Assembly: GCA_963780475.1 (NCBI GenBank)
Contig: CAWACB010000008.1
Location: 707,030-771,029, forward strand
Direction of reading: 5' to 3'
Source of the DNA: an uncultured Solirubrobacterales bacterium
GTDB taxonomy: Bacteria > Actinomycetota > Thermoleophilia > Solirubrobacterales > JBBDJG01
DNA: 64,000 bases
Shown here: positions 1-64,000 of the stretch, piece after piece
How positions within the stretch are numbered: the first letter of the stretch is position 1
Layout of the letters: each line of letters opens with the position of its first letter
Translations under genes and position numbers: made by a program
The notes under the pieces: generated by a model
The model's input: the letters and a program-made list of their open reading frames with translations, nothing else
Told to the model about the DNA's origin: nothing
Databases searched by the model: none

Positions 1-241
1 CAAGGACGCCAGCGGGATCCTGCGCTACCGCGTGTTCATCGACGGCCGCCAGGCGAAGACCGTCAAGGACAAGGACGGACCCGGCGGCAAGGACCCCAAG
101 CCGGACGCCCGCCTGCGGCTCGGCAACGGACGCCACCGCTGGTTCGTGCGGGCCTACGACTACGCCGGCAACCACCGCACGAGCAAGTCGTTCAAGCGCT
201 CCTCGAACGGTCGCAGCGGCGTGCTCTACGTCGGCGACTGA
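1..241 (+). CDS. C-terminal fragment of a secreted/surface protein (5' end outside window)
   Basis: The frame is open from the window edge (KDASGILRYRVFIDGRQAKTV...YDYAGNHRTSKSF...LYVGD) to TGA 239-241. No family recognised. Confidence 0.4.
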   Translation, partial: KDASGILRYRVFIDGRQAKTVKDKDGPGGKDPKPDARLRLGNGRHRWFVRAYDYAGNHRTSKSFKRSSNGRSGVLYVGD

Positions 242-256
242 CCGCCCCGGATTTAG

Positions 257-1453
257 TTACACGGGCGGCCGCGCCGCGTACAGCCGCGTCGGCTCGGCGA
301 TGCCCTTCAGCTGAACCTCCCCGATCGGCTCGAAGCTGAGCAACGGGCCGGCCGCCTCGCGGACCGTGTCGGTGACGAGCACCTCTCCGGCGTGGGCGCG
401 CGCGACGACGCGCGCCGCGAGGTTGACGTTGCGCCCGTAGTAGTCGCCGTCCCGGTACACCGTGCGGCCGAAGTGGATCCCGATCCGGGGACGCGAGCGC
501 TCCTCGAACTCACGCTGGAAGTCGATCGCCCAGTCCGTCAGCACCACCGGGTCCGGGCCGACGATCATCACCCCGTCGCCGATGTTCTTCACCACCCGCG
601 CTCCGCCGGGTAGCGAGTCCTCGACCGACACGATGAAGCTCTCCAGCAGGTCGAGCGCCTCGTGCTCGCCCTCCTCCTCGGTGAACCGCACGAAGCCCAC
701 CAGGTCGGCGAAGACGATCGCCATCCGCAGCACGCCCAACGGTTCCTCGCCGACCCCCTCGAGGTGCGACTCCATGTTCGCGACCACGTCCTGCTCGACC
801 GCCTCGGTGAGGAAGTTCCGGTGCAGGTAGAGCAGCAGCGGCGCGGTCAGCGGCAGAAGGTCGCCGATCAGCTCGGACATCTCCTGAGCCTGCTCCGGAC
901 CGGGCACCCCGTCGCGGATCAGCGGCTCGTGGACATAGATCCGGAACAGGCGCGCCTCGGCGTCCGCCGCCTGGCGCATCGACTGCCCGTAGACGTGGAT
1001 CGCCTGGAGGAACGCGACGAGCGGAAAGCCTGCGGCCAGCACGGCTGCCATGAAGTCGAGCGCCTCCAGGTCCGCGTCGTCCAGGTTCTCGAGGCGCCAG
1101 GCCGGGAAGCCCAGCCCGCGCCAGATGCGCTCGATCAGCGCCGGCTCGAGGCCGGTTCGATCGGCCGCATCCTCCAGCGAGAACGTGCGGCCCCGGCGAC
1201 TCGGGAACAGCTCCGCGACGTAGCCGAATGCGAGCCGGCCGTCCTCGCCTGCCCGGCGGATGTCGTCGAGCGTGTACCCGTCGCCGCGTAGGCGCGCCAC
1301 GATGCGGGCGTGGGCGGCCGCGGCATGCGTCCAGCGGCCGCGGTAGTCGGGGATCACCCCGGCCTCGCCCCATCTGCGCAGGGTGGCGGGCGTGACCCCC
1401 GCCTCGCGTGCAGCCTGGGCGAGGCTCAGCTCTGGTTCGCGGGCCGGAGGCAC
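257..1453 (-). CDS. MerR-type HTH fused to a class III adenylate/guanylate cyclase domain
   Basis: ORF 257..1777 trimmed to GTG 1453, because the upstream part is Arg-rich and overlaps the next gene. N-terminal MerR HTH (LSLAQAAREAGVTPATLRRWGEAGVIP). C-terminal cyclase core (MAIVFADLVGFVRFTEE, VKNIGDGVMIVG, IGIHFGRTVYRDGDYYGRNVNLAARV). Confidence 0.8.
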   Translation of the reverse strand: MPPAREPELSLAQAAREAGVTPATLRRWGEAGVIPDYRGRWTHAAAAHARIVARLRGDGYTLDDIRRAGEDGRLAFGYVAELFPSRRGRTFSLEDAADRTGLEPALIERIWRGLGFPAWRLENLDDADLEALDFMAAVLAAGFPLVAFLQAIHVYGQSMRQAADAEARLFRIYVHEPLIRDGVPGPEQAQEMSELIGDLLPLTAPLLLYLHRNFLTEAVEQDVVANMESHLEGVGEEPLGVLRMAIVFADLVGFVRFTEEEGEHEALDLLESFIVSVEDSLPGGARVVKNIGDGVMIVGPDPVVLTDWAIDFQREFEERSRPRIGIHFGRTVYRDGDYYGRNVNLAARVVARAHAGEVLVTDTVREAAGPLLSFEPIGEVQLKGIAEPTRLYAARPPV

Positions 1454-1502
1454 TGCGCGATTATGCCGAGCAAGCCGCAGCCGGCGGGTGGCCGGCGGTG
1501 GG

Positions 1503-1790
1503 CTAGGAGAGCCTGGCGATGACCTGCACTTCGTTGAGCGGCGTGTCGGGCTCGTCGAGATGCAGGAAGGCGCGCGCCGGGTGGATCGTGCGGCAATAGG
1601 GGCAGCGCAGGCGCGATGTGAGCGAGATCGAGCCGTTCGCCACCACCGGGACGTCGCACGTGGGGCAGGCGAGCGTGCCGCGCCCGAGCACCGGCTGCAC
1701 CGGCCGGGAGCGCTTGTACGGCACATACGGCTCGCGCGAGTCGAAGCGGTCCGGCCGGTCCCAGTCCATCGGGTCACGGAGCAGGCTCAT
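1503..1790 (-). CDS. small zinc-ribbon protein
   Basis: 95-aa ORF with two CxxC pairs (CPTC...CPYC). It is tightly packed between same-strand neighbours. No family recognised. Confidence 0.5.
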   Translation of the reverse strand: MSLLRDPMDWDRPDRFDSREPYVPYKRSRPVQPVLGRGTLACPTCDVPVVANGSISLTSRLRCPYCRTIHPARAFLHLDEPDTPLNEVQVIARLS

Positions 1791-1799
1791 GCGGTGAGT

Positions 1800-2471
1800 C
1801 TAGAAGGCCTCTCCTCCGCGCCGGGGAGGGCCCCGGTGGCGCCGGCGGCGGACCACCTCGACCAGCACGATTCCTCCGACGACCAGCAGCGCAAGCCCGA
1901 CGAGCGCGCCCCGGGGAAGGCCGGAGTCATCCGAGGGCACCCAGTAGAGGTCACCGGCGATGTTGGCGCGCTGCGCGCCCACCACCACCGGCACTTTCCA
2001 ATCGAAGACCTTCGTCCGCTGGTCCTCGTCCTTGACCTGCTTGGGCGTCGTTTTCGACATGAAGTGGATCCGGTGGTCGTGCCACTCGAACCTGCCGGTC
2101 TTCGATACCTGCTCCCACCGGGGCCTGGCGCTCGCCTTCGCCTCGGGTGGGATCTGCACGTCCGCGAAGCGCTCCTCGTTCAGGTAGAACGACGGCGAGC
2201 GCTTGTTGACCTCCACGGTCCCGTCGGCCTCCAGCCGGACGTAGGGCTCGCCGTCGTAACCGCGTATCGCGATGTCCTTGCCGGTCCGGTTGACGAGCTC
2301 GAGCCGGTCGTCGTAGTTCAGGACACGCACCTCGAGCCCCGGGATCGGGGGTGCGATGTCGCGCACCGTGGACCGGTAGTTCGGGCTGCCGCCGTGCGCC
2401 GCGGCTGTGGCGGGCAGGAAGCATGCGAGCGCCGCGAAGATCGCGAGCGCCCAACTGGCGATTCGCTTCAT
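1800..2471 (-). CDS. secreted, C-terminally membrane-anchored protein of the copper cluster
   Basis: ORF 1800..2501 trimmed to MKRIASW. Signal peptide ending AAA|HGG (predicted mature N-terminal His), a roughly 190-aa domain, then a TM helix with an RRRRH tail. Lies directly downstream of ycnI. Confidence 0.65.
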   Translation of the reverse strand: MKRIASWALAIFAALACFLPATAAAHGGSPNYRSTVRDIAPPIPGLEVRVLNYDDRLELVNRTGKDIAIRGYDGEPYVRLEADGTVEVNKRSPSFYLNEERFADVQIPPEAKASARPRWEQVSKTGRFEWHDHRIHFMSKTTPKQVKDEDQRTKVFDWKVPVVVGAQRANIAGDLYWVPSDDSGLPRGALVGLALLVVGGIVLVEVVRRRRHRGPPRRGGEAF

Positions 2472-2481
2472 TGGCGAACGC

Positions 2482-3165
2482 TCAGCCGGTAGAGGGTCCA
2501 CGACGGCGCAGGAGTACCACGGCCAGGCTCACAAGCGCCACCGCGAGTGCCGCGATTGCGAGCCAGCGCGCCGTGTCGTCGGAGGATCCCCCGGACTCGT
2601 CATCGCCGCTGTCGGACTGCGCGGTGTCCTCGGCCGCCGTGCCGGCAGATCCGCCCGCCTCGTCTCCCTCGCCGCCCGCGTTCTGCTTCGGATAGCGCTT
2701 GCTGACCGTGGTTATGGCGGCAGGGCTCTCCGACCCCGCGGGGCCGATCCAGCGTGCCTTCTCCCCGTCGTCGTAGGTCTGGATCGCCTTCCACGCGATC
2801 GGGCCCTCGCTTGGCGGGGTCGACGCGAGGAAAGAGAACCGGGCGAAGCCGTCCGGCCGCAGGCGACCGCGCCAGATGACCGTCTCGGTGGACCCGTCCT
2901 TCTTCTTGGTCAGGGTGCGCGTCCAGCCGGCCGTGTCCTCGTAGGAGAACGGGATCACCCCAGGCGGAACCTGCACCTCGACCTTGGTGGTCGCCTGGTC
3001 GCGCTCGTTGGGCACCAGCACGTCGAACAGCACGGCATCGTCGGGCGCCGCGGTCGCCGGCAGCACCTCGACGTGCGCCGAGGCCGGCGGCGCGAGTGCC
3101 AGCAAGCCCAGCAATGCGAACAGGAGCGTGAGCCGGGATCCGGCCCTTCCAAGACGGTCGCTCAT
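2482..3165 (-). CDS. ycnI: YcnI/DUF1775-family copper-binding protein
   Basis: Signal peptide ...PPASA|HVEV (mature N-terminal His), a DUF1775-like domain, an acidic Gly/Ser/Asp linker and a C-terminal TM anchor. Start codon lies 3 nt after the copC stop. Confidence 0.8.
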   Translation of the reverse strand: MSDRLGRAGSRLTLLFALLGLLALAPPASAHVEVLPATAAPDDAVLFDVLVPNERDQATTKVEVQVPPGVIPFSYEDTAGWTRTLTKKKDGSTETVIWRGRLRPDGFARFSFLASTPPSEGPIAWKAIQTYDDGEKARWIGPAGSESPAAITTVSKRYPKQNAGGEGDEAGGSAGTAAEDTAQSDSGDDESGGSSDDTARWLAIAALAVALVSLAVVLLRRRGPSTG

Positions 3166-3168
3166 GCC

Positions 3169-3538
3169 CTACCGCCGCAGCCGGAAGCTGAACGAGCCCT
3201 TCTGGGTGTGCCCGTCCACCGCCTTGATCGTCCAGCGGGCCTTGTACTTGCCGGCCTTCAGGCCGCCCTTGAGCGACACGACCAGGCGCTTGACGTTGCG
3301 CGGGTCACGCCCGCCCTTGCCGGCCGAGACGACCTTTCCGCCGGGCCCGGTGACGCGAATCGAGCCGCTGCGGATCTGCTGGTTGAAGGTGACCTTGACC
3401 GAGCGGATCGAGGTCTTGGCCTTGCCGCCACGCTTGGGGCTCGTCGACGACACCTCCGTGTGGGCCAGGGCGGTGGTGGCCGGGATCGCCATCAGCGCCA
3501 GCGCGACGGCCAGCCAGGGGATGAAACGGATTTCGCAT
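3169..3538 (-). CDS. copC: CopC-domain copper-binding protein (start needs a 1-nt correction or a non-canonical start)
   Basis: The last 120 aa of ORF 3169..3951 give a signal peptide WLAVALALMAIPATTALA|HTEV and CopC-like sequence (KVTFNQQI, IRVTGPGGKVV, KYKARWTIKAVDGHTQKGSFSF). There is no in-frame ATG/GTG/TTG. ATG 3538-3536 follows a GAGAGAGAAGAGAG SD but is 1 nt out of frame. One extra A in the A3 run (3531-3533) would give MRKIRFIPWLAV... Confidence 0.7.
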
Positions 3539-3566
3539 CTCTCTTCTCTCTCTGCATGTCGGGGGC

Positions 3567-3596
3567 GAAGCGCCGGGCCGTGAGGCCCGGCGCTTC
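3567..3596 (-). terminator. GC-rich hairpin between the upstream secreted-protein gene and copC
   Basis: Perfect 13-bp stem GAAGCGCCGGGCC / GGCCCGGCGCTTC with a 4-nt loop. No U tract follows, so it could be a terminator, an attenuator or an mRNA-stability element. Confidence 0.45.
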
Positions 3597-3611
3597 CCGC
3601 TTGCGGATTGA

Positions 3612-4618
3612 CTAGATCTTGCCCGAGGCGCGTAGCCGAGGCGTTCGTCAGGACGGCGCTGAAGCTCACCTTCGAGCCCTTCGCCTTCTTGAGCGCCTTC
3701 TTGGCCTTGCTGCCGAGCTTGATCTTCAGCTGCGCCTTGCCGCTGGCGTCGAGCTTGCCGCTCGCCTTGCCGAGCGCCCCTGCCGTCAGGCCGGTCTTCT
3801 TGTCCGACTTCTTGCAGGTCGCCGTGACGGTGACGCTCTCGCCGGCGGGTCCGGTCACCTCGACCGTCGCGCCGCCCGAGGAGATCTTGCCGACCAGCTT
3901 GACCTTGAGGGTGGTCTGCATCTGCGCGATCGTCGCCGCCTGCGCGCTCACCGTCGCCTGAGTGGTAGTCAGGCTCGTCGTAAGCGACCCGATCTGGGTG
4001 TTGAGCGGGACGGTGAGCAGGTTTGCGTAGCCGCTGTTGAGCGCCGCCGTGCTGTTCTGAGTCTCGTCGGCAAGGCGTGTAGGTCCCGCCGAGGCCGACG
4101 CACTTGGCCATCAGGTCGCCCTCGGTGAGGTCGACTCCGGTAAGGGTCTGGACGACTGGAATCCAGTGAGCCGGATCGTCCTCGAGCCCGGCCGAGGTGG
4201 CCTGGAACGGCACGTAGTTGTAGAACGGGTCCGCTTCCTGCCAACTCGCGATCGCATCCGCGGTCTCGAGCGCCGCTACTCCGCGGCAGGTGGCGTGCGG
4301 CTGAGCAGCCGTGTCACCCTCCGCCAGCGACTGGGATTCGCGGGATGGTGGCCCGGTAGTCCCCTGGCAGCCGCGAGTAGTCGACCATGCCCTTGTCGTT
4401 CGCTCCGTTCGTCTCGCGCAGGACCATCGTGTAGCCGTGGTTGGTGACCACGTGACGAGTCTGGTTCTGCAACGTTCCGAACACGCCGGGCGTCGGATCG
4501 GCTGTCGATTCGCGGCGACGTCGGTGTAGACCGACCCGTGCCCGTGCGCCGAAGCCGGAACTGCGAGTGCCGCGACCGCCATTGCGGCGGCAAGCACGCC
4601 TTTGCGATTGAACCTCAT
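3612..4618 (-). pseudogene. secreted protein with predicted mature N-terminal His; frame interrupted at least 3 times
   Basis: Signal peptide MRFNRKGVLAAAMAVAALAVPASA|HGHGS. Clean sequence continues in other frames (VFGTLQNQTRHVVTNHGYTMVLRETNGANDKGMVDYS; ADAIASWQEADPFYNYVPFQATSAGLEDDPAHWIPVVQTL; TLKVKLVGKISSGGATVEVTGPAGESVTVTATCKK). ATGA overlap with the upstream gene at 4615-4618. TAG 3612-3614 is reached only if CCC 3622-3624 is read as CC. Confidence 0.55.
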
Positions 4619-5742
4619 CTGACGACTCCTTTATTGGAGGTGGACCGCTCCGCGCGGCCACCGGAAGGAATGAACACGGCCTGGTAGCGGCCGCGAGGAG
4701 GGTTCTCGAGACGGAACTTGAACCGGCCCTTCCGCGCGACGGTCTTCGCCGTCGAACGGATCTCGCCGGCTCGCAGCAACAGAACGCGGCCACGGACAGC
4801 CGGGCTGGTCGTCCCCCGGATGATCGCCCCGCCGGCCTTCAGATTCTTGATCTTGATGCGGGTCCTGGAGACCATCGTCACCGTCAGCGTCTGAGAGCGG
4901 ATCCCGCCGGCAGCTGCTCGGATGCGGGTCGTCTGCTTGAGACGAATCCGCGCCGAGTAGCTCCCGTTGGCGCTGGTCTTCACCCGCCGGGTGCTTTTGC
5001 CGCCACCGGTTGCAGTGAGATCGACCGTGACGCCGGCCCGAGCCGGCACCACGCTGCCGCGCACCCTGACGCGGCCAGTCCCGACGCGTTTTGACGGCGC
5101 CTTCAGACGCACCGCCGCCACGGCGTTACCGCCGCCGCCGCTGCCGCACGCCCCGACAACGAAGTCTGCTCCGTACTCGGTCCCCGCGGGGGTGACCCCG
5201 CCGGGCGCGCGGTCCACCCAGTGCGGCGCCGTGGTGACGCCGTCGTAGGTGAGCACGAAGGAGTTCCGGAGAACGCCTCCGGGCACCGCTCCAGTGCCGG
5301 CCGGCACGTCGATCGTGACCGTGCCCCCCGCGCCTGCCACGACTTCGCCGGCAGTCGATCCCGCGGAAACGAAGTTCGCGCCCTCGGTCCAGGTGCCGTA
5401 GTCGTACGCGACCGGTGCGTTGCGAAATGCCTGGGCGCGGACGTACCTGATCTGCCCACCCGTTTCAAACAGGAACGCGAAACCGGCCGCGACAGAGTCG
5501 TCGTGCGCCGGCTCCCATACCGCTTGCCGGATCTGTATGACCGCCTGCAGTCGGCCAGCCGCCTCCGAGTACCACGCCGACGTCACATCGGTGTTGATGT
5601 GATGGCCGTCGCCCGTGGCATCGGTGATCTGCGGTTGTCCGCCGCATGGGGCGGGTGGTGCGGCACCGGCGGATCCTGCGGTGACCAACATCGTCACCAG
5701 CACGACCGCGAATGCGGTTGCTGCGAGCCGTCTCCGGCCCAT
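4615..5742 (-). CDS. secreted hypothetical protein
   Basis: ORF 4615..5781 trimmed to MGRRRLAATAFAVVLVTMLVTAGSAGA (signal peptide). Non-repetitive 370-aa sequence with a C-terminal beta-rich basic region. No family recognised. Confidence 0.6.
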   Translation of the reverse strand: MGRRRLAATAFAVVLVTMLVTAGSAGAAPPAPCGGQPQITDATGDGHHINTDVTSAWYSEAAGRLQAVIQIRQAVWEPAHDDSVAAGFAFLFETGGQIRYVRAQAFRNAPVAYDYGTWTEGANFVSAGSTAGEVVAGAGGTVTIDVPAGTGAVPGGVLRNSFVLTYDGVTTAPHWVDRAPGGVTPAGTEYGADFVVGACGSGGGGNAVAAVRLKAPSKRVGTGRVRVRGSVVPARAGVTVDLTATGGGKSTRRVKTSANGSYSARIRLKQTTRIRAAAGGIRSQTLTVTMVSRTRIKIKNLKAGGAIIRGTTSPAVRGRVLLLRAGEIRSTAKTVARKGRFKFRLENPPRGRYQAVFIPSGGRAERSTSNKGVVR

Positions 5743-5817
5743 CTCGAAACCTCCTCGATTACCAAGTGGCCGCCGTCCCAAGGGGGACGTCAGCCGAACT
5801 TCAAGCTGGAAATCGAG

Positions 5818-6427
5818 CTAAGCCGGAGGCGCGCGGCCCGCCAGGTTCCACGCGAGCACGTCGAGGCGCCGTCCGGGAGGCGTTGCCAGGACGGTCCAGG
5901 ACCTGTACGGCGCCGATGTGGGGCGCCGTGGTGCCGCGGACGTGGCGGCGACGAACTCTATGGTCCGTCTTGCGAGCGAAGAGACAAAGGCGATCAGCGC
6001 GCCGACTGCCAGTGAGAGGAAGACGGCAGTCCAGCCGCCGTTGCCGAATACGCCGATCAGCCCACTCGCGTGACCGGGCGCAAACGCTCCCTCGAAGCCC
6101 TCCTGAAGGGTGTAGATCGCGAGCAGTGCGGCACTGGCGCCAAGCCACGAACGCGAGAATGAAGGTGCGCGGTCCTGCGGTCCTATGCCGCGGAACGCGC
6201 GCGCCAGCGAGAAGCCGAAGCGCACCAGCGCGATGCCGAGCAGCACGACGACCAGCGCCTCGAGTACCGGCAGGTACGAGTGGCCCTGCTCTGCGAGTGC
6301 CGCGCCCGCACCGTCGCCATAGGTGAGGACGTAGCGCAGCTCGTGGACTATGACCGCGCCTGCGCCAAGCAGCGCCACGGCACGTACCCTTCCCCAGGCT
6401 CCTCCCATGCGGGCCATAGTAGCCGGA
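5818..6427 (-). CDS. integral membrane protein (about 4 TM helices)
   Basis: C-terminal 203 aa of ORF 5818..7368, starting at MARMGGAWGRVRAVALLGAGAVIV. Several hydrophobic helices. The upstream part of the ORF overlaps the FAD oxidase out of frame. Confidence 0.55.
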
Positions 6428-6461
6428 AAATGCGAGCCTTGGCGCGCCTTTGCGGTGCGGC

Positions 6462-7946
6462 TCAGGGGTCGATCAGGACGCCCGGATTCATGATCCCGGC
6501 CGGATCGACGGCCGCCTTCGCGCCGGCCAGCGCTTGCGCGAAGCGATCGGGCCGCTGCCGGTCGTACCAGGGCCGGTGGTCGCGGCCAACCGCATGGTGG
6601 TGCGTGATCGTCCCGCCGGCGGCGATCAGGGCCTCCGATGCCGCCGCCTTGATCTCGTCCCACTGCGCGACCTCGGATCCGCGCTTCGCCGGCGCGACGA
6701 TCGTGAAATAAGGCGCCGGGCCGTCGGGATAGACGTGCGTGAATCGGCAGGACACGCGCGCCCCTTCGCCGCAGATCTCGCGTGCCGCGCCTTCGGCGGC
6801 CTCCATGACCGCAGCGTGGAATGCCGGGAAGCGGTCCCAGGTGATCGCCGTCTCGAAGGTGTCGCTCAGGATCCCCATGCGGACGAACAGGTCGCGGATG
6901 TACGGCGCGCGCAGGAAGGCCTGGCGCCACGCGCCGACCGGGTCGGTGCCGCCTCCCTCTTTGGCCGAGCCGCCCTCGCCCTTGTCCGCACGCGAGCGCA
7001 CCGTCCCGCCGTGGTCGCCCGCCAGCTCCAGCGCGCGGTCCATCGGGTGCGAGACCGGGTGGTCGGCCGACTCGAATCCGAGTATCAGCAGCGCCTCCGG
7101 GTGCTCCGAAGCGCTCGTCAGCTCGACCTCCTTGGCATCGAGCAGCCGGCAGTTGGACGGGTGCAGGCCGCTCTGCGACAGCGCCCGGACCGCCTCCGCG
7201 GCGGCCAGGAAGTCGTCGTATCCGACGCTCGCCGAGGAGCGGAACACCGGTCGCTCCTGCACACGCACCCACGCCTCGGTGATCACTCCGAGGATGCCCT
7301 CCGATCCGAGCAGCATCCGGTCCGGGCTCACCCCGGCGCCCGACCCCGGCAGCCGCCGGCTCTCCCACTCGCCGGCGGGCGTGATGGCCCGCACCGACTC
7401 GACCAGGTCATCGATGTGCGTATAGAGAGTCGCGAAGTGGCCGCCGGCGCGAGTGGCGATCCAGCCGCCGAGGGTCGCGAGCTCGAACGACTGCGGGAAG
7501 TGGCGCAGCGTGAGCCCCTGCTCGCGCAGCTGATCCTCGAGCACCGGTCCCGTCGCGCCGCCCTGGATCCGGGCCGCGCGCGAGCGGCGATCTACTTCGA
7601 GCACTCGGTCGAGCGCCGACAGGTCGAGCGTCACCGCGCCCGTGTAGCCGGAGCCGATCGCCGCCTCGACGCCGCCGACGACGCTCGTCCCGCCGCCGTA
7701 GGGGATCACCGCCGCGCCGCGCTCGCCACACCATTCGATCACCGCGGCGACGTCGCGCTCGTCGCGGGCGAAAGCGACCAGGTCGGGCGCGTGGTCGTAG
7801 CGGCCGCGGAAGGCGCGGACGACGTCGCGGTAGGCCTTGCCGTAGGCGTGCGATGCACGATCGTGCGGCTGGTCGGAGAACAGCTCGGCGAGCGCGGCCG
7901 GCGCCCGCAGGCGCGGAGCCGGAAGCTCCAGGTGCGCGACGTCCAC
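6462..7946 (-). CDS. FAD-linked oxidase, alkyl-dihydroxyacetone-phosphate synthase (AGPS)-like
   Basis: Intact 494-aa ORF. PCMH-type FAD-binding domain (AAVIPYGGGTSVVGG) and a C-terminal FAD-oxidase domain carrying GGTITHHHAVGRDH. This is the tri-His motif typical of AGPS, not the GEHGIG motif of GlcD/D-lactate dehydrogenases. Confidence 0.8.
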   Translation of the reverse strand: MDVAHLELPAPRLRAPAALAELFSDQPHDRASHAYGKAYRDVVRAFRGRYDHAPDLVAFARDERDVAAVIEWCGERGAAVIPYGGGTSVVGGVEAAIGSGYTGAVTLDLSALDRVLEVDRRSRAARIQGGATGPVLEDQLREQGLTLRHFPQSFELATLGGWIATRAGGHFATLYTHIDDLVESVRAITPAGEWESRRLPGSGAGVSPDRMLLGSEGILGVITEAWVRVQERPVFRSSASVGYDDFLAAAEAVRALSQSGLHPSNCRLLDAKEVELTSASEHPEALLILGFESADHPVSHPMDRALELAGDHGGTVRSRADKGEGGSAKEGGGTDPVGAWRQAFLRAPYIRDLFVRMGILSDTFETAITWDRFPAFHAAVMEAAEGAAREICGEGARVSCRFTHVYPDGPAPYFTIVAPAKRGSEVAQWDEIKAAASEALIAAGGTITHHHAVGRDHRPWYDRQRPDRFAQALAGAKAAVDPAGIMNPGVLIDP

Positions 7947-8106
7947 CGGGTCCTCGACGTCCGGCGCCCCGAAGCCGAGGTGTGCCCGGATGCCGGCCGC
8001 GGCCTGTTCGGCATCGCGCGCCGAGAGCTGCTGGTCCTCGTAACCCCAGCCCCAGACGCTGCGCCGCCGCGTCGCGGCCGACGTTTCTACCGCCGTGTCG
8101 AGCTCC

Positions 8107-10089
8107 CTACCAGTGCACGCCTCTCATCAGGTGCGCGAACGCGATCGCCTCTGTGCTCGGCTGCGCGTCCTTCTTCTTGTCGTCGCCCTGCGCCGCGGCG
8201 CTCTCGGGGAACAGCTTGAACGCCGTGTTCAGGATCGCGTCCATGGCCTTCGGCGCGGTCGCGTAGAGGACCTCGCCGAAGTTGCCCAGACGCGTCGCGA
8301 TCTTCTTCTGCCGGTAGATCATGGCCCGGGAGATCATGTCCGCGGCCTCCTCGGGAGTCGCGGTCGGGAAGGCGTCGTAGATCCCGGTCGGCGCGATCAT
8401 CGGCGTCTTCACCAGCGGCATGTAGATGGTCGTGATGTGCACGCCGTCCTCGACGATCTCCGATGCGATCGAGCGGGAGAACGCATCCAGCGCGCTCTTG
8501 CTCGCGACGTAGGCGGAGAAGCGCGGGGTGTTGGTCTGCGCGCCGATCGAGGACACGTTGATGATGTGGCCGAAGCCGCGGTCGCGCATCCCCGGCAGGA
8601 ACCCGAGGATCAGCTTCAGCGCCCCGAAGTAGTTCAGCTGCATCGTGCGCTGGTAGTCGTGGAAGCGGTCGTACGAGCGCTTCACGGAGCGCCGGATCGA
8701 GCGCCCGGCGTTGTTGACCAGGATGTCCACCCGCCCGTGCTGCGTGAGGATCTCATCGATCAGCCGGTCGATGTCCTCGAGCTCCGACAGGTCGGCTGGA
8801 TGGATGTGCGCCACCCCGCCCAGCTCCTCGATCTCCGACTTCACCTCCTCGAGCTTGTCGGCAGACCGCGCGACCAGCAGCACGATGCCGCCGGCCTCCC
8901 CGACCCGCAACGCGGCCGCGTGCCCGATGCCGCTCGAGGCGCCGGTGATGACGACCACCTTCCCCTCGACCGCGCCGCGCAGGCTGCGGTCCCGGAACAG
9001 GTCCGGGTCGAGGTTGCGCTCCCAGTAGTCCCACAGCCGGTCGGCGTATCCGTCGAGCGAGGGAACCGAGATGCCGGTTCCGTCGAGCGCGCGCTGCGTG
9101 TCGCGCGAGTCGTAGTCGCTCGGGTAGTCGATGTACGACAGCGTCTCGCGCGGGATCCCGAAGTCGCCCAGCACCTGATCGATGATCGACTTCACCGGCG
9201 GCAGCTGAGCGATCGCCTTGCGCGCCGACTTCGGCACGACGTTGGTCATCTGCCGGTCGATCCGCATCGCGAACTCGGGCGCATGCGCGGCACGCGCGAA
9301 CGTGTTCATCACCTGACCCGCCGACTTCGGCGAGGGGTCGGTGAGGTGGAACGCCTGTCCGTCGAGGCCGCCGGTGTGCGCGATGTGGTCCATCGCGGCC
9401 GCGACGAAGTCGACCGGCACGATGTTGATCGTCCCGCCCTCGAGGCCGACCACCGGTACCCACTGCGGCACCAGCGACCGCAGCCGCTGGATCACCTTGA
9501 AGAAGTAGTAGGGCCCGTCGATCTTGTCCATCTCGCCGGTCTGCGAGTGGCCCACGACGATGCCCGGCCGGTACACGCGCCACGGCACCTTGGTCCGCTC
9601 CCGCACGAGCTTCTCGGACTCGTACTTGGTGCGCGAGTAGGGGTCCTTGAGCTTCTGGCCCTCGTCGAACATGTCCTCGCGGAACAGGCCGCGGTAGCGA
9701 CCGGAGACCGCGATCGAAGAAGTGTGGTGAAAGTGCTTGGCGCCCAAGTCGTTCGCGAGCTCGACCGCGTGCGCCGTCCCATCGACGTTCATCCGCTGGT
9801 TCGTCTCGTCGTCCGCGGACATGTCATAGCTCGCCGCGAGGTGGAAGAAGTGGTCGACCCCTTCGAGCTTCGCGCGGTCCTCCTTCGAGACACCCAGCGC
9901 CGGAGCGCCGAGATCTCCCACTACCGGGACGACGCGGCTGTCTGCGGCCGCCCAGCGCGACTGCAGCTCCTCCAGCCGCGAGAGCGAGCCCTCGCGAACC
10001 AGCACGTAGATGGTTCCCTCCCGCTCGAGCAGGCGCTCGACCAGGTGCCTGCCGATGAAACCGGTGGCTCCAGTGACGAAGTACTTCAT
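8107..10089 (-). CDS. two-domain fatty acyl-CoA reductase (N-terminal FAR/thioester-reductase domain + C-terminal classical SDR), Rv3391/Marinobacter FAR type
   Basis: Intact 660-aa ORF. MKYFVTGATGFIGRHL Rossmann motif and YSRTKYESE catalytic motif in the N-domain. Second Rossmann VVVITGASSGIGHA with YVASKSAL in the C-domain. Confidence 0.9.
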   Translation of the reverse strand: MKYFVTGATGFIGRHLVERLLEREGTIYVLVREGSLSRLEELQSRWAAADSRVVPVVGDLGAPALGVSKEDRAKLEGVDHFFHLAASYDMSADDETNQRMNVDGTAHAVELANDLGAKHFHHTSSIAVSGRYRGLFREDMFDEGQKLKDPYSRTKYESEKLVRERTKVPWRVYRPGIVVGHSQTGEMDKIDGPYYFFKVIQRLRSLVPQWVPVVGLEGGTINIVPVDFVAAAMDHIAHTGGLDGQAFHLTDPSPKSAGQVMNTFARAAHAPEFAMRIDRQMTNVVPKSARKAIAQLPPVKSIIDQVLGDFGIPRETLSYIDYPSDYDSRDTQRALDGTGISVPSLDGYADRLWDYWERNLDPDLFRDRSLRGAVEGKVVVITGASSGIGHAAALRVGEAGGIVLLVARSADKLEEVKSEIEELGGVAHIHPADLSELEDIDRLIDEILTQHGRVDILVNNAGRSIRRSVKRSYDRFHDYQRTMQLNYFGALKLILGFLPGMRDRGFGHIINVSSIGAQTNTPRFSAYVASKSALDAFSRSIASEIVEDGVHITTIYMPLVKTPMIAPTGIYDAFPTATPEEAADMISRAMIYRQKKIATRLGNFGEVLYATAPKAMDAILNTAFKLFPESAAAQGDDKKKDAQPSTEAIAFAHLMRGVHW

Positions 10090-10155
10090 CGCTCCCCCAT
10101 CAACTCCCCTCGTAGTTCACCTCAAGGCCCGTCACCGGGCGCACGCCGCATTCTT

Positions 10156-11220
10156 CTACAAGAACGCCGAGCCGCGACGTACGAGGTTCTCGTAGATCGC
10201 GCCCTGGATCACTTCGCGCACGCGCTCGGAGATCTCGAACACGAGCGACCGGTCCTCCGCCGCCTCCGGCCCGTAACCGGAAAGATCGATCGGCTCGCAG
10301 AACTCGATGCGCCAACGCGAGGGCAGCGGAACGGTGCCGAACAGGCCGAGCGCGGGGAACGTCGGCGTGATCGGGAAGTACGGAGCACCGGTCAGCCGGG
10401 CCAGCAGGCGCGACTCGCCGAGCTTGGGGTAGGTCTCCTCCGAGCCGACGACGGCGACGGGCACGATCGGCGCGCCGGTGCGCAATGCGATCTCGACGAA
10501 TCCGCCGCGCCCGAAGCGCTGCAAGCGGTAGCGCTCGGAGAAGGGCTTGCCGGCTCCCCGGGAGCCCTCCGGGAACACCATCACCAGATGGCCCTGCTCG
10601 AGCAGGCGCATCGCGTTGAACGGCGATGCCACCACGCCGCCGACGCGGCGCATGAACGAGCTCACCCATGGAAGGCGGAAGGCCCAGTCCAGCACCATGA
10701 ACCGGGGCTGGCGCGGCAGGGGGTGGAGCTTCTGGATCGCGACCGACATCATGGTGGCGTCCCACGGGACGACTCCTGCGTGGTTGGCCACCAGCATCGC
10801 GCGGTCGTGGCCGGGAACGTGGTGCAGGCCCGTCGACTGCACCCGCCACCAGTGGTCGTACATGAACTCGAGAAGCGGGTAGACGATCTCGACGAACTCC
10901 TCGTCGTAGCCCCACTCGTCCTGCGCGTAGTCGCCGCGCATGCGGCGCACCGCGCGGTCGAGCACCTCGCGGCTCCAGCCGGGCATGGCGACGGCGGCGT
11001 GCTCGAGGGCGATCGGCAACTCGAACCGGGCCGCCATCGCCTCGCGCAGCGAAGCGGGGCGCGCCGAGTCGGGCGGCACGTGGCCGTTGCCGGTGTGGGT
11101 GCGCGTCTCCGTGGGCGGCCGGCTCGCGGGACGGCGCCGCGGCGGTGGCTGGGGCACGCCGGTGTCCACCCGCAGCCGGCGGGCGCGTTCGTGCTGCGCG
11201 CGGGCGCGCTCGTCCGTCAC
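10156..11220 (-). CDS. PlsC/GPAT-family glycerolipid acyltransferase
   Basis: Intact 354-aa ORF. Acyltransferase blocks LVANHAGVVPWD and VMVFPEGSRG, and IVPVAVVG. GTGA start/stop overlap with the upstream gene at 11217-11220. Confidence 0.8.
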   Translation of the reverse strand: MTDERARAQHERARRLRVDTGVPQPPPRRRPASRPPTETRTHTGNGHVPPDSARPASLREAMAARFELPIALEHAAVAMPGWSREVLDRAVRRMRGDYAQDEWGYDEEFVEIVYPLLEFMYDHWWRVQSTGLHHVPGHDRAMLVANHAGVVPWDATMMSVAIQKLHPLPRQPRFMVLDWAFRLPWVSSFMRRVGGVVASPFNAMRLLEQGHLVMVFPEGSRGAGKPFSERYRLQRFGRGGFVEIALRTGAPIVPVAVVGSEETYPKLGESRLLARLTGAPYFPITPTFPALGLFGTVPLPSRWRIEFCEPIDLSGYGPEAAEDRSLVFEISERVREVIQGAIYENLVRRGSAFL

Positions 11221-12266
11221 GTCGGGCTCCCGCTACGGGTCTGCCGGAGGGCGCCGGTGGCGATCGGGCTGATCTGGGGAACGCCGAGCGCCGGGTCGCG
11301 GAACCCCGGCAGCACCCGGCGGCCGTGCAGGCCGCGCAGGAAGTCGTGGACCGCCTCCTCGGTGGTGCGCGGGCGGTAGCCGACCTCGTCCGTCAGGCGC
11401 GCGCAGTCGATCGTCAGCCCGTGGCGCAGCCAGCGGATCGCCTCCTCGGGCAGGCGCGGCAGGCCGAATCGCCGGGACACCGACAGGGCCGCGCCGAACA
11501 GCGGCGCCGGCACGGGCGCCGGAAGCTTGCCGGCGAGCCGCAGCAGGCGCACGAGTGAGACGCTGCCCTCGCCCGCCACGTTCACCGGTCCCGGGACCGG
11601 GCGCCGGACCGCCGCCTCGAGCGCGCCGACCGCGTCGCTCGCGTGGATGAACTGGAGCAGCGGGTCATAGCCGAGCTGGGTCGGCACGACGGGCTGGCGC
11701 AGCAGGCGCGTCAGCGGCGAGTCGATGTCGCTGCCGAGCGTGGGCTGGTAGCGCAGCATCATCACCGTCGTCTCGGGATAGCGGCGCGCGTAGTTCTCGA
11801 AGTAGCTCTCGAGCTCTCCGACGTCACGCTGGAAGCGCGTCCGGAGCGGGAAGCGGCGCGCCATGTCCTCGGTGAAGAACTCGGGGGCGTTCGGCTCGGC
11901 GCCGTAGATCGCGGCCGAGCCCCGCACCACGATCGTGCGCACGGTCGGCGCCTTCTCGCAGGCCGCGAGCAGCTGGAGCGAGCCGATCACGTTGATGTCG
12001 TGCAGCTGCTGGGGCGCCTTGCCGGGCTCCGCCGCCAGCAGCACGTCGCAATGGACCACCGTGTCCACTTCGGTCTGCGGCAACAGGCGGGTGATCAAGG
12101 GGTTCCGGATGTCCGCCCGGATGAACTCGGTGCGTTCCAGGTCGGCCGCAGGAGCCCGCACGTCGAGCCCCGCGATGTACTCGACCTCGCGGGAGCGCTC
12201 CAGCCGGCGCGCCAGCTCCGTCCCCCAGTAGCCGGACACGCCCGTGATCAGGACGCGGCGGCCCAT
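11217..12266 (-). CDS. NAD-dependent epimerase/dehydratase-family (extended SDR) protein
   Basis: C-terminal 349 aa of ORF 11217..12788, from MGRRVLITGVSGYWG (Rossmann). Extended-SDR-like sequence throughout. The ATG at 12266 overlaps the TGA that terminates the corrected upstream gene (TGATG). Confidence 0.8.
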   Translation of the reverse strand: MGRRVLITGVSGYWGTELARRLERSREVEYIAGLDVRAPAADLERTEFIRADIRNPLITRLLPQTEVDTVVHCDVLLAAEPGKAPQQLHDINVIGSLQLLAACEKAPTVRTIVVRGSAAIYGAEPNAPEFFTEDMARRFPLRTRFQRDVGELESYFENYARRYPETTVMMLRYQPTLGSDIDSPLTRLLRQPVVPTQLGYDPLLQFIHASDAVGALEAAVRRPVPGPVNVAGEGSVSLVRLLRLAGKLPAPVPAPLFGAALSVSRRFGLPRLPEEAIRWLRHGLTIDCARLTDEVGYRPRTTEEAVHDFLRGLHGRRVLPGFRDPALGVPQISPIATGALRQTRSGSPT

Positions 12267-12788
12267 CAGCTCTTCTTCGAGGAGCCGCTCGAGCGGCGGG
12301 CGGTCGAGCGCTTCGCGGTCGAGCGCTTCGCGGCGGTGCTCTTGCCGGCGGTCGAGCGCTTGCGCGGCGGTGCTCTTGCCGGCGGTCGAGCGCTTCGCGG
12401 TTGACGGCTTTGACGCGGTGCTCTTGCCGGCGGTCGAGCGCTTCGCGGCCGTGCGCTTCGCGGCCGGCTTGGCCTTCGCCGAGCGCTTCGGCTTGCCCTC
12501 CAGGCGGTCGACCCGGTCCTGGAGCGCATCGATCCGCGCGCGGAGGCGGCGAAGGTCCTCTCGGGTCGCGAATCGCAGATCGCCGAGGGCGCCACGGACT
12601 CGATCCGGCACCCCGGCGGCCGCCTCGGCTTGATGCTCGACGAGCTTGGTGGCGTCGTCGACCAGGTCCTGCGCGCGGCCCCGCGTCGAGCGCGCCGAGC
12701 CGCGCGTGCTCTCGACCGTCCGCTCGACGGCGCGCCGAACCGAGTCCGGCAGGGAGGGGGTCGGGGCCTTGGGCCGCTGGCGTGCCAA
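12266..12788 (-). pseudogene. PhaF/phasin-like coiled-coil protein with a Lys/Arg/Ala/Ser/Thr repeat tail (one 1-nt insertion)
   Basis: N-terminal part has a phasin-like motif (DLRFATREDLRRLRARIDALQDRVDRLEG), followed by KPKRSAKAKPAAKRTAAKRSTAGKSTA... repeats. Removing the extra G at 12362 restores ...AAKRSTAGKSTAAKRSTAKRSTARRSSGSSKKS-stop at 12266. As assembled the gene is fused in frame to the epimerase ORF. Confidence 0.6.
12306..12470. repeat. imperfect 33-nt tandem repeats (coding, 11-aa basic units)
   Basis: The unit gagcgcttcgcggcggtgctcttgccggcggtc occurs at 12321-12353 and again at 12354-12387 with one extra g (34 nt). Partial or variant copies flank these. Confidence 0.7.
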
Positions 12789-12804
12789 GCGAGGTGCCCG
12801 CGTC

Positions 12805-13305
12805 CTAGCCGGTGGGCCCGACGACGCCGGCCGTACTTGCGGAGTCCGCCGCCGGCCTGCGCGCAGCGGCGACCTCTTCCGTCAGGCGGTCGAGCCGCTC
12901 CTCGATCCGGTCGAGCCGGCTCGCGAGCTCCTCCGCGGGCGAGCGGGTCGAGGTCTTCAGGTCGGCGATCCGGTCTCCGACTCGCTCGACTCCGTCCTCC
13001 AGCTCCTCCAGCCGCTGCGAGACCGAGCGCAGCCGGCGAGCGATCTTCTCGACGTCGGACGCCGAGGGCAGGTTGAGCGCCGCCATCGCCTGCTGCTGCG
13101 CCTGGGCGAGCTTCTCGCGGGCGGTGAACGCCCCCGACAACGCCGAGTTGATCATCGGGTTCTCCAGCAGGTCGTCGGCCAGCTTGCCGACCGTCTCCTC
13201 GGCCTGGCTCGCCATCCGGGCGCGCAGCCCGGGCGTTTCCTCGGCGGGGCTGCCGTACTCGGCCCCGAGGTCTTCTGGGCTGTTCATTGGATCCTCTCTA
13301 TTCAT
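12805..13305 (-). CDS. phasin-like coiled-coil protein
   Basis: Intact 166-aa ORF. Heptad-rich sequence (SDVEKIARRLRSVSQRLEELEDGVERVGDRIADLK, LASRLDRIEERLDRLTEEV). First gene of the 13305-5818 same-strand block. Confidence 0.6.
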   Translation of the reverse strand: MNREDPMNSPEDLGAEYGSPAEETPGLRARMASQAEETVGKLADDLLENPMINSALSGAFTAREKLAQAQQQAMAALNLPSASDVEKIARRLRSVSQRLEELEDGVERVGDRIADLKTSTRSPAEELASRLDRIEERLDRLTEEVAAARRPAADSASTAGVVGPTG

Positions 13306-13447
13306 ATAGAAGCTTCATACGGAAGCGTCGTATGAATGCCGCGCCGGGGGAACCTAGCGCATTCCGGGGCAAGCGCCCAGGCTTCTGAGGGGCCTGCGGC
13401 GCGGCGGTTGCGAAATGGGGTCGAGCGGGGCCCGAAACCGCCTGAAA

Positions 13448-13484
13448 AGTCTCAAGTCAAACTTGAGGTTGAGACTACTTGAGG
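13448..13484. promoter_or_regulatory. nested inverted/direct repeats of ACTTGAG(G) in a divergent intergenic region
   Basis: CTCAAGT-caa-ACTTGAG hairpin (13451-13467). Alternative pairing of AGTCTCAA (13448-55) with TTGAGACT (13469-76). ACTTGAGG is repeated at 13461-68 and 13477-84. The segment is AT-rich relative to the background. Confidence 0.35.
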
Positions 13485-13843
13485 GTTGCTGACGGAAGCG
13501 TGCACCAGGTTTTCACACGACTTTCAGGAAACCTGGCTAGGTTGCCCCCATGGCGGCCCCGCAAAACGGCGAAATCGACGGCCCAAGGGCGACGCGGTAT
13601 CAAGGTGGCACGACCCGTAGCCGATCCAACTATCATGTCCCGAGTGGGAGGGCCGGAGGTTTCAACGGCTGCAGCCGCACCGGCGGCGCATACGCGCTGC
13701 CATTTCGCGTTGCAAAGGCACTCGGAAGCAGCTAGCGTGGCGCGCTTTACAGGTAGTCTGCGGCTCCTGCGCACCGACGCAGGCGCATCGCACCGAAACC
13801 TGACGCCAACCGACATTCACTGAACCACTGACCAGCTGAACGG

Positions 13844-16257
13844 ATGAGACGGAAGCTCACCTTCGCCGCGCTCACGATTGCGCTATTCCTGGCGGGCTTC
13901 GCCGTGGCGTCTTTCCCCGCGCTGGCCGAGCTGCGGACGATCACCATCACGCTGGTCGGCGGCCAGCAGATCGTCACCACCGTCGACGTGCCCCCGGGCA
14001 CGCGGGCGGACCAGATCCGGCTGCCCGAGGTGAGCGCTCCGATCGAGAGCATCGAGGAGGGCCCGGCGCCCGCGTCGCCCTCGAAGCCGAAGCACCGACA
14101 GCGCCGACGACGGCTTCGGCTCCGGCGACGACTCGAGCGACGGCACCGAGCCGCAAGCCGAAGAAGGACAAGGACGCCGCCGGCGAGTTCCTCGACGGCG
14201 CAGACCCTCAACCCGAGCCTGAGCGTGAGAAGGAGAGGACGGAGCCCGGAGCGATCCGGACACCCGACGGAACTCCGACGGCGGACAACCCGACGCTCAC
14301 CCTCGGCCTCCCCGGCCCGGCTCCGGTGGGCGTGCCGAACTTCGTCATCAACAAGTTCCGCATCCCGCCCTTCCTGCTTCCGATCTACCAGGCCGCCGGC
14401 ACGCAGTACGGCATCCGGTGGGAGGTCCTGGCCGCGATCAACGAGATCGAGACCGACTACGGCCGCAACCTGAACGTCTCCTCCGCCGGCGCGCTCGGCT
14501 GGATGCAGTTCATCCCGTCTTCCTGGCGCGCTTACGGGACCGACGCCAACGCCGACGGCGAGAAGGACCCCTACAACCCCGTCGACGCGATCTTCGCCGC
14601 GGCCCGTTATCTGAAGGCCGCCGGCGCCGACCAGAACCTGCGGCGCGCGATCTTCGCCTATAACCACGCCGACTGGTACGTCGACTCGGTCATGATGCGG
14701 GCGCGGATGATCGCCGGCCTGCCCGCCGACCTGGTCGGCTCGCTGACCGGGCTCACCCAGGCGCACTTCCCGGTCTACGCCAAGGCGCGCTACGCCGACG
14801 ACGTCTCCGAGCGCGACATCGCGCGGCTGAGCCGCAAGACGCGCAAGGCCCACAACGCTTCGGCTCTGGTCGACTCGCACGAGTCCCGGCGCTCGATCAA
14901 CATCTACAGCCGCCGCAACGCCCCGGTGATCGCGGTCAACGACGGCGTCGTCAAGAAGATCGGCGAGAACGATGACCTCGGCCGCTTCATCGTGCTGCAG
15001 GACGTCTACGGCAACCGGTTCACCTATGCGCACCTGGGCAGCGTCTCCAAGCGTTACCCGGTCCCGAAGGACAGCGACGCCTCCAAGCTGCGCGACGAGT
15101 TCCGCTCCGCGCGCGCCGCCGCCTCCAGGAAGCTGCCGAAGCCGACCGCTCCGGCGAGCGCCGGCACGCAGCGCACCAGCACGCCCGGCCGCTGCGGCGA
15201 GCGCCACGCAAAGCGAGCGTCCCGCGCCGCGCCCGCAGGCCGCCGCCGAGGCCGTCAAGGAGCGCCTGTTCGCCAACCCGACGCGCCCGCGGGTCCGGCC
15301 GATCGCCGAGGAGACGGGCCAGCTCGAGAGCTCGCGCTTCGAGACCTTCCGCGTCTACTTCTCCAAGGCGCTGCGGCTCGCGCCCTCCGAGGTCAAGCTG
15401 CGTCCGATGCGCAAGGGCGCCCGCGTCGCCGCCGGCACCATCCTCGGTCGCGTCGGCAAGGTCTCCGAAGGCCCCGGAGCGAAGCTCGCACCACACCTCA
15501 ACTTCTCGGTCCGCCCGGCGGGCCGTGGCGCGCCGCGGATCGACCCGAAGCCGATCCTCGACGGCTGGAAGCTGCTCGAGGCGACCGCCATCTACCGCGC
15601 CGCCGGCAAGAACCCGTTCGTCGCCGGCGACGCCGGACAGGTGCTGCTGATGTCGAAGGAGGCGCTGTCGCGCCGCGTGCTGGCCGACCCGGACGTCGAC
15701 GTCTACGAGCTGCGGCCGCGACGACATCCAGAGCGGGTCAGATCGACCGCCGCGTGCTCGCCACGCTCGAGTTCCTCGCGGCGTCGGGGCTCAAGCCGAC
15801 GGTCACCTCGCTCAAGTGCGGCCACAGCTTCTACTCCAAGTCGGGCAACGTCTCCGAGCACTCGTCGGGCAACGCGGTCGACATCGCCGCGGTCAACGGC
15901 AAGCCGATCCTCGGCAACCAGGGTCGCGGCTCGGTCACCGAGGACACGATCCGCAAGCTGCTGACGCTCCAGGGCCCGATGCAGCCGCACCAGATCATCT
16001 CGCTGATGGACATGGGCGGCCCCACGATGGTGCTCGGCGACCACGCGGACCACATCCACGTCGGCTTCCAGCCGCTGTTCGGCACCAACGAGAAGCTCGG
16101 CCGGGTGGCGCGCGAGGTGCTGTCCAGCAACCAGTGGGACAAGTTCGTCTCACGCCTGACCGACATCGAGAACCCGACCGTGCGCACGGCGCCGTCCAAG
16201 TACTCGATCAAGGTCAAGAAGCACAAGCGCTCCAGCGAAGCGCACGTCGGGGAGTAG
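13844..16257 (+). pseudogene. secreted multi-domain peptidoglycan hydrolase (lytic transglycosylase + M23/LytM-like + LAS/M15-like zinc peptidase); at least 4 frame changes
   Basis: Signal peptide MRRKLTFAALTIALFLAGFAVASFPALA. SLT-like domain (AAINEIETDYGRN..GALGWMQFIPSSWRAYG..AIFAYNHADWYV). M23-like segment (INIYSRRNAPVIAVNDGVV..FIVLQDVYGNRFTYAHLG ... PHLNFSVRPAG). C-terminal SEHSSGNAVDI and GDHADHIHVGF motifs. Frame changes near 14095, 14165, 15200 and 15715. Confidence 0.75.
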
Positions 16258-16270
16258 CCCAGGCCACTCC

Positions 16271-17114
16271 GTGGCGGGGCAGCTCTTCCCCTTTCTCCAG
16301 CTCGACTTCCCGTTTCCCCTGGGACCGGCCGACGGCCGCTACCTGGCACGGCCCGACAAGGAGGGCGGCGGCGTCGAGGTGATGGTGCTGCGCACGCTGG
16401 ACGCCGAGCGCAAGCCGGGCCGCCGGGCGCGCCGCGTCGAGGCCACTGAGGCCGAAGCTGAGGCGGCGCCCATCTTGCGCGTGACGGTGATCGGTGCGGA
16501 GGCCTTCCCGGGCGAGGAGGCCGCGAGGGAGCTGGCTGAAGGAGGCCTGCGACGACCCCGAGCCGGAGATGGAACGGGGCCTGCGGAGCATCAACCGGGT
16601 CCTGCACGGACACCGGATCGCCGCCCACGACCCGTACGTCCGCGAGGTATCGCTCGGCCAGGCCCACCGCGTGCGGATCGGGTTCGGCAGCGGCGACGAG
16701 CTGCTGGAGGGCTCGCATACGGAGGCCTTCCTGATTCCCGCGCGCCGCAAGAAGCGCCGCCAGATGCTCGAGCCCCAGAGCGAGCTGGCCGGCATCCTGG
16801 GCGGTCGCCGGCCCCCGCTTCCGAGCGAGGACCTGCTGCTCCGCGCCCGCCTCGACCTGCTCGAGGGCCGTATGCGCCAGGCGGCCATCCAGGCGGCGGG
16901 CGCCGGCGACGCGCTCGAGGCGGAGCTGCGCGACGACAAGTCGCTGCCGGCGGAGGCGCGCGCCTGGGTGGCGGAGCGCTGCCGCGTGCTGCGCGAGCTG
17001 GCCCGAGCGGCACTGACCGCCGAGCCACGAGGAAGGCGCCGCGAGCGAGATCGACGACATCGTCGCCGGGATGGAGCGAATCGTCCGGCGCCGGAGGCTG
17101 GCGGCGGGGAGTTA
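16271..17114 (+). pseudogene. conserved-looking hypothetical protein (at least 2 frame changes)
   Basis: AGQLFPFLQLDFPFPLGPADGRYLARPD... continues in another frame as WLKEACDDPEPEMERGLRSINRVLHGHRIAAHDPYVREVSLGQAHRVRIGFGSGDELLEG..., then ...EIDDIVAGMERIVRRRRLAAGS-TAG (17112-17114). No family recognised. Confidence 0.4.
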
Positions 17115-17260
17115 GCGCCCGGCGACGCCAGAGCGGAGGGCCGCGGCGCCGCGGGGGCCGAGCTCGTAGGGAGGCGGCACAGTTTCGCGCGTTCGCGGCA
17201 CGTCTCCCACGCGCTAACGCGACGCGGGCGTGCCCGATCAACTGGCGCCGCCTCCGCCGC

Positions 17261-17300
17261 CTGATGAATCTTCCACGCCATGGCGAGGAAGATTCATCAG
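17261..17300. repeat. 40-nt near-perfect palindrome between convergent genes
   Basis: CTGATGAATCTTCCACGCCA|TGGCGAGGAAGATTCATCAG has a single A/A mismatch. About 50% GC against a roughly 70% background. No U tract on either strand. Confidence 0.6.
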
Positions 17301-17412
17301 TCGAGGACGGCCAGCACACCGGGGCGTTGACGATCGTGACCGCGGCGCTACGAAGCGCCGCCACCGACACGCTCCTACAAGCTGGTTTTTCGAGTCACCG
17401 AGCGCGAGCGTG

Positions 17413-18172
17413 CTACTTCGAGCCGGCGCGCCGAGCGCCTCGAGCAGCGCCTCCAGCTCCTCCACCACGTCGCCCTCGAGCTTCACGTCCGCTTCCGAGT
17501 CGTACGGGCGTCGGCCCCTTGGTGACGATCGCGATGCGGCCGCCCTGCGCGCCGCGTGACCGCGGGCAGGCCGGCCACCGGGTAGACCTCGAGCGACGAG
17601 CCGACGCACAGCAGGAGGTCTGCGCCGGCGGCCAGCTCGTAGGCCTCCTCCATCGCCGCCTCCGGCAGCATCTCGCCGAACAGCACGACGTCCGGCTTGA
17701 TCGGGCCCTGACATCCGGAGCAGCGCGCGACGCCGTCGTCGGCGAACATCCGCTCGACCACATCCTCGAGCGGGAAGGCGGCGCCGCAGTCGAAGCAGGA
17801 GCCGGTCGCGATCGAGCCGTGCACCTCCACCACACGGCTGGACCCGGCGCGCCCGTGCAGGCGGTCGATGTTCTGCGTGATCACGCCGTCGAGCATGCCG
17901 CGCCGCTCGAGCTCCGCGAGCGCGCCGTGCGCGGCGTTGGGCTGCTTGTCGGTCAGCATCCCGAAGCGCGGCCGGTAGAAGGACCAGAAGTGCGCCGGGT
18001 CACGGCGGAACGCGTCGATGTGCGCGACCTCCATCGGGTCGACGTTCTCCCACAAGCCCGTGCCGGGCGAGCGGAAGTCCGGGATGCCGCTCGGCACCGA
18101 GATGCCGGCGCCGGTCAGCGCGACGGCGCTGCGCGCGCCGCGGACCAGCTCCGCGAGCTGTTCGGTGGTGGT
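17413..18172 (-). pseudogene. cobB: Sir2-family NAD-dependent protein deacylase (start codon unresolved; 3' end needs frame changes)
   Basis: ALTGAGISVPSGIPDFRS, VITQNIDRLH and a Zn ribbon (CFDCG...CSGC) in ORF 17483..18985. There is no ATG/GTG/TTG between the upstream stop (18175) and the Rossmann motif. The C-terminus (GGRIAIVTKGPTPYDSEADVKLEGDVVEELEALLEAL) is spread over two further frames. Confidence 0.7.
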
Positions 18173-18174
18173 CG

Positions 18175-19286
18175 CTACTTGCCCTGGAAGCGCGCCGTGC
18201 GCTTCTGGATGAAGGCCGAGATGCCTTCCTTCGCGTCCTCGGACCCGAACGCCGTGCCGAAGCCCTGCTTCTCGGCCGTGATGCCCTCGTCGAGATCGCC
18301 CTTGTGCGAGACCTTCTTGATCTGCTCGACGGCGATCGGCGCCTGCGAGGCCAGCTTGCGGGCCCACAGCAGCGCCGTCTCGAGCAGCTCGTGGTCGGGC
18401 ACGACCTGGTGCACCAAGCCGTAGCGGTAGGCCTCGGCCGAGGAGATCGCGTCGCCCGTCAGGTTCATCTCGAGCGCCTTGCCCTCCCCCACCAGCCGCG
18501 GTAGCCGCTGCGTGCCGCCGAACCCGGGGATGATCCCGAGGTTGATCTCGGGCTGTCCGAAGGTCGCCGACTCGGCCGCCAGGCGGAAGTCGCACGCCAT
18601 CGACAGCTCGCAGCCGCCGCCGAAGGCGATGCTGTTCACGGCGGCGATCGTCGTCGTGGCCGAGGTCTCCATCTCGCGCAGCATCGCGTGGCCCGGAGTC
18701 GAGCAGGCCCGCGCCGCTGGAGGCGTCCATCTTGGTGAACTCCTTGATGTCGGCGCCCGCGGAGAACGTGAAGATGTTCGACGAGGCGATCACGACCGAG
18801 CGGATCTCCGAGCTGTCGTTGCAGTGGCGCCACAGCTCCCCGAACTCGCTGATCACCTGCGGGCTGAGCGGGTTCGCCGGCGGCCGGTTGAGCCAGATGA
18901 TCGCGACCTGCACCGCGTGTCTCGAGCAGCACGGTCTCCTTCTGGTCGAAGTCGTCGTCCGGCTGCGGGTAGGGGAAGAAGCCATACCCGGTCTTCCGGC
19001 CCAGCCGGCCCTGCGCGACCAGGCGGCGCAGGATCAGGGGCGCGGCAAAGTTCTCGCCCCACTCCCGCTCCGCGCGCTCGAACCCGGCCAGCATCTCGTC
19101 CAGGCCGCCCTCGTCGGCGCGGGTGAAGGGGCCGGGCAGGATGCCGGCGCCGGTCATCATCCCGAGCTCTATGTCCTTGAGGCTCGCGACGCCCTCCTCG
19201 AGGACGAGGCACGCCTCGCGGAAGGCCTTCAGCGTGAAGCGCTCGACGACCCCGGTGCCCTGCGCCTGTGCGGTTGCGCTTTCCAT
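18175..19286 (-). pseudogene. 3-hydroxyacyl-CoA dehydrogenase C-terminal-type domain + enoyl-CoA hydratase (crotonase) domain; at least 2 frame changes
   Basis: MESATAQAQGTGVVERFTLKAFREACLVLEEGVASLKDIELGMMTGAG... (HAD C-domain), then VQVAIIWLNRPPANPLSPQVISEF...FSAGADIKEF, then IAAVNSIAFGGGCELSMACDFRLA...FQGK (crotonase fold). Confidence 0.7.
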
Positions 19287-19290
19287 CGAA

Positions 19291-20170
19291 CTAGTTACCC
19301 CCGTGGTCGTAGAAGCCCTTGCCTGTCTTGGTGCCGAGGTTGCCGGCGCCGACCAGCTCCTTCATCTCCGGCGAGACGTAGAAGCGGTCGCCGTATGACT
19401 CGTGCAGGTACTCGGCCACATGCAGCACGGTGTCGAGACCGAGCAGGTCGCTGAGGAAGAATGGCCCCATCGGCGCTGCCTTGGCGTCGGTCACCTCCTT
19501 GTCGATCTCCTGCACGGACAGCCCCGACTCGTCCTTGTAGCGCCAGATCTCGCTGACGCCGGCGTTCAGGATCCGGTTGACGACGAAGCCGGGCGCCTCG
19601 CTGCAGCGTGATCGGCATCTTCCGGATCTGCTGGGCGAAGTTGACCGCCGACTGGAGCGTCTCCTCAGAGGTCTCGTCGCCCTCGACGATCTCGATCAGC
19701 CGCATCACGGAGGCGGGATAGAAGTAGTGGAAGCCGACCACCTTCTCGGGCCGCAGGGTGGCCATGCCCATCTCTGTGATCGACAGCGAGGACGTGTTGC
19801 TGGCGAGGATCGCGTGTCCGGGCGTGCACGCATCCAGCTCGGCGAACACGGCCTGCTTGATCGCCATCCGCTCGGGGACCGCCTCGATCACGAAGTCCAC
19901 GTCGCCGAACCCGTCGTACTCCGTGGTGCCGGTGATCCGGCTCATGGTCTCCTCGAGCTTGGCCTCGGCCTGCTCTGCGGTCAGCTTCTCCTTCTTGACC
20001 AGGCCCTGGAGCTGGCCGTTCGTGACCTCGCGGGCCTTGGCGAGGCCCTGGTCGACGAACTTCTGGTCGACGTCCTTCAGCACCACCGGCAGGTCCGCAG
20101 CGGCAAGCGTCTGGGCGATCTCGCCGCCCATCGTGCCGGCGCCCACGACCGCGCCCTTGAAAACGAACAT
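19291..20170 (-). pseudogene. 3-hydroxyacyl-CoA dehydrogenase (NAD-binding + C-terminal domain); 1 frame change near 19600
   Basis: MFVFKGAVVGAGTMGGEIA Rossmann motif, ASNTSSLSITEM and GFHYFYPASVMRLIEIV. The sequence continues in the frame of ORF 19291..19515 (FLSDLLGLDTVLHVAEYL...GKGFYDHGGN). Confidence 0.75.
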
Positions 20171-20275
20171 CTCTCGCCACACCTCCGGTCGCCCGGGACG
20201 GGGACCGCCCCCGCACCGGCCCGCAAGCCTACCCCTTTCCCCTCTAGGGACTGCATGCTTGGTCCCGGACCGGTA

Positions 20276-20287
20276 ATTAGCGCTAAT
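20276..20287. promoter_or_regulatory. 12-bp perfect palindrome ATTAGCGCTAAT, candidate operator
   Basis: AT-rich perfect palindrome about 45 nt upstream of the padR-like start, in the divergent region shared with the beta-oxidation genes. Confidence 0.3.
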
Positions 20288-20331
20288 AGCGGCCCTAGAA
20301 TCAGCCTTGTGGGCATGTCGTGGAGAGACCG

Positions 20332-20845
20332 ATGAGCGCCAGCCGGGAGGAGAAGCCCGCGCGAGGCAAGGCCGCCGAGGCCGCCCGCAAGGCGGCCGCC
20401 GAAGCGCATCGGGCGGCCGAGGAGAGCGGCTTCGCGCCGGCCGGCCGCCCGTCCGACGTGTTCGGCGCGGACCTCCCCTACCGCGCGCAGGGCGGCGCGC
20501 TGCGGCGGCGGGACATCTTCACGCTGCTGGTGCTGCACCTGATCGGCGGCTCGGAAGGTGGGGACGCCTACTACGGGAACCGGCTGATCGACCGCATCGA
20601 GGAGATCACCGGCGGCTCGCGTGAGCCTCAACCCGAACACGATGTATCCGCTGCTCCGCGATCTCGAGGCGGACGGGCTGGTGGCCGGCCGCTGGGAGCA
20701 CCCCGAGAAGCGCAGCCGCCGCCTCTACACGATCACCCCGGCGGGGCAGGCTGAATACGAGCGGCTCAAGAGCGGCATCGAGCCCTTCCTCGACTCGATC
20801 ATCGAGTCGATCACGCTGATCAAGCGCGAGATCTACGGGCGCTGA
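20332..20845 (+). pseudogene. PadR-family transcriptional regulator (1 frame change near 20620)
   Basis: DIFTLLVLHLIGGSEGGDAYYGNRLIDRIEEITGG in ORF 20320..20754 continues as LNPNTMYPLLRDLEADGLVAGRWEHPEKRSRRLYTITPAGQAEYERL in ORF 20621..20845. Confidence 0.7.
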
Positions 20846-20853
20846 GCCCGCTC

Positions 20854-22031
<1,178 letters not shown>

Positions 22032-22179
22032 TGAACAGGACTCCTTTGAGAGGGTCGGACGGGTGGGGCGGCACGACGTGATCCGCAGGCCCGACTGATT
22101 GGTCGGTCAAAGGGTACCGCAGAGGCCCCCGGAGGGCCAGCCGAATCGCCCCTCGAATGCCTGCGAGACTAGGCCCTGC

Positions 22180-22632
22180 GTGGAATTCTGGACCCTGATC
22201 TGGATCATCATGCTGATCGTGGCGCCGCTCGCGACGGCCCTGTTCGCGGGCTCCTGGGGGCTGATCGACGAGATCGGGAAGGGCGGCCTGACGCTCGACG
22301 GACCCGCTGCCTCCCCCGCCCGCCCCGAGCCGGCCCATGACGGCGATGGCGAAGGCCGAGCAGAAGGCGGAGATCCGCCAGATGGTCCAGGCGCGCCACG
22401 ACCGCCAGGTCGCGCGCGGCGAGACGCCGGTCGACGTGGACGTGGAGGTGGACCGGCTGCTCGCGCAGGGCGCCGAGATGGAGCCCGACCCGCCTCCGAG
22501 CACGACGACCTGCTGCGCGAGGAGGTCCGCCAGCTGGTGGTCGCCCGCAACGAGCGCCGCATAGCGCGCGGCGAACCACCGCTCGAGGTCGAGATCGAGG
22601 TGGACCGCCAGCTACGGGACCTGAGCACCTGA
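22180..22632 (+). pseudogene. small membrane protein with an internal duplicated motif (frame changes)
   Basis: GTG 22180: VEFWTLIWIIMLIVAPLATALFAGSWGLI (TM helix). Then two copies of an E(I/V)RQ(M/L)V.AR..R..ARGE.P..V..EVDR.L motif, each in a different frame. Confidence 0.4.
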
Positions 22633-22683
22633 TGCACCCTCCGCGCGCCGGTTGTAGCGGCCGCTTTCGGGTATAAAGCCGCG

Positions 22684-23000
22684 ATGGCCAACGGACAGCC
22701 ACTGGACGAGATCGTCACCCGCCCAGGGGTGTACTTCAACCCCCAGACCGAGGTCCTGATCGTCGTCGACGACTCCGCCGAGCTGGACGGCGAGATCTTC
22801 AACATGGAGGAGTTCGAGGGCTCGGACTGGGTCACGATCTCCGACGAGGTGCCGCTCGACGAGCACCGTCGCGACGAGCTATCGGAGTCTTTCAGACCCA
22901 CTACTCGCCCGGCAGCGCCGCGAGCGTCACCGAGACAGCCGAAGAGCTCGAGGACGCAAACGACGACGACGAGGGCGACCAGGAGGTCGGGCGGGAGTAG
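22684..23000 (+). pseudogene. small acidic hypothetical protein (1 frame change near 22890)
   Basis: MANGQPLDEIVTRPGVYFNPQTEVLIVVDDSAELDGEIFNMEEFEGSDWVTISDEVPLDEH... continues in another frame as QTHYSPGSAASVTETAEELEDANDDDEGDQEVGRE-TAG (22998-23000). Confidence 0.4.
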
Positions 23001-23037
23001 CGCCCGCTGTGGGCGGGCCCGGGCGCTAGCGGGCGCG

Positions 23038-24178
23038 TTAGGCGAACCCGAACGTCAGCGCGACGATCAGGTACGCGGCCAGCAGCTGCAGACCCTCGAA
23101 CCAGTTCGACTCACCCTCGACGGTCACCCGGTTGGCGATGATCACCGCCAGCAGGACCGCCGCCAGCTCGAAGCCGTTGAACACGAGTGGCATGGGGTTC
23201 GGGGCCGAAGACGAACGAGGCCAGCACGAGCACGGGCGCCACGAACAGCGCGATCTGGGCGCTCGAGCCGATCGCGATGTTGACCGCCAGGTCCATCTTG
23301 TTCTTGGCCGCCACCAGCACGGCCACCCAGTGCTCCGCCGCGTTGCCGACGATGGCGACGACGATCGCGCCGATGAAGAACTCGGACAGGCCGATGCCCT
23401 CAGCTGCCTCGGAAATCGAGCCGACGAGCACCTCGCTCATGACGCCGACCAGGATCCCCGCAACCGCGAGGGCGATGACACCCTTACGAACGCTCCACGG
23501 CTCGCCGCCATGCAACTCCTCCTCGACCTCGTGCGCCGGGTTGAAGAGGCTGCGGTGGGTCTTCAGCGAGAAGATCAGCCCCGCGACGTAGGAGCCGATC
23601 AGGACCAGGGCGACGGCGAAGCTCAGGCGCTCGACGTCGGACCCGAAGTCGACCCGCTCGTCGTCCACGCTCGGGAGCCCACCGCCGGCCACGAGCTGGA
23701 ACACCGCCGGCATGACGAGCGCGATCATCGCCAGCAGCAGCATCGCCGACTGGGCTCCCGCCGCCGTGCGGTCGAACGTCTGGCGGTCGCGGCGCAGCCC
23801 GCCGACGAACATCGCGGCACCCATCACCAGCAGGATGTTCCCGATGATCGAGCCGATGATCGAGGCCTTCACGACCTCCTGCAGGCCCTCGAGCAGCGCG
23901 AAGAACGCGATCACCAGCTCGGGAAAGTTCCCGAAGGTCACGTTCAGGAGGCCGCCGATGCCGGGACCCGAGCGGGCCGCCAGCTCCTCGGTCGCGCGCC
24001 CCATCAGCGCCGCAGTCGGGATGATGCCGAGTGCCGCGGTGATGAAGATCACCGTCGCGGCGGCGTGCGCGAACTCGAGCGCGATCGCCACCGGGATCAG
24101 CGGCGTCAGCAGGTAGGGAAATCCCTCGGCCGTGAGCAGCCAGCGGGCCAGGGAGCGCCGTTCAGGGGAAGCGGCCAA
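23038..24178 (-). pseudogene. Ca2+/H+ antiporter (CaCA/ChaA family); 1 frame change near the 3' end
   Basis: Both alpha-repeat motifs are present (GNFPELVIA and GNAAEHWVA) with multiple TM helices. The last ~50 aa (PMPLVFNGFELAAVLLAVIIANRVTVEGESNWFEGLQLLAAYLIVALTFGFA-TAA) lie in another frame. Confidence 0.75.
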
Positions 24179-24222
24179 GGGCGGCAGTCTGCCGCATCTG
24201 GCCGATGACAGGCGTCGCTAGC

Positions 24223-25335
24223 TCAGGGAAGCAGCGGCTGGCACTTCATCAGTGCCGGCACGTCGAGCGCTTTCTGCACGCAGGCCACGTAGGCCTGGTT
24301 CGATGCCTGGCGGCTCTGCTCGGCCTGGCGGGCCGGACGCGTCGAGCCGCCGCCCTGCGACTTGGGCGTGCTCTTCGGCTTGACGGGGGATCCGCTGCCG
24401 AGCGTCCCCAGGCCCTCCAAGCCGAGATCGCTCTGGTCGAGGCGTGAGAACGGCACGGCCTTGCGCGGGGCGACGATCTCCTGGGCCTCGTCCACCTCGC
24501 TCACCTGCAGGTCGAAGCGGACGTCACCCGTGACGTTCTTGCCCTGCGGCCCGGGCGCCTCGAAGGCGGCGGTCGCGGTCACCCGGCGCAGCGTGCCGTC
24601 CTGCTTGCTCGCGTACACCTCGAACTTCGCGTCCTTGACCGCCTCGCGGATCGAGTCCGTTGCTTCCGCCGGGATCTGATCGATCTGCCCGGCCTGACCG
24701 CTGCGGTCGGCGGCCCGCATCAGGTCGGCCATCATCAGTTGCACGTCGAGGCCGGCAGCAACGCGCGTGACCGGCTCGCCACCGACTTGATCGTCACCGA
24801 CCACTCGCGGGGTGCGCAGCCAGGTCCGCGGATCCACGCCGAGCGCCTTCAGGGCGGAAGCATCGTTCTTCCCGCCCTCACCGGCTGAGATCTGGCGCAG
24901 CTGAGAAGCCGGCAGCCGGTACGAGCGGCCGTCCAGGTCCATGTAGGCCTGCCGGCCCGTCGACACGAGCCGCACCGAGTGCTGCTCGCGGCCGCCCTTG
25001 ATGTTGACGCCGATGTCGAAGCTCGGTGCCCGCCCCGGGCGCGGCTCGTTCACGAAGCCGTTGAGCGTCATCTCGAACGGGCGCGAGAGACCGACCGCGG
25101 CGGCTTCCGGCCCGGCAATGTTGACGGTCAGGCTGCCGTTGATCTTGGCGCTGTCCCGGTCGGCCGGCGCAGCGGTGAATGCCTTCTCGAGCACCTGCTG
25201 GGCGTTCTGCTCCCCATCGTCGGAAGAGCCGCCGAGAGCGCCTGACACGACGAACAGGCCCGCGACGGCGAGCACTGCGGCGAGGGCGATCAGAAGGTAG
25301 CGCTGGATGTCGCCCGGCAGGGACATCTCACCCAC
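24223..25335 (-). CDS. secreted/membrane-anchored hypothetical protein, paralogue of 25379..26545
   Basis: Intact ORF with an N-terminal TM/signal helix. Same domain order as the neighbour and a shared C-terminal Y(V/L)xC...C motif (YVACVQKALDVPALMKC). Confidence 0.6.
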   Translation of the reverse strand: MGEMSLPGDIQRYLLIALAAVLAVAGLFVVSGALGGSSDDGEQNAQQVLEKAFTAAPADRDSAKINGSLTVNIAGPEAAAVGLSRPFEMTLNGFVNEPRPGRAPSFDIGVNIKGGREQHSVRLVSTGRQAYMDLDGRSYRLPASQLRQISAGEGGKNDASALKALGVDPRTWLRTPRVVGDDQVGGEPVTRVAAGLDVQLMMADLMRAADRSGQAGQIDQIPAEATDSIREAVKDAKFEVYASKQDGTLRRVTATAAFEAPGPQGKNVTGDVRFDLQVSEVDEAQEIVAPRKAVPFSRLDQSDLGLEGLGTLGSGSPVKPKSTPKSQGGGSTRPARQAEQSRQASNQAYVACVQKALDVPALMKCQPLLP

Positions 25336-25378
25336 CAGTCGGCGCGGTCCGCCCCGAGCTTTAGCTACGCAGCCGGAA

Positions 25379-26545
25379 TTACTTCAGCGCGTCGCCGCAG
25401 ACCTTCAGGTCGTCCGCGGTCTTCGCGCCCTGCGCGCACTCGAGGTACTCCTGGGCGCGCTTCGAGTCGGCCTTACCGGCCTTGCCCGAGAGCTCCTTCA
25501 GCCGCTCGAGCTGTTCATTCCCCGTCGTCGGGGACGAGCTTCCACTTGAGCCGCTCGAGCCGCCCGAGGACCCGGAGGAGCCACCGAGCGAGTTGCCGAG
25601 GCCCAGCACCCCGAGCTGCTCCTGGAGCTCGGTCAGCGAGCGCGCGTTCTTGGGCGCCTCGATCTCCTGGTCCTCGTTCACGTCGGCGACACCGAGCGTG
25701 AGGTCGATCTTGCCGCTCTCGATGTCCTGCGCCTCGGTCCCGAGCCCCTTCGGCTGCTTGAACTCGAGGTGGACCTTGAGCTGGCGCAGGATCTTGTCGT
25801 CCTTGCCGGTCCACACCTCGATGTGGGCCTCCTCGATCGACTTGGCGAGCTGCTGGCGCGTCTTGCGGTCGAGCCGCTTGGGCAGCTGGCGCTGCTGCGA
25901 CTGGCTCAGCCCGAGCTGGTTGGTGCGCTGCAGCAGACCGTCGAGGTCGGTCAGCAGCGCGTCGAGGTTCACGTCGCTCGAGATGTGGGTCGTCTCGGCG
26001 CCGTTCAGGTCCTCGGTGCCCTCCACCTTGGGGTTCTTCAGCCACTTCTGGGCGTCGATGCCGAGGGCGGCGAGGTCCGGGCTCGTGTTCTTGGCCTCTT
26101 TGCGCTGCTCGCGCTCGAAGTTGCGCTTGAACTCGCGGAAGGTCTTCTCGGGAACCTTGTAGTAGGTGCCCTGATAGCTGATGAAGCCCTCGTCGCCGGT
26201 CGAAACCACGCCGGCGGTGAAATTCTGGGCCCCGGAGCCGGCGGTCAGGTCGAGGTTCATGGCCGGCAGCGCATCGTCGCCGAGCGTCTGGAACGGGCCC
26301 GTCACCTTCACCGAAACGGGTTCGCCCACCTGCGCCTGGGCGGAGGCGCTCTTCGCCTTCAGCTCGGCCCGGAAGCTGAGGTTCAGCTTGCCGCTGTCGA
26401 CGGACTTCTTGCCGCTGAAGGTCTGCTTCAGCGTTTCGTTCGCGTTGGCCTTTTCGTCGTCGCCGCAGGCGGAGATCAGTAGCGCGGCTCCCAATACAGC
26501 GAGCAGCAGCGCGATTGGCGCGAAGCGTCGGATGGTCTGAGGCAC
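25379..26545 (-). CDS. lipoprotein, paralogue of 24223..25335
   Basis: Intact ORF with lipobox LLISAC, a Gly/Ser-rich linker (GGSSGSSGGSSGSSGSS) and a C-terminal YLECAQGAKTADDLKVC motif. Confidence 0.65.
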   Translation of the reverse strand: MPQTIRRFAPIALLLAVLGAALLISACGDDEKANANETLKQTFSGKKSVDSGKLNLSFRAELKAKSASAQAQVGEPVSVKVTGPFQTLGDDALPAMNLDLTAGSGAQNFTAGVVSTGDEGFISYQGTYYKVPEKTFREFKRNFEREQRKEAKNTSPDLAALGIDAQKWLKNPKVEGTEDLNGAETTHISSDVNLDALLTDLDGLLQRTNQLGLSQSQQRQLPKRLDRKTRQQLAKSIEEAHIEVWTGKDDKILRQLKVHLEFKQPKGLGTEAQDIESGKIDLTLGVADVNEDQEIEAPKNARSLTELQEQLGVLGLGNSLGGSSGSSGGSSGSSGSSSPTTGNEQLERLKELSGKAGKADSKRAQEYLECAQGAKTADDLKVCGDALK

Positions 26546-26627
26546 GGAGCTGAGAATTGTGTTGCGAGGCCGCGCAACCAGCGCGAGCGGGTAGAACGAA
26601 AGTCAACATACAGCAGGAATTAGACCG

Positions 26628-28019
26628 ATGCTCCACCTCCCCAGAGCCCTGTGGGCTGCCGCTGCCCTCTCACTTACCGCGCTGCTGTGCACCGCGGCGG
26701 TCGCGGCCGCCCCGCCGGCGCAGTCCAAGAAGCGCGCCGACCCCGTGCGCAGCACGATCCTCAAGGTCGCGCGCAACGGCGGCATCGACGAGCAGGAGAG
26801 CGCCGGCTACCTGCGCTCGTGGAGCCGCGGCCTGGCCGCCTACAGCCACCTGTCAGGCCAGCGGCGCGCGGAGCTCGGCTACGTGATCGGCGTGGTTCGG
26901 CGGCTGGCCAAGGCCAACAAGCTCGGTGCCCGGCTGAAGGTCGTCTTCCTGATCCTCGACCGCAACCGCGAGTGGTGGTCGAAGTCGGGACCACCAGGGT
27001 CGGGAGCCCGACTGCGATTCGGCGGCAGCCGCGTGATCTTCCAGTACTTCCCCGGCAAGGGCCTCCAGTTCCACCCGCTCGCCAACTTCGGCCAGGCCAA
27101 CGGGTACTGGTACGGGCGCAAGAACAGCGACCTGCGCTCCCTGCTCGACGACCTCGTATCGCTGTCGGTCGAGCGGTCTGGCTTCGTGACGTGGGAGTAC
27201 TACTTCGACTACGGCGGCTCGCCGCCGTGGATCTCCGGCATGGCCCAGGGCACCGCGCTGCAGGCGCTCGCACGCGGCGCGCAGCGGCTCAACGACCCCG
27301 TCTACCTGGAGGTCGCAAAGCGCGCCCTGGGCGCCTTCCAGCGCGGGACACCGACCGGCGTGCGCTCGGTCCAGGGTCAGGACGACTGGTTCCCGCTGTA
27401 CAGCTTCGCGCCCAAGCTGAACGTGCTGAACGGGATGCTCCAGGCCGTCAACGGTATCCGCACCTACGCGGAGATCGCCACCGACTCGACCGCGCAGCAG
27501 CTGTTCGAGGCCGGCGATCGCACCGCCCGCCGCAACATCTCGAGCTATGACACCGGCGCCTGGTCGCTCTACAGCCGGCCGGGCGGCAAGCCGGGCGCCG
27601 AGGCGAACCTCAACTACCACACGCTCAACCGCGACTTCGCGCGCAACCTCTGCCGGGCGACCAACGCCGAGTCCTACTGCAAGGCCTCGGAGAACTTCAC
27701 GGCGTACCTGAAGGAGGACCCCAAGCTCGAGCCGGCGGGCGCGGTCCCGTCACCGGCCCGGGCCGGCAAGGGAGTGCGGTTCCGCTTCAAGCTGTCCAAG
27801 ATCTCGCGCGTGAACATCACCGTGCGGTCCGAGTCGGGACGCACCTACCTCGGGACCGGTGCCACGTATTCGCGGGGCGATCGCTACTTCCGCTGGGTGC
27901 CGCCGAAGGCGAAAAAGGAGCGCACCTACACCTTCAAGCTGTTCGCGCGCGACCTCGCCGGGAACACGAACACGACGACAGGCGACGTGCGCGTGCTCCC
28001 CTCCAAGCGGTCCAGGTAG
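26628..28019 (+). CDS. secreted D-glucuronyl C5-epimerase C-terminal-domain-like protein with a C-terminal Ig-like domain
   Basis: Intact 463-aa ORF with a signal peptide. WEYYFDYGGSPPWISGMAQGTALQALARG resembles the conserved (W/Y)xSxMAQG block of the C5-epimerase C-terminal family. C-terminal beta-rich part (RFRFKLSKISRVNITVRS..YTFKLFARDLAGN). Confidence 0.55.
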   Translation: MLHLPRALWAAAALSLTALLCTAAVAAAPPAQSKKRADPVRSTILKVARNGGIDEQESAGYLRSWSRGLAAYSHLSGQRRAELGYVIGVVRRLAKANKLGARLKVVFLILDRNREWWSKSGPPGSGARLRFGGSRVIFQYFPGKGLQFHPLANFGQANGYWYGRKNSDLRSLLDDLVSLSVERSGFVTWEYYFDYGGSPPWISGMAQGTALQALARGAQRLNDPVYLEVAKRALGAFQRGTPTGVRSVQGQDDWFPLYSFAPKLNVLNGMLQAVNGIRTYAEIATDSTAQQLFEAGDRTARRNISSYDTGAWSLYSRPGGKPGAEANLNYHTLNRDFARNLCRATNAESYCKASENFTAYLKEDPKLEPAGAVPSPARAGKGVRFRFKLSKISRVNITVRSESGRTYLGTGATYSRGDRYFRWVPPKAKKERTYTFKLFARDLAGNTNTTTGDVRVLPSKRSR

Positions 28020-28044
28020 CGCCGCGCCGCGTAGAATCGCGCCG

Positions 28045-29268
28045 GTGACACCCCGCACGATCCTCTATACGGGCAAAGGGGGGGTCGGAAAAACAAGCGT
28101 CGCCGCCGCGACCGCCCTCGCAATCGCCCGCAGCGGGCTGCGCACCGTCGTGCTCTCGACGGACCCCGCGCACAGCCTGTCGGACTCGCTCGAGGCCGAG
28201 CTTGGGCCGCAGCCGGTGGCCGTCGCGGACAACCTCTGGGCCCAGGAGGTGCAGGCCGAGGCGGAGCTGGAGCGCAACTGGCAGGCGGTGCAGCGCTGGA
28301 TGTCGACGCTGCTTGCCGACCGGGGCGTGGACCAGATCCTGGCCGAGGAGCTGACCGTGCCGCCCGGCATGGACGAGATGTTCTCGCTCCTGCAGCTGAA
28401 GAAGCACCATGCGGCAGGACGCTTCGACGTGATCATCGTCGACTGCGCGCCGACCGGCGAGACGCTGCGGCTGCTCTCGTTCCCGGAGGTCGCGCGGTGG
28501 TGGCTCGACAAGGTGTTCCCGTGGGAGCGCCGCCTCGTGAGCGCCGCGCGCCCATTCGCGCGCACCATGCTGGACCTGCCGTTGCCGGGCAACGACGTGC
28601 TCTCCGAGGTGCAGCGGCTGGTCAGCAACCTCGTGGACATGAGCGAGATCCTGCGCGACCGCCAGCGCGCGTCGATCCGGATCGTGATGAACCCGGAGCG
28701 GATGGTGGTCCGGGAGGCACAGCGCACCTTCACCTACCTGAACCTGTACGGCTACCTGACCGACGCGGTGGTCGTGAACCGGGTGTTCCCGGACGACGTC
28801 GAGGGCGGCTACTTCTCCGCCTGGCGCGACGCCCAGCAGCGTCAGCTCGAGTTCGTCGAGGAGGCCTTCGCCCCGGTGCCGGTGCTGCGCGCCCCGTTCT
28901 TCGAGCAGGAGGTGATGGGCGAAGAGATGCTGACCCGGCTCGGCGACGAGGTATTCGGCGAGCGGCGCGCCGGCGAGCTCCAGTATCGCGACCTCAGCCA
29001 GGAGCTGATGATGGAGAACGGCAGCGCGGAGCTGCGCCTGCGGGTGCCGTTCGTTGAGAAGGCAGACATCGAGCTGAAGAAGATCGGGCTCGAGATGGTC
29101 GTCCGCGTCGGAACGCACAAGCGCAACATCATCCTGCCCTCGCCGATGGCGTCCTACCGACCGCGGGAAGCGCGTCTCGAGGAAGGCCTGCTGCGAGTGC
29201 GCTTCGAGCGAGCCGAGCCGGACCGGGCGGCCCCGGAGCCGGCCGGCGCGACAGCCGAGGAGGGCTAG
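28045..29268 (+). CDS. ArsA/Get3-like P-loop ATPase with an Hsp20-like C-terminal domain
   Basis: GTG 28045 gives VTPRTILYTGKGGVGKTSVAAATA (deviant Walker A). STDPAHSL and DCAPTGETLRLLSFPE. C-terminal LRLRVPFVEKADIELKKIGLEMVVRVG. The upstream part of ORF 27859.. is Arg-rich junk. Confidence 0.8.
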   Translation: MTPRTILYTGKGGVGKTSVAAATALAIARSGLRTVVLSTDPAHSLSDSLEAELGPQPVAVADNLWAQEVQAEAELERNWQAVQRWMSTLLADRGVDQILAEELTVPPGMDEMFSLLQLKKHHAAGRFDVIIVDCAPTGETLRLLSFPEVARWWLDKVFPWERRLVSAARPFARTMLDLPLPGNDVLSEVQRLVSNLVDMSEILRDRQRASIRIVMNPERMVVREAQRTFTYLNLYGYLTDAVVVNRVFPDDVEGGYFSAWRDAQQRQLEFVEEAFAPVPVLRAPFFEQEVMGEEMLTRLGDEVFGERRAGELQYRDLSQELMMENGSAELRLRVPFVEKADIELKKIGLEMVVRVGTHKRNIILPSPMASYRPREARLEEGLLRVRFERAEPDRAAPEPAGATAEEG

Positions 29269-29297
29269 TGGTTCTTCGTTTCGGGAAGGGCCACTAG

Positions 29298-29591
29298 GTG
29301 GACAACGACTTCTTCGACTCCCCCCGCGTCAGCCGCGGAGGCGACTGGAGCGACGAGCCGCCGGCCGACCCGGCCGGAGCGAAGCAAGAGTTCCAGTGCG
29401 TGGAGTTCTGCCCCATCTGCCGCACGGCCGACGTGCTGCGCGTCGCGCTGCCGGATGAGTTCCAGGAGCACTGGCACGCGCTGCAGCGCGAGGGCCTGCT
29501 CGCTGCGCGCACGCTGCTGGACCACTACATCCAGCACTTGGAGGCGCGCCGGCCGCGCCCGGTGAACGTGGAGGACATCCCGATTGAATGA
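29298..29591 (+). CDS. small Cys-containing protein co-transcribed with the ArsA-like ATPase
   Basis: 97-aa ORF (GTG start) 30 nt after the ATPase stop. Contains CVEFCPIC. No family name recognised with confidence. Confidence 0.5.
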   Translation: MDNDFFDSPRVSRGGDWSDEPPADPAGAKQEFQCVEFCPICRTADVLRVALPDEFQEHWHALQREGLLAARTLLDHYIQHLEARRPRPVNVEDIPIE

Positions 29592-30213
29592 GCGCCAGGG
29601 GGATCCGCCGCCCGAGCCCGAGGCGCCGGAGCCCGACTGGCGCGCCGAGGGCGAGGCAACGCAGCCCGACTGGCGCGACGAGCGCGAGTGGGTCCAGGAG
29701 GAGGCGGCGGCACAGCCGCTCTGGACGCGGCTCCGCGAGGCGCCTTCCAAGCTGACCAGCGAGCAGAAGCTGGCTGGCGCCGCCGCAATCGGCATCGTGG
29801 TGTCGATGTTCCTGCCCTGGTGGCGCGATCCGGTGTTCGGGCTCTCGTACATGGCCTTCAACCGGTTCGGCTGGATCGAGCTGTCCCTGCTGCTGGTGGC
29901 GGGATCGGTTCTGTTCGCGCTGTTTCGGCGCGCCGAGGGCCGCGTGTTCCACCTGCCGCTCTCGGACGGGACGCTCGCCGCCGGGGCCGGGGTGTGGTGC
30001 TGCGTGTTGCTGTTCGCGCGGATCCTGGGCGAGCCGACCCGCACGGTCAACGGCCAGACGTACGGTTACGACCCGCGGTGGGGAATCTTCCTCTGCATGC
30101 TGTGCGCGGTGACCCTCGCGGTCGCGGGCGTCCTGGGCCGCCAGCGCCATCACCGCGGAGAGCCCGAGGCGCTGGCCGCGGACGAGGACGCCAACGCGAC
30201 GTTCACGGGTTAG
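29584..30213 (+). CDS. membrane protein (acidic N-terminus, about 4 TM helices)
   Basis: TTG start overlapping the previous stop. Hydrophobic helices (AAAIGIVVSMFLPWW, IELSLLLVAGSVLFALF, AAGAGVWCCVLLFARIL, IFLCMLCAVTLAVAGVL). Confidence 0.5.
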   Translation: MNERQGDPPPEPEAPEPDWRAEGEATQPDWRDEREWVQEEAAAQPLWTRLREAPSKLTSEQKLAGAAAIGIVVSMFLPWWRDPVFGLSYMAFNRFGWIELSLLLVAGSVLFALFRRAEGRVFHLPLSDGTLAAGAGVWCCVLLFARILGEPTRTVNGQTYGYDPRWGIFLCMLCAVTLAVAGVLGRQRHHRGEPEALAADEDANATFTG

Positions 30214-30827
30214 CGCTGCGCAGGCCGCAGCTTCCCAACGCCCGGCACGAAGCGCCCGACCCGGCCGGCGTATGCGCCATAGCTCTCGCCATGCGCGTTC
30301 AGCAGGTACGGCTCCTCCACGAGCCGGGTGTGTACCTCGAGCGCGGCGATCAGGGCGACAAACGCGGCCAGCGCGACGACGTTCGGGACGAGCAGCGCCA
30401 GGCCAAGCTGTATCGCGACCATCGCCGTGAAGATCGGGTTGCGAACGAGCTCGAAGGGGCCGCCGGTGACTAGCTCGGTGCGCTCCTGCTCGTCCACGCC
30501 GATGCGCCATGAGCGGCCCATCGCAGCCTGCGCAACGAGCAGCGCGGAAATGCCGGCCGCGAACAGGCCCACACCCAGCCACTGGGTCCAGCCGTGATCG
30601 AGCACGGAGACTGGCTCGAGGACGTCCGCGAGCTGGAGCACGGCGGCAAGCGGCCCGGCGAATACGGCGGTGATGAACAACACCCCTCCGAGCCATTCGG
30701 GCGATCCGACCGCGCCGCTCAGTCCCCGCCAGCCGGTCGAGCCCGTGCGCCGGCGCTGGATGGCGACTCGCAGGGCCACTGCGAGAAGGAGGTACACGCC
30801 ATACAGCGCGAGTGCGAGCCCGGGCAT
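30210..30827 (-). CDS. isoprenylcysteine carboxyl methyltransferase (ICMT/PEMT-like) family membrane methyltransferase
   Basis: Intact 205-aa ORF. LVTGGPFELVRNPIFTAMV and the EEPYLLNAHGESYGAY signature region, with 4-5 TM helices. Confidence 0.7.
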   Translation of the reverse strand: MPGLALALYGVYLLLAVALRVAIQRRRTGSTGWRGLSGAVGSPEWLGGVLFITAVFAGPLAAVLQLADVLEPVSVLDHGWTQWLGVGLFAAGISALLVAQAAMGRSWRIGVDEQERTELVTGGPFELVRNPIFTAMVAIQLGLALLVPNVVALAAFVALIAALEVHTRLVEEPYLLNAHGESYGAYAGRVGRFVPGVGKLRPAQR

Positions 30828-30831
30828 CCGA

Positions 30832-30996
30832 CTAGAACTGCGGCGCCAGCAGTCCGGCCACGAACACGATCGCGATCCCGATCAGTACGAAGACCTTGTA
30901 GCCGGACAGGTAGCCGAACGTGCCGACGCCGAAGCCGACGAGCATCAAAGTGATGATCGGCTCCGGCGACGTCTTGACTGCGAGGATCGCGAGCAT
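30832..30996 (-). CDS. 54-aa two-helix membrane peptide (below the ORF-track cutoff)
   Basis: My translation: MLAILAVKTSPEPIITLMLVGFGVGTFGYLSGYKVFVLIGIAIVFVAGLLAPQF-TAG. GAGG lies about 13 nt upstream of the ATG. The stop is 5 nt before the ICMT start. Confidence 0.35.
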   Translation of the reverse strand: MLAILAVKTSPEPIITLMLVGFGVGTFGYLSGYKVFVLIGIAIVFVAGLLAPQF

Positions 30997-31029
30997 GGCG
31001 GTCACGTACCTCTAAGTATCATCCGCGAT

Positions 31030-31947
31030 GTGTCCGCGGGCGTTACAGGCGAGCCTGCCTCTGTAGAGGAGGTCCGCGAGGGCCTCGGGCAGGCGGGCTA
31101 CCTGGCATCGGAATCGGCCGCGCTGGTCTCGTTCCTTGCCCACCGTCTCGGCAAGCCGGTGCTGGTCGAGGGCCCGGCCGGAGTCGGCAAGACGGAGCTG
31201 GCGAAGGCGCTTTCACGCCACACCGGCCGCGAGCTGGTGCGCCTCCAGTGCTACGAGGGGCTCGACGAGGCCAAGGCGCTGTACGAGTGGAACTACCGCA
31301 AGCAGCTGCTGCGGATCCAGACGGAGGCGGCCGGCACGGGCTGGAACGAGGTCCAGGAGGACATCTTCTCCGAGGACTTCCTGATGTCGCGCCCGCTGCT
31401 GACTGCGATCTCGACGGAGCAGCCCGTGGTGCTGCTGATCGACGAGATCGACAAGGCCGACCAGGAGTTCGAGGCGATGCTGCTCGAGGTCCTGTCGGAC
31501 TTCCAGATCTCGATCCCCGAGCTGGGCACGATGGTGGCGGCTACCCAGCCACTTGTACTGCTGACGTCCAACAACACGCGCGAGCTGACCGAGGCGCTGA
31601 AACGCCGCTGCCTGTACCTGTGGCTCGACTACCCGGACGCGGAGCGCGAGCTCGAGATCGTGCGACTGCACGTGCCGGACCTGTCGGAGACCATCGCGCG
31701 CCGGCTGATCGAGATCGTGCACATGGTCCGCAACCTGGACCTGAAGAAGCCGCCGTCGATCGCCGAGTCGATCGACTGGGCCCGGGCGCTGATGCTGCTT
31801 GGAGCGGACGACATCGACCGCGGCGTGTTCGAGCGCACGATCAGCATCCTGGTGAAGCACCGCACCGACCTGGACCTGGTGGCCGAGCGCGTCGGGATGA
31901 GGCTCGAGGGTGAGCAGCTCCTTCCCAAGTCAGCCGAACAGTCCTGA
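31030..31947 (+). CDS. MoxR-like AAA+ ATPase (CoxD-like)
   Basis: GTG 31030. Walker A GPAGVGKTELAK, Walker B VVLLIDEIDKAD, then LTSNNTRELTEALKRRCL. The part of ORF 30670.. upstream of this start overlaps minus-strand genes. Confidence 0.85.
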   Translation: MSAGVTGEPASVEEVREGLGQAGYLASESAALVSFLAHRLGKPVLVEGPAGVGKTELAKALSRHTGRELVRLQCYEGLDEAKALYEWNYRKQLLRIQTEAAGTGWNEVQEDIFSEDFLMSRPLLTAISTEQPVVLLIDEIDKADQEFEAMLLEVLSDFQISIPELGTMVAATQPLVLLTSNNTRELTEALKRRCLYLWLDYPDAERELEIVRLHVPDLSETIARRLIEIVHMVRNLDLKKPPSIAESIDWARALMLLGADDIDRGVFERTISILVKHRTDLDLVAERVGMRLEGEQLLPKSAEQS

Positions 31948-33344
31948 GCGCCCCGGCGGCGGTCGCCGCGGCGCGCTGTACGGCGGCCTGCCCGGTGCCG
32001 ACACGAGCGGCTTCGCGCCGCAACTGAGCCGTTTCTGCGACGAGCTGCGCACCGAGGGCGTGCGCATCGGCACGGCGGAGATGCTCGATGCCTTCTCGGC
32101 GCTCTCGCAAATCAGCTGGACGAGCCGCGAGGACTTCAAGGAGACACTCGCCGCCACGCTCGCGAAGTCGCAGGAGGACCGGCGCGTGTTCGAGCTGTTG
32201 TTCGACCGCTTCTTCTTCCGCTCGGTCGAGGCGCAGGCGGTCGAGAAGGGGCTCAAGGAGGAGCGCTTCGAGGGTGGCGAGCGGGTCGACCTCGATGACC
32301 TGCGCTCCCAGATCCAGGACGCTATCCGGCAGGGCCGCGACGGCCAGATGGCCGACCTCGCGCGCCTGGCGGTGGCAGCCTTCGGCGGGCAGGGCGAGAG
32401 CTCCGGGGTGATCGGGGTCGACGTGCAGCGCATCCGCCGCACGCTCGACCTGCGCCAGCAGCCGTCCGGGGGCGACGGCGACCCCGGCGTGGACCGCGAG
32501 GGGCTGCGGCGCTTCGAGCGCCACCTGCGCCGCGAGCTCGAGCGGGCGCTGATCCACCGCACCGAGAGCCTGCCTCCCACCCGCCCGCTCGCCGACCTCG
32601 ACCGCGCGCTTCCTGGCGCGCCGCTCCAGGACCTGGCCCAGGTCCACCGCGTCGTGGCGCAGCTGAAGCGGCGCCTCGCCACCCGCGGGCACGAGATGCG
32701 CGGGCGGCGCAAGAGCCGGGTCGTCGACGTCCGGCGCACGATGCGAGCCTCGCTCGAGACCGGCGGAGTTCCACTACGGCTGCGCTACCGGGCCAAGCGC
32801 CCGCGACGGCCGGAGATCTACGTCCTGTGCGACGTCTCGACCTCTGTCACCAGCGCGAGCGTCTTCTTCCTGTCCGTGCTGCACGCGCTCCACGACAGCT
32901 TCCGCAAGCTGCGCAGCTTCGCCTTCGTGGAGCGGATCGACGAGGTGACCGAGATCTTCGAGCGTGAGCGCAGCTTCGCCAAGGTCTCGGAGCGGATCGC
33001 GCGCGAGGCCGGCGTCGCCGACGTGTCGGGCTACACCGACTACGGGCGCGTCTGGCAGGAGTTCCTGGGCCGGGTGGCCGACGACCTCGACCCGCGCTCG
33101 ACCGTGATCGTGCTGGGCGACGCGCGCACGAACGGGCGCGAGCCGCACGCGCCGCTGTTCGGCCGCGTCTCGGCTCAGGCTGGGCGGACCTTCTGGCTCA
33201 ACCCGGAGCCCAAGCTCTACTGGAACTACGGCGACTCCGTGATGGCCGCCTACGAGCCGTACTGCGACTGCCGTGTTCGAGTGCTGGACGACCAAGCAGC
33301 TCGAGCAGTTCGTGAACGTCGTTGCCGGAAGCACCAGCTCCTAG
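31910..33344 (+). pseudogene. VWA-domain protein, CoxE-like (1 frame change near 33268)
   Basis: Overlaps the MoxR 3' end. MIDAS-type IYVLCDVSTSVTS, VLGDARTNG and FWLNPEPKLYWNYGDS. The C-terminus AVFECWTTKQLEQFVNVVAGSTSS-TAG lies in another frame. Confidence 0.75.
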
Positions 33345-33400
33345 CCTCTGACGGCCTCCCGCGGTGGGCCCGGGCCGGCGACGCCGGCGCGCCGGCGGCC

Positions 33401-34148
33401 GTGCGGGTGTCCGGCGTGCACAAGCGGTTCGAGAGCCCGCCGCGCAGACGTCGTGGCGCTCGACGGACCTGACGCTGTCCGTGGTCGCGGGCGAGCGGAT
33501 CGGGCTGGTCGGCCCCTCGGGCAGCGGGAAGTCGACGCTGCTGGAGTTGATCGCCGGGCTGGAGGACATCGACGCCGGGTCGATCCGGTCCACGGCGAGG
33601 AGACCGCGGCGGGCCGGCTGCGCCGCTGTGCCCTGATGCCGCAGCGGGACGGCCTGCTTCCCTGGCGCTCGGCGCTCGACAACGCCGCGCTGGCGCGCGA
33701 GCTGGCCGGCGAGCGGCGCGGCGCGGCGCGCGCGGCCGCCGCGGAGCTGTTCGGGCGCTTCGGCCTGGCGGGCTTCGAGCAGGCGCGTCCCTACGAGCTG
33801 TCAGGCGGGATGCGCCAGCGCGTCGCGTTCGCCCGCACGATGCTGTCCGGCAAGCCGGTGCTGCTGCTGGACGAGCCGTTTGCCGCCCTCGACGCGATCA
33901 CCCGCGCGGAGATGCAGGAGTGGCTCGACCGGACCCTCGCCGACGAGGCGCGCACGGTCGTGCTGGTCACCCATGACGTGGAGGAGGCGCTCTACCTGTG
34001 CGACCGCGTCGCCGTGCTGACGCCCCGCCCAGGGTCGGTGCGTGCCTACGTCGAGGTGCGCGCCGCGGCCGGGGCGGATCGGACCGAGACGGTCACCTCG
34101 CCCGAGTTCGTGGAGCGAAAGCACCGCGCGCTGGAGGCGCTGCGGTGA
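33401..34148 (+). pseudogene. ABC transporter ATP-binding protein, NitT/TauT (SsuB/ThiZ-like) family; 3 frame changes between 33430 and 33590
   Basis: [12 protein letters not shown] / ADVVALDG / [37 protein letters not shown] / ...LSGGMRQRVAFARTM..LLLDEPFAALD..VLVTHDVEEA, read across three frames. Confidence 0.7.
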
Positions 34149-34904
34149 GGGCCTGGCTCGTGAAATGGGTGCCGCCGCTGCTGGTGATCGCCCTGCTGGT
34201 GGCCGGCTGGGAGGCGCTGGCCCGCCTGGGATCGGTGGAGGACTATCTGCTCCCCGCACCATCAGACGTCGCGCGGGCGCTCGTGGAGGACCGCGACCTG
34301 CTGCTCCCTGACGCCTGGGTGACCCTGCGCGAGGTGCTGTTGGGCTTCGCGCTCGCGCTCGCCGCCGGCCTCGGCGCCGCGACGCTGCTGCACCTGTCTC
34401 CGGTCGCCCGGCGGGCCCTCTACCCGCTCGTGGTGGGGTCCCAGGCGATCCCCGTGATCGTGATCGCGCCCATCCTCGTGATCTGGTTCGGCTTCGGCAT
34501 GACGCCCAAGCTGATAGTCATCGCCCTCATCTGCTTCTTCCCGATCACAGTCAACACGCTCGACGGCCTCGCCTCGGTCGACCCCGCACAGGTCAAGATG
34601 CTGCGCACCCTGGACGCCTCCCGCTGGCAGGTGTTCCGGCGCCTGGAGCTGCCGTCCGCGCTGCCCTACGTCTTCTCGGGCGCGCGCGTGGCGGTGGCGG
34701 TGGCGGTGATCGGGGCGGTGTTCGGGGAGCTGGTGGGCTCGGACGAGGGCCTTGGGCACGCCATCCAGATCGGGACCGCACAGCTGCTGACGGCGCGGGT
34801 GTTCGCCGCGACCCTGCTGCTCGCCGTGATGGCGATCGCGCTGTTCGCCCTGATCGGCCTGGTGCAGCGGCGCGCGGTGCCCTGGGCCGGGAAGGGAGCG
34901 CTGA
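34145..34904 (+). CDS. ABC transporter permease (SsuC/ThiX-like); 3' end uncertain
   Basis: GTGA overlap with the ATPase stop. EAA-type loop region (LDGLASVDPAQVKMLRTLDASRWQVFRRLELPSALP). As assembled the frame runs on into the next gene without a stop. Confidence 0.7.
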
Positions 34905-35933
34905 TGAGGCTCCGCGCGCCCGCGGGCGCTGTCGATCGCCGCCCTTGCAGCCCTGCTGCTGGGCCTGGTCGCGGCCGGCGTGCGGAGAGAAGGACGAGAC
35001 GGTCACCGGCTCCGTCGAGCAGCGCGGGATCGACCTGGCGCTGGACTGGTTCCCGAATCCCGACCACGTGGCGATCTACGAGGCGATCGACCGCGGCTAC
35101 TACAAGCAGGTCGGCCTCGACGTGAAGCCGCGCACCCCGTCGGACCCCTCGGCGCCGATCAAGGAGGTCGCGGCGGGCCGGGTCGACGTCGCGATCTCAT
35201 ACGAGCCCGAGGTGCTGCTCGCGCGCGAGCGGGGCTGCCGGTGGTCGCGATCGCGGCGATGATCCAGGAGCCGCTCACGTCGCTGATGGCAACCGGTTCG
35301 TCGGGCGTGCGCTCCGTCAAGGACCTGCGCGGAAAGCGGGTCGGCACCGCCGGCATCCCCTACCAGTCGGCCTATCTGCGAGACGATCCTCGACCGGGCG
35401 AACGTGCCGGAATCCTCGGTGAAGGAGACCAACGTCGGCGCCAGCCTGCTGCCCGCGATGCTGTCCGGCAAGGTCGACGCGACGCTGGGCGGGTTCTGGA
35501 ACGTGGAGGGCGTGGAGCTGCGCCTGCGCAAGAAGCGCCCTGGATCCGCCCGGTGGACCGGCTCGGGGTCCCGGACTACGACGAGCTGGTGCTGGTGGCC
35601 CGCGAGAGCGACGTCTCCGAGCGCCGCGACGACCTGCGCCTGTTCATCTCGGCCACCGCCCGCGGCGCCAACCAGGCCCGCCGCGACCCCGGGCAGGCCG
35701 CCCAGGCGCTGCTCGACGCCAATCCCGACCTGAAGGAGCGGTTCACCCGCGCGAGCGTGCGCGCCACGATCCCGGCCCTGTTCCCCGAGAAGAGCGACCA
35801 GCCGTGGGGCTACCTGGACGCCGTGCAGTGGCGCAACTTCGGCGGCTGGATGGTGGACAACAAGCTGCTCGAGGACCTGCCGGACGTGGACGCGGCGATC
35901 ACCGACGACCTGCTGCCCGGCGCCGGGCTGTAG
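34904..35933 (+). pseudogene. NMT1/THI5-like (ThiY-like) substrate-binding lipoprotein; at least 4 frame changes
   Basis: MRLRA..ALSIAALAALLLGLVAAGCGEKDE (lipobox) is spread over 3 frames. Then IDLALDWFPNPDHVAIYEAIDRGYYKQVGLDV, LPVVAIAAMIQEPLTSLMA, KVDATLGGFWNVEGVEL and a C-terminus ending LLPGAGL. Confidence 0.65.
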
Positions 35934-36298
35934 AAAGTCCCGCAGTCCGGCAGCGGCATGTGACGGCGGCGCTCACGCGCGCCGAGCACGTGCACGTCCA
36001 CCAGGAACGAGCGCGTGCCGACGCACGTTGCGGGCCGGTGCCTTGCGCTGCGGCCACGGCGCACCACGGTGGCGCCGCGCCGGCTGCGCAGGACGCGCAG
36101 CGTCGAGCACGGCCAGCACGCTGGCGACTCCGCCGGCGGCCAGGGCGGCCGGGCCGCGTCGGCAGGCGGATCGCCGGCAGGAAGCCGCGACGCCGCTCCA
36201 GGGCGCGACCGGGGCCGGCAACGGGCACGGGGTGGCCCGACTGCCGTGTCTGGTCCACGGGCACGAGTGTTGGAGTGTAGAGGGGTGGTGGGATGAGA

Positions 36299-37429
36299 CT
36301 ACAGCTGCTTCTCGAAGATCCGGTACCGCTTGACGATCTTGCCGCCCATTCCCTCCATGGCCCGGTTCATGGGCTCGTTGGTCTCGAGGATCCAGCCCAT
36401 CTCGCCCCACCAGATGCCGTCGGGGTCGGCCTCCACGAGGTGCTCGATGTAGAAGGCGGCCGCGATCCCGAGGTGCTGGTGCTCGGGCTTGACGCCGAGC
36501 GCGAACACCCGGCAGCCGTCGATCTTGCGCCGCTGCCAGAGGAACTTCGCCCAGCCGAACGGCAGCAGCCGGCCGTTCATGTGCGCCAGCGCCTGGTTGA
36601 TGTCCGGCAGCGTCAGCGATGCGCCCAGGATCTCGCCGTCGCGCTCGGCGATCCAGGTCCAGTGCTCGTCCAGGATCGGCTTCAGGTCCTTGGCGTAATG
36701 GCGGACCTCCTTCTCGTTCAGCGGCACGAAGCCCCAGTTGCGCTGCCAGGCGGCGTTGTAGACCTCCAGGAAGCGCCCCAGCTCGGCCTCGAAGTCGCCC
36801 TTGCGCATGTGCCGGATCGTGACTCCGTGCTCCTCGCGCACCTTGCGGGCCGCCTCCTGGATCATCGGGTGGAAGCCGCCCTTCTCCTCCACCTTGTCGA
36901 GCCGCAGCTCCCACATGTAGAGATCCATCGCCTTGTCCAGCCCCCACCCCTCGAGCAGCTCGCGGTAGTAGGGGTGGTGCCAGCCCTGCAGGATCTGGGG
37001 CCGCCGGTCGTGGCCCTCGACCAGCAGCCCGCACTCGTCGTTGGTGGTGAAGTCCATCGGGCCCACCATCCGGTCCCGGCCACGCTCGGCCAGCCAGGAT
37101 TGGGCGGTCGAGAGCAGGGCGTCGGCGATGGCCGGGTCGTTCTCGGCCTCGAAGAACCCGAACAGCCCCCACTCGTTGTTCTGGAACTCGTTGAACGTGT
37201 GGTCGATGTGGGCGCTGATCCGGCCCACCGGCTGTCCGTCCCGCCAGGCCAGGAACAACTCCACGTCCGTGTGCTCGAAGAACGGATTCCGCTTGCGGTC
37301 GAGGAATTGCCGCCGTTCGCGCAGAAGCGGTGGGACCCAGTTCGGCTCGTTACGATAGAGCCGCCACGGCAGCTTTATGAAGCGCATCAGGTCGCGCCGA
37401 GATGTCACCGGTCTGACCTCAACGCTCAC
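36299..37429 (-). CDS. GNAT-fold acyltransferase of the BioF2-like / FemAB-like type
   Basis: ORF 36299..37639 trimmed to GTG 37429 (VSVEVRPVTSRRDLMRFIKLPWRLY). Intact 376 aa (FGFFEAENDPAIADALL, MDFTTNDECGLLVEG, WHHPYYRELLEGWG, RVFALGVKPEHQHLGIAAAFY). Confidence 0.7.
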   Translation of the reverse strand: MSVEVRPVTSRRDLMRFIKLPWRLYRNEPNWVPPLLRERRQFLDRKRNPFFEHTDVELFLAWRDGQPVGRISAHIDHTFNEFQNNEWGLFGFFEAENDPAIADALLSTAQSWLAERGRDRMVGPMDFTTNDECGLLVEGHDRRPQILQGWHHPYYRELLEGWGLDKAMDLYMWELRLDKVEEKGGFHPMIQEAARKVREEHGVTIRHMRKGDFEAELGRFLEVYNAAWQRNWGFVPLNEKEVRHYAKDLKPILDEHWTWIAERDGEILGASLTLPDINQALAHMNGRLLPFGWAKFLWQRRKIDGCRVFALGVKPEHQHLGIAAAFYIEHLVEADPDGIWWGEMGWILETNEPMNRAMEGMGGKIVKRYRIFEKQL

Positions 37430-37448
37430 GCGCGGCAAGCTAACCCAT

Positions 37449-38753
37449 ATGCCGGAGACCTCGAGCACACCCGCCACGGTCCCTGACCTGTTCGCCAAGG
37501 CGCGCAGCCACGATCGCCGCGAGCTGATCGACATGGCGCGGGAGAACGACCTCCTGCCGTATTTCCGCGAGGTCGAGTCCGAGCCGGGGCCGGTGGTGCA
37601 GATGGAGGGCCGGGACCGACTGATGCTCGGCTCCAACAACTACCTCGGGCTGACCGGCGACCCGCGGGTCAAGGAGGCGGCCCGCCAGGCCCTCGAGCGC
37701 TATGGGACCGCCCTCACCGGGTCTCGCCTGATGAACGGCACGCTGCCCATGCACCGCGAGCTCGAGCAGATGATCGCCGACTGGATGCAGACCGAGGACG
37801 CGCTGGTCTTCACGACGGGCTATCAGGCCAACGTGGGCGCGCTGTCGTCGATCCTGAGCGCCTCGGACACCGTGATCGCCGATTCCGGTGACCACGCGTC
37901 GATCCTCGACGGCTGCAAGCTCTCGGGCGCCCGGCTGCGCCCCTTCCGCCACGGCCGGCTCGACAAGCTCGAGACCATGCTGGAGCGGTCTGCGGGCGAC
38001 GGAGGCGGCACCCTGGTGGTGGTCGACGGCGTGTACTCGATGGAGGGCGACGTCTGCGACGTCGCCTCTGTGGCCGCCCTCTGCCGCCGCCACGGCGCCC
38101 GCCTGATGGTGGACGAGGCCCACGGGGTGGGCGTCCTGGGAGCCCGCGGAGCGGGCGCTTCCGAGCTCTACGGGGCCGAGCGCGAGGTGGACCTGCGGAT
38201 GGGAACCTTCTCCAAGTCGCTGGCCAGCTGCGGCGGCTTCATCGCCGGCCCGGCCGAGGTGATCGACTTCATGCGGATCTCGGCGCGCTCCTTCCTGTTC
38301 ACCGCCGCCGCCGTGCCCGCCGCGGTGGCGGCCGCGCGGGAGGCGGTACGGATCTGCGCTTCGTCCGAAGGCCCCGAGCTGTTCGCGCGCTCCCTCGGCA
38401 ACGCCGCCTATCTCGCGCGCGGCCTGCGAGAGGCGGGCCTGCGCGTGCTGACGCCGGCGCCGCTCGAGGACGGCGACTGAGGTGATCACGCCGATCGTGC
38501 CGATCCTCGTCGGCGACGATGTGCTCGCGGCGACGCTCTGGAAAGCGCTTTGGGACGAGGGGATGTACACCAACGTGGCCCTCTATCCCGCCGTTCCGCC
38601 GTCCGGCGCGCTGATCCGGACCAGCGTGATGGCCACCCACGAGCGCGAGCATCTGGACCAGGCGATCGAGATCGCCGCGCGGGTCAGGCAGCGGATGCCG
38701 AGCTTCCCGGCCCGGAGCAGGCCTCAGCCGCCGAGGGGCCTTCGGGCACCTGA
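37449..38753 (+). pseudogene. alpha-oxoamine synthase, serine-palmitoyltransferase-like (2 frame changes near 38478 and 38675)
   Basis: LGSNNYLGLTGDPRV, GSRLMNGT, VVVDGVYSMEGD, VDEAHGVG and the PLP-lysine motif MGTFSKSLASCGGF. GSRxxNGT plus GTFSKS is SPT-like rather than BioF/Kbl-like. The tail (ITPIVPILVGDD..ALYPAVPPSGALIRTSVMATH) is in a second frame. The probable stop TGA 38751-38753 is in a third. Confidence 0.75.
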
Positions 38754-38806
38754 GGAACTTAGAAATAAAAAGGTCGCTCTTAGCGCCCCGGGTTGTGAAC
38801 GAATCG

Positions 38807-38834
38807 TTGACGGCCGGACGCGGTCGAGTAAGGT
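38807..38834 (+). promoter_or_regulatory. candidate sigma-70-type promoter
   Basis: TTGACG, a 16-nt spacer, then TAAGGT, in an AT-enriched stretch about 200 nt upstream of the mIHF-like start. Confidence 0.3.
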
Positions 38835-39036
38835 GCCGCCGAGTTCGGAACGGCCCCCTTGCCTGGTGAGTCCAAACCTCGATTCTGGGGGGACCTGGAG
38901 GGTCCGGTATCTGCGGAATCGGAGAGAGCCGCAGGAGCCGGCGTGGGCCAGGTGCGAGAGGGCCCGGGCCGAGCGTGGGCAAGTCCAGTCAGTCAGTCAT
39001 TCTCTATAGATGCCTACTCAGCACCTGGGAGGTGTA

Positions 39037-39402
39037 ATGCACGCTGCCACCACGTCCGCTGCCCCGCAGTCTGCAGGACCGCAGCACATGCTGGCCTTGG
39101 AACGAGCCAACCGTGTGCGTCTCGCCAGAGCGGCGCTCAAGCGCCGGATAGCTGCGGGGAAAGTGGATACCGCCGAGGTGGTGCTCTCGTGCCCTTGGGA
39201 AGTCGAAAGCATGGCGGTCAGTGAGCTGATCATGAGTCAACGCAGGTGGGGACGGACCCGCACCCGCAAGTTCCTCGACACGATCGGCCTGTCAGAGACC
39301 AAGACCGTCGGCAGTCTGACCGAGCGGCAGCGCGTGACGCTGGCCGCGCTCCTGACGGCCAAGGCAAGGGCTGCACGGGCTCAGACCCTGCGCGAAGCCT
39401 GA
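39037..39402 (+). CDS. mihF: actinobacterial integration-host-factor (mIHF/sIHF)-like small DNA-binding protein
   Basis: ATG 39037 lies 4 nt after the GGGAGG SD. ALERANRVRLARAALKRRIAAGKVDTAEVV...MAVSELIMSQ..RKFLDTIGLSETKTVGSLTERQR follows the mIHF pattern (basic helix plus helix-hairpin-helix with G(I/L)SE(S/T)). It is divergent from canonical mIHF. Confidence 0.5.
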   Translation: MHAATTSAAPQSAGPQHMLALERANRVRLARAALKRRIAAGKVDTAEVVLSCPWEVESMAVSELIMSQRRWGRTRTRKFLDTIGLSETKTVGSLTERQRVTLAALLTAKARAARAQTLREA

Positions 39403-39605
39403 TTTTCCGAGCCGCCGGCGGAAGGGCACACGCCCCTCCGTCGGCCGGCACGGCCTTCTTCTCACGGCGGATCTACAAGCCGGCCGACGGCTCAAGTCCC
39501 CGCGCAGCTAGGCCGATCCCGAGGGACGGGCTCGTAGGAAAGCGGCGTCGGATACAGCGCGGGTCGCCGCGTCTCCTCGTTGCGTTTCAGCGGCACGCTG
39601 AGCCC

Positions 39606-39649
39606 GCTGGTCGAGATTTAGCACCACATAGTGCTTTTTCTCGACCAGC
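39606..39649. repeat. 44-nt interrupted palindrome / long hairpin
   Basis: GCTGGTCGAGA-TTT-AGCAC-CACATA-GTGCT-TTT-TCTCGACCAGC. The 11-bp and 5-bp arms are perfectly complementary. The centre is AT-rich. Lies between convergent genes. Confidence 0.5.
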
Positions 39650-39720
39650 GCCGTCCGCGGGTCGGACCGAGGGCGTCAGACGAAAGTGCCACGAACCGCG
39701 TGGGAGAGAAACCGCGAGCG

Positions 39721-39804
39721 CGCAAAATCACGCCAACCTCCCTACCTGCTCAGGCCTCCCCGCAAAATCACGCCAACCTCCCTACCTGCTCAGGCCTGCC
39801 CGCA
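39721..39804. repeat. 40-bp tandem duplication (2.1 copies)
   Basis: cgcaaaatcacgccaacctccctacctgctcaggcctccc (39721-39760) is repeated at 39761-39800 with one substitution (c to g). The next 4 nt, cgca, start a third copy. Non-coding. Confidence 0.85.
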
Positions 39805-39833
39805 CCGCGGCGAGCGCGTGCGGGCCCAGCCAC

Positions 39834-40293
39834 CTAGCGGACCTTGAACCCGAGCCCGCCCGAGCGGCGCTTGAAGGCCTCTCGCAGCAGATAGCCGCCG
39901 ACCACGAACACAACGATCGAGGCGGCGAAGGCGACGATCCCGCGGCCAGCCCCCCGGTAGGAAGAAGCCGACGCCGAGGATCAGCACCGCCGGCGCGCCG
40001 GCCAGCACGGTGGTGTGCGAGCGGTAGCCGGCGAAGTGCTCGCGGATCGCGAGCTCGAGGCCGGCGAGCGATCCCAGCGCGACGCCGGCGGCGATCAGCG
40101 TGATTCCCCTGTCTCCCTGGACGAAGAAGCCGGCGACCAGCATCACGAGCGCCAGCAGGACCACCAGCTCCACCAGGGGGAACTTGCCCCAGGGCGCGGG
40201 CGGGCGGTCCGGAGGGCCGGAGCGCGCCGGCCGGGCGGGCCGGGGGGCCTCGCCGGCGTCCGGGGCCGCGCTTCGGCGGGGGCTCGTAGTCAT
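39834..40293 (-). pseudogene. small membrane protein (1 frame change near 39950)
   Basis: MTTSPRR...WGKFPLVELVVLLALVMLVAGFFVQ..ITLIAAGVALGSLAGLELAIREHFAGYRSHTTVLAGAPAVLILGVGFFLPG continues in another frame as GLAAGIVAFAASIVVFVVGGYLLREAFKRRSGGLGFKVR-TAG. Confidence 0.45.
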
Positions 40294-40406
40294 CCGTCGG
40301 CCGGCGCCGCTTACGGCGCTGTCCCTGCGGCATGCTCAGAGCCTCCGGGTGGGCCCGGGAACGAGGGTCGGAACGGGGTCGCGGGGACGGGCCCGCGCCC
40401 CTGGAG

Positions 40407-40874
40407 TCACGGGCAGCCGGAGGAGATCCGGATGCGCCACCAGCCGAGCAGCATGCCGATCAACCCGAGCCGGGGACGCGAGTGCCAGTGCTTGCAGCCG
40501 GGCTCCCCGATGTCGTGGTTCGAGACGCGCACCCACTTGAAGCGCTCGGGCTCGGCGAGCATCCGCTCGATCGTCTCGGCGTTGCCCCGCTCCACGAGGT
40601 TGCGGCGCCGCAACTCGGCCCGTGCCTCCTCCAGGCGCTCCGCCAGCCGGTCGCGGATCTCCTCCAGCTGGCCCACGCCGAGCAGCCGCGGGCCGCCGGC
40701 CGAACCGACGCTCCAGTCGATGCCGCGGCGCGGGTAGGCGGCGGCGAAGGTACGCGCCAGCTCGCGCTCGAGACGGGCGATCTGATCGCGCAGGGAACGC
40801 CGTGCGGCCGCGTCGTCGGTGCCGGTGCGAAGCGGCGGGAGAACCGCCCTCTGTCGTTGAGCGAGCTGCGGCAT
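40407..40874 (-). CDS. conserved hypothetical protein
   Basis: Intact 155-aa ORF. Coiled-coil N-terminal half and a C-terminal KWVRVSNHDIGEPGCKHWHSRPRLGLIGMLLGWWRI segment. No family name recognised. Confidence 0.55.
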   Translation of the reverse strand: MPQLAQRQRAVLPPLRTGTDDAAARRSLRDQIARLERELARTFAAAYPRRGIDWSVGSAGGPRLLGVGQLEEIRDRLAERLEEARAELRRRNLVERGNAETIERMLAEPERFKWVRVSNHDIGEPGCKHWHSRPRLGLIGMLLGWWRIRISSGCP

Positions 40875-40884
40875 CGATCAGAGT

Positions 40885-41536
40885 CTAAACCCGCACGATC
40901 CCCGAAGCGCACCAGAGCGCCTCTTCGACGTTGATCTCCGGCACCCCGCCGACGCGCACGGCCGCCAGCGCGATCAGCCGCGTCTGCTTCGTGACCTCGA
41001 ACCCGCGAGCCGTCTCGCCGAAGATCAGCCCCACCGGGCAGCGCTCGTCGGCCAGCACGATGGTGCCCGAGTCGAGCTTCAGCGGCCCGTCGCCGAGCAG
41101 CTCCTCCGGGCCTGTCAGCCGCAGCCCCAGGCGGCCCGTTAGCTTGTCGGCATCGAAGGCGCGCACCGCGACGCCCGTCTCGACCACCGCCACGGTGAGC
41201 GCGTCCTCGACGAGGTCGTGGCTCTTGAACCGCCCTGCCCGCAGGCGCTCGAGCATCACCGCCTCGGCCGGCGGGCTGGAACTCGTCCGGGTCGATCCCC
41301 ACCTGGCGGAAGAAGATCCGGTAGGCGCCGGCGACCGGCTCGCGGCGCAGGTTCAGGACCCGCTCGCCGTGCACCCGGTCCGACAGATGGCGCAGGCGCT
41401 GCTTCACCGGCCGCGGGCTGCGGCCCGTGCGGCCCTCCACGATCGTGTAGCGCAGGCCGAGCCCCTGGAACTCGCTGCGCAGCGAGGACTCGACCCAGCC
41501 CTCCTCCACCGGCAGCTCGTCGACCCCGGACGTCAT
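40885..41536 (-). pseudogene. B3/B4 (PheT-like) domain protein, COG3382-like (1 frame change near 41270)
   Basis: MTSGVDELPVEEGWVESSLRSEFQGLGLRYTIVEG...VAGAYRIFFRQVGIDPDE, then MLERLRAGRFKSHDLVEDALTVAVVETGVAVRAFDADKL... Confidence 0.6.
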
Positions 41537-42246
41537 TGCCGCGCTCGCGCCGCCCGCACCCGGGCGCGCCGCTCGGAGACCCGCACGAGCTCGCGCACGC
41601 GCCGGATCAGCTCCTGCTCGTCCACCTTCCCCAGCGCCGTGTCGGCCAGCACGCCGCGAGGATATGCAAAGAAGGTCGTCGGCCCCACGCCGACGCTGTA
41701 GAGCGTGCTGACCGCGCCGTCGCGGTCGACCGCCATCGGGAACCCCCACCCGTTCCTCTTCGTGATCTCACGCGCCTTGTCCTGGGAATCGCGCACGTCG
41801 AGCCCGACGAAGGCCACCTTCGGGAACATCCGCCGCACGCGGTCGACGATGTCGAGCTGCTCCTCGCAGTTGCCGCACTTGCTGAACCACGCCACGAGGA
41901 CGAGCGGCCGGTCGAAGTAGTCGCAGATCCGGATGGCGTCGCGATTTGGCACCTGGCAGGCCGGCATGTGATCCTTGCCGGCGGCCTCCCGGTTCTGGAA
42001 GACGTTCGCGTCGCCCTCGAGGGAGCCGGTCGCGGAGGGGGCCGCGAACTTCGGCAGGCTCGTCCCGGGCTGCAGGCCCGCGCGCCCGGATTGTCCTGGC
42101 CGAGGAGGCTGATGGCAGCGAAGCCGATCACGGCCAGGAACAGGATGCCGACCGCGATCGAGTAGGGCCGCGTCGGGGCCGGGCGCTCCTCTTCCTCGCG
42201 CTCGGAGGCGAACGGGTCGCGCGGGTCGGTCACCGTGCCCGCCGGA
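41533..42246 (-). pseudogene. TlpA/ResA-like membrane-anchored thiol-disulfide oxidoreductase (1-2 frame changes; 5' end uncertain)
   Basis: TM anchor YSIAVGILFLAVIGFAAISLL. Thioredoxin fold with PLVLVAWFSKCGNCEEQL (CxxC) and GWGFPMAVDRDGAVSTLYSVGVGPTTFF. Confidence 0.6.
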
Positions 42247-44796
42247 ACGGCCGCATGCGAAGGGCGGCCAGCGCCTCGGCCCGGCTGCGCGGCAACCGCA
42301 CGTCGCGGGCGCGTTCGGCGCAGCGCGAACGCTGCAGGAGCCAGCAGCGCCACGCCGGCGAGCCCGATCAGGGCGCCGGCGGCGCCCGCCAGCCCGAAGT
42401 CGCGCAGGGTCTGCGGCCCGGCCGCGATCAGCGCCAGGAAACCGAGCACGACGGCGACGTTGGCGGCGCACCTCGACCCGGCCGAGCACGAGCCCATCCG
42501 GGGGCTCGCCGGCGAGCGCGCGACGTACGAGGACCAGCGCGAGCGGCGCCAGGACCGCGGCGACGCACACCCCCAGCACGGCGGTGAGCGGGTCGAGCGG
42601 CATCCCGAGCGCCCACGGCACCAGCCAGACCCAGCCGCCTGCAAGGGCCAGCGGCACCAGCGCCAGCAGTCCGCGCACGCCGGCGGCCGCCACCAGGACC
42701 AGAGCAACCGCCGCCAGCGTGGCGACCAGCAACCACCAGCGCGCCCCTTCCAGATCGTCGCCGGAGTCGGCCTGCTCGACCAATGCGCCCGCGAGCCGTG
42801 CCTCGACCGGCGGCGGCGGGTCGAGCTGGGCCCGCATGTCGTCGAACAGCTTCTGTTGCTCGGAGACCGGCATGTCGCGGACGCTGAACGCCATGTTGGC
42901 CGCGGAGCGGTCGCGGGCGAGCGCGTTCTGCGAGAAGCCCTGCGGCAGGGCGCGCACAAGCGCCCGCGCCGCTCGGCGCGTGCGCGGGACCTGGTTGTTG
43001 AAGAGGCCCGTCAGCGACAGCGCCGGGCACAGGTCGGCCTGCCGGCAGGGTTGCCCGGCGCGCCACCCGTGCCGCCGCGCGACCCGAGCCTGATACTCGG
43101 ACATCCAGCGCAGCACCGCCGGATTGGTGACGTCCGCTGCCCTGACGAGCACGGACACGTCGCCCGCCGCGCCGGTGTCACTCCGCAGCGCGGCAGCGTC
43201 GCTCGACCTCGGCAGCGCCTCCGGGCAGCTGGCGCTCCAGAGAGCGGCCAGGCTCCAGCTGGGCGGCTCCGATCCATCCCACGATCGCGACCAGCAGCCC
43301 ACGGCGGCCAAGGCGCGGCCCGGCCGGTGACGGCCGCCCGACGGCGACTGCCACGCGGACCGGCCACAGCGTTCTGCCGAGCGCGGAAGTGCCGGGAGGT
43401 CGGCGGAACTGCCGGCTGCCGGACTGCTGCGACTGCCGCTCGCCCACAACGCCGCGGCGCCGGCCGCCGACGGTCACCGCGAGGACGAGCAACAGACCCC
43501 GAGCACCAGCAATCCGCCCAGGTCCCGCACCGATGGCACCGGCGCGAGCAGCAAAGCCGCACAGCCTGCCGCCGCCGCCAGCCCAAGCGGAAGCAGTGCG
43601 GCGAATGCGCGCGCTGCGAGCGCCCCCTCCCGCGGACCGCCGCCCAGCGCGCCGGCGAAGCGCATCACGAAGCCCGTGCCGAGGGCGAGGACGAGAGCGG
43701 CGAACGCGACCGACGTCGCGGTCAGGTCGATGCCGAAGACCGCCGCGATTCCGGCGAGGATCGCGGTCGCCGCCGCGGCCAGTGCCACGGGGACGAACCA
43801 GCGCGCGCCGGTCCTGGTCAGCCACGCGAGCACTGCCAGCAGGAGCAGGGCCACCAGTGCCGCGAGCACCAGCGCACCGTCGGCTCTGCCCGCGGCCGCG
43901 TTCTCGGTGAGCGGGACGCCGGACAGGGAGTAGCGCCCGTACTTGAGGCTGAACTTGTCGCTGTCCACGGCGCGCCGCACCATGTCGATCGCCTCGCGGC
44001 GCTCGGCGTCGCTCAGGCCCGGCTTCAGCCGCGCCTGGATCAGCGCGGTGTCCTTGTCCGGGAACACGTAGGAGAACCGCGGCTTGGGCACCTCGCCCCC
44101 GAGGCGCGGCGCGAAGACGAGCTGCAGGACGAAGTCGGGGTTGTTGAGCGCCGGGATGCTGGTCAGGCCGTACTTGAGCGCCAGCTGGGCGCCGGATTCC
44201 TGGAACTTCGCGTAAACGAGCTGGCGCGCGCTGCGGGCGGCGTTGTCCTGCTCTTCCTTCGTCAGGCCCTGCGCCCGGGCCACCTTGCGGGCCGCCCCGG
44301 CGGCCCGCCGGGCCTCGCGCTCCTGGCCGGACTGCTCCAGGCCGAGCTCGCGCAGGAAGCGCCCGGCCGCCTCGTTGACGAAGGTGCCGGGCCCGTAGAC
44401 GACCTGCATCGGCTTCTCACGCCCCAGCTCGGAACAGACGGGGTCGACCGGCTTTGCGCGCCGTGGGATGTTGCCCCCGAGACAGCCCTCGAGACCCAGC
44501 ATCGTCGCGAGGTCGCGGGTCAGCAGCATCCCGGTCAGCTTTCCGTGCACCCGGATCGTGATCGGCTCGTCGCCGAAGTCCTGGTGCAGGTCCGCCGTCG
44601 CCCGGGCCGAGCCGTCGTCCCCGTCGATCAGCTTTCCGGTGGAGCCGCTGAAGTCGAGCAGGAAGGCGAGGCCCAGACCGATAACGGCCAGCGCCCCCAC
44701 CACGGCCAGCACGAGGCGCCCGCGTCGCAGGCACGCGGACACGACCCGCTCGAGAGCGGCGCCGGCGCGGACGGTTGGAAGCCTCATGCGCGCCAT
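42240..44796 (-). pseudogene. RND-superfamily MMPL/HpnN-like transporter (several frame changes; 3' end uncertain)
   Basis: TM1 plus a roughly 270-aa extracytoplasmic loop (ORF 43474..44796) and a TM2-6 bundle. A second loop and a second TM bundle lie in the frames of ORFs 41533..43449 and 41607..42959. No stop separates it from the TlpA-like frame as assembled. Confidence 0.65.
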
Positions 44797-44827
44797 GGGC
44801 GCGCCCTGAAGTTAGATCGCTGCGTCT

Positions 44828-45733
44828 CTATTCCATCCCGAGCGGCCCGGCTGAGTCGCCCGCGAGGAACTGCCGCACGAACTTGTTGTCGGACTCGAAC
44901 AGGTCGTTCCGCAGTCCCGACTCGACGATCTTGCCGCGCCACAGGATGGCCATGAACTCGGCCAGCCGCCGCGCCGAGGCGATGTCGTGAGTGATCACCA
45001 CGTAGGTGCCGCCGTTCTCCTCGTGGATCGCGCGAATCAGGTCGCAGAGCAGTGCCGTGCGCACCGGGTCGAGCCCCGAGTCGGGCTCGTCGAACAGCAC
45101 GATCTCGGGATCCAGCACGAGCGCCCGCGCGAACCCTGCGCGCTTGCGCATACCGCCCGAGAGCTCGTTCGGCATCTTCTCCTCCGCCCCGCCGAGGCCC
45201 ACCTCGCGCAGGCGGCGCTGGACGATCTCCCGGATCTCGTCCTCCGACTTCTCCGTGTGCTGGCGAAGCGGGAAGGCGACGTTGTCGTAGAGGTTCATCG
45301 ATCCGAACAGCGCGCCGTCCTGGAACAGCACCCCGAACTTCTTGCGCATCTCGAACAGCTCGTCATCGGTCATGTCGGGCACCGACTGGCCCTGGACGAG
45401 CACGTCGCCCCCGTCCGGGTACAGCAACCCGACCATGTGCTTGATGCAGACCGACTTCCCGGTGCCCGAGGGGCCCAGGATCATGGAGATCATTCCCTGA
45501 GGGATCCCGAGGTTGAGGCCGTCGAGCACCGTGTTGCGCCCGAAGCGCTTGACCACGTCGATGAACTCGACCTCGTCCTCCCGGCCGTGGTCGCGGACGG
45601 TGCCGTGGAAGGCGAACTTGTCTTCTTCCAGCGCTGGGTCGCCGGCCAGCCGCTTGTGAACGTCCGACTCGTCCGGCGGGGGTGCCGCCGCGGGGTCCTG
45701 ACGCAGGTCGCCTTGTCCGTCTCCGTTGCTCAA
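44828..45733 (-). CDS. mkl: Mkl/MceG (MlaF-like) ABC ATPase
   Basis: Intact 301-aa ORF. GPSGTGKS, LSGGMRKRAGFARAL and VLFDEPDSGLDP, plus the C-terminal MlaF-type extension (FVRQFLAGDSAGP). Confidence 0.85.
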   Translation of the reverse strand: MSNGDGQGDLRQDPAAAPPPDESDVHKRLAGDPALEEDKFAFHGTVRDHGREDEVEFIDVVKRFGRNTVLDGLNLGIPQGMISMILGPSGTGKSVCIKHMVGLLYPDGGDVLVQGQSVPDMTDDELFEMRKKFGVLFQDGALFGSMNLYDNVAFPLRQHTEKSEDEIREIVQRRLREVGLGGAEEKMPNELSGGMRKRAGFARALVLDPEIVLFDEPDSGLDPVRTALLCDLIRAIHEENGGTYVVITHDIASARRLAEFMAILWRGKIVESGLRNDLFESDNKFVRQFLAGDSAGPLGME

Positions 45734-45752
45734 CTTCTCACTCCTTGTTTCG

Positions 45753-46615
45753 TCAGCCCCCGATCGGCGCCCTCGGATTGGCTCCCCAGAACACCTGGGA
45801 GCCCATCATGCCGATCAGGTGCACCAGCACCATGTTGAGGATCATCGACTTGGCGGTCGCCTGGCCGACGCCCACCGGCCCGCCCGAGGCGGTGTAGCCG
45901 TAGTAGCAGCCGACGGCCACGATCGCGGTCGCCATCGTCATGCCCTTGATCACGCTGAATAGCAGGTCGGGGGGGTTTTGGAACATCCAGAAGATCAGGA
46001 AGTAGCCCCCCGAGGAGACCTCGCCGATCTGCTTCACGACCGCCAGGTAGGAGGCCAGGTAGGCGACCCCGACGGCGGCGATGTAGATGAACGGGAGCAC
46101 CAGCCAGGCGCCCAGCAGGCGGGTGGCGCACAGGAACGTGATCGGCTGCACGCCCATCACCTCGAGCGCGTCGATCTCCTCGTTGATGCGCATCGCGCCC
46201 AGCTCGGCGACGATCCCGGTGCCCACCTTGGCGGCCATGATGTAGCCGAACATGTAGGGCACCATCTCGCTGCAGGTCGCACCAGGCCGCGAACACGCCC
46301 GCGTAGGCGGGCGCGCCCACGGAGCGGTTGAAGTAGGCGCCCTCGATCCCGCACTGCAGGCCGAGGATGAACACCATCCCCCAGATCACCAGCGCCGAGC
46401 CCAAGATCAGGATGCCGGCCTGGCGCAGCGCCTCGCCGAAGAAGTGGAACACGCGCCCGTTGAACACGTCCCCGAAGGCCTTGCCCGAGAAGCGGATGAT
46501 GTCGCCCAGGCGAGGCGATCCAGTCCTTGGGCACCACCAGCCAGGACAGCCGGGCGCCGGTCGACTTGGGGCCGCGCGGCCCGCCGCCGGGGGCGGGTGT
46601 GGTGGGGGCGGCCAC
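45753..46615 (-). pseudogene. yrbEB: YrbE/MlaE-family permease B (at least 2 frame changes)
   Basis: The C-terminal 170 aa are intact (AELGAMRINEEIDALEVMGVQPITFL...). The N-terminal part lies in two other frames (VFNGRVFHFFGEALRQAGILILGSALVIWGMVFILGLQCGIEGAYF). The GTG start overlaps the yrbEA stop by 1 nt. Confidence 0.7.
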
Positions 46616-47421
46616 TAGCGGATGACCAGGATCTCGGGATGGGTGGCCAGCAGGGTCTGGGTGAACACGTAGTTGAACGCCCAGATGCCCGCGAAGGCGA
46701 TCACGACCGCCTCGTTGACGGCCCGACCGACGCCGGCGGCGCCGCCGGAGGCGGTCATGCCCTTGTAGCAGCACACGATCGCGATGATCGCGCCGAACAT
46801 GGTCGTCTTGACCACCGAGCCCCACAGGTCGGTGACCGAGGCGTTGGCGAAGAAGGTGGCCCAAAAGCCCGCCAGGCTCTGGTGGTAGACCAGCTCGGCC
46901 AGGATGCCGCCGAAGATGCCGAAGATCAGCGCGTAGACGTCCAGCAGGCCGGTCACCAGCATGAGGGCCAAAAAGCGCGGCACGACCAGGTTCTTGACCG
47001 GGTCGACTCCCAAGACCTGCAGGGCGTCGAGCTCCTCGCGGATCTTGCGGGCTCCGAGGTCGGCGGTGATCGCCGTGCCGGCCACGCCGGCGACGATCAT
47101 CGAGTCCACCCAGGGGGCGAACTCGCGGATCGATGCCAAAACGAAGAAGCCGCCCAGCCGGTCGAGGGCGCCGAACAGGGTGAGGAAGTTGGCCGCCTGC
47201 AGGCCCGGGGCGCCGTAGCCGAAGGCGACCGTGGAGATCAAAAGCGGGAACCAGCACAGCTTCAGCGCGAACAGGAACTGGCTCATGAACTCGCCCCCGT
47301 AGGGGTAGGGCGGGCGCACGGCGGAGACGATCGTCTTGCCGGTCAGGATCATCATGTCGCCGATCTGCTCGAAGAGGTTCTTCGCAGGCAGGAAGGCGCG
47401 GTCGGCGACGTTGCGGACCAT
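46615..47421 (-). CDS. yrbEA: YrbE/MlaE-family permease A
   Basis: ORF 46615..47472 trimmed to MVRNVADRAF. TADLGARKIREELDALQVLGVDPVKNLVVPRF is the MlaE signature region. Intact. Confidence 0.8.
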   Translation of the reverse strand: MVRNVADRAFLPAKNLFEQIGDMMILTGKTIVSAVRPPYPYGGEFMSQFLFALKLCWFPLLISTVAFGYGAPGLQAANFLTLFGALDRLGGFFVLASIREFAPWVDSMIVAGVAGTAITADLGARKIREELDALQVLGVDPVKNLVVPRFLALMLVTGLLDVYALIFGIFGGILAELVYHQSLAGFWATFFANASVTDLWGSVVKTTMFGAIIAIVCCYKGMTASGGAAGVGRAVNEAVVIAFAGIWAFNYVFTQTLLATHPEILVIR

Positions 47422-47562
47422 TACTTGATTTCTCTCTCTCCCACTCTCGCGTTGCCCGAAACAGTCGAGCAACCGACGGTAATACGCCGCGAAGAATACG
47501 TGATGCCCTGTGGGCCTGCTACGGCTGATGCTTGTTGCAGGCGGTTCTACACGCTTCTACAT

Positions 47563-48138
47563 ATGATTCGGCTCGTGGAGGAGAGGCGCACCAATCGCCG
47601 GTCGCTGGTGCTGCTCGTGTTCCTGCTGGTCGCACTGCCGGTGATGGCAGGCGCTTGCGGCGGGGGCGAGAAGCAGGACGAGAACGAGCCCGAGGGCACC
47701 TACAAGGTGGACGTCATTTCCGCGTCCTTCCCCGGCCGGCAGCGGCTCGGCGAGAGCTCGCACCTGCGGATCCAGGTCGAGAACCAGGACGACAAGGCGC
47801 TTCCCAACCTGGCGATCAGCGTCGAAGGCCTCAGTCAGCGGGTGGACGATCCGACGCTCGCCACTCCGGTCCGCGAGATCTGGATCGTCAACCGGCCTCC
47901 CTTCAACTCCGACTCGGCGTACACCGACACGTGGACGCTCGGTGAGGTCCCGGCGGGCGCGACCCGCACCGCCGACTGGGAGGTGACCGCGGTCCGCGCG
48001 GGCACCTACAGCCTGCGCTACAGGGTGTCGGCCGGCACCGACGGCAAGGCGAAGGCCGAGTTGCCCGACGGCAGCCCGGCGCGCGGTAGCTTCATCGCGC
48101 GGATCACGCGCAGCTCGCGCAACACGCAGGTCGACTGA
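47563..48138 (+). CDS. lipoprotein, hypothetical
   Basis: C-terminal part of ORF 46444..48138, starting at MIRLVEERRTNRRSLVLLVFLLVALPVMAGACGGGEK (lipobox), followed by a beta-rich domain. No family recognised. Confidence 0.6.
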   Translation: MIRLVEERRTNRRSLVLLVFLLVALPVMAGACGGGEKQDENEPEGTYKVDVISASFPGRQRLGESSHLRIQVENQDDKALPNLAISVEGLSQRVDDPTLATPVREIWIVNRPPFNSDSAYTDTWTLGEVPAGATRTADWEVTAVRAGTYSLRYRVSAGTDGKAKAELPDGSPARGSFIARITRSSRNTQVD

Positions 48139-48144
48139 CGCCGA

Positions 48145-49011
48145 CTAGGCCGTGGTCGGCTCGCGGGGCGAGACCGCGAAGCCGTCGACCAGCTCGTCCA
48201 GCGTCACCGGGTCGGCGGCGTCCTGCATCGCCCGCACCAGCGAGTCCATGCTCGGCCGGTCGTGCCGGTAGAAGACTCCCAGCGTCATCTTGTCGTCCAG
48301 CGCCGCGGCGAACGCCGCCGCGCGGTCGCGCTGGTCGTGCTCGGCGGGCAGCTGGTGGACCGCCTCCTTCCACGACTGGGTCGTGTTGTTGAAGGCGGTG
48401 CAGGGGCTGAACGCGTCGATGAAGGCAAAGCCAGGCTGCTGGATGCCCTCCACGATCAGCTCGGTCAGCTCCTTGGAGCGAAAACTGGCGCCGCGGGCGA
48501 CGAAGCCGCAGTCGGCCGCGACCGCGGTGGCGATCACGTTCATCGGCTCCTCGAGGTTGCCGTAGGGCGTCGAGGGCGAGCGCTGCTCGTGCAGCGAGGT
48601 CGGCGACACCTGGCCCTTGGTGAGGCCGTAGGTCTGGTTGTCCATGATCACGTAGGTGATGTCGACGTTGCGCCGCGCGGCGTGGGGGAAGTGCCCGCCA
48701 CCGATCGCGAAGCCGTCGCCGTCGCCGCCGACCGCGATCACCGTCAGCTCGGGGTTGGCGAGCTTGACTCCCATCGCCGTGGGCAGCGCGCGGCCGTGGA
48801 CACCGTGGAAGCCGTACGTGGTGACGAAGCCCGGGAAGCGGCTCGAGCACCCGATGCCGGACACGATCACCGTCCGGTCGGGATCCAGGTCCAGCTCCGC
48901 GAAGGCCCGGTAGGCGGCCGCCAGCACGCCGAAGTCGCCGCATCCCGGGCACCAGATCGGCTTCAGCTCCGACTTGAACTGGTTCGCCTTCACCTTCAGC
49001 TCGTCAGCCAA
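48145..49011 (-). CDS. korB: 2-oxoacid:ferredoxin oxidoreductase beta subunit
   Basis: Intact 288-aa ORF. PIWCPGCGDFGVL, GIGCSSRFPGF and the TPP-binding GGDGDGFAIGGGH. Overlaps the korA stop by 8 nt. Confidence 0.85.
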   Translation of the reverse strand: MADELKVKANQFKSELKPIWCPGCGDFGVLAAAYRAFAELDLDPDRTVIVSGIGCSSRFPGFVTTYGFHGVHGRALPTAMGVKLANPELTVIAVGGDGDGFAIGGGHFPHAARRNVDITYVIMDNQTYGLTKGQVSPTSLHEQRSPSTPYGNLEEPMNVIATAVAADCGFVARGASFRSKELTELIVEGIQQPGFAFIDAFSPCTAFNNTTQSWKEAVHQLPAEHDQRDRAAAFAAALDDKMTLGVFYRHDRPSMDSLVRAMQDAADPVTLDELVDGFAVSPREPTTA

Positions 49012-50767
49012 TGCTCACCTCCGCGTCCTCTGCGATTCCTCCGGTGCGGTCGACAGGCGGAGCGCCGTCCGTCACGTAGTCCGCGATCTGCTGCGCCGTG
49101 AACGGAAGCCCCGACGCCTTGCGCAGTGAGGAGACCTCGATACCGACGTCGGAGCGCACCAGGCGCGCAAACTGCCCCGTCACGTTCAGCTCCGGAACGA
49201 CGATCCGGTCCATCCCGCGCGCCCACTCGGCGATCCGCCCGACGGGCAACGGCGCGAGCGTGCGCGGGTAGCAGGTGCTCACCTTGAGGCCGCGATCGAG
49301 GCAGATCTGGGCGGCCTCTTGGGCGGCGCCCTCGGTCGACCCCCAGCCCAGCAGGCCGACGTCCGCCTGTTCGGACCCGGTGATCGTGATCCGCCCCTCG
49401 CGCGCGAGCGGCTCGAGCTTGCGGAAGCGCTTGGCCATCATCGCCTCGTGCAGCTCCGGCTCGTAGTGCGGGTTCCCGGCCTCGTCGTGCTCGATCCCGG
49501 TCGAGACGTAGGCGCCCCGGGCGCCGGGCACCGACATCGGCGACACGCCGTCCGGTCGCAGCTCGTAGCGGCGATAGGAGCCGTTCTGGCCGGTGTCCGG
49601 CCGCTCGCGGTCGACCACCTCGATCGCGGTGAAGTCGGGGCGGCGCACAGTCTCCAGGCGATGCGACAGCGACTGGTCCGAGAGCACGATCACCGGCACC
49701 TGGAAGCACTCGGCGGCGTTGAACGCCTCGACGATCACCTGGAAGCAGTCCTCCACCGAGGTCGGCGCCATCACGACACGGGGCGCCTCGCCGTGGCCGC
49801 CGTAGAGGGCGTGGTTGAGATCTGACTGCTCGGTCTTGGTGGGCATTCCTGTCGAGGGCCCCGAGCGCTGCGCGTCGATGATCACAGCCGGGATCTCCGC
49901 CATCCCGGCCAGGCCGACCAGCTCGGCCATCAAGGAGAGGCCGGGCCCCGACGTCGCGGTCATCGCCTTCTTGCCCGCGAACGAGGCCCCGAGCACGGAC
50001 GCAAGCGCGGCGATCTCGTCCTCGGTCTGGATCGCGACGCCGCCGAACTTGGGCAGCCGGCCGGCGAGCCACTCGAGAATGTCCGATGCCGGAGTGATCG
50101 GGTAGCCGGCGTAGTAGTTGAGGCCGGCGTGCAGTGCGCCGAGGCAGACCGCCTGGTTGCCCGATAGCAGGACTCGCTCCTCCTGCTCGGCCGCTGCCGG
50201 GCGGAGCTTGTGCCCGTCGGCCGGAAGCTGCTCGCGCGCGAAGGAGGCGCCCGCGAGCAGGGACCTGATGTTGGCCTCCCCCACGTCGCCCTTGTGCGCG
50301 TAGCGCTTGAGGATCATCTCCTCGATCCGCGCGGTGTCGATGCCGAGCAGCCCGCACACGAGCCCGACGGCCACCATGTTCTTGCCGCGCCGGCCGCCCC
50401 CGGCTTCCTGCGCCAGCCCTGCCAGCGGAACCTCTGACGAGCGCGAATCGAACTGAGGGGTGACCCGCACCGACTCGGCGTCACAGACGATATGCCCGTC
50501 GTGCGCCAGCTCGTGGTGATGGAGGTCGAACGCCTCCTGGTTGAAGCAGACGAGCAGGTCGACCGCGTTGCCCTGGGAACGCAGCCGCTCGACGCCGACC
50601 CGCACCTGGTACATGCACGGGCCGCCCTTGATCTCGGCGGGATAGGTCCGGAACGTCAGCGCCCAGTAGCCGGTGCGCGCGGCCCCGGTGGCGAGGATGT
50701 CGCCGCCGGATATCACGCCTTCGCCCGACTCCCCGGCGAGGCGCACTGCTATGTCGTCGCGGATCAA
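49004..50767 (-). CDS. korA: 2-oxoacid:ferredoxin oxidoreductase alpha subunit (with N-terminal gamma-like domain)
   Basis: Intact 587-aa ORF. SGEGVISGGDIL (gamma domain), AGYPITPASDILE and TSGPGLSLMAELVGLAGMAEIP. Confidence 0.85.
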   Translation of the reverse strand: MIRDDIAVRLAGESGEGVISGGDILATGAARTGYWALTFRTYPAEIKGGPCMYQVRVGVERLRSQGNAVDLLVCFNQEAFDLHHHELAHDGHIVCDAESVRVTPQFDSRSSEVPLAGLAQEAGGGRRGKNMVAVGLVCGLLGIDTARIEEMILKRYAHKGDVGEANIRSLLAGASFAREQLPADGHKLRPAAAEQEERVLLSGNQAVCLGALHAGLNYYAGYPITPASDILEWLAGRLPKFGGVAIQTEDEIAALASVLGASFAGKKAMTATSGPGLSLMAELVGLAGMAEIPAVIIDAQRSGPSTGMPTKTEQSDLNHALYGGHGEAPRVVMAPTSVEDCFQVIVEAFNAAECFQVPVIVLSDQSLSHRLETVRRPDFTAIEVVDRERPDTGQNGSYRRYELRPDGVSPMSVPGARGAYVSTGIEHDEAGNPHYEPELHEAMMAKRFRKLEPLAREGRITITGSEQADVGLLGWGSTEGAAQEAAQICLDRGLKVSTCYPRTLAPLPVGRIAEWARGMDRIVVPELNVTGQFARLVRSDVGIEVSSLRKASGLPFTAQQIADYVTDGAPPVDRTGGIAEDAEVSIG

Positions 50768-50830
50768 GAGCTCCCTGCGTGGAGCTGCTGCGGAGCGTCT
50801 CGATGTTAGCGAGGGTCGCCGGGCCGGCGC

Positions 50831-51994
50831 TTACATCGCCTCGATCAGCCGCAGCGCCTTCAGGCCCAGGCCCAGGCGCTCGCGGTCCTCGGTCGCGGCC
50901 GGGATCGAGGCCGGTCAGCTCCCGCACCCGCTCCAGGCGGTAGGCGACCGTGTGCCGGTGCGCGTACAGCACGCGTGCGGTCGCGTTCATGTTGCAGTCG
51001 TTCGCCAGGTAGCACTCGAGGGTCGGCAGCAGCTCTCCGCGGTACTGGTCGTCGTAGCGTGCGACCGGCGCGACCGTGTCCTCGAAGAAGCCGTGGACCT
51101 CCTCCGGATGCGAGGCCAGGACGCGGAACAGCAGCCGGTAGACCTCCGACCCGGCCCCGCCGTTCACGGCCTCCACCCCGTCCCGCTCGGCGAAGTCGAG
51201 CATCAGGCCGGCCTCGCGGGCGGCACGCACCACCTCGCGCGGGCCGCGGTAGAAGGAGGTGACCACCGTCGGGCCGTGCGCATGCAGCCGCTCGGCGGCC
51301 GCCGCGGGCGCCTTCCTGGCGTCGCCGGCGGGCGGCACGGGCACCGCGATGTACATCCGCTGCGCCGGTCAGCTCGGCGAGCGATCCGGGCGCGACCTCG
51401 GCAGCCAGCGCCAGGGCCTCGAGCGGCCGGGTGGAGCGAACGGCGGTCGCGACGACGGCGAAGCCTCCGGACAGATCGGGGCAGCGCTCGATCGCGATCG
51501 TGGCCGCCCGGTCGGGCTCGAGCGTGCCCTGCGACGATGCCCTCGAACAGCGCCACCTCGGGCGCGGCCTCCTCGCGCTCGCGCGCCTGCTCGAGCGCGA
51601 CCGCCGTGGCACTGGCCGTGGCCGCGAGGTGCAGGAACTCGCTCGCCTCCTGCGGGAAGTCGCCCTCGCCCTCCAGCATCCCGACCATCCCGACCAGCCG
51701 GCTGCCGTAGGTCACCGGAACGACGAGCTCCACCGACTCCGGGATCGACCCCTTGGCGCCGTCCACGCCGTTGGCCGCGTAGTGCTCGAGCGCCGCCCGG
51801 GCCGCAGGGCTGCGCGGCCGGCCAGACCACCGAGATCTCGAGCACCGGCAGCACGATCGCCACCGGCCGGCCGACCTCTACCGCGGCGAGCTCAGCAACC
51901 CGCTCGAGACCGTCGCCGGTCAGCGCCGCGTCCACCATCAGCTGATGGACGCGGCGCAGTCGCTCGACCAGCGACGCGACGCCGGGGGTCAGCG
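50831..51994 (-). pseudogene. PucR/CdaR-family transcriptional regulator (at least 3 frame changes; start uncertain)
   Basis: C-terminal PucR HTH (LLPTLECYLANDCNMNATARVLYAHRHTVAYRLERVRELTGLDP, then ATEDRERLGLGLKALRLIEAM-TAA in another frame). GAF-like N-terminal pieces lie in the frames of ORFs 51203..51766 and 51369..52058. Confidence 0.6.
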
Positions 51995-53365
51995 CTACAG
52001 CACTGAGAGATACCGGTCCAGCTCCCAAGGGCTCACCTGGACCCGGTAGTCCTCCCACTCGGCGCGCTTCAGATCGATGTAACGCGTGAACACGTGCTCT
52101 CCGAGCGCCTTCTCGACCACCTCGGAGCCCGCCATCTCCTCGATCGCCTCACCGAGCGTCTCGGGCAGCTGCTGGATCCCCAGCTTCTCCCGCTCCTCGT
52201 GAGTGAGGTCGTAGAGGTTCGTCTCCATCGGATCGGGCAGCTCGTAGCCCTTCTCGATTCCTTCGAGCCCCGCGTGCAGCATTCCCGCGAACGTCAGGTA
52301 CGGGTTGCACGCCGGGTCGGGGCAGCGCAGCTCGCAGCGCGTCGCCTGCTCCTTGCCCGGGTGGTACATCGGGACCCGGATCAGGGCGGACCGGTTGCGC
52401 CGCGACCACGCGATGTAGACCGGCGCCTCGTATCCCGGCACGAGCCGCTTGTACGAGTTCACCCACTGCGCGAACAGGGCGGAGATCTCGCGGGCGTGCT
52501 TCAGCTGCCCGGCGATGAACGACTTCGCGGTCGCCGACAGGCTGTACTCGTCGCTGGGGTCGAAGAACGAGTTGCGGCTCTCCTTGAACAGCGACTGGTG
52601 CACGTGCATGCCGGACCCGTTCTCACCGAACAGCGGCTTCGGCATGAACGTCGCGTACACGCCGTGCTGCATCGCGATCTCCTTGACTGTGATCCGGTAG
52701 GTCATGGCGTTGTCCGCCATCTCCAGCCCGGAGGCGAAGCGCATGTCGATCTCGTGCTGCGAGGGCCCGACCTCGTGATGGGTGTACTCGACGTGGATGC
52801 CGAGCTGCTCGAGCGCGAGCACCGTGTCGCGTCGCAGGTCGGATGCCGCGTCGAGCGTCGTCAGGTCGAAGTAGCCGCCCCTGTCGAGCACCTGCGGCGG
52901 TCCGCCGTTCAGCTCAGCCTGGCGGAAATAGAAGAACTCCAGCTCGGGCCCGATGAAGTAGTCGTCGAAGCCCATGTCGTTCGCGCGCTGGATCGCGCGC
53001 CGCATCACATAGCGCGGGTCGCCCTCATAGGGCTCACCGCCCGGCTTCAGCACGTCGCAGAACATGCGCGCCACCGCGCGCTCCCGCGGCCGCCAGGGCA
53101 GGATCTTGAAGGTCGACGGGTCGGGCATCGCGATCATGTCCGACTCCTCGATCCGGTTGAAGCCGGTGATCGACGAGCCGTCGAAGCCCATGCCCTGCTC
53201 GAGCGCGTCGTCCAGGTCCTTGCGGCCGACCGCGAAGCTCTTCAGCTGGCCCAGGATGTCGGTGAACCAGAGCCGGATGAACTGGATGTCGTGCTCCTCC
53301 ACAAGTGCGAGCACGTCGTCCTTGCTTTGGGCAACGGGTATCGCCGCCCGGTCAATCGTCGCCAT
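51995..53365 (-). CDS. glnA: glutamine synthetase, type I
   Basis: Intact 456-aa ORF. FDGSSITGF, PELEFFYF, HHEVGPSQHEIDMRF, KPLFGENGSGMHVHQSL and NSYKRLVPGYEAP. Confidence 0.9.
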   Translation of the reverse strand: MATIDRAAIPVAQSKDDVLALVEEHDIQFIRLWFTDILGQLKSFAVGRKDLDDALEQGMGFDGSSITGFNRIEESDMIAMPDPSTFKILPWRPRERAVARMFCDVLKPGGEPYEGDPRYVMRRAIQRANDMGFDDYFIGPELEFFYFRQAELNGGPPQVLDRGGYFDLTTLDAASDLRRDTVLALEQLGIHVEYTHHEVGPSQHEIDMRFASGLEMADNAMTYRITVKEIAMQHGVYATFMPKPLFGENGSGMHVHQSLFKESRNSFFDPSDEYSLSATAKSFIAGQLKHAREISALFAQWVNSYKRLVPGYEAPVYIAWSRRNRSALIRVPMYHPGKEQATRCELRCPDPACNPYLTFAGMLHAGLEGIEKGYELPDPMETNLYDLTHEEREKLGIQQLPETLGEAIEEMAGSEVVEKALGEHVFTRYIDLKRAEWEDYRVQVSPWELDRYLSVL

Positions 53366-53504
53366 CTTCAGTCAGGTCCTCTCTGCGTCGGTTGAAGTCA
53401 TTTCCCCAGGCTCCTCGGGCACCCGGATCGCGGCGGAGGGCGCCCGGGTCGGACGCCCTCGATGCCGCTTGGGGGGAGGGGTTACTTCTCCTGCTTGGTT
53501 TCTC

Positions 53505-53879
53505 CTACACGCCCGCCGGGATCTCTCCGGATTCGTGTGCCTGAAGCACCTCGTCGCCGGCCTCGCCGGTTCGGATGCGAACCGCCTCCTCGACGGGAAT
53601 CACGAAGATCTTCCCGTCGCCGACTTCGCCCGTGCGAGCGTGTCTGAGGATCGTCTCTTTGACGAGGCCGACGTCCTTGTCGTCCACGACGATCTCCAGC
53701 TTCATCTTGGGCCGCAGGTGGATCACGAGCTCCGATCCTCGGTAGTGCTCAGTGATCCCCTTCTGCCGCCCAGAGCCGCGGTACTGACCCACCGAGAGGC
53801 TCGGGAAGCCCTTCTCCAACAGCTCCATCCGGATCGGCTCGAAGGCCTCGTGTCGGATGAATGCCTCGATTTTCTTCAT
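53505..53879 (-). CDS. glnK: P-II nitrogen regulatory protein
   Basis: Intact 124-aa ORF. MKKIEAFIR, T-loop GSGRQKGITEHYRG with the conserved Tyr, and GDGKIFVIPVEEAVRIRTGE. Immediately downstream of amt. Confidence 0.85.
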   Translation of the reverse strand: MKKIEAFIRHEAFEPIRMELLEKGFPSLSVGQYRGSGRQKGITEHYRGSELVIHLRPKMKLEIVVDDKDVGLVKETILRHARTGEVGDGKIFVIPVEEAVRIRTGEAGDEVLQAHESGEIPAGV

Positions 53880-55353
53880 GCGCTTCTCCTAACTCCCGGT
53901 CGTGGCTGGTCGTGCGGCCCCGCTCAAGGCGGGACGCACCGGCCGGGGTTCCGGCAGGCATCTGCATATCCCCCTCTTCCGGCGGGATGAACAGTTCCGG
54001 ATACCCATACATGCCGTGCTCGACGATGTCCAGGCCCGCCTCTTCCTCTTCTGCGGAGACGCGCAGCCCGATCGTCGCCTTGATCAGCCCGAACACGATC
54101 AGCGAGCTGACGAACGCGAACGAGAACGCGGCCCCGATGCCGAGCGCCTGGGCGCCGAGCTGGTGGAACGAGCCGCTGTACCAGAGGCCCGGATCGCCGA
54201 CGGCGTTCAGCTCCGCGTAGCGCGGGGACGTGAAGATGCCGCAGGAGAGCGTGCCCCAGATACCGGCCAGGCCGTGCGCCGACAGGGCGCCGACCGGGTC
54301 ATCGAGCACCTTCTCGATCGCCAGCACGCCGACCACCACGATCACACCTGCGACAGCGCCGATGATCGGGGCGGCCCAGAACTCCACGTAGCCGGAGGGC
54401 GCCGTGACGGCGACCAGGCCCGCGATTGCTCCGTTGCCGGCCATGCCGATGTCGATCGTCTTCCGCATGAAGTACATCGTCAGCAGTGCAGCCAGGACGC
54501 CCGCCGCGGCAGCGAGGTTCGTCACCACGACGATCTCGGCGAAGCGGTTGCCCATTGCGCCGAGCGTCGAGCCCGGGTTGAACCCGAACCAGCCCAGCCA
54601 CAGGATCAGGACGCCGAGGCCGACCAGCGGCATCGAGTGCCCCGGAATGGCGCGCGGCTTGCCGTCAGGCCCGTACTTGCCGATCCGCGGCCCGAGGAGC
54701 AGCAGCACCGCCAGGGCGCCGGTTGCTCCGATCAGGTGCACCACCGTCGATCCGGCGAAGTCCTGCATTCCGACGTTCACCTGCAGCCAGCCGCCACCGA
54801 AGATCCAGTGGCTGATCACCGGGTAGATGACCGACGCGAAGACGACCGCGTAGATCGCGTAGACCGCGAACTTGAGGCGCTCCAGCGTCGTTCCCCAGAC
54901 GATCGCCAGCGACACGGCGCAGAACACGAACTGGAAGAACATGAACGCCGCAGGGCTGATCGGGTACGCCTCGAGGAACGGGAACTGCTGTGCCGCCTCG
55001 GCGGGCACAGAGCTCACGTCCAGGAAGAACCCGGAGTCCCCGGCGATCGTGCCGGCGCCACCGAAAGCGAGCGCGAAGCCCACCGCCCAGTAGCAGAGGG
55101 CTGCGATCGAGAAGTTCGTCAGGATCTTCGCCACCCCCGTGCCGGCGTTCTTCGCACGCGAGAACCCGATCTCAAGGAAGGCGAAACCCGCCTGCATGAA
55201 CATCACGAGCACGGCGGCCACGATCACCCAGGTCGTGTTGAGGCTCGAGGTCACCTCCTCGATGGCGGGCGCGTCCTGACCCCACGCCGCGGCAGGCAGG
55301 ACCAGCGCGACCATCGCACCGGACACCGCTGCCCTCAAGAGACTTCTTCGCAT
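53876..55353 (-). CDS. amt: ammonium transporter (3' end uncertain)
   Basis: ORF 53749..55386 trimmed to MRRSLLRAAV (GAGGAGGAA SD upstream). FMQAGFAFLE, DFAGSTVVHL, WFGFNPGS and AHGLAGIWG. As assembled the tail overlaps glnK by about 130 nt. A frame change near the end would give a stop overlapping the glnK ATG (GCATGA). Confidence 0.8.
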
Positions 55354-55619
55354 CTGTGAGTTCCTCCTCACCCTCCCGGGACCCACCCTGGAGGTCGCAT
55401 TTATGGAACGTCGCTCAGGCTAGGAGGCGCTGTCCAGCGCGTCTTTGGACACAGGGAGAAGATTTCGCCGCCAGATTTCTCACGTTGGTAGGGGTGGCTG
55501 CTGCAATCTGGGCGATTCCAGCGCCCGTCGCGGCTGCGTGCCGCCCACGGCGCTGTCCGGAGTTGAGGTCGCATAGCGACCGGAAGTCCGCACAGCCCCA
55601 AGAACGCGCCCCCCTTGGG

Positions 55620-55659
55620 CCGCCGGGCGAGAGAAGCTTGGACCGCCGGGCGAGAGAAG
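55620..55659. repeat. 17-bp direct repeat x2 in the amt / WS-DGAT divergent region
   Basis: CCGCCGGGCGAGAGAAG occurs at 55620-55636 and 55643-55659 (23-nt period). Confidence 0.6.
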
Positions 55660-55722
55660 TCCCGCAATTGCGGACCATCGGGCGGAAGACAAAAGTGCGC
55701 CGAGGGTGAACTCTTCCTCGGG

Positions 55723-57165
55723 ATGCACAGCCGGCTCACGCACATCGACGGGTCGTTTCTGCGGGTTGAAACGCCCAATGCCCACATGCACGTGGCCTGG
55801 AGCGGTCTGTTCGCGCCGCCACCCGAAGGGCCGCGACCGACGGTCGAGTGGCTGAGGGAGAAGGTCGAGAGCCGGCTGCACCTGGTGCCGCGCTTCCGTC
55901 AGCGCGTGGCGGCGCCCCCTCTGGGGCTGACGGAGCCGGCCTGGATCGACGACCCGCTGTTCGAGGTGCGGCGCCACGTGAGCGAGCTTGGCGCCGCACC
56001 CCTCCCCCTCGCCGCCTTTCGCCGCCTGACTGACGAGGCCCTGTCGCGGCCGCTGCGCCGCAACAGGCCGCTGTGGCACATCCATCTCGCGCCGGAACTG
56101 GAGGACGGCCGCGTCGGCCTGCTGTTCAAGATCCACCACGCGCTGGTGGACGGCAAGTCGGCCGTGGAGCTGGCGCTCCTGCTGTTCGACACCACGCCCG
56201 ACGCCGCGATCGAGCCCGGGCCGGATTGGTCTCCAGCGCCATCGCCGAACGCCGCCCGCCAGGCGCTCGAGGCATTCCGCGACAGCGCGGCCGAGCCGCT
56301 GCGCGCGGCACGCGGGCTGGCCCGCATGGCTACCTCACCAGGCGAGACGGGCGTCACCGGCACGTTGCGCCGGGCAGCGCTCGCGTTCGAGCGCGACATG
56401 CTGCGCCCTGCTCCCCCCTCCTACCTCAATCCCCCAATCGGACCAAAGCGGGCCCTCATCCGGCACCGCGCACGGATGGACCACCTGTTGGCGGCGCGCG
56501 AGCGCGGCGGCGTGAAGCTGAACGACGTCTGCCTCGCCGCCGTCGCGGGCGCCCTGCGGGAGATGGCGATCGCCCGCGGCGAGGAGCCGCGCCCGCTGAA
56601 GGCGATGGTGCCCGTCAGCACGCGCGCCGAGGAGCAGCGCGACCAACTGGGGAACCGCATCTCGTTTGCCTTCGTCGACCTGCCGGTCGACGTTCGCGGC
56701 CGCGCGGCGCGGCTACGCCACGTGCACGAGTCGACGTCCGAGTTCAAGCGCTCGGGCCGGCCCGCCGGGACGGAGACCGTCCTCGGCGCGCTTGGCCTGC
56801 TGCCCGGTCCGCTGAAGGGTCCGGCCGCCCGGATCGCCGCCAGCCCACGGATCTTCAACCTCACCGTGTCGAACGTGCCCGGACCCCGGTTTGCGCTCTA
56901 CATGCTCGGCGCGGAGCTCGAAGAGGCCTATCCCGTGGTCCCGGTGGCGGAAGGACACGCGCTCTCGATCGGCATGTTCAGCTACCGCGACCACATGTTC
57001 TTCGGGCTCTACTCGGATCCCGAGGCCCTGCCCGACGCCGAGCGGCTGCCGGACCTGCTCAACGCGGAAATCCGGGCGCTGGCGCGCCCCCGCCGCCCGC
57101 GGTCGCGGGCGCGGAGCGGCCGGGCTCGCCGGGAACTTGGCAAAAGGCCGCTGACAGCTCCCTGA
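55723..57165 (+). CDS. wax ester synthase / diacylglycerol acyltransferase (WS/DGAT)
   Basis: ORF 55615.. trimmed to MHSRLTHIDGSFL. Active-site HHALVDG. Intact 480 aa with the typical WS/DGAT C-terminal part (FNLTVSNVPGP). Confidence 0.85.
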   Translation: MHSRLTHIDGSFLRVETPNAHMHVAWSGLFAPPPEGPRPTVEWLREKVESRLHLVPRFRQRVAAPPLGLTEPAWIDDPLFEVRRHVSELGAAPLPLAAFRRLTDEALSRPLRRNRPLWHIHLAPELEDGRVGLLFKIHHALVDGKSAVELALLLFDTTPDAAIEPGPDWSPAPSPNAARQALEAFRDSAAEPLRAARGLARMATSPGETGVTGTLRRAALAFERDMLRPAPPSYLNPPIGPKRALIRHRARMDHLLAARERGGVKLNDVCLAAVAGALREMAIARGEEPRPLKAMVPVSTRAEEQRDQLGNRISFAFVDLPVDVRGRAARLRHVHESTSEFKRSGRPAGTETVLGALGLLPGPLKGPAARIAASPRIFNLTVSNVPGPRFALYMLGAELEEAYPVVPVAEGHALSIGMFSYRDHMFFGLYSDPEALPDAERLPDLLNAEIRALARPRRPRSRARSGRARRELGKRPLTAP

Positions 57166-58304
57166 CCAGGCCCGGCAGGCGGTCGGGAGCCGCTCGCGCC
57201 GTGGCGAGCTGGCGCTGCGCGCCGGGGTTCTCGCACAGCCCGCGGACCAGCTCCAGCTCCTGCGCGCACCCGAGCTTGCGAGCATGCGGGGCGCAGGCCG
57301 CGAGCAGCGGGTCCAGGTGCTCGGCCAACGGCACGCGCACCTCCCGCTGCACGTCGATCAGCTCCGCGGATGCACCGTCTCGCGCCGCCAGGAAGCGGTT
57401 CTCCTCCAGCACCTCGGGCGAGGACAGCTGCGCCGGCGGCAGGTAGGGCTCCTCGATCTCCAGCGGCCGCGGTGGCCTGCACCAGCGCCACGAGCGCGGC
57501 GGTGTCCTCGATCGTCCACTGCGAGTCCATGATCCGCACCTCGACGGTTCCGAACCGCGGCTGCAGGCGCACGTCCCACCACAGGAAGGTCGGCTCGGGG
57601 AAGGCGTCGCAGCGAATCAACAGGTCGACGGCGTTCACGTAGTCGCCGTAGTTGGCGAACGCGCGCGGGATGCCGACCCGCGGGAACGCCTGGAACAGCG
57701 GCGTCCGCGCCGAGGCCAGGCCCGTGTCGCGGCCCTGCCAGAAAGGCGAGTTGGCGGACAGCGCGAGGAACAGCGGCAGGTGCCCGCGCAGCCTGTTGGC
57801 CAGCTGCACCGCATCCTCCGGGTCCCGCACGCCGATGTGAACGTGCAGGCCGAACGTGGGCTCGCGGCGGGCCAGCTCGCGCATCGACCCATAGACCTCC
57901 TGGTAGCGCTCACCGGAGGAGACGACCGTCTGCTGCCAGACGGCGAACGGATGCGTCCCGGCGCTGGCGGCCGCGAGGCCGATCATCGACAGCTCGCCCT
58001 CGAGCTCCTCGCGCAGCCCGCGCAGCTCCTCGACGGCGCCGCCGACCGTCGCATGGACGCCGGTCGCGAGCTCGAGCGCGGAACGGTGCGTCTCGGCGGT
58101 CACCTGGCGGGCGAAGCCCGGGTCGAGCCGGCTCAGGACGGTGTCGATCAGCTGGGCGAGCGACCAGTCCTGCGGGTGCAGGAGCATCACCTCTTCCTCG
58201 ACGCCCACCGTGTAGGCGTCGCCGGAGGGATGCGGGGTCCAGGCCGACCAGTCGCCCGCGTCTACACCCGGGTCGGTGAACTGGTTGTTCAGGGTCCCGG
58301 GCAT
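57059..58304 (-). pseudogene. glutamate-cysteine ligase family 2 (YbdK-like carboxylate-amine ligase); 1 frame change near 57490
   Basis: VGVEEEVMLL, FGLHVHIGV, ALSANSPFWQGRDTGLAS and WWDVRLQPRFGTVEVRIMD. The C-terminus (EENRFLAARDGASAELIDV...) lies in the frame of ORF 57059..57412. The 3' end overlaps the convergent WS/DGAT gene by about 100 nt, so it is uncertain. Confidence 0.7.
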
Positions 58305-58383
58305 CCAACCAGTGTTCTACCCGCGAACCGGCGGCGGTAGCGCCGCCGGTCCAACAGTGGACACTTGAATTGTACAGGCGGTC

Positions 58384-60696
58384 CTACGCCGGGACGAGCT
58401 CTTCCCGCAGCTGCTTCGCCGCCGCCACCATGTTCTTCAGAGACGGCTCGACCTCCTCGTAGCGGCGCGTCTTGAGGCCGCAGTCGGGGTCGACCCACAG
58501 CTGCTCGGGCTCGAGCACCTGCGCGGCAAGCCGCAGCAGCTCGACCATCTCCTCGGTCGAGGGGATCCGCGGCGAGTGGATGTCGTAGAGACCCGGGCCG
58601 ATCTCGTTCTCGTAGCCCGTGCGCTTCCAGTCCTCGAGCAGCTCCATCCTCGAGCGCGCCGCCTCGATCAGCAGGACGTCGGCGTCCATCTCCTGGATCT
58701 GCCGCATGATGTCGCCGAACTCCGAGTAACACATGTGCGTCTGGATCTGGGTCTCGTCCGCGACCGGGGAGACCGACAGGCGGAAGCAGTAGCACCGCCC
58801 AGTCCAGGTACTCGTCCCAGCGGTCGCGCCGCAGGGGCAGGCCCTCGCGGATCGCCGGCTCGTCGACCTGGATGATCTCGACGCCCGCGGCCTCGAGGTC
58901 CGCGGTCTCGTCGCGGATCGCGAGCGCCAGCTGCTCGCAGGTCTGCGAGCGCGGCTGATCGTCGCGCACGAACGACCACATGAGCATCGTCACCGGGCCG
59001 GTGAGCATGCCCTTCACGGGCCGGTCGCTCAGCGACTGCGCGAACTTCGCCCACTCGACCGTCATCGCGTTCGGACGCGAGACGTCCCCGAAGAGGATCG
59101 GCGGCCGGACATAGCGCGAGCCGTAGCTCTGCACCCACGCGTTCTCGGTGAACACGTAGCCATCCATCTGCTCCGCGAAGTACTGGACCATGTCGTTCCG
59201 CTCCGGCTCCCCGTGCACCAGCACGTCGAGGCCGATGTCCTCCTGGAGCCGGATCACGCGCTCGATCTCGCCGCGCATCAGCTCCAGGTACTTGGCCTCG
59301 TCGATGTCGCCGGCGCGCAGCTTCGAGCGGGCCTGGCGGATCTCGGCCGTCTGCGGGAACGAGCCGATCGTCGTGGTCGGGAACAGCGGCAGCCCAAGCT
59401 TCTGGTGCTGCGCCTGACGGCGCTCCGGGAACGGGCTCAGCCGGCGCGAGTCGGCCTCGGTGATCGCGTCCACGCGCTCGCGCACCCCCGGGTTGCGGGT
59501 ACGCGGCGAGCGCTCGCGGTCGTCGAGTGCCTTCCGGTTGGCTTCGAGCGTGTCCGAGCACCGCGTCCTCGCCCTCGTTGAGGGCGCGCGCGATGGTCGC
59601 CACCTCGTCGAGCTTCTGTACGGCGAAGGACATCCAGCTCAGCACCTCGTCGTCGAGCCGCGGCTCGTTGCGCTTGTCGATCGGGGAGTGCTGCAGCGAG
59701 CAGGAGGTCGAGACGACGACGTCGTCACCGGCCTGGCCACGCAGCTCCCTCACCAGCGCGATGCTGCGCGCCAGGTCGTTGATCCACACGTTGCGGCCGG
59801 AAACGACGCCCGCGAACAGCGTCTTGTCCTGCGGGAAGCCGTGGTCGCGGATCAGCTCGAGGTTGCGCTCACCGCGCACCAGGTCGAGGCCGATGCCGGC
59901 GACCGGCAGACGGGTCAGCACCGGGTACGCCTCGCCGACGTGGTCGAAGTAGGTGTTGATGAGGATCTTGGGCGCGCCCTCGACGGCGCCCAGGCGGCTG
60001 TAGGCGCGCTCGAGCGCCTCCAGCTCGGCCTGGGTGCGGTCCTCGACCAGGACGGGCTCGTCGATCTGGACCCACTCGGCGCCCAGCCTGCCGAGCTCCG
60101 CGAGCACCTCCGCGTAGACCTCGACGAGGCGTGTCGAGCAGCTCCAGCCGGTCGAACTCCTCGTCCGCGCACTTGCCCTGGAGCAGGCAGCGTGAGCGGG
60201 CCGATCAGGACCGGCTTGGTGTCGATGCCGAGCGCCTTGGCCTCCTCGTACTGCGTCGAACGGCTTGCGCGAGGACAGCCGGAACTCCATGCCGCGCCGC
60301 AGCTCGGGGACGATGTAGTGGTAGTTGCGTGTCGAACCACTTCGTCATCTCCATCGCGGTGACGTCGACGCCGCCGGCCTGGCGGCCGCGGGCCATCGCG
60401 AAGTAGGTGTCGAGGTCGACGCTTCCCGACGAGGCGTCCCACTCGTAGCGCTCGGGGACGGCGCCGACCAGCGCGATGGTGTCGAGCACCTGGTCGTAGA
60501 AGGAGAAGTCGTTGGACGGGATCAGGTCGATGCCCGCCTCGCGCTGCAGCTTCCAATTCGCTGCACGCAGGTCGCGGGCTGTTGCGAGCAGCTCGTCCTG
60601 CGAGCGCTCGCCGGACCAGTAAGACTCGGTGGCGACCTTCAGCTCACGCTGCGCGCCGATGCGCGGGAAACCCGACACGTTCGAAAGAGCGGGCAA
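58384..60696 (-). pseudogene. metE: cobalamin-independent methionine synthase (at least 5 frame changes)
   Basis: TTG start after a GGAGGA SD. N-terminus MPALSNVSGFPRIGAQRELKVATESYW. Middle part WVQIDEPVLVEDR..., [12 protein letters not shown]..., [18 protein letters not shown]-terminus [34 protein letters not shown]. Read from 4-5 ORF pieces. Confidence 0.85.
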
Positions 60697-60702
60697 AATT
60701 GG

Positions 60703-60721
60703 ATCCTCCTGCAGAGAGGAT
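60703..60721 (-). promoter_or_regulatory. hairpin able to sequester the metE Shine-Dalgarno sequence
   Basis: On the metE strand, AUCCUC-ucugcag-GAGGAU. The 3' arm contains the GGAGGA SD located 8 nt before the TTG start. Confidence 0.35.
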
Positions 60722-61337
60722 TACGCGGCGGCAGGAAGGCGGACCGCCCGGAGTGCGTATGACGGCCGCCCGTAGACGTCGACGCGTCCACGCCACACTT
60801 AGCGGCGGACGGCGCATGGACGTCGGGACAGGCGCGTCGGTCAGCTCGGAGCGCGATACGAGCACGTGAAAGCACTCGCGGCACGGACCCGCGAGTCGGC
60901 ACTGAATCCGACGTCGCACGCCTGGAGGTACACTCGGAGCGACGGCTCGCATGAACACCATTCCGGAGACTCGCCAGCTGCGCCGACCTGCGGCCGCGAA
61001 GACGCGGTCGCGGCGAGCGCACCCTTCGGCGCCTCCACCGGTTACTCCTCGGGGCCACTTCTTCCTAAACCTTTGCGGCCTCCGCTCGATAAGAGATCCA
61101 TGCGCTCCCGCGGTTACTTTCGCTCCCTGCTCGGCAAGCTGTTCGGGGCTCCGGCTGCACCCTGCGCAACCACCCGATGCCGGAGCTGCGCGAGGTCGGC
61201 CACGAGTGGCTGGCCCGCACCCAGACTGAGGTACCGCCCGGCGGGGCTAAGCGTCGCGGACCGGAACGCCGCGCGGTGAGAGCTCGACCGGCGTCGCCGC
61301 CAGAGCGCGCATCCGCACGTCGCGCCACGAGAGGCCC

Positions 61338-62382
61338 TCACGGATCAGCGCCGGCAGGCCGAACGCGATCGGCGGTCGCCATCTCCACGCCCTGCAGGAT
61401 GATCCCGTAGCCGAGCGCGGCTGCGGTCGGGACGTCGTAGGCCCCGGTCAGCACCGTGATGACCGCGAGCTGGAAGACACCGATGTTCGACGGCGTCGCC
61501 GGCAGCACCGCGGTCACGTTGACCGCGAACAGCACCGCGGCCGCAGCGCCGATGCCGGCGCGGCTCTCGAGGCCCAGCGCCAGCAGCAGCGCGTAGGCGC
61601 CGAACAGCTGCAGCGCCCAGGCGGCCAGCTGCGACGAGGTCGCCCAGAACGCTCCGCGCGGTTGGCGGAATACCACCAGGCCCCGGCGCAGCCGCAGCAT
61701 CGCCGCGACCGCCTCGCGCACCAGGCGGCCGAGCGCTGCTCTGGCGCGATTCGAAGCGGCTGCCGGCCATCAGCGACGGCACGACCAGCACCGCCGCGGC
61801 CAGCGCGACCGGGATCAGGCTGACGAGGACGAGCGCGCCCTCGTGGCCGCGGAACACGTCGTTCGAGCCGAGCACGAGGAGGGCCAGCAACAGCAGCGCG
61901 AGCAGGTTCAACAGCGTCTGCGACACCAGCGTGCCGGCCACCACCGGCAACGTCTCGCGCATCCGGCCGATCCGCCGCGACACGACCAGCGCACGCGACG
62001 GCTCACCGAGGCGTGCCGGCAGCGTCGCGGACATCAGCACCCCGATCGCGGTGCCGCTCATGATCGTGCGGCGTTTCACCGGCCGGTCGGGCAGCGCCGC
62101 GCGGACGATGTAGTACCAGGACACCGCGCGCAGCACCATGGAAGTCGAGAACAGGCCGAGCGCGATCAGGACCCATGCCGGGCTCGAGTGCACGAGCGTC
62201 GTGAAGACGTTCTCGGCGCCGACGCGGCGCAGCGCGAGCAGGGCCAGGAGCGACGCCGAGCACGGCCGAGAGGCCGAGTGCGGCGCGGCGCGCGAACGCC
62301 AGGGCTTGCGCAGGTCGCGAGCGGCGCGCAGCGGCGCCGGCTCCAGCGACGGCAGCCGCCGGGCCGGACGGCGCGGCGACAT
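61338..62382 (-). pseudogene. flippase-like / lysyl-PG-synthase-TM-region (UPF0104) family membrane protein (1 frame change near 61730; start uncertain)
   Basis: AWVLIALGLFSTSMVLRAVSWYYIVRAAL...GTAIGVLMSATLPARLGEPSRALV... continues as ...FWATSSQLAAWALQLFGAYALLLALGL..AVLFAVNVTAVLPATPSNIGVFQLAV. Confidence 0.55.
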
Positions 62383-62429
62383 GTCGGCCGGCCGCGCGCC
62401 GACGCGCACGGTGGCGCGCTCGAGCGTGG

Positions 62430-63579
62430 TCTTGCGGCTGCGGCGCCTCGATCGCCTGGTGGTAGACCTCCTCGACCTGTGCGGCGACGCGCGGCCAGGC
62501 GAAGTCCTCGGCGCGCTCGCGCGCGGCGCTCGCCATCGCGGTCCGGCGCTCGGGCTCCAGCCACAGGGAGCGCAGCGCCTCGGCCAGCTCGAGCGGCCGG
62601 CCGTGCGGCACCAGCAGCCCCTCGCGGCCGTGCGTGACCACCTGGCGGTAGCCGGCGATGTCGGAGGCGACAACCGGCGTGCCCGCCGCGAAGGCCTCGG
62701 TCAAGACCATGCCGAAGCTCTCGCCGCCCAGTGAAGGTGCGCACAGGACGTCGGCCTCGTGCAGGTGGCGCCAGAGCTCCTCGTCGGTGACCCGGCCGTG
62801 AGTGTGGATGTGGTCCATCCCGCCCTCGACCTCGGCGAGCAGCGGCTCGACTCCCTCCGCCGGTGCACCGACGACGTCGAGGCGCACAGGGATGTGGCGG
62901 CGCAGGCCGGTGAAGGCGGACAGCAGCACGGGTAGGCCCTTGCGCTCCTCCTCGCGGCCGACGAACACGATGCGCAGCTCGGCCGAGTCCCGCTTGGGGC
63001 CGACCGGCGCCATGTCCAGGTCGACCCCGTTGGGCACCACCTGGTAGTGGCCGCCGAAGTACCGCTCGCCGGTCCAGCGGGCGGCGTCCGAGACGGCGAT
63101 CCGTGCGCTCAGCTTGTTGAAGACACGCCGTGCTCCCAGCCCGGTGGCGATCGCGTTCGGGAGCCACTTCGCGGAGTAGGCATGGAACGTGCCGACCACG
63201 GGCGCGCCGTCGAAGCAGGCGCGCGTCCCAGCCGACCAGCGGAGCGATCGGCTCGTGCACGTGGACAACGTCGAAGCGGCCCGCCCGCAGCTCGTTCCGC
63301 AGGCGCACGACCGACTCGACGTGGATTGCGAGGTTCGACGTTGCCCCGTTCATCGGCAGCGCGGCCGTCCGCCCGAGCGGGATCACGTATTCGGGCAGGG
63401 GACCGGCCTCCGGCCGGCGACGGTGGATTGCCCGGGTCAGGCGGTCGTCCGGGTCAACCGGAGAGAGCACTCGCACGTGATGCCCGTCGGACAGGTACTG
63501 GCGGGCTAGTGCGTCTACGTGGCGAGTAACTCCTCCTGGGAAAGTCCAGGAGTAAGGGAGATACGAGGGCGATTCGCAT
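62430..63579 (-). pseudogene. GT4-family glycosyltransferase (at least 3 frame changes; 3' end unresolved, possibly fused to the next gene)
   Basis: MRIALVSP / YSWTFPGGVTRHVDALARQYLSDGHHVRVLSP / ...HVHEPIAPL / VVGTFHAYS...RIVFVGREEERKGL...APSLGGESFGMVLTEAFAAGTPVVASDIAGY (the EX7E region). Confidence 0.65.
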
Positions 63580-63610
63580 CGGCGCGATGCTACCAGTGAG
63601 GGGTTCGGAG

Positions 63611-64000
63611 TCAGGGCCCACGAGAGCCCGTGGCCGGATGGCCTGCAGGGCTTTTCGGCGCTGCAGAAGCAAATCCTACGGCCAACGCCAGATATGTGGT
63701 GCCGATCAGCAGGATGATCGGCCCGGAGTCGTTGGTCAGCGCACCGGTCACGACAGCCGCGAAGGTGGCCCAGATGCCCGCCACCAGGCCGGGCTGGCCT
63801 GCGATCGGGGCCAGCAGCCGCTCCCGCCAGTAGACGCCCGCGGCGAGCGCCAGCACAGCGAGGATCACGAGCGGACCGATCGCACCGCGCCCCAGCGACG
63901 TGTAGCTCAGCTCGAAACGGCGCTGCGCGACCTCGCCCAGCTCTCGCAGGCCGCCGGCGCGCAGCACGGAGCGGGTGAAGTGCGAGTCGCCGCCGGTCGC
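63611..64000 (-). CDS. C-terminal part of a membrane protein (5' end outside window)
   Basis: The frame is open to the window edge. Hydrophobic helices (GPLVILAVLALAAGVYW, GLVAGIWATFAAVVTGAL, IILLIGTTYLALAVGFA). No family recognised. Confidence 0.45.
   Translation of the reverse strand, partial: ATGGDSHFTRSVLRAGGLRELGEVAQRRFELSYTSLGRGAIGPLVILAVLALAAGVYWRERLLAPIAGQPGLVAGIWATFAAVVTGALTNDSGPIILLIGTTYLALAVGFASAAPKSPAGHPATGSRGP

Follow-up and report, generated by a model that had tools for sequence, protein, structure and literature searches.

The window (the whole stretch of DNA that was analysed, 64 kb long) raises a simple question, namely whether the many interrupted reading frames that it contains belong to the organism, as in a genome undergoing mass gene decay, or were introduced with the sequence itself. 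The initial annotation had estimated that about 27 of 70 genes need frame changes, and had attributed these to single-base indel errors rather than to decay. Our analysis leads to the same reading: judging from the sequences compared, the frame breaks are very probably (we would put it at about 95%) errors left in the consensus of a noisy metagenome assembly, which was most likely built from long reads. This reading is carried by the absence of nonsense codons, a strong bias towards insertions, broken rpoB, ileS and dnaB genes and intact orthologues in relatives, and it is further backed by the private insertions of an mlaE paralogue and by contig ends that contradict each other. The pattern is an artefact to be polished away and not a biological feature, and the genes of the organism are almost certainly intact.

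Frame breaks in the window

Of the single-base frame breaks that remain after consolidation, we regard 49 as solid and 14 as candidates; ~27-30 of the window's ~65 genes carry them (Table 1), which is about the density first estimated. A codon-usage Viterbi model with frameshift states called 66 events (1.03/kb), against 0.27-0.52/kb in the syntenic regions of five relatives, where the baseline consists mostly of gene overlaps. In phase tracking along alignments, the window differs from any relative by 0.96-1.40 persistent changes of frame per aligned kb, compared with 0.08-0.39 among the relatives G009, G006 and G003 themselves. The comparison genomes have 72-90% DNA identity to the window, and what they show is intact orthologues, not the genes of this strain. 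Conserved proteins resume in the adjacent frame after a shift of 1-2 nt, such shifts being far denser here than in related genomes, and once corrected the proteins give full-length Pfam matches (metE, acyl-CoA dehydrogenase and Sir2, among others).

The genes that had been named as interrupted are borne out in metE (six breaks), the peptidoglycan hydrolase (five), the ThiY-like binding protein and the PucR regulator (four each), the ABC ATPase (three, inside ~150 nt), the acyl-CoA dehydrogenase, Sir2 and FadB-like enoyl-CoA hydratase genes (two each), the FadB-like 3-hydroxyacyl-CoA dehydrogenase and cax genes (one each) and the SPT-like gene (one solid and one candidate break), with the VWA and GT4 genes broken too. 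The solid SPT break illustrates the type, the window reading ggcgActgagg and the relatives ggcg-ccgagg. The MlaE and LPG-synthase genes were likewise found broken. The weakest part of the list is the MMPL/RND-like region, where one break (41201-41282) was also found by tblastn against G005 and G006, and where some of the six candidates may be gene junctions; the Viterbi event at 53889 is such a junction, between the PII and AmtB genes.

Table 1. Genes with single-base frame breaks, and event-free stretches, in the 64-kb window
Feature	Position	Strand	Breaks	Support	Pfam after correction
copC-like gene	3169..3538	-	one extra A in A3 run 3531-3533		
Copper-island gene upstream of copC	3620..4451	-	near 4334, 4075; possible extra G, GGG 3622-3624	Viterbi (4334, 4075)	
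Basic-repeat (PhaF/HBHA-like) protein	12290..12788	-	one extra base at 12362		
SLT + M23 peptidoglycan hydrolase	13844..16254	+	14093, 14151, 15214, 15707, 15730	5/5 relatives agree	SLT, SLT_2, Peptidase_M23
Hypothetical gene	16271..17112	+	16546, ~17025	3 relatives (16546)	
Sir2 deacetylase; enoyl-CoA hydratase/FadB-like gene	17413..19286	-	17508, 17546; 18692, 18912	4 relatives each	SIR2 1-180/180; ECH_1 5-250/251
3-hydroxyacyl-CoA dehydrogenase	19291..20170	-	extra T at 19609 (gcagcgTgatcgg)	5 relatives	3HCDH_N 3-179/180
Acyl-CoA dehydrogenase	20854..22031	-	extra bases 21667, 21845	5 relatives	all three ACAD domains, full length
Two small genes	within 22180..24178	+	extra base 22308; missing bases 22490, 22886		
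cax Ca2+/cation antiporter	within 22180..24178	-	extra base 23198		Na_Ca_ex
VWA-domain gene; ABC ATPase	31946..34145	+	33269, 33330; 33436, 33465, 33586	4 relatives	
ABC permease + NMT1/ThiY-like binding protein	34169..35930	+	34907/34963, 35235, 35379, 35538	5 relatives (last three)	BPD_transp_1; NMT1 1-216/216
SPT-like aminotransferase	37449..38750	+	extra base 38476; candidate near 38708	5 relatives (38476)	
Small membrane protein	39834..40173	-	extra base near 39937		
MMPL/RND-like transporter + downstream genes	40885..44712	-	candidates 41275, 41556, 42080, 42468, 43201, 43497	Viterbi only	
MlaE-like permease	45753..46537	-	extra T 46271, extra G 46509-46512	4 relatives	
Just upstream of MlaE-like permease	46566	-	extra T		
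PucR-family regulator	50831..51990	-	extra bases 50899, 51362, 51530, 51796	4 relatives	HTH_30 1-59/59
PII/AmtB pair	53505..55314	-	one, near 53932	3 relatives	
GCS2 carboxylate-amine ligase	57358..58304	-	extra base near 57468; candidate 57382	Viterbi + L041	
metE	58384..60678	-	six single extra bases: 58793, ~59552-59555, 60131, 60188, 60255, 60328		Meth_synt_1 5-311/313; Meth_synt_2 1-323/324
LPG-synthase-TM-like gene + GT4 glycosyltransferase	61247..63470	-	61372, ~61734-61748, 62252, ~62421-62435, 63216		LPG_synthase_TM; Glycos_transf_1/4
Longest clean stretch (intact FAR and AGPS genes)	4452..12361	.	no event by any method		
Other clean stretches	23199-29588; 46567-50898 (KorAB); 51997-53365 (GlnA)		no event by any method		

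The uneven distribution that had been remarked on is confirmed, with an index of dispersion of 1.47 (P ~0.014), a longest event-free stretch of ~8 kb (P ~0.013 if 63 events were placed uniformly) and the FAR, AGPS, KorAB and GlnA genes all lying in event-free stretches. The breaks gather in patches of a few kb each, with 2-5 breaks per kb, separated by clean stretches. The same holds genome-wide, where 20-kb bins contain a mean of 16.8 events (variance 99, range 4-70), the entire 3.2-Mb genome being affected: the model calls ~0.86 events per kb, where the baseline is ~0.3.

Direction and context of the breaks

Compared with G009, phase tracking found 35 extra-base and 9 missing-base events in the window (~4:1), and the window has 34 private 1-nt insertions, where G006 has 2 and G003 has 1-2. 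None of the break sites is conserved in the relatives; all are private to this assembly. The reported lack of in-frame nonsense codons stands, with no in-frame stop at any of 5701 well-aligned codons relative to G009 and no stop to bridge along a coding path of 19,184 codons. Real decay would be expected to leave 12-16 nonsense codons (assuming that a substitution gives a stop with a probability of 2.5% and that there are 10 substitutions per indel), so that observing none has P < 1e-5.

An association of the breaks with homopolymers, on the other hand, had been expected and was not found. Among the 29 well-placed insertions that we tabulated, the extra base matches neither neighbour in 19 (58% under the null), and, counting the inserted base, runs of length 1, 2 and 3 occur in 19, 5 and 5 cases (null 0.58/0.31/0.09). 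Likewise, the break sites show no slippery heptamers or homopolymer tracts, their contexts being non-repetitive. Lack of enrichment in homopolymers had been named in advance as grounds for giving up the error hypothesis, and, since 19 of the 29 extra bases have no identical neighbour, that is formally what the data show; the missing signal does not rescue decay, because stochastic insertions outside homopolymers are one recognised kind of consensus error.

In a low-power test, private substitutions at otherwise invariant columns amount to 8.2% in bins with events and 8.1% in bins without, and their correlation with events has a Spearman rho of 0.19 (P = 0.18); given this equality, the errors appear to be specific to indels, with no general drop in quality. 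They would consist for the most part of single bases inserted spuriously, at random and outside homopolymers, a pattern closer to stochastic insertion noise that persists in a consensus of low depth than to homopolymer error. As the patches have a size of the order of one long read, they may track how deeply the reads covered a region or how well polishing worked there, and the sequencing platform was presumably a long-read one.

Comparison with an independent contig

Comparing the junctions with orthologues of relatives, as had been suggested, showed genes that are intact there and differ by single extra bases. The clearest case is metE, for which we used an ENA contig (k141_4540482, hereafter L041) with a MEGAHIT-style, that is short-read-style, name, which comes from a close relative but a different strain. 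The L041 metE gene is intact (767 aa, with 94% protein and 90.4% nucleotide identity to the window), and the length differences in the window's copy amount to exactly six extra single bases and one indel of 3 nt, the six being the only ones that are not a multiple of three. In GCS2 the window has one extra base relative to L041, at ~57468, and in the LPG-synthase/GT4 region it has four extra bases and one missing base; WS_DGAT, intact in the window, shows 3-nt indels only. L041 being another strain, we take this comparison as supportive of an artefact rather than decisive.

Breaks assigned to a single base

Three breaks had been pinned to one base, with different outcomes. In the basic-repeat gene, the extra G at 12362 holds: it disrupts a single copy of the 30-nt repeat that encodes AKRSTAGKST (the aberrant copy reads gcgCaagcgctc, and the others gcgaagcgctc), and phase tracking shows +1 at this site relative to two relatives. 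By hand translation without this base, the AKRSTAGKST periodicity returns and the protein ends in ...KKS-stop, in a TGATG that overlaps the start of the epimerase gene.

For copC, the location was right and the direction wrong. The extra A in the run at 3531-3533 puts the ATG (3538-3536) out of frame with the signal-peptide/CopC sequence; reading A3 as A4, the repair first proposed, results in early stops and was rejected, while the A2 reading gives MRIRFIPWLAVALALMAIPATTALAHTEV...FRLRR-stop, an ATG-initiated CopC precursor whose CopC part has 53-61% identity to the G010 and G007 loci. The A2 reading is the probable repair of the start. For the upstream copper-island gene, reading the CCC run at 3622-3624 as CC (GG for GGG on the minus strand) does yield ...ATRLGKI-stop ahead of a 13-bp hairpin, as stated; the repair itself stays a candidate, the homologues being too divergent at this point. 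From residue 1 to residue 269, the corrected protein aligns to G010:C2 without any change of frame.

Essential genes and self-consistency of the assembly

Breaks also fall in essential single-copy genes of this genome that are intact in relatives: rpoB has one extra base near codon 306, ileS is broken and dnaB is in at least four pieces, gyrA and rpoC being intact. The assembly additionally contains internal replicates. The mlaE pair has a 98-99% identical paralogue on contig C9, which lacks the three extra bases of the window and has three others that the window does not share, so that the copies differ by six single-base insertions and 15 mismatches. The ends of contigs C6 and C7 overlap over 17 kb with 89.5% identity and 112 persistent frame changes (secA is intact on C6 and lies in three frames on C7), and other contig ends overlap with identities of 93% (C7/C9) and 86% (C4/C8); these overlaps combine incompatible frames with a raw-read-like identity. 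Within C6/C7, mismatches reach 14.6% at codon position 3 and 6.6% at position 2. The assembly comprises 9 contigs and 3.2 Mb, with a marker completeness of 74.1%, a value which is low despite the small number of contigs because the whole genome carries frame errors. Frameshift errors are known to lower the completeness of metagenome-assembled genomes, more so at low coverage (PMC8103633).

Alternative explanations

Genuine mass pseudogenisation, in which reductive evolution would have removed methionine synthesis, beta-oxidation, cell-wall hydrolases and other functions by frameshifts, could account for many broken non-essential genes, some hit repeatedly (metE six times, the hydrolase five, PucR four), and for breaks outside the homopolymers in which the best-known Nanopore consensus errors gather. 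It is nevertheless very improbable, as it conflicts with the missing nonsense codons (none against 12-16), with the ~4:1 excess of insertions, opposite to a deletional bias, with the breaks in rpoB, ileS and dnaB, with the lack of a private-substitution excess in broken regions (in the low-power test above), with corrected proteins that are all full length and family-typical, with near-identical paralogues that each hold private insertions at an indel:substitution ratio of 6:15, and with the mutually contradictory contig ends. Bacterial pseudogenes show a deletional bias, which Mira, Ochman and Moran reportedly described in 2001. One might also imagine that the extra bases are real, the product of an unusual mutational process that favours insertions and works patchwise along the chromosome (possibly through error-prone repair or the template-independent addition of nucleotides), mass inactivation having just begun, essential genes included, in dead or dying cells or in relic DNA; we find this hardly credible. 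Restoration of the frame in vivo, by programmed ribosomal frameshifting or transcriptional slippage, has nothing specific in its favour beyond the clean resumption of each protein in the next frame. Such decoding presupposes slippery motifs that relatives share at orthologous positions, and with solitary extra bases in 19 of 29 cases, without heptamers or homopolymer tracts, with ~1 site per kb and up to six in one gene, and with sites that no relative conserves and that differ between near-identical paralogues, we reject it as effectively refuted.

Two further readings leave most of the breaks as artefacts. That at least one real pseudogene hides among them, the MMPL/RND-like gene or one of the accessory copper-island genes being a candidate, is a tentative possibility: the six candidates at 40885-44712 and the events at 4075 and 4334 cannot be assigned one by one because multi-relative support is missing, and ordinary bacterial genomes contain a few per cent of pseudogenes. 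No break stands out, though, all being of the +1 type and free of nonsense, and the corrected copper-island protein aligns to G010 in one frame. Somewhat less plausible, and on the whole unlikely, is that several co-existing strains were collapsed into one consensus, with indels arising where the strain alignments disagree and not from low depth. The patchiness of the errors would fit, and so would the twofold excess of C6/C7 mismatches at codon position 3 over position 2, which suggests that co-assembled populations differ to some real extent in addition to the noise; the private-substitution excess to be expected is absent from the error-dense bins of the window (the test having low power), and random insertions outside repeats are not an obvious result of strain collapse. 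Residual consensus error is the reading that we retain.

Consequences

The weight of the finding is practical, not biological. Gene calls, pathway reconstructions and claims of missing functions from this genome (methionine auxotrophy and loss of beta-oxidation or of cell-wall hydrolases among them) are unreliable until it is polished, and about one third of the predicted proteins would be truncated or chimeric, polluting databases and lowering completeness estimates. Several sister genomes of the same family are also affected, G005 with 22 insertions of one base that are private to it within the syntenic region, and G009 and G012 with a split rpoC. A homopolymer test alone would have led here to a wrong dismissal of the error hypothesis; the lack of nonsense, the insertion bias, broken essential genes and internal replicates are sturdier discriminators.

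Comparison with known systems

As in transcriptional slippage and programmed frameshifting, the proteins go on in the adjacent frame. Such rescue (in endosymbiont poly-A tracts, or in prfB, dnaX and IS elements) needs conserved slippery or homopolymeric motifs, whereas the sites described here have neither motif nor conservation and are private to this assembly. The resemblance to the pseudogenisation of Mycobacterium leprae or Sodalis lies in the large fraction of interrupted genes, several of them more than once. Real decay in M. leprae and in recent endosymbionts such as Sodalis is marked by frameshifts mixed with nonsense codons, larger deletions and relaxed substitutions, by a deletional bias and by spared essential genes; here, nonsense, larger deletions, a deletional bias and the sparing of essential genes are all absent, and the low-power test of private substitutions showed no excess.

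Indel errors in long-read assemblies were reportedly treated by Watson and Warr in 2019. Such indel and frameshift consensus errors are dealt with in several further works (PMC8103633; PMC9262707; the proovframe preprint, 10.1101/2021.08.23.457338; Kastor, PMC12007338). The published Nanopore signature consists of homopolymer indels, classically deletions (PMC9262707), from which the present extra bases differ by their ~4:1 excess and their non-homopolymer positions; the breaks do not match a specifically Nanopore homopolymer-type error (run length 1 in 19 of 29). In the remaining respects, the genome behaves as Nanopore or PacBio CLR assemblies and metagenome-assembled genomes do: single-base indels fragment conserved genes, essential ones included, marker completeness is depressed (74%) in spite of contiguity (9 contigs), the severity differs from one part of the genome to another, and the orthologues in accurate assemblies are intact.

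Results

Number and placement of the frame breaks

The source Solirubrobacterales genome (G000; 3.2 Mb, 70% G+C, 9 contigs) has a marker completeness of only 74.1%, and all the evidence on the frame breaks of the window is comparative or internal. Regions of 62–68 kb from three genomes of the same family (G012, G009 and G005) are colinear with the window and two further genomes (G006 and G003) partially so, with a nucleotide identity of about 77% between the window and the colinear regions; a search of the window's first 20 kb against the sole same-genus genome (G001, 52% complete) gave no match.

Three methods agreed on the frame breaks: a Viterbi codon-usage model with explicit frameshift states (trained on G000), private single-base indels in MAFFT alignments of the window and its relatives (36 tiles, 47 kb), and phase tracking. 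The Viterbi model needed 66 frame events in the window (1.03 per kb), against 0.27–0.52 per kb, mostly overlapping gene junctions, in the syntenic regions of the relatives; it scores such junctions as frameshifts (those at 8124, 18177, 49006, 51997 and 53889 are among them), and its counts serve for comparison with this baseline alone. In the MAFFT tiles, private 1-nt insertions number 34 and private 1-nt deletions 17 for the window, against 3 and 4 for the equally outlying G006 and 1 and 2 for G003. Phase tracking gives 0.96–1.40 persistent frame changes per aligned kb between the window and any relative, and 0.08–0.39 among G009, G006 and G003. The tiles and phase tracking replaced tblastn HSP chaining of the relatives' ORFs against the window, which had found only 32 sites with gene junctions mixed in; the reverse comparison (window ORFs against the relatives) is an unclean control, partly re-finding the window's own events as an apparent -1 in all relatives.

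Combining the methods, we count 49 solid (well supported) and 14 candidate events in about 27–30 of about 65 genes, matching the initial annotation, which had put the interrupted genes at about 27 of 70. Breaks were found again in the genes that it had named (metE, the hydrolase, the ThiY-like protein, the ABC ATPase, PucR, ACAD, the FadB-like genes, Sir2, SPT and cax). Frame-corrected translations give end-to-end Pfam matches, such as Meth_synt_1 (5–311 of 313), Meth_synt_2 (1–323 of 324), SIR2 (1–180 of 180) and NMT1 (1–216 of 216).

Features of the window and their frame breaks (window coordinates)
Feature	Position	Frame breaks
metE		6
SLT/M23 hydrolase		5
ThiY/NMT1-like binding protein		4
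PucR		4
ABC ATPase	33436, 33465, 33586	3
ACAD		2
Sir2		2
ECH (FadB-like) gene		2
MlaE		2
3HCDH (FadB-like) gene adjoining the ECH gene		1
cax		1
SPT		1 solid, 1 candidate
MMPL-like gene	40885-44712	6 events, least supported
mlaE gene pair	45752-47423	extra bases at 46271, 46509, 46566
Copper-handling island	~1800-5600	
Acyl-CoA reductase/AGPS-like cluster	6462-12270	intact
30-nt tandem repeat	12290-12460	

The uneven spread of the breaks remarked on earlier is borne out within the window by a dispersion index of 1.47 (P about 0.014) and a longest clean stretch of 8 kb (P about 0.013); FAR, AGPS, KorA and GlnA are intact because the errors are patchy. Events are dense at 14–23.2 kb, 33.2–35.6 kb and 58.7–63.3 kb, and clean stretches lie at 4.5–12.3 kb, 23.2–29.5 kb and 46.6–50.9 kb; extra bases occur, for instance, at 19609, 21667, 33269, 46271, 58793 and 60131–60328. 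The intact cluster, kept in all relatives, comprises a fatty acyl-CoA reductase-like protein, an AGPS-like (alkylglycerone-phosphate synthase) flavoprotein, an acyltransferase and an epimerase, and, judged by sequence appearance only, it resembles an actinobacterial ether-lipid or fatty-alcohol pathway.

Three breaks had been pinned to one base. The extra G at 12362 is confirmed by comparison of the repeat copies: one copy of the 30-nt repeat reads gcgCaagcgctc, the normal form being gcgaagcgctc, and once the base is removed the AKRSTAGKST periodicity returns (by hand translation) and the protein ends in ...KKS-stop, its TGATG shared with the start of the epimerase. The Viterbi model missed this site because the shifted frame reads on into the next gene. 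The AKRSTAGKST units form a basic PhaF/HBHA-like C-terminal tail, and the gene lies directly upstream of the epimerase, with TGATG stop/start coupling. At 3622–3624, dropping one G from the minus-strand GGG indeed leads to ...ATRLGKI-stop with a 13-bp hairpin behind it, as claimed; one surplus base yielding this ...RLGKI-stop C-terminus stays at plausible, because the homologues in two comparison genomes (G010 and G007) diverge at the C-terminus of this gene, which lies upstream of copC. For the A-run at 3531–3533, the proposed restoration of the copC start holds but the direction was wrong: A4 leads to early stops, whereas A2 gives MRIRFIPWLAVALALMAIPATTALAHTEV..., open up to the stop, so that the window again has one surplus base. 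The five main relatives have no copper-handling island (copC and neighbouring secreted or membrane proteins) at the syntenic site; it lies elsewhere in G010 (C2:219.7–222.8 kb) and G007 (C24), the G007 copy having frame breaks of its own and an in-frame stop in copC.

Nature of the errors

The extra bases are not the homopolymer-type errors that had been expected. Among 29 insertions placed where conservation is good, 19 have an isolated extra base, 5 have it in a run of two and 5 in a run of three, indistinguishable from the null for a random window base (0.58, 0.31 and 0.09 for runs of one, two and three); the six metE insertions are all non-homopolymer (e.g. acacGcaac and tcgaCgcag). At 8 of the 29 well-placed sites, where 2 would be expected, the extra base falls inside the 4-mer CTGC/GCAG, frequently as C[T]GC; G012 has 3 such sites (0.5 expected) and G005 none. 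This excess, which is not significant after correction for 136 canonical 4-mers, may reflect a weak but systematic context preference in consensus calling. Private substitutions amount to 8.2% in error-dense bins and 8.1% in the others, and this lack of excess suggests an indel-specific defect; on the same figures, raw-read gap filling of generally low quality was discarded as the origin of the patches.

Nonsense codons, indel direction and essential genes

As previously noticed, in-frame nonsense codons are absent: there were none at 5701 well-aligned codons compared with G009 (in a filtered scan, a first one having picked up mainly antisense ORFs and the natural ends of genes), and no stop ever needed bridging along the 19,184-codon coding path. 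With 2.5% of random substitutions creating a stop under this codon usage, 49–63 neutral indels would be expected to bring 12–16 nonsense codons at 10 substitutions per indel (P(0) < 1e-5; at 3 substitutions per indel, P(0) ≤ 0.024). Phase tracking against G009 gives 35 extra-base and 9 missing-base events. Elsewhere in G000, rpoB, a single open frame of 1186–1205 aa in four relatives, is interrupted near codon 306 by a single surplus base outside any homopolymer, ileS is spread over two frames and dnaB lies in at least four pieces; gyrA and rpoC are intact.

Independent and internal replicates

Comparison of the junctions with an orthologue points to errors: an independent, short-read-style metagenome contig (ENA k141_4540482) carries an intact 767-aa metE, 94% identical to the corrected protein of the window, and at 90.4% nucleotide identity the only length differences that are not multiples of three are the window's six single extra bases; there is also one 3-nt indel. 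Against the same contig, the LPG-synthase-like gene adjoining metE has four extra bases and one missing in the window, GCS2 has one extra base, and WS_DGAT (intact in the window) shows 3-nt indels only. A second metE (P0001) is 94% identical.

Additionally, the mlaE gene pair has a copy on contig C9 (G000:C9:265615-267286), 98–99% identical, without the three extra bases of the window copy and with three of its own; the difference between the two amounts to six single-base insertions plus 15 mismatches. Identity falls sharply beyond the two genes, and several mlaE-like copies occur in relatives (80–91% identity), which suggests a recent duplication or gene conversion inside an mce/mla-type operon family.

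Contig overlaps and genome-wide pattern

C6:1-16988 and C7:1-16966 (reverse-complemented) form a dovetail of 89.5% identity containing 112 persistent frame changes; secA, unbroken on C6, is spread over three frames on C7. Mismatches at codon positions 1, 2 and 3 of this overlap are 8.3, 6.6 and 14.6%, position 2 being nearly as frequent as position 1; together with a coding fraction of 78–92%, these values led us to reject a raw-read origin in favour of noise plus some real divergence. Other ends overlap at 93% (C7/C9) and 86% (C4/C8) identity, the segments involved being C7:30161-33561, C9:1-3384, C4:483-2236 and C8:2-1727; the overlaps imply the order reverse-complemented C6, C7, C9, with C4 head to head with C8. 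Noise probably kept the assembler from merging these ends. With 1.67 model events per kb over its 33.6 kb, C7 resembles a bridging contig whose correction was poor.

The whole genome holds 2750 model events (0.86 per kb; 0.59–1.67 among contigs), and 20-kb bins range from 4 (baseline) to 70 events (mean 16.8, variance 99). The same error type occurs in other few-contig genomes of the family (G005, G012, G009 and G006), with private single-base insertions in conserved context numbering 22 in G005, 9 in G012 and 1–2 in each of G009, G006 and G003 over the syntenic region; also broken are rpoC, in G009 and G012, and dnaB, in G006. About 5 kb of C1 (58474-63410) matches itself (87–90% identity) at several shifts, each of a few hundred bases, which indicates a long tandem-repeat array.

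Discussion

The absence of nonsense codons, the predominance of extra over missing bases, the breakage of the essential rpoB, ileS and dnaB, the C9 mlaE copy free of the window's insertions and bearing others, and the contig ends that contradict each other all stand against genuine mass pseudogenisation, which we regard as very improbable. With the intact metagenome contig and the genome-wide patchiness, they make seven independent lines supporting the central claim of the initial annotation, that these are single-base indel errors rather than gene decay. The frame breaks in the window are not a biological feature.

Within this reading, there is a minor but real chance that one or a few true pseudogenes are hidden among the roughly 60 artefacts, the six events of the MMPL-like gene being the least supported. 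The artefacts themselves could stem from strain collapse instead of low depth, since the surplus of third-position mismatches where C6 and C7 overlap is a hint of co-assembled populations; we consider this rather unlikely. Programmed frameshifting or slippage is excluded, with neither slippery motifs nor conservation at the breaks. Based on the insertion-dominated, context-free pattern, we infer that stochastic insertion noise may have outlived a low-depth consensus. Frameshift errors are known to lower the completeness of metagenome-assembled genomes, more so at low coverage (PMC8103633).

The value of the finding is as a warning label for G000 and its long-contig relatives. Small indels in real bacterial pseudogenes show a deletional bias, and the extra-base excess of the window is the opposite. 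The window also differs from published Nanopore data, in which the signature is homopolymer indels and bins below about 40x coverage need polishing (PMC9262707), whereas its own errors are insertion-dominated and context-free.

Follow-up and report, generated by a model that had tools for sequence, protein, structure and literature searches.

What does a gene block that places ether-lipid enzymes beside phasin-like proteins do in a soil actinobacterium? [quoted passage not shown] The original prediction saw an operon joining the four activities of the animal ether-lipid pathway to two phasin/PhaF-like proteins. We favour, with a probability of about 0.55, a reading in which the block represents, for the Solirubrobacterales, an AGPS-type 1-O-alkyl-glycerolipid route merged with a module of phasin, PhaF-like protein, atypical SDR and Rv0502-type AT. 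The features are:

13351..13356, minus strand: putative promoter -10-like box TAGGTT (within ATGCGCTAGGTTCC), ~45 nt upstream of the phasin-1 ATG (conservation)
12805..13305, minus strand: phasin-like protein 1, 166 aa (GC3 0.90; PF05597 20.6 bits)
12266..12788, minus strand: PhaF-like protein, ~162 aa after frame correction (N-domain PF05597 31.1 bits)
12299..12463, minus strand: tandem DNA repeat coding for the basic tail (Tandem Repeats Finder)
11217..12266, minus strand: atypical extended SDR, 349 aa, Rv0501/GalE2 type (PF01370 73 bits)
10156..11220, minus strand: Rv0502-type acyltransferase, 354 aa, predicted GPAT/LPLAT fold (PF01553 64 bits)
8107..10089, minus strand: two-domain fatty acyl-CoA reductase, 660 aa, Rv3391 (FCR1/AcrA1)/Maqu_2507 type (NF005539 974 bits)
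6462..8096, minus strand: predicted AGPS (similarity to solved AGPS; catalytic residues)
1503..1790, minus strand: small zinc-ribbon protein, 95 aa, CPxC...CPxC (tblastn with relatives' genes)

The same-strand block with overlapping stop and start codons is present as first described: GTGA at 11217-11220 combines the SDR stop with the AT start, and TGATG at 12264-12268 combines the PhaF-like stop (TGA 12266) with the SDR ATG. Separate PhaF-like and SDR genes hold for relatives but not for the window as assembled, in which the two form a single 523-aa ORF (11217-12788), and removal of an extra C at ~12362 (repeat period 34 versus 33) is needed for the PhaF-like frame to reach TGA 12266. Because the genes are separate in L085 (the closest short-read relative), L083 and L084, and because broken genes occur elsewhere in the window, at 17-22 kb, the fusion is likely a 1-nt assembly indel. 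All related loci show a -10-like box ahead of phasin 1 (GCGCTAGGTT, TAGTTT, TAGGCT or TACGCT; TAnnnT), placed ~10 nt before the phasin-1 start codon in loci with a convergent FAR. A sigma-70 consensus scan gave no match, and we infer a putative promoter at TAGGTT from conservation only.

The downstream end of the block required revision. A membrane protein ORF (5818-6417), formerly counted as the last operon member, exists but sits in a 4.7-kb insert with CopC and DUF1775 genes and is absent from this position in all relatives; we count it as part of this copper-type insert and not of the operon. Relatives have a small zinc-ribbon gene directly after AGPS, whereas in the window the insert parts the two. 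The zinc-ribbon protein encoded at 1503-1790 is 48% and 43% identical to the products of the 96/97-aa post-AGPS genes of L081 and L083, respectively (tblastn), and its family (c14) flanks FAR-AGPS in 14 GTDB loci.

The flavoenzyme is predicted to be a bona fide AGPS, as had been proposed from its THHHAVG motif. It has FAD_binding_4 and FAD-oxidase_C domains and matches Dictyostelium AGPS (2uuu) at 234 bits (E 2.8e-68) and guinea-pig AGPS (4bby) at 199 bits, compared with 95 bits for glycolate oxidase, and the equivalents of R419, R566, T568, Y578 and H615-617 are conserved here and invariant in 121 homologues. NCBIfam, which has no AGPS model, returns GlcD as its top match (111 bits, cut-off 568), as would suit a glycolate/D-lactate oxidase-type dehydrogenase and hence no ether-lipid chemistry. 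The full-length margin over glycolate oxidase and the retained AGPS-specific HHH loop, Tyr and Arg make that exceedingly improbable and place the enzyme with AGPS rather than with GlcD or D-LDH. The ORF counted from its first GTG spans 6462-7946. The conserved N-terminus (RRRSVWGWGYED..., with WGWGYED in it) can be read in the same frame as far as 8096, which leaves 10 nt to the FAR stop, and the frame upstream of 7946 contains no ATG, GTG or TTG.

Assignment of the adjoining gene as a FAR+SDR fatty acyl-CoA reductase is borne out by a full-length match to NCBIfam NF005539 (974 bits, cut-off 549). An N-terminal FAR-like NAD_binding_4 domain (PF07993, 176 bits) is followed by a C-terminal Acr1-like classical SDR (adh_short PF00106, 177 bits), both YxxxK motifs are found, and the termini MKYFVTG... 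and ...GVHW equal those encoded by Rv3391 primers (PMC3522743). Rv3391 and Maqu_2507 are characterised alcohol-forming FARs with a fatty alcohol product (PMC3522743).

The stand-alone SDR matches Epimerase (PF01370) at 73 bits and keeps the Rossmann TGxxGxxG motif, but aligned to GalE it has Phe for Tyr149 and Val for Lys153, and so lacks the catalytic Tyr/Lys dyad. All 50 orthologues share the motif RTRFQRD(V/I) save for rare S/K variants, with the Phe and the following QRD invariant, and the same Phe-for-Tyr change marks the SDR homologues of Mycobacterium, Terracoccus and Myxococcus as well as the fused one. The acyl/alkyl-DHAP reductase of animals and yeast is a classical SDR with the Tyr/Lys dyad. 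Because Phe and Val replace the catalytic residues in every orthologue, the SDR would be a poor candidate for the acyl/alkyl-DHAP reductase role once given to it, leaving step 4 of the animal pathway without an assigned enzyme; the operon offers no clear catalyst for alkyl-DHAP keto-reduction.

The AT fits the PlsC/GNPAT family in part. An Acyltransferase domain (PF01553, 64 bits) and an AF2 model matching PlsC (5kym) and GPAT1 (8e4y) agree with that family, but an identity as GNPAT is not supported. Motif I reads NHAGVVPWD, an H-x6-D form (NHxGxxPxD) compared with the classical H-x4-D, and is accompanied by FPEGSR and IVPVAV motifs and a disordered, Pro/Arg-rich stretch of the first ~55 residues. 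The protein is 47% identical to a Mycobacterium orthologue in the context proC, HTH, epimerase, AT, hadD, serB, glrx (glutaredoxin) and hemACDB, which agrees with the published hadD locus map (PMC7005898). By this identity and locus context, and by the Phe-for-Tyr signature of the mycobacterial SDR partner, we assign SDR and AT as orthologues of the uncharacterised M. tuberculosis pair Rv0501 (galE2)-Rv0502 ('conserved protein'), and not as GNPAT with a reductase. Unlike the genes in the window, the mycobacterial pair is not beside FAR (Rv3391), AGPS or a phasin-like gene; in M. tuberculosis, outside the stretch covered by the published hadD locus figure, no such neighbour of the pair is known, and Rv3107c is the gene annotated agpS.

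Measured against the animal/protist pathway (FAR1, GNPAT, AGPS and DHRS7B/Ayr1), two of the four activities first proposed, AGPS and FAR, therefore stand, with a homologous AGPS of identical catalytic residues and an alcohol-forming FAR, but GNPAT and the alkyl-DHAP reductase SDR are not supported: the AT is not assigned as GNPAT and the stand-alone SDR is of the extended type without the dyad. A peroxisome is also absent, and the window showed no PEDS1/CarF gene.

The nearest AT relatives, in Mycobacterium, Terracoccus and Myxococcus, have no adjoining FAR or AGPS gene; that of Myxococcus is a 679-aa AT with its own epimerase gene upstream, adjoining mutL. These copies amid unrelated genes (proC, hem genes, mutL) would suit a housekeeping phospholipid or envelope-lipid role for the SDR-AT pair, with the closeness of FAR and AGPS being inherited synteny and the phasin-like proteins serving as membrane or nucleoid scaffolds for the AT rather than droplet coats. 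That Rv0501-Rv0502 is conserved as far as M. leprae, where the epimerase-family ML2428 is kept (PMC4809885), suggests the same. Of 90 AT-family representatives with long N-terminal extensions, 26 bear a histone-like K/A/P stretch within the enzyme (AKKATT repeats in Terracoccus). This ties the basic tail to the AT, as suits the favoured reading, but such tails, found on the AT in many lineages, could also simply bind anionic membranes. Set against this, FAR adjoins AT in 24/31 loci in two orientations, and the association has therefore outlived rearrangement; both M. xanthus ether-lipid loci likewise combine FAR, AT and epimerase-family proteins. We judge the housekeeping explanation decidedly unlikely.

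Of the two proteins first called phasin- or PhaF-like, the second is the better matched. A phasin domain at its N-terminus is joined by a leucine-zipper-like helix and a repeat tail rich in K/R/A/S/T, and without the tail its N-domain scores 31.1 bits against Pfam Phasin (PF05597, cut-off 28.8). Phasin-like protein 1, an amphipathic coiled-coil without a basic tail, stays below that cut-off at 20.6 bits, but 16/21 of its orthologues match PF05597 at E <= 0.01, and hhalign finds a motif, LNLPSASDVEKIARRLRSVSQRLEELE, common to both proteins. Phasin similarity is borderline throughout, and coiled-coil proteins draw spurious matches. The predicted basic tail is a true tandem array of AKRSTAGKST units (period ~33 nt), resolved by Tandem Repeats Finder into periods of 15, 33-34 and 82 nt, with 96% matches in the array of period 34; tail length and repeat unit vary widely across PhaF-like orthologues.

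The pairing of a phasin-domain-only protein with a phasin/zipper/histone-like-tail protein resembles PhaI and PhaF of Pseudomonas putida (PMC5658603), and phasin-like protein 1 may be the counterpart of PhaI. This likeness, the PF05597 score of the tailed protein and matches of the coiled-coil proteins to COG3937 (many PhaF-like homologues carry the JGI name 'polyhydroxyalkanoate synthesis regulator phasin') could mark true PHA-granule phasins in a block for polyhydroxyalkanoate storage. That is very improbable, as neither the larger window ORFs (Pfam) nor the L081, L083 and L084 gene tables include a PHA synthase, depolymerase or PhaR-type gene, and in every lineage inspected a lipid-enzyme gene begins within the PhaF-like stop. 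Compared with the P. putida pair, PF05597 identity is marginal, and the repeats differ, being AKRSTAGKST-like and highly variable here and AAKP in P. putida. In architecture and function only, the pair may be likened to MLDS, TadA and HBHA, small helical proteins with Lys-rich tails that organise triacylglycerol droplets, of which MLDS tethers droplets to DNA (PMC5504291, PMC6176652).

Gene order is conserved in relatives. The whole block, with overlapping or close stop and start codons, occurs in L001, L081, L083, L084, L092-L094, L098, L099, L110 and L111, but half of the related loci have phasins-SDR-AT-FAR without an adjacent AGPS. Upstream of AT lie the SDR (47/48 loci), the PhaF-like gene (34/37) and phasin 1 (18/18 loci with enough flank); FAR lies <=5.5 kb downstream of AT in 24/31. 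Where FAR is co-directional, AGPS is next in 8/8 loci, whereas 13 loci have a FAR convergent to AT, and of those that could be tested 0/9 have AGPS nearby. The phasin-PhaF-like-SDR-AT module can therefore do without AGPS beside it.

Those 13 loci accord with a wax-ester or neutral-lipid storage module in which an MGAT/DGAT2-like AT esterifies the FAR alcohol or diacylglycerol, phasins coat the droplet and AGPS is a secondary neighbour in a sub-lineage. The AT exceeds the DAGAT cut-off (PF03982, 25.2 versus 22 bits), a match precomputed for most of its homologues too, and Rv3391-type FARs supply wax-ester synthesis in M. tuberculosis (PMC3522743) and have orthologues located on actinobacterial lipid droplets (PMC10699116). 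Yet of 73 GTDB species genomes of the Solirubrobacterales, 42 have FAR immediately upstream of AGPS and 53 have the two genes within 4 kb of each other, as fits AGPS as the consumer of the fatty alcohol, and the FAR-free settings of the AT orthologues in Mycobacterium, Terracoccus and Myxococcus also count against storage. Bacterial wax is usually made by WS/DGAT, and the WS/DGAT gene invoked in the original prediction is real (55615-57165) but lies 42 kb away, unlinked to the block. We regard the storage interpretation as unlikely.

For the favoured ether-lipid route, the chemistry would be oxygen-independent. The two-domain reductase would convert acyl-CoA to fatty alcohol, as shown for Rv3391 and Maqu_2507, and AGPS, judging by its catalytic residues, would replace the acyl group on acyl-DHAP with this alcohol to give 1-O-alkyl-DHAP. 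The Rv0502-type AT would supply or consume a glycerol-backbone intermediate, and its substrates may be DHAP, 1-alkyl-G3P or alkylglycerol. It and the catalytically atypical SDR probably work as a complex, given the translational coupling of their genes and a homologue, P0363, in which Epimerase and AT form one protein. The two phasin-family amphipathic proteins, one with a basic, histone-H1/HbhA-like tail, would provide a surface and tether for the machinery or its hydrophobic product; candidates for this surface are a neutral ether-lipid or wax droplet, an anionic membrane and the nucleoid. Counting against the route are the nearest AT relatives that have no FAR or AGPS beside them, the H-x6-D motif I, the missing SDR dyad, the loci in which AGPS is not a neighbour and the borderline phasin similarity, and the literature searched contained no lipid data for any Solirubrobacterales member.

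The original prediction knew of no clustered, phasin-coupled version. A cluster of the four enzyme types has been described in M. xanthus, where MXAN_1676 to MXAN_1674 form an operon of AGPS, FAR-AT and NAD-epimerase and deletion of MXAN_1676 lowers alkyl and alkenyl ether lipids (PMC9131029, PMC13012113). Compared by published description, both are single operons with AGPS, FAR, a PlsC-superfamily AT and an extended-SDR-family protein, and the FAR-AT protein of the M. xanthus elb ether-lipid locus is likewise paired with epimerase-family proteins. FAR and AT are separate genes here and fused there; the FAR here is of the two-domain Rv3391/Maqu_2507 type, whereas there a FAR1-like domain is joined to a GNPAT-like AT, and the closest myxobacterial relative of our AT is a different gene, that beside mutL. 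The two phasin-like genes and the Actinomycetota lineage are particular to the block described here. The ether-lipid gene-cluster type is thus already known from Myxococcus, and the actinobacterial, phasin-bearing form is a variant of it.

The minus-strand open reading frames at positions 6462-13305 (six counted) have a GC3 of 0.90-0.94, a distribution of G+C over codon positions typical of genuine coding sequence, in a window of ~70% G+C whose nearest relatives are metagenome-derived Solirubrobacterales genomes (class Thermoleophilia). As assembled, they read as follows.

Open reading frames of the operon, in gene order
12805-13305, minus strand, phasin-like protein 1, 166 aa
11217-12788, minus strand, PhaF-like part and extended SDR as one open reading frame, 523 aa as assembled
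10156-11220, minus strand, acyltransferase (AT), 354 aa
8107-10089, minus strand, two-domain fatty acyl-CoA reductase (FAR), 660 aa
6462-7946, minus strand, flavoenzyme (AGPS), 494 aa counted from the first GTG

Both overlapping junctions quoted in the original prediction are present, GTGA at 11217-11220 forming the SDR stop and AT start, and TGATG lying at 12264-12268. The TGA at 12266 ends a different frame from that opening at 12788. The PhaF-like tail is a tandem array of AKRSTAGKST units, one copy of which spans 34 nt instead of 33, and because of this extra C (~12362) the PhaF-like frame runs on into the SDR. With the extra C taken out, the PhaF-like protein is 162 aa long and ends ...RRSSGSSKKS* on the SDR ATG. 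The two are separate genes in three related loci, L083, L084 (itself indel-ridden) and L085, a JGI metagenome contig with 88-95% identity to the window. They are likewise 'fused' in the related locus L081, again via a frame-shifted repeat, and in both cases the linker is basic repeat that has been frame-shifted into acidic 'VDREE/LDREA' text. A natural Rosetta-stone fusion of PhaF and SDR was rejected on the basis of this linker and the separate genes in L083, L084 and L085. Taken with the fragmented genes at 17-22 kb, these observations lead us to regard the fusion not as biology but as an artefact of an indel, or else a lesion at strain level. The fragments in question, at 17000-22000, are beta-oxidation genes (ECH, 18175-18684; 3HCDH, 19291-19515; acyl-CoA dehydrogenase, 20854-21621) with intact counterparts in relatives, which suggests an indel-prone (long-read) assembly. 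This is relevant to the PhaF/SDR frameshift as well as to the absent AGPS start codon: the AGPS frame is open as far as 8096, which leaves 10 nt to the FAR stop, and its upstream extension is conserved, including RRRSVWGWGYED, and has no canonical start codon. A homologue (P0001) has GTG at the position of a window ACG in this N-terminal region.

The flavoenzyme is an AGPS (EC 2.5.1.26) by every available sequence criterion, and acyl/alkyl exchange activity on acyl-DHAP is predicted. Its domains, FAD_binding_4 (PF01565, 117 bits) and FAD-oxidase_C (PF02913, 134 bits), give a VAO-type architecture. Against the PDB it scores 234 bits with the Dictyostelium enzyme 2uuu (E 2.8e-68) and 199 bits with the guinea-pig enzyme 4bby, compared with 95 bits for glycolate oxidase, the next best VAO-family enzyme, and 84 bits for D-LDH. 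Residues aligned to guinea-pig R419, R566, T568, Y578 and H615-617 are identical, and none of them varies among 121 sequences, made up of the window protein and 120 homologues. We take Arg419, Arg566, Thr568, Tyr578 and the His615-617 loop to act in AGPS catalysis, roles reportedly described by Nenci et al. in 2012. A GlcD/D-LDH identity, and with it the alternative that the flavoenzyme is not an AGPS, is rejected on the PDB scores and catalytic residues; the flavoenzyme does not group with glycolate/D-lactate oxidases, and the original identification stands.

The adjoining FAR matches NCBIfam NF005539 over its full length (residues 1-660; 974 bits, cut-off 549). An N-terminal NAD_binding_4 domain (PF07993, residues 5-233) carries the nucleotide-binding motif GATGFIG and the YxxxK motif YSRTK, and a C-terminal classical SDR domain (PF00106, residues 377-566; NF004521, 311 bits on 373-621) carries GASSGIG and YVASK. 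This combination of a FAR with an Acr1-like SDR in about 650-660 aa is the architecture of Mycobacterium tuberculosis Rv3391 (FCR1/AcrA1) and Marinobacter Maqu_2507, which form fatty alcohol by reduction of acyl-CoA; in Rv3391 the Acr1-like reductase makes up the C-terminal half (PMC3522743). The window protein begins MKYFVTG... where Rv3391 primers give MRYVVTG..., and both end ...GVHW* (PMC3522743). It is possible that the C-terminal SDR domain acts as an alkyl-DHAP reductase, a reading not adopted here, as the domain corresponds to the Acr1-like acyl-CoA reductase half of enzymes of the Rv3391/Maqu_2507 type.

The AT, assigned originally to a PlsC/GNPAT family, retains the PlsC-superfamily domain (PF01553, 64 bits; DAGAT PF03982, 25 bits, barely over cut-off) and fold (AlphaFold core pLDDT >85; PDB matches to PlsC 5kym and GPAT1 8e4y), but a GNPAT identity is not supported. 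Its nearest relatives are of the Rv0502 type, no GNPAT-specific domain was matched in Pfam, and its motif I (NHAGVVPWD, of an NHxGxxPxD form invariant in 38 aligned sequences) has H-x6-D spacing, two residues more than the classical H-x4-D. The fold is generic GPAT/LPLAT, in which model and PDB fold search do not separate GNPAT from LPAAT, and membership of the GNPAT/FARAT clade, which includes Myxococcus xanthus MXAN_1675, was judged by nearest relatives, motif and domains. An exhaustive search with the AT recovered 741 representative clusters at E <= 1e-30. No FAR-AT (FARAT-like) fusion occurs among the best 150 AT representatives; Epimerase-AT and basic-tail fusions were found instead, for example P0363, a fused Epimerase+Acyltransferase of 600 aa. 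Terracoccus luteus encodes a 608-aa AT with a 4-nt overlap with its upstream epimerase gene, in the context proC / HTH / 32-aa ORF / epimerase / AT / glutaredoxin / rex / hemACDB. A 355-aa AT of Mycobacterium sp. (P0400/P0528 cluster), 47% identical to the window AT, lies in the context proC / HTH_17 / epimerase / AT / 166-aa FAS1-dehydratase (hadD-like) / HAD hydrolase / glutaredoxin / hemACDB. This matches the published hadD locus map, where Rv0502, of 1,077 bp, bears the label 'conserved protein' (PMC7005898). Myxococcus stipitatus also has an AT, of 679 aa and beside mutL, with a separate epimerase gene just upstream; this Rv0501-Rv0502-type pair (CP004025.1; L165, 7033-10040) differs from the agps and elb loci already published.

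The SDR and AT genes overlap by 4 nt from stop to start in L081, L083, L084 and L166 and are adjacent in L165 and L167. The SDR shares 36% identity and an RxxFx(R/K)D motif with its mycobacterial counterpart, and a Phe-for-Tyr signature, RxxFx(R/K/T)D, is common to all four distant SDR partners. The Rossmann motif TGxxGxxG is present (ITGVSGYWG; ITGVGSYLG and other variants in orthologues). In alignment with Escherichia coli GalE the Ser is kept, Tyr149 is replaced by Phe and Lys153 by Val, and RTRFQRD(V/I) occupies the catalytic position in all 50 collected orthologues, rare S/K variants aside. The predicted alkyl-DHAP reductase role of this SDR is therefore not supported, its Ser-Tyr-Lys triad (YxxxK) being intact neither here nor in the 50 orthologues. 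Fusion, shared contexts and the shared SDR signature indicate that SDR and AT are orthologues of a widespread pair and not a dedicated GNPAT plus reductase. The mycobacterial form of that pair is apparently Rv0501-Rv0502, as identified via Mycobacterium sp. proteins and locus context. Annotation of Rv0501 as a UDP-glucose 4-epimerase is doubtful; Mycobacterium leprae keeps an epimerase-family partner, ML2428 (PMC4809885). The contexts of the pair in other phyla lend support to a rival explanation in which SDR-AT is a housekeeping pair joined to FAR and AGPS by synteny alone.

Both coiled-coil proteins are, with moderate confidence, phasin-family-like; the call goes no higher because the similarity is marginal and coiled coils are involved. 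Against Pfam Phasin (PF05597, cut-off 28.8), the N-domain of the PhaF-like protein reaches 31.1 bits without the tail and 26.7 with it, and 12/26 of its orthologues have a match with E <= 0.01. For phasin 1 the score is 20.6 bits, under the same cut-off, and PF05597 is the family matched by most of its orthologues (16/21 at E <= 0.01); a profile of the phasin-1 family, searched against the PDB, returned generic coiled coils only. The two proteins have a C-terminal phasin segment in common (...LNLPSASDVEKIARRLRSVSQRLEELE vs ...LRFATREDLRRLRARIDALQDRVDRLE), many homologues are named 'polyhydroxyalkanoate synthesis regulator phasin' by the JGI pipeline, and the layout, a tail-less protein beside a tailed one, is that of PhaI and PhaF in Pseudomonas (PMC5658603). 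That they are true PHA phasins, as such names would have it, is countered by the gene content: no PHA synthase, depolymerase or other PHA gene was seen in the scanned window ORFs or among the genes tabulated for related loci.

PhaF-like orthologues of Thermoleophilia carry K/R/A/S/T tails of highly variable length and repeat unit. The NHxG motif is present in 129 AT representatives, of which 90 are extended at the N-terminus by at least 100 aa, and 26 of these 90 include a strongly basic K/A/P/T stretch, e.g. KKAAAKKKAPAKKKAAAKKK... and, in Terracoccus, AKKTTAKKATTSTARKVTAKKAT...; the extension of the Myxococcus AT (L165) is 420 aa long, and in it acidic amphipathic repeats come after a basic K/P/A/S segment. 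In Thermoleophilia such a tail is found on the adjoining PhaF-like protein. Its presence on either the PhaF-like protein or the AT is a domain-level 'Rosetta stone' that ties tail function to the AT. In L123 (6396-7235) phasin 1, elsewhere tail-less, has a C-terminal basic repeat (ARKSPGSTSRKSPGS...), so tails are gained and lost on either phasin. Comparable architectures are found in PhaF, the tether between PHA granules and the nucleoid (PMC5658603), in MLDS, by which lipid droplets of Rhodococcus are joined to DNA (PMC5504291), and in HBHA/TadA, which promotes formation of lipid inclusions (PMC6176652); the likeness is analogy, not established homology.

Gene neighbourhoods were compared in AGPS-anchored loci from 80 species-representative genomes (73 testable for FAR) and in 84 AT-anchored loci. 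Of the 73 loci, 42 have a co-directional FAR immediately upstream of AGPS, and in 53 the two are no more than 4 kb apart.

Neighbours in AT-anchored loci (denominators are testable loci)
SDR upstream of AT, 47/48
PhaF-like gene upstream of AT, 34/37
Phasin 1 upstream of AT, 18/18
FAR <=5.5 kb downstream of AT, 24/31 (11 co-directional, 13 convergent)
AGPS after co-directional FAR, 8/8
AGPS after convergent FAR, 0/9

These counts resolve two conserved associations, both including FAR: one ties phasins-SDR-AT to FAR, the other FAR to AGPS. The gene order of the window is kept in relatives, with both associations joined in one operon, also found in L001, L081, L083, L084, L092-L094, L098, L099, L110 and L111; among AGPS-anchored loci, only L001 has the whole block. 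Loci without AGPS, together with the DAGAT match of the AT, support a further rival, in which the operon is a wax or neutral-lipid storage module.

In most FAR-AGPS loci a UbiA-family gene comes next, and 2-oxoglutarate dehydrogenase and aconitase genes flank the locus. This prenyltransferase gene (317 aa; PF01040, 83 bits) follows FAR-AGPS on the same strand in ~44 Solirubrobacterales genomes (L002-L080, e.g. L079 11486-12439), and no copy is present in the window. Its NDxxDxxxD / RPIAAGE region resembles, judged by eye, that of decaprenyl-phosphate phosphoribosyltransferase. Joined-operon relatives have, 3' of AGPS, a 96-aa zinc-ribbon gene followed by MerR-cyclase, S8 peptidase, tilS, hpt and ftsH. 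The zinc-ribbon gene of the window (1503-1790, minus strand) is separated from AGPS by 4.7 kb. Zinc-ribbon-like proteins of this family (c14; 95-101 aa, two CxxC pairs, no Pfam family) adjoin FAR-AGPS in 14 GTDB loci, after AGPS or divergent from FAR. The intervening block encodes the following.

Genes of the insert at 1800-6460
5818-6417, membrane protein, 199 aa
233-aa protein
Secreted 388-aa protein with a CarboxypepD_reg-like domain
3169-3951, CopC-domain protein
2482-3165, DUF1775/YcnI-like protein

The block is an insert not related to the lipid genes and looks like a copper-handling module; genes related to it are present elsewhere in L084. The membrane protein, counted initially as an operon member, is missing from that position in all relatives and belongs to this CopC/DUF1775 insert. 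Elsewhere in the window, other lipid-related genes, namely a WS/DGAT wax-ester/triacylglycerol synthase (55615-57165; PF03007, 157 bits; PF06974, 106 bits), an MlaE permease / ABC ATPase / MMPL-like cluster (43474-47472) and a PEMT/ICMT-family methyltransferase (30210-30827), have no link to the operon.

Rfam at gathering thresholds (window 1-20000) and promoter and terminator scans returned nothing significant. A palindrome, CTCAAGT-nnn-ACTTGAG (13451-13467, minus strand), lies ~150-200 nt before the phasin-1 start within a 1-kb intergenic region, with a divergent SLT/M23 gene opposite. It is frequently followed by GGTTTTTC and is conserved upstream of phasin 1 in L084, L085, L094, L117, L124, L139 and others. 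It looks like a terminator or operator, though an upstream co-directional gene is absent, and could be a regulator site or a small-RNA end. A perfect inverted repeat, TTCATACG-N7-CGTATGAA (13314-13336, minus strand), directly precedes the phasin-1 ATG and is missing in the closest relatives, L084 and L085.

The core chemistry of the operon is not new. In Myxococcus xanthus, an operon of MXAN_1676 (AGPS), MXAN_1675 (FAR-AT fusion) and MXAN_1674 (NAD-epimerase family) contributes to ether lipids, and the elb locus has a FAR-AT protein together with epimerase-family proteins (PMC9131029, PMC13012113). A clustered version in bacteria is therefore already known. Counted as new are split FAR and AT genes with a FAR of another type than in M. 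xanthus, constant phasin-like and basic-tail partners, the probable correspondence of SDR-AT to the mycobacterial Rv0501-Rv0502 pair and the lineage, order Solirubrobacterales of Actinomycetota, for the AGPS route. The searched literature yielded nothing on ether lipids in Thermoleophilia or Solirubrobacterales. Outside myxobacteria, to our knowledge, bacterial aerobic ether-lipid synthesis via AGPS is documented by homology alone.

Evident at the sequence level are an intact AGPS adjoining an alcohol-forming-type FAR, coupling of SDR and AT via overlapping codons and elsewhere via fusion, and two phasin-family-like proteins upstream of the enzymes. In the mechanism we propose, FAR would supply a fatty alcohol that AGPS would swap for the acyl group of acyl-DHAP, and the AT would work on one of the intermediates with a glycerol backbone, be it DHAP, 1-alkyl-G3P or alkylglycerol. 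The SDR without a Tyr/Lys dyad may be a partner or adaptor, or an unconventional reductase, and the operon has no clear catalyst for alkyl-DHAP keto-reduction. The phasin-like and basic-tail proteins would position the machinery or its hydrophobic product. A more specific reading, to which we give roughly one chance in four, is that phasin-family proteins of Actinomycetota coat and tether a non-PHA lipid inclusion (neutral 1-O-alkyl-diacylglycerol or wax), maybe to the nucleoid via the histone-like tail, and that the Rv0501-Rv0502-type pair is a droplet-bound enzyme making ether lipids with an Rv3391-type FAR and AGPS.

1-O-alkyl glycerol ethers are used as biomarkers in geochemistry, and the tight, repeated AGPS-FAR linkage across an order of very abundant soil Actinomycetota predicts an unrecognised source of them. 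With orthologues of Rv0501-Rv0502 beside FAR and AGPS, the operon offers a testable hypothesis for the role of this conserved mycobacterial gene pair and may explain it. Recurrent histone-like basic tails, on a phasin-like neighbour or on the AT, point to a conserved localisation mechanism through droplet, membrane or nucleoid tethering. If the droplet reading is true, four scattered and poorly understood mycobacterial genes would share one pathway, and non-isoprenoid alkyl glycerol ethers would have, in oxic soils, a source in the abundant soil Solirubrobacterales.

Follow-up and report, generated by a model that had tools for sequence, protein, structure and literature searches.

Bacterial sphingolipid synthesis by Spt, bCerS, and CerR was worked out only in 2021–2022, for genes of Caulobacter crescentus and E. 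coli B (Olea-Ozuna 2021; Stankeviciute 2022; both cited through PMC9386255, PMC11087976, and PMC11324152). In the published model, N-acylation precedes reduction (PMC11087976). The N-acyltransferase bCerS also goes by the names CerS, CC_1154 (the same as CCNA_01212), and, in E. coli, YghO; the entry 'aca: CC_1154, yghO ECD_02850, Swit_3908...' lists N-acyltransferase genes required for dihydroceramide, and the Spt of E. coli BL21 has been shown to be active (PMC9386255). In E. coli, yghO lies next to lptF/lptG paralogues and points away from an operon that encodes a fatty acyl-AMP ligase, an NAD-dependent epimerase, an ACP, and an alpha-oxoamine synthase (AOS). Beyond Proteobacteria and Bacteroidota, what is known of the distribution of sphingolipids comes mostly from gene searches. 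Thermoleophilia are an abundant class of soil actinobacteria, taken to be monoderm (Gram-positive), and the literature that we searched yielded no report of sphingolipids in them.

The locus described here lies on a Solirubrobacterales contig (class Thermoleophilia), in a 64-kb stretch of DNA that was analysed as a whole and that we call the window. As originally predicted, it is a divergent pair: a tandem-GNAT gene for a 376-aa protein on the minus strand and an AOS gene on the plus strand. The two start codons are 19 bp apart. The AOS motifs GSRLMNGT and GTFSKS, on which that prediction relied, are indeed encoded. The features of the locus are:

36299 to 37429, minus strand: intact tandem-GNAT, putative N-acyltransferase of the YghO/bCerS family, 376 aa (open reading frame, Pfam, AF2, BLASTP, no indels relative to close relatives).
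37430 to 37448, no strand: 19-bp gap separating the divergent start codons (sequence).
37449 to 38474, plus strand: N-terminal 342 codons of the putative Spt-type AOS, frame 0 (ATG at 37449).
37719 to 37742, plus strand: AOS motif GSRLMNGT (translation).
38202 to 38219, plus strand: AOS motif GTFSKS, with the PLP-lysine codon at 38214 to 38216 (translation).
38475 to 38480, plus strand: extra G at 38475, which creates an in-frame TGA at 38478 to 38480 (DNA alignments with relatives L003, L005, and L006; GC3 frame switch).
38476 to 38699, plus strand: conserved C-terminal segment of the AOS (TEVITPIVPILVGDD...RQRM), in the +1 frame only (GC3, tblastn, translation).
38700 to 38753, plus strand: AOS tail (ELPGPE...), in frame 0 again after a 1-nt deletion at 38699/38700 (sequence, DNA alignment).

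The start codons are similarly close among relatives (20 bp apart in L001 and L002, overlapping in L003, and 40 bp apart in L006), and Rfam and promoter/terminator scans of 35900–39500 gave zero matches. MMPL, ABC transporter, and MoxR/VWA genes keep synteny with the pair only inside Thermoleophilia, and for this reason we put the arrangement down to inheritance, not to a connection in function.

The AOS gene had been predicted to run to 38753; its start and motifs stand, but that end is the frame-0 stop and an interruption upstream of it was overlooked, so that 37449–38753 as assembled is not one open frame. Frame 0 ends at the TGA, and the conserved last ~74 codons are read in the +1 frame, where third-position GC changes frame and where tblastn breaks the gene at the same point. 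DNA alignment with three intact relatives (L003, L005, and L006) locates the change in one extra G at 38475 and one base missing after 38699. The final 17 codons and the stop (TGA at 38751–38753) return to frame 0; the TAG with which the relatives end is CAG in the window, and the frame therefore extends to that TGA.

The available comparisons support the placement of the GNAT in the YghO/CC_1154 (bCerS) family. BLASTP aligns it with E. coli YghO over its full length (37% identity, E=1e-80, 376/380 residues), and the bCerS type that had been predicted for it follows from the listing of YghO with CC_1154, the connection to Caulobacter running through E. coli YghO and that orthologue list (PMC9386255). 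Its Pfam matches are weak but above threshold, to Acetyltransf_1 and, as the original prediction had proposed to check, to Acetyltransf_6 (31 bits, residues 190–281). We take Acetyltransf_6 to be the family named 'BioF2-like acetyltransferase domain' in InterPro. NCBIfam and PDB sequence searches gave no match; the AF2 model has a tandem-GNAT fold with a pLDDT of 90, and Foldseek searches with this model found only the generic tandem-GNAT fold. The GNAT and the AOS each retain every residue that is invariant in their own alignment. YghO-family paralogues also occur in other gene contexts (in L057, for example, with a ketoacyl-ACP synthase, an AMP-binding enzyme, and an acyl-CoA dehydrogenase), so family membership does not fix the substrate of the GNAT, which is here divergent, across the 19-bp gap, from an AOS of apparent Spt type.

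That the AOS is a serine-palmitoyltransferase-type enzyme is supported by profile scores, structural relatives, and tree placement. It matches Pfam Aminotran_1_2 (157 bits), and its translation has the GTFSKS, GDHASI, and VDEAH motifs aligned to Spt structures, with the fold and catalytic lysine in place. Among solved structures, its best relatives are the Spts of Sphingobacterium (301 bits) and Sphingomonas (259 bits), against 214 bits for Kbl. The top NCBIfam models for the repaired protein are two Spt models at 384 and 366 bits, followed by BioF at 338 and Kbl at 322, all of them below their cut-offs: the Spt equivalog cut-offs are missed for the CFB type (384 vs 640), the beta-proteobacterial type (366 vs 500), and the alpha type (291 vs 670), as they are by intact AOS relatives, and those of Kbl (322 vs 460) and BioF (338 vs 426) are likewise missed. 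We built a neighbor-joining tree, distance-based only, from 47 sequences with 300 bootstraps, taking as references the Spts of S. multivorum, S. paucimobilis, and E. coli BL21-type, four Kbl, three BioF, and two ALAS sequences. GNAT-linked AOS and the three validated Spts are separated from Kbl, BioF, and ALAS with 91% bootstrap, and the Kbl clade itself receives 100%; the phylogeny for which the original prediction had called thus sides with its reading of the enzyme as Spt-like rather than BioF- or Kbl-like, short of any Spt cut-off. Within this tree the AOS of Thermoleophilia group in a clade of their own (100%), with a weak sister link (46%) to the proteobacterial Spts. At the residue level, motifs of the window AOS are like those of Sphingobacterium Spt (YPAVP where that enzyme has SPAVP), but it has a leucine aligned with what we take to be Arg378 of the Sphingomonas enzyme, going by the numbering in published work on it.

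The AOS and the GNAT are paired far beyond chance. A genome scan for the GNAT with a 13-sequence alignment found an AOS near it in 54 of the 80 species-level genomes sampled, adjacent in nearly all such cases, and ~39 syntenic relatives of the pair lie in Solirubrobacterales and Thermoleophilales. Single proteins that combine the two make up more than 100 protein clusters; among the 120 matches listed in a search with one such fusion, nearly all are fusions of ~770–860 aa, and those named by NCBI span at least five phyla. The NCBI name is 'bifunctional aminotransferase class I/II-fold PLP-dependent enzyme/GNAT family N-acetyltransferase'. Fusion and conserved adjacency together indicate that the GNAT is the partner of the AOS.

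Outside Thermoleophilia, the pair usually has a CerR-like reductase next to it: an SDR with homology to the CerR-like epimerase of E. coli adjoins it in 11 loci, as well as on the Streptomyces and Rubrobacter plasmids described below, and head-group enzymes of PAP2 or LTA-synthase type are often present too. A CerR-like SDR, for which the original prediction had proposed to search, was sought in the window and up to 10 kb from the pair in ~39 Thermoleophilia genomes; over these stretches there was none, nor was there any AcpR (a dedicated ACP), AasR (acyl-ACP synthetase), or PAP2. The sole tblastn match in the window to the SDRs of E. coli, Streptomyces, Rubrobacter, and the relative L010 scores 56 bits; it lies at 9337–10089, in the N-terminal part of a 660-aa protein in which a fatty-acyl-reductase-type NAD_binding_4 domain is fused with an SDR.

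Given what homology, fold, and tree placement show of the AOS and the GNAT, and given that the two are so regularly adjacent or fused, we consider it likely that this Solirubrobacterales locus carries the genes for the first two steps of a bacterial ceramide-type pathway. By homology, the PLP-dependent AOS would join a long-chain acyl thioester to an amino acid, L-serine being the likeliest, and release CO2 to leave a 3-keto long-chain base, which is an alpha-amino ketone. The tandem-GNAT would then use another acyl thioester to acylate the amino group of this base, as homology, gene fusion, and neighborhood suggest, yielding a 3-keto-dihydroceramide-like N-acyl aminoketone. Reduction of the 3-keto group, the CerR step, may be encoded elsewhere, may be carried out by a non-orthologous reductase, or may be absent. 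The ceramide or N-acyl-aminoketone pathway originally proposed as a candidate for the pair is supported by these results, among them the co-location or fusion of the two genes in many phyla, where a CerR-like SDR usually accompanies them.

The same two chemistries could also lead to a product that is not a sphingolipid, if the AOS used another amino acid (glycine, alanine, or cysteate) or a short or medium acyl chain, with the GNAT capping the unstable aminoketone to form an N-acyl aminoketone signal or secondary metabolite. Such a product would account for the missing CerR linkage in Thermoleophilia, and it is compatible with the lack of CerR, ACP, and AasR near the pair at ~39 loci and in the window, with the missed Spt cut-offs, and with the separate Thermoleophilia clade and its low sister support. 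YghO-family paralogues, moreover, sit in non-sphingolipid lipid or secondary-metabolite clusters, and the Streptomyces cluster has an added condensation-domain protein. However, the AOS has bCerS- and CerR-linked AOS and validated Spts around it in the tree, the GNAT matches YghO as well as do the Streptomyces and Rubrobacter GNATs from full triads, and in Bacteroidota the genes are scattered genome-wide and sphingolipids are still made (PMC11334938). We regard a non-sphingolipid product as unlikely. A more specific form of the ceramide-type reading, which we put forward tentatively as a possibility, is that Thermoleophilia make ceramide-type lipids or unreduced 3-keto-ceramides through a minimal Spt-bCerS module that is not linked to CerR, an ACP, or an acyl-ACP synthetase. 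If this is true, the module would bring sphingolipid-like lipids into a major lineage from which none have been reported, and either the reduction would fall to a non-orthologous enzyme or the pathway would end at keto-ceramides.

The interrupted frame could instead mark a decaying pseudogene, with a real frameshift in the AOS, the pathway being lost, and the GNAT kept for another role or next to go. The in-frame TGA follows a 1-nt insertion outside any homopolymer, the stop codon of the relatives is altered as well (TAG to CAG), of the neighboring Zn-dependent alcohol dehydrogenase (ADH) gene, L001 has an intact copy, L002 a remnant of 120 aa, and the window nothing, and some Thermoleophilia loci, such as L034, have the GNAT without any AOS. 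Against decay, the AOS segment after the shift keeps a GC3 of 0.87–0.97 and ~61% amino-acid identity to L001, the residues invariant in a three-sequence AOS alignment (with L001 and L002) all fall at positions common to the window AOS, and the +1 and -1 indels cancel out. Within 20 kb, five or more further conserved genes are likewise split across frames, and four more AOS genes are split in the same way, every one in metagenome assemblies with 'MFD' names, a naming that we infer matches a long-read survey. Since close relatives with 95% identical AOS have the gene unbroken and frameshifts also affect several other genes in the window, the AOS frameshift is most likely an assembly error, and decay of the locus seems quite improbable. 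A programmed +1 frameshift at GAC-TGA was also considered and dropped, as the relatives are plainly in frame and other genes in the window are shifted too; no slippery site or Shine-Dalgarno-like stimulator was seen in the sequence around it.

We can practically dismiss the idea that the AOS is a Kbl of threonine catabolism or a BioF of biotin synthesis beside an unrelated GNAT: its HMM scores for BioF and Kbl are only 46–62 bits under the best Spt score, and a Zn-dependent ADH with Tdh-like similarity (167 bits) follows the AOS in one relative, L001, which had raised the idea of a Kbl-tdh pair, but this ADH shares just 28% identity with E. coli Tdh, is far under the Tdh cut-offs of 380 and 458 bits and so is not a Tdh equivalog, and is full-length in L001 only (tblastn found no match at pair-carrying loci other than L001 and L002), while Kbl and BioF, members of the same PLP fold-type I AOS superfamily at 28–31% identity, form clades apart from the window AOS and have cut-offs that it does not reach, the GNAT is a partner and no bystander, and homologues of Tdh and of BioA, BioB, BioC, and BioD are all missing from the 64-kb window by tblastn, in agreement with the earlier remark that no biotin genes are nearby. 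BioF is thus ruled out by score, gene context, and tree placement.

Since the pair consists of relatives of the first two ceramide-type enzymes, what it adds is a new lineage, soil actinobacteria, for a known pathway whose Spt, bCerS, and CerR have already been published; the known chemistry is unchanged, so that the locus is of value for annotation and for where the pathway occurs, and not as a new mechanism. Candidates for the first two pathway genes are now placed in Solirubrobacterales and Thermoleophilales, soil bacteria that are common yet little represented in culture. Cultured relatives with a complete operon, such as that on Rubrobacter radiotolerans plasmid 1, are easy targets for lipidomics.

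Compared with the systems of Caulobacter (PMC11324152) and E. coli, the window has the same division into separate divergent units of an Spt-type AOS and a YghO-family tandem GNAT, and the same two chemistries as those of Spt and bCerS would be expected. The two proteins are only 37–38% identical to their E. coli counterparts, their host belongs to Actinomycetota (Thermoleophilia) rather than Proteobacteria, and, unlike in Caulobacter and E. coli, the pair has no CerR-like epimerase, AcpR, AasR, or Lpt paralogues near it. Closer by phylum are the AOS-GNAT-SDR operons of a Streptomyces sp. NBC_01001 plasmid and R. radiotolerans plasmid 1, which carry the same two families (AOS 40–44% and GNAT 38% identical to those of the window). 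These operons are co-directional and include the CerR-like SDR, together with a condensation-domain protein in Streptomyces and an LTA-synthase-family protein in Rubrobacter, whereas Thermoleophilia have a bare divergent pair. Both operons are annotated only generically.

Rv0032 (BioF2) of Mycobacterium tuberculosis, of which the locus had been thought to be a split version, is an uncharacterised protein that joins an extra domain to an Spt-like AOS and does not complement a bioF mutant (2026 review, PMC12910592). By description, which is how we compared Rv0032, its extra domain is N-terminal to the AOS, whereas the fusions found here have the AOS N-terminal and the GNAT C-terminal, and no GNAT-first protein of ~780 aa was found in the best 150 representatives. 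These fusions, known in Ignavibacteria, Chlorobi, Kapabacteria, Armatimonadetes, and Bacteroidetes, are ~32–42% (GNAT) and ~40–46% (AOS) identical to the window proteins, and one of them sits in an SDR–fusion–PAP2 operon. They unite in one polypeptide what the window encodes as two divergent genes, and their frequency agrees with the model that puts N-acylation ahead of reduction (PMC11087976). Such widespread natural fusions of Spt and bCerS lend independent genomic support to N-acylation directly after the Spt step.

The gene pair comprises a plus-strand alpha-oxoamine synthase (AOS) gene and a divergent acyltransferase (GNAT) gene. It lies in DNA of about 70% G+C whose closest relatives are MAGs of the Solirubrobacterales and Thermoleophilales, class Thermoleophilia. 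The original prediction, a lipid pathway combining an AOS resembling serine palmitoyltransferase (Spt) with a GNAT of the bacterial ceramide synthase (bCerS) type, is supported by the AOS tree, by homology of the GNAT to YghO, and by the adjacency or fusion of the two genes. Both AOS motifs on which it drew are present.

Features of the gene pair in the window
36299-37429, minus strand: GNAT, 376-aa open reading frame, with weak Pfam matches to Acetyltransf_6 (31 bits, residues 190-281) and Acetyltransf_1
37449, plus strand: ATG start of the AOS, 19 bp from the GNAT
37719-37742, plus strand: GSRLMNGT motif of the AOS
38202-38219, plus strand: GTFSKS motif of the AOS, PLP-lysine codon at 38214-38216

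The only AOS in the window appears to be of the Spt type. After frame repair it aligns over its whole length with orthologues of 418-441 aa (72-95% identity), and its best solved relatives are the Spts of Sphingobacterium multivorum (301 bits) and Sphingomonas (259 bits), followed by a Thermus AOS (233 bits), Kbl (214), and BioF (172). Two Spt models head its NCBIfam ranking (384 and 366 bits), above BioF (338) and Kbl (322), with none of the curated cut-offs reached. A neighbour-joining tree (47 sequences, 384 columns, 300 bootstraps) was built with Spt references (E. coli BL21-type Spt and two sequences taken from PDB alignments) and with Kbl and BioF of E. coli K-12, three other Kbl, two other BioF, and two ALAS from annotated plasmids. 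All GNAT-linked AOS group with the three validated Spts, apart from Kbl, BioF, and ALAS, at 91% bootstrap, in agreement with the predicted affinity; Kbl forms a 100% clade, as do the Thermoleophilia AOS within the Spt-type group, without one supported sister group. The predicted absence of nearby biotin genes also held, with no homologue of bioA, bioB, bioC, bioD, or tdh in the window. A Zn-dependent alcohol dehydrogenase directly 3' of the AOS in the homologous locus L001 (7633-8652, intact) was considered as a Tdh partner and rejected, being 28% identical to E. coli Tdh and not a Tdh equivalog. It is complete only in L001, persists as a 120-aa remnant in L002 (7324-7686), is absent at window positions 38754-39009 and in the window's closest relatives, and does not recur at the remaining pair-carrying loci; its occurrence beside the pair looks like ongoing gene loss.

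The GNAT is highly conserved, with thousands of homologues, the best 120 of which are at least 71% identical. It had no match among NCBIfam and PDB sequences, and its AlphaFold model (pLDDT 90, pTM 0.88) has a tandem-GNAT fold nearest to a clavulanate-pathway tandem GNAT, MAB_4324, a glucosamine N-acetyltransferase, and MshD, a predicted similarity that is generic to the fold. In tblastn of annotated plasmid records the GNAT matched E. coli yghO, and BLASTP aligned it with YghO over the full length (37% identity, E=1e-80). In the E. coli record, yghO and an operon for a fatty acyl-AMP ligase, an NAD-dependent epimerase, an acyl carrier protein, and an AOS are transcribed divergently, and the cluster adjoins lptF/lptG paralogues. 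This yghO/AOS cluster has been described, with active E. coli BL21 Spt, in work that lists the N-acyltransferase genes required for dihydroceramide as 'aca: CC_1154, yghO ECD_02850, Swit_3908, ...' (PMC9386255); CC_1154 is the CerS/bCerS of Caulobacter (PMC11324152; PMC9393093). On sequence grounds the GNAT is a predicted member of the YghO/bCerS family, with its link to the Caulobacter enzyme running through YghO. The E. coli PN43 record (NZ_MG591698.1), a 354-kb 'plasmid', carries core chromosomal glcCDEFGB, lptF/G paralogues, and yghO, and two more E. coli 'plasmid' records among the matches are 4.8-4.9 Mb long; all three are likely to be chromosomal DNA mislabelled as plasmid.

The two genes also appear to be functionally coupled. 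With the GNAT as query, 80 species-level genomes were retrieved, of which 54 have an AOS beside or near the GNAT: about 39 Thermoleophilia/Actinomycetota genomes have the divergent arrangement, and 15 genomes from other phyla mostly have the AOS fused to the GNAT or immediately upstream. At 11 of these other-phylum loci the pair is accompanied by an epimerase/3-beta-HSD-family SDR that shares 23-35% identity (E=1e-24 to 1e-38) with the homologous E. coli CerR-like (ceramide-pathway reductase) gene, and several of the SDR-bearing loci additionally contain a PAP2-type enzyme. A representative-library search returned a 780-aa protein in which an AOS domain precedes a YghO-family GNAT; used as query, it retrieved at least 120 clusters, of which almost all are full-length fusions, about 770-860 aa long (L007-L010; proteins P0167, P0271-P0389). 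Among the matches listed, NCBI names fusions from Ignavibacteria, Chlorobi, Kapabacteria, Armatimonadetes, and Bacteroidetes and calls some 'bifunctional', and in L010 the fusion lies within an SDR - fusion - PAP2_3 operon. Such widespread fusion lends genomic support to N-acylation directly after the Spt step.

The predicted divergent pair stands in that both genes are there, with close-set starts, but the AOS is interrupted, and the locus carries an assembly-quality caveat. Frame 0 terminates at TGA 38478-38480, the +1 frame encodes the conserved C-terminus (TEVITPIVPILVGDD...) from 38476 onward, third-position GC changes frame near 38470, and tblastn with an intact orthologue divides the gene over two frames. 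DNA alignment with three intact relatives (about 83-88% nucleotide identity) places an additional G at 38475 and a lost base between 38699 and 38700 that puts the final 17 codons and stop back into frame 0; the relatives' TAG stop is CAG in the window, so that frame 0 continues to TGA 38751-38753, the predicted end of the gene. The GNAT has no indels against the same relatives. An assembly error is a likelier cause than decay because GC3 stays at 0.87-0.97 in the shifted segment, whose protein sequence is still about 61% identical to that of L001, because the 95% identical AOS of L005 is intact, because at least five further conserved genes within 20 kb are frame-split (a VWA/CoxE gene, a B3_4 gene, an NMT1-type binding protein, a small ORF, and an MMPL gene), and because four more Thermoleophilia AOS genes are similarly split, all in 'MFD'-named MAGs, a naming that presumably reflects a long-read survey. 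Real decay, which is favored by the position of the AOS indels outside homopolymers, is the less likely reading. Across 29000-45000, frame-splitting relative to intact L001 orthologues (e.g. 33268/33273, 35235-35541, 39914-39943, 41271-41282) points to an error-prone assembly, probably long-read, or to widespread pseudogenes. Right after the AOS stop, about 240 bp upstream of an IHF-like gene, lies an AT-rich motif, GGAACTTAGAAATAAAAA (38755-38772), which is kept in L003 despite the background of about 70% G+C and has no Rfam, promoter, or terminator match.

No CerR-like SDR, dedicated ACP, acyl-ACP synthetase, or PAP2 was found near the pair in the window or at any Thermoleophilia locus examined. 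The sole SDR match within the window (56 bits) is in a 660-aa protein (8107-10089) with a fatty-acyl-reductase-type NAD_binding_4 domain fused to the SDR. This fusion adjoins a PlsC/DAGAT-like acyltransferase (8107-11220, minus strand), about 26 kb from the AOS/GNAT pair, and the two form a separate lipid-modifying gene pair, possibly for wax ester or ether lipid. Other lipid or secondary-metabolite settings also contain YghO-family paralogues, and Thermoleophilia have copies without a nearby AOS (L057, L017, L026, L041, L051, L052, L054, L055); in L057 (7240-16768), the neighbors are a saccharopine-dehydrogenase-like protein, a flavin monooxygenase, a ketoacyl synthase, an EPSP-synthase::AMP-binding fusion, and an acyl-CoA dehydrogenase. 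Because of the missing partners and these paralogues, it is the class of chemistry alone, predicted aminoketone formation followed by N-acylation, that is well supported, and not the amino acid, the chain length, or the fate of the 3-keto group.

The Spt/bCerS/CerR pathway has been published and predicted in some Gram-positive groups (PMC11087976), and our literature search returned no paper connecting bCerS with Thermoleophilia or Rubrobacter. The absence of a linked CerR may be a lineage-specific twist on this known pathway. Full operons occur on a Streptomyces plasmid (AOS - GNAT - epimerase - condensation protein) and on plasmid 1 of Rubrobacter radiotolerans RSPS-4 (L098, 14230-19822; AOS - GNAT - NAD(P) oxidoreductase - LTA-synthase family), the latter annotated only generically; this cultured actinobacterium would lend itself readily to ceramide lipidomics. 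A 2026 review (PMC12910592) describes Rv0032 (BioF2) of Mycobacterium tuberculosis, of which the locus had been called a split version, as an Spt-like enzyme that carries an additional N-terminal domain and is still uncharacterised, whereas in the AOS::GNAT fusions the order of domains is the opposite, with the AOS first and the GNAT second.
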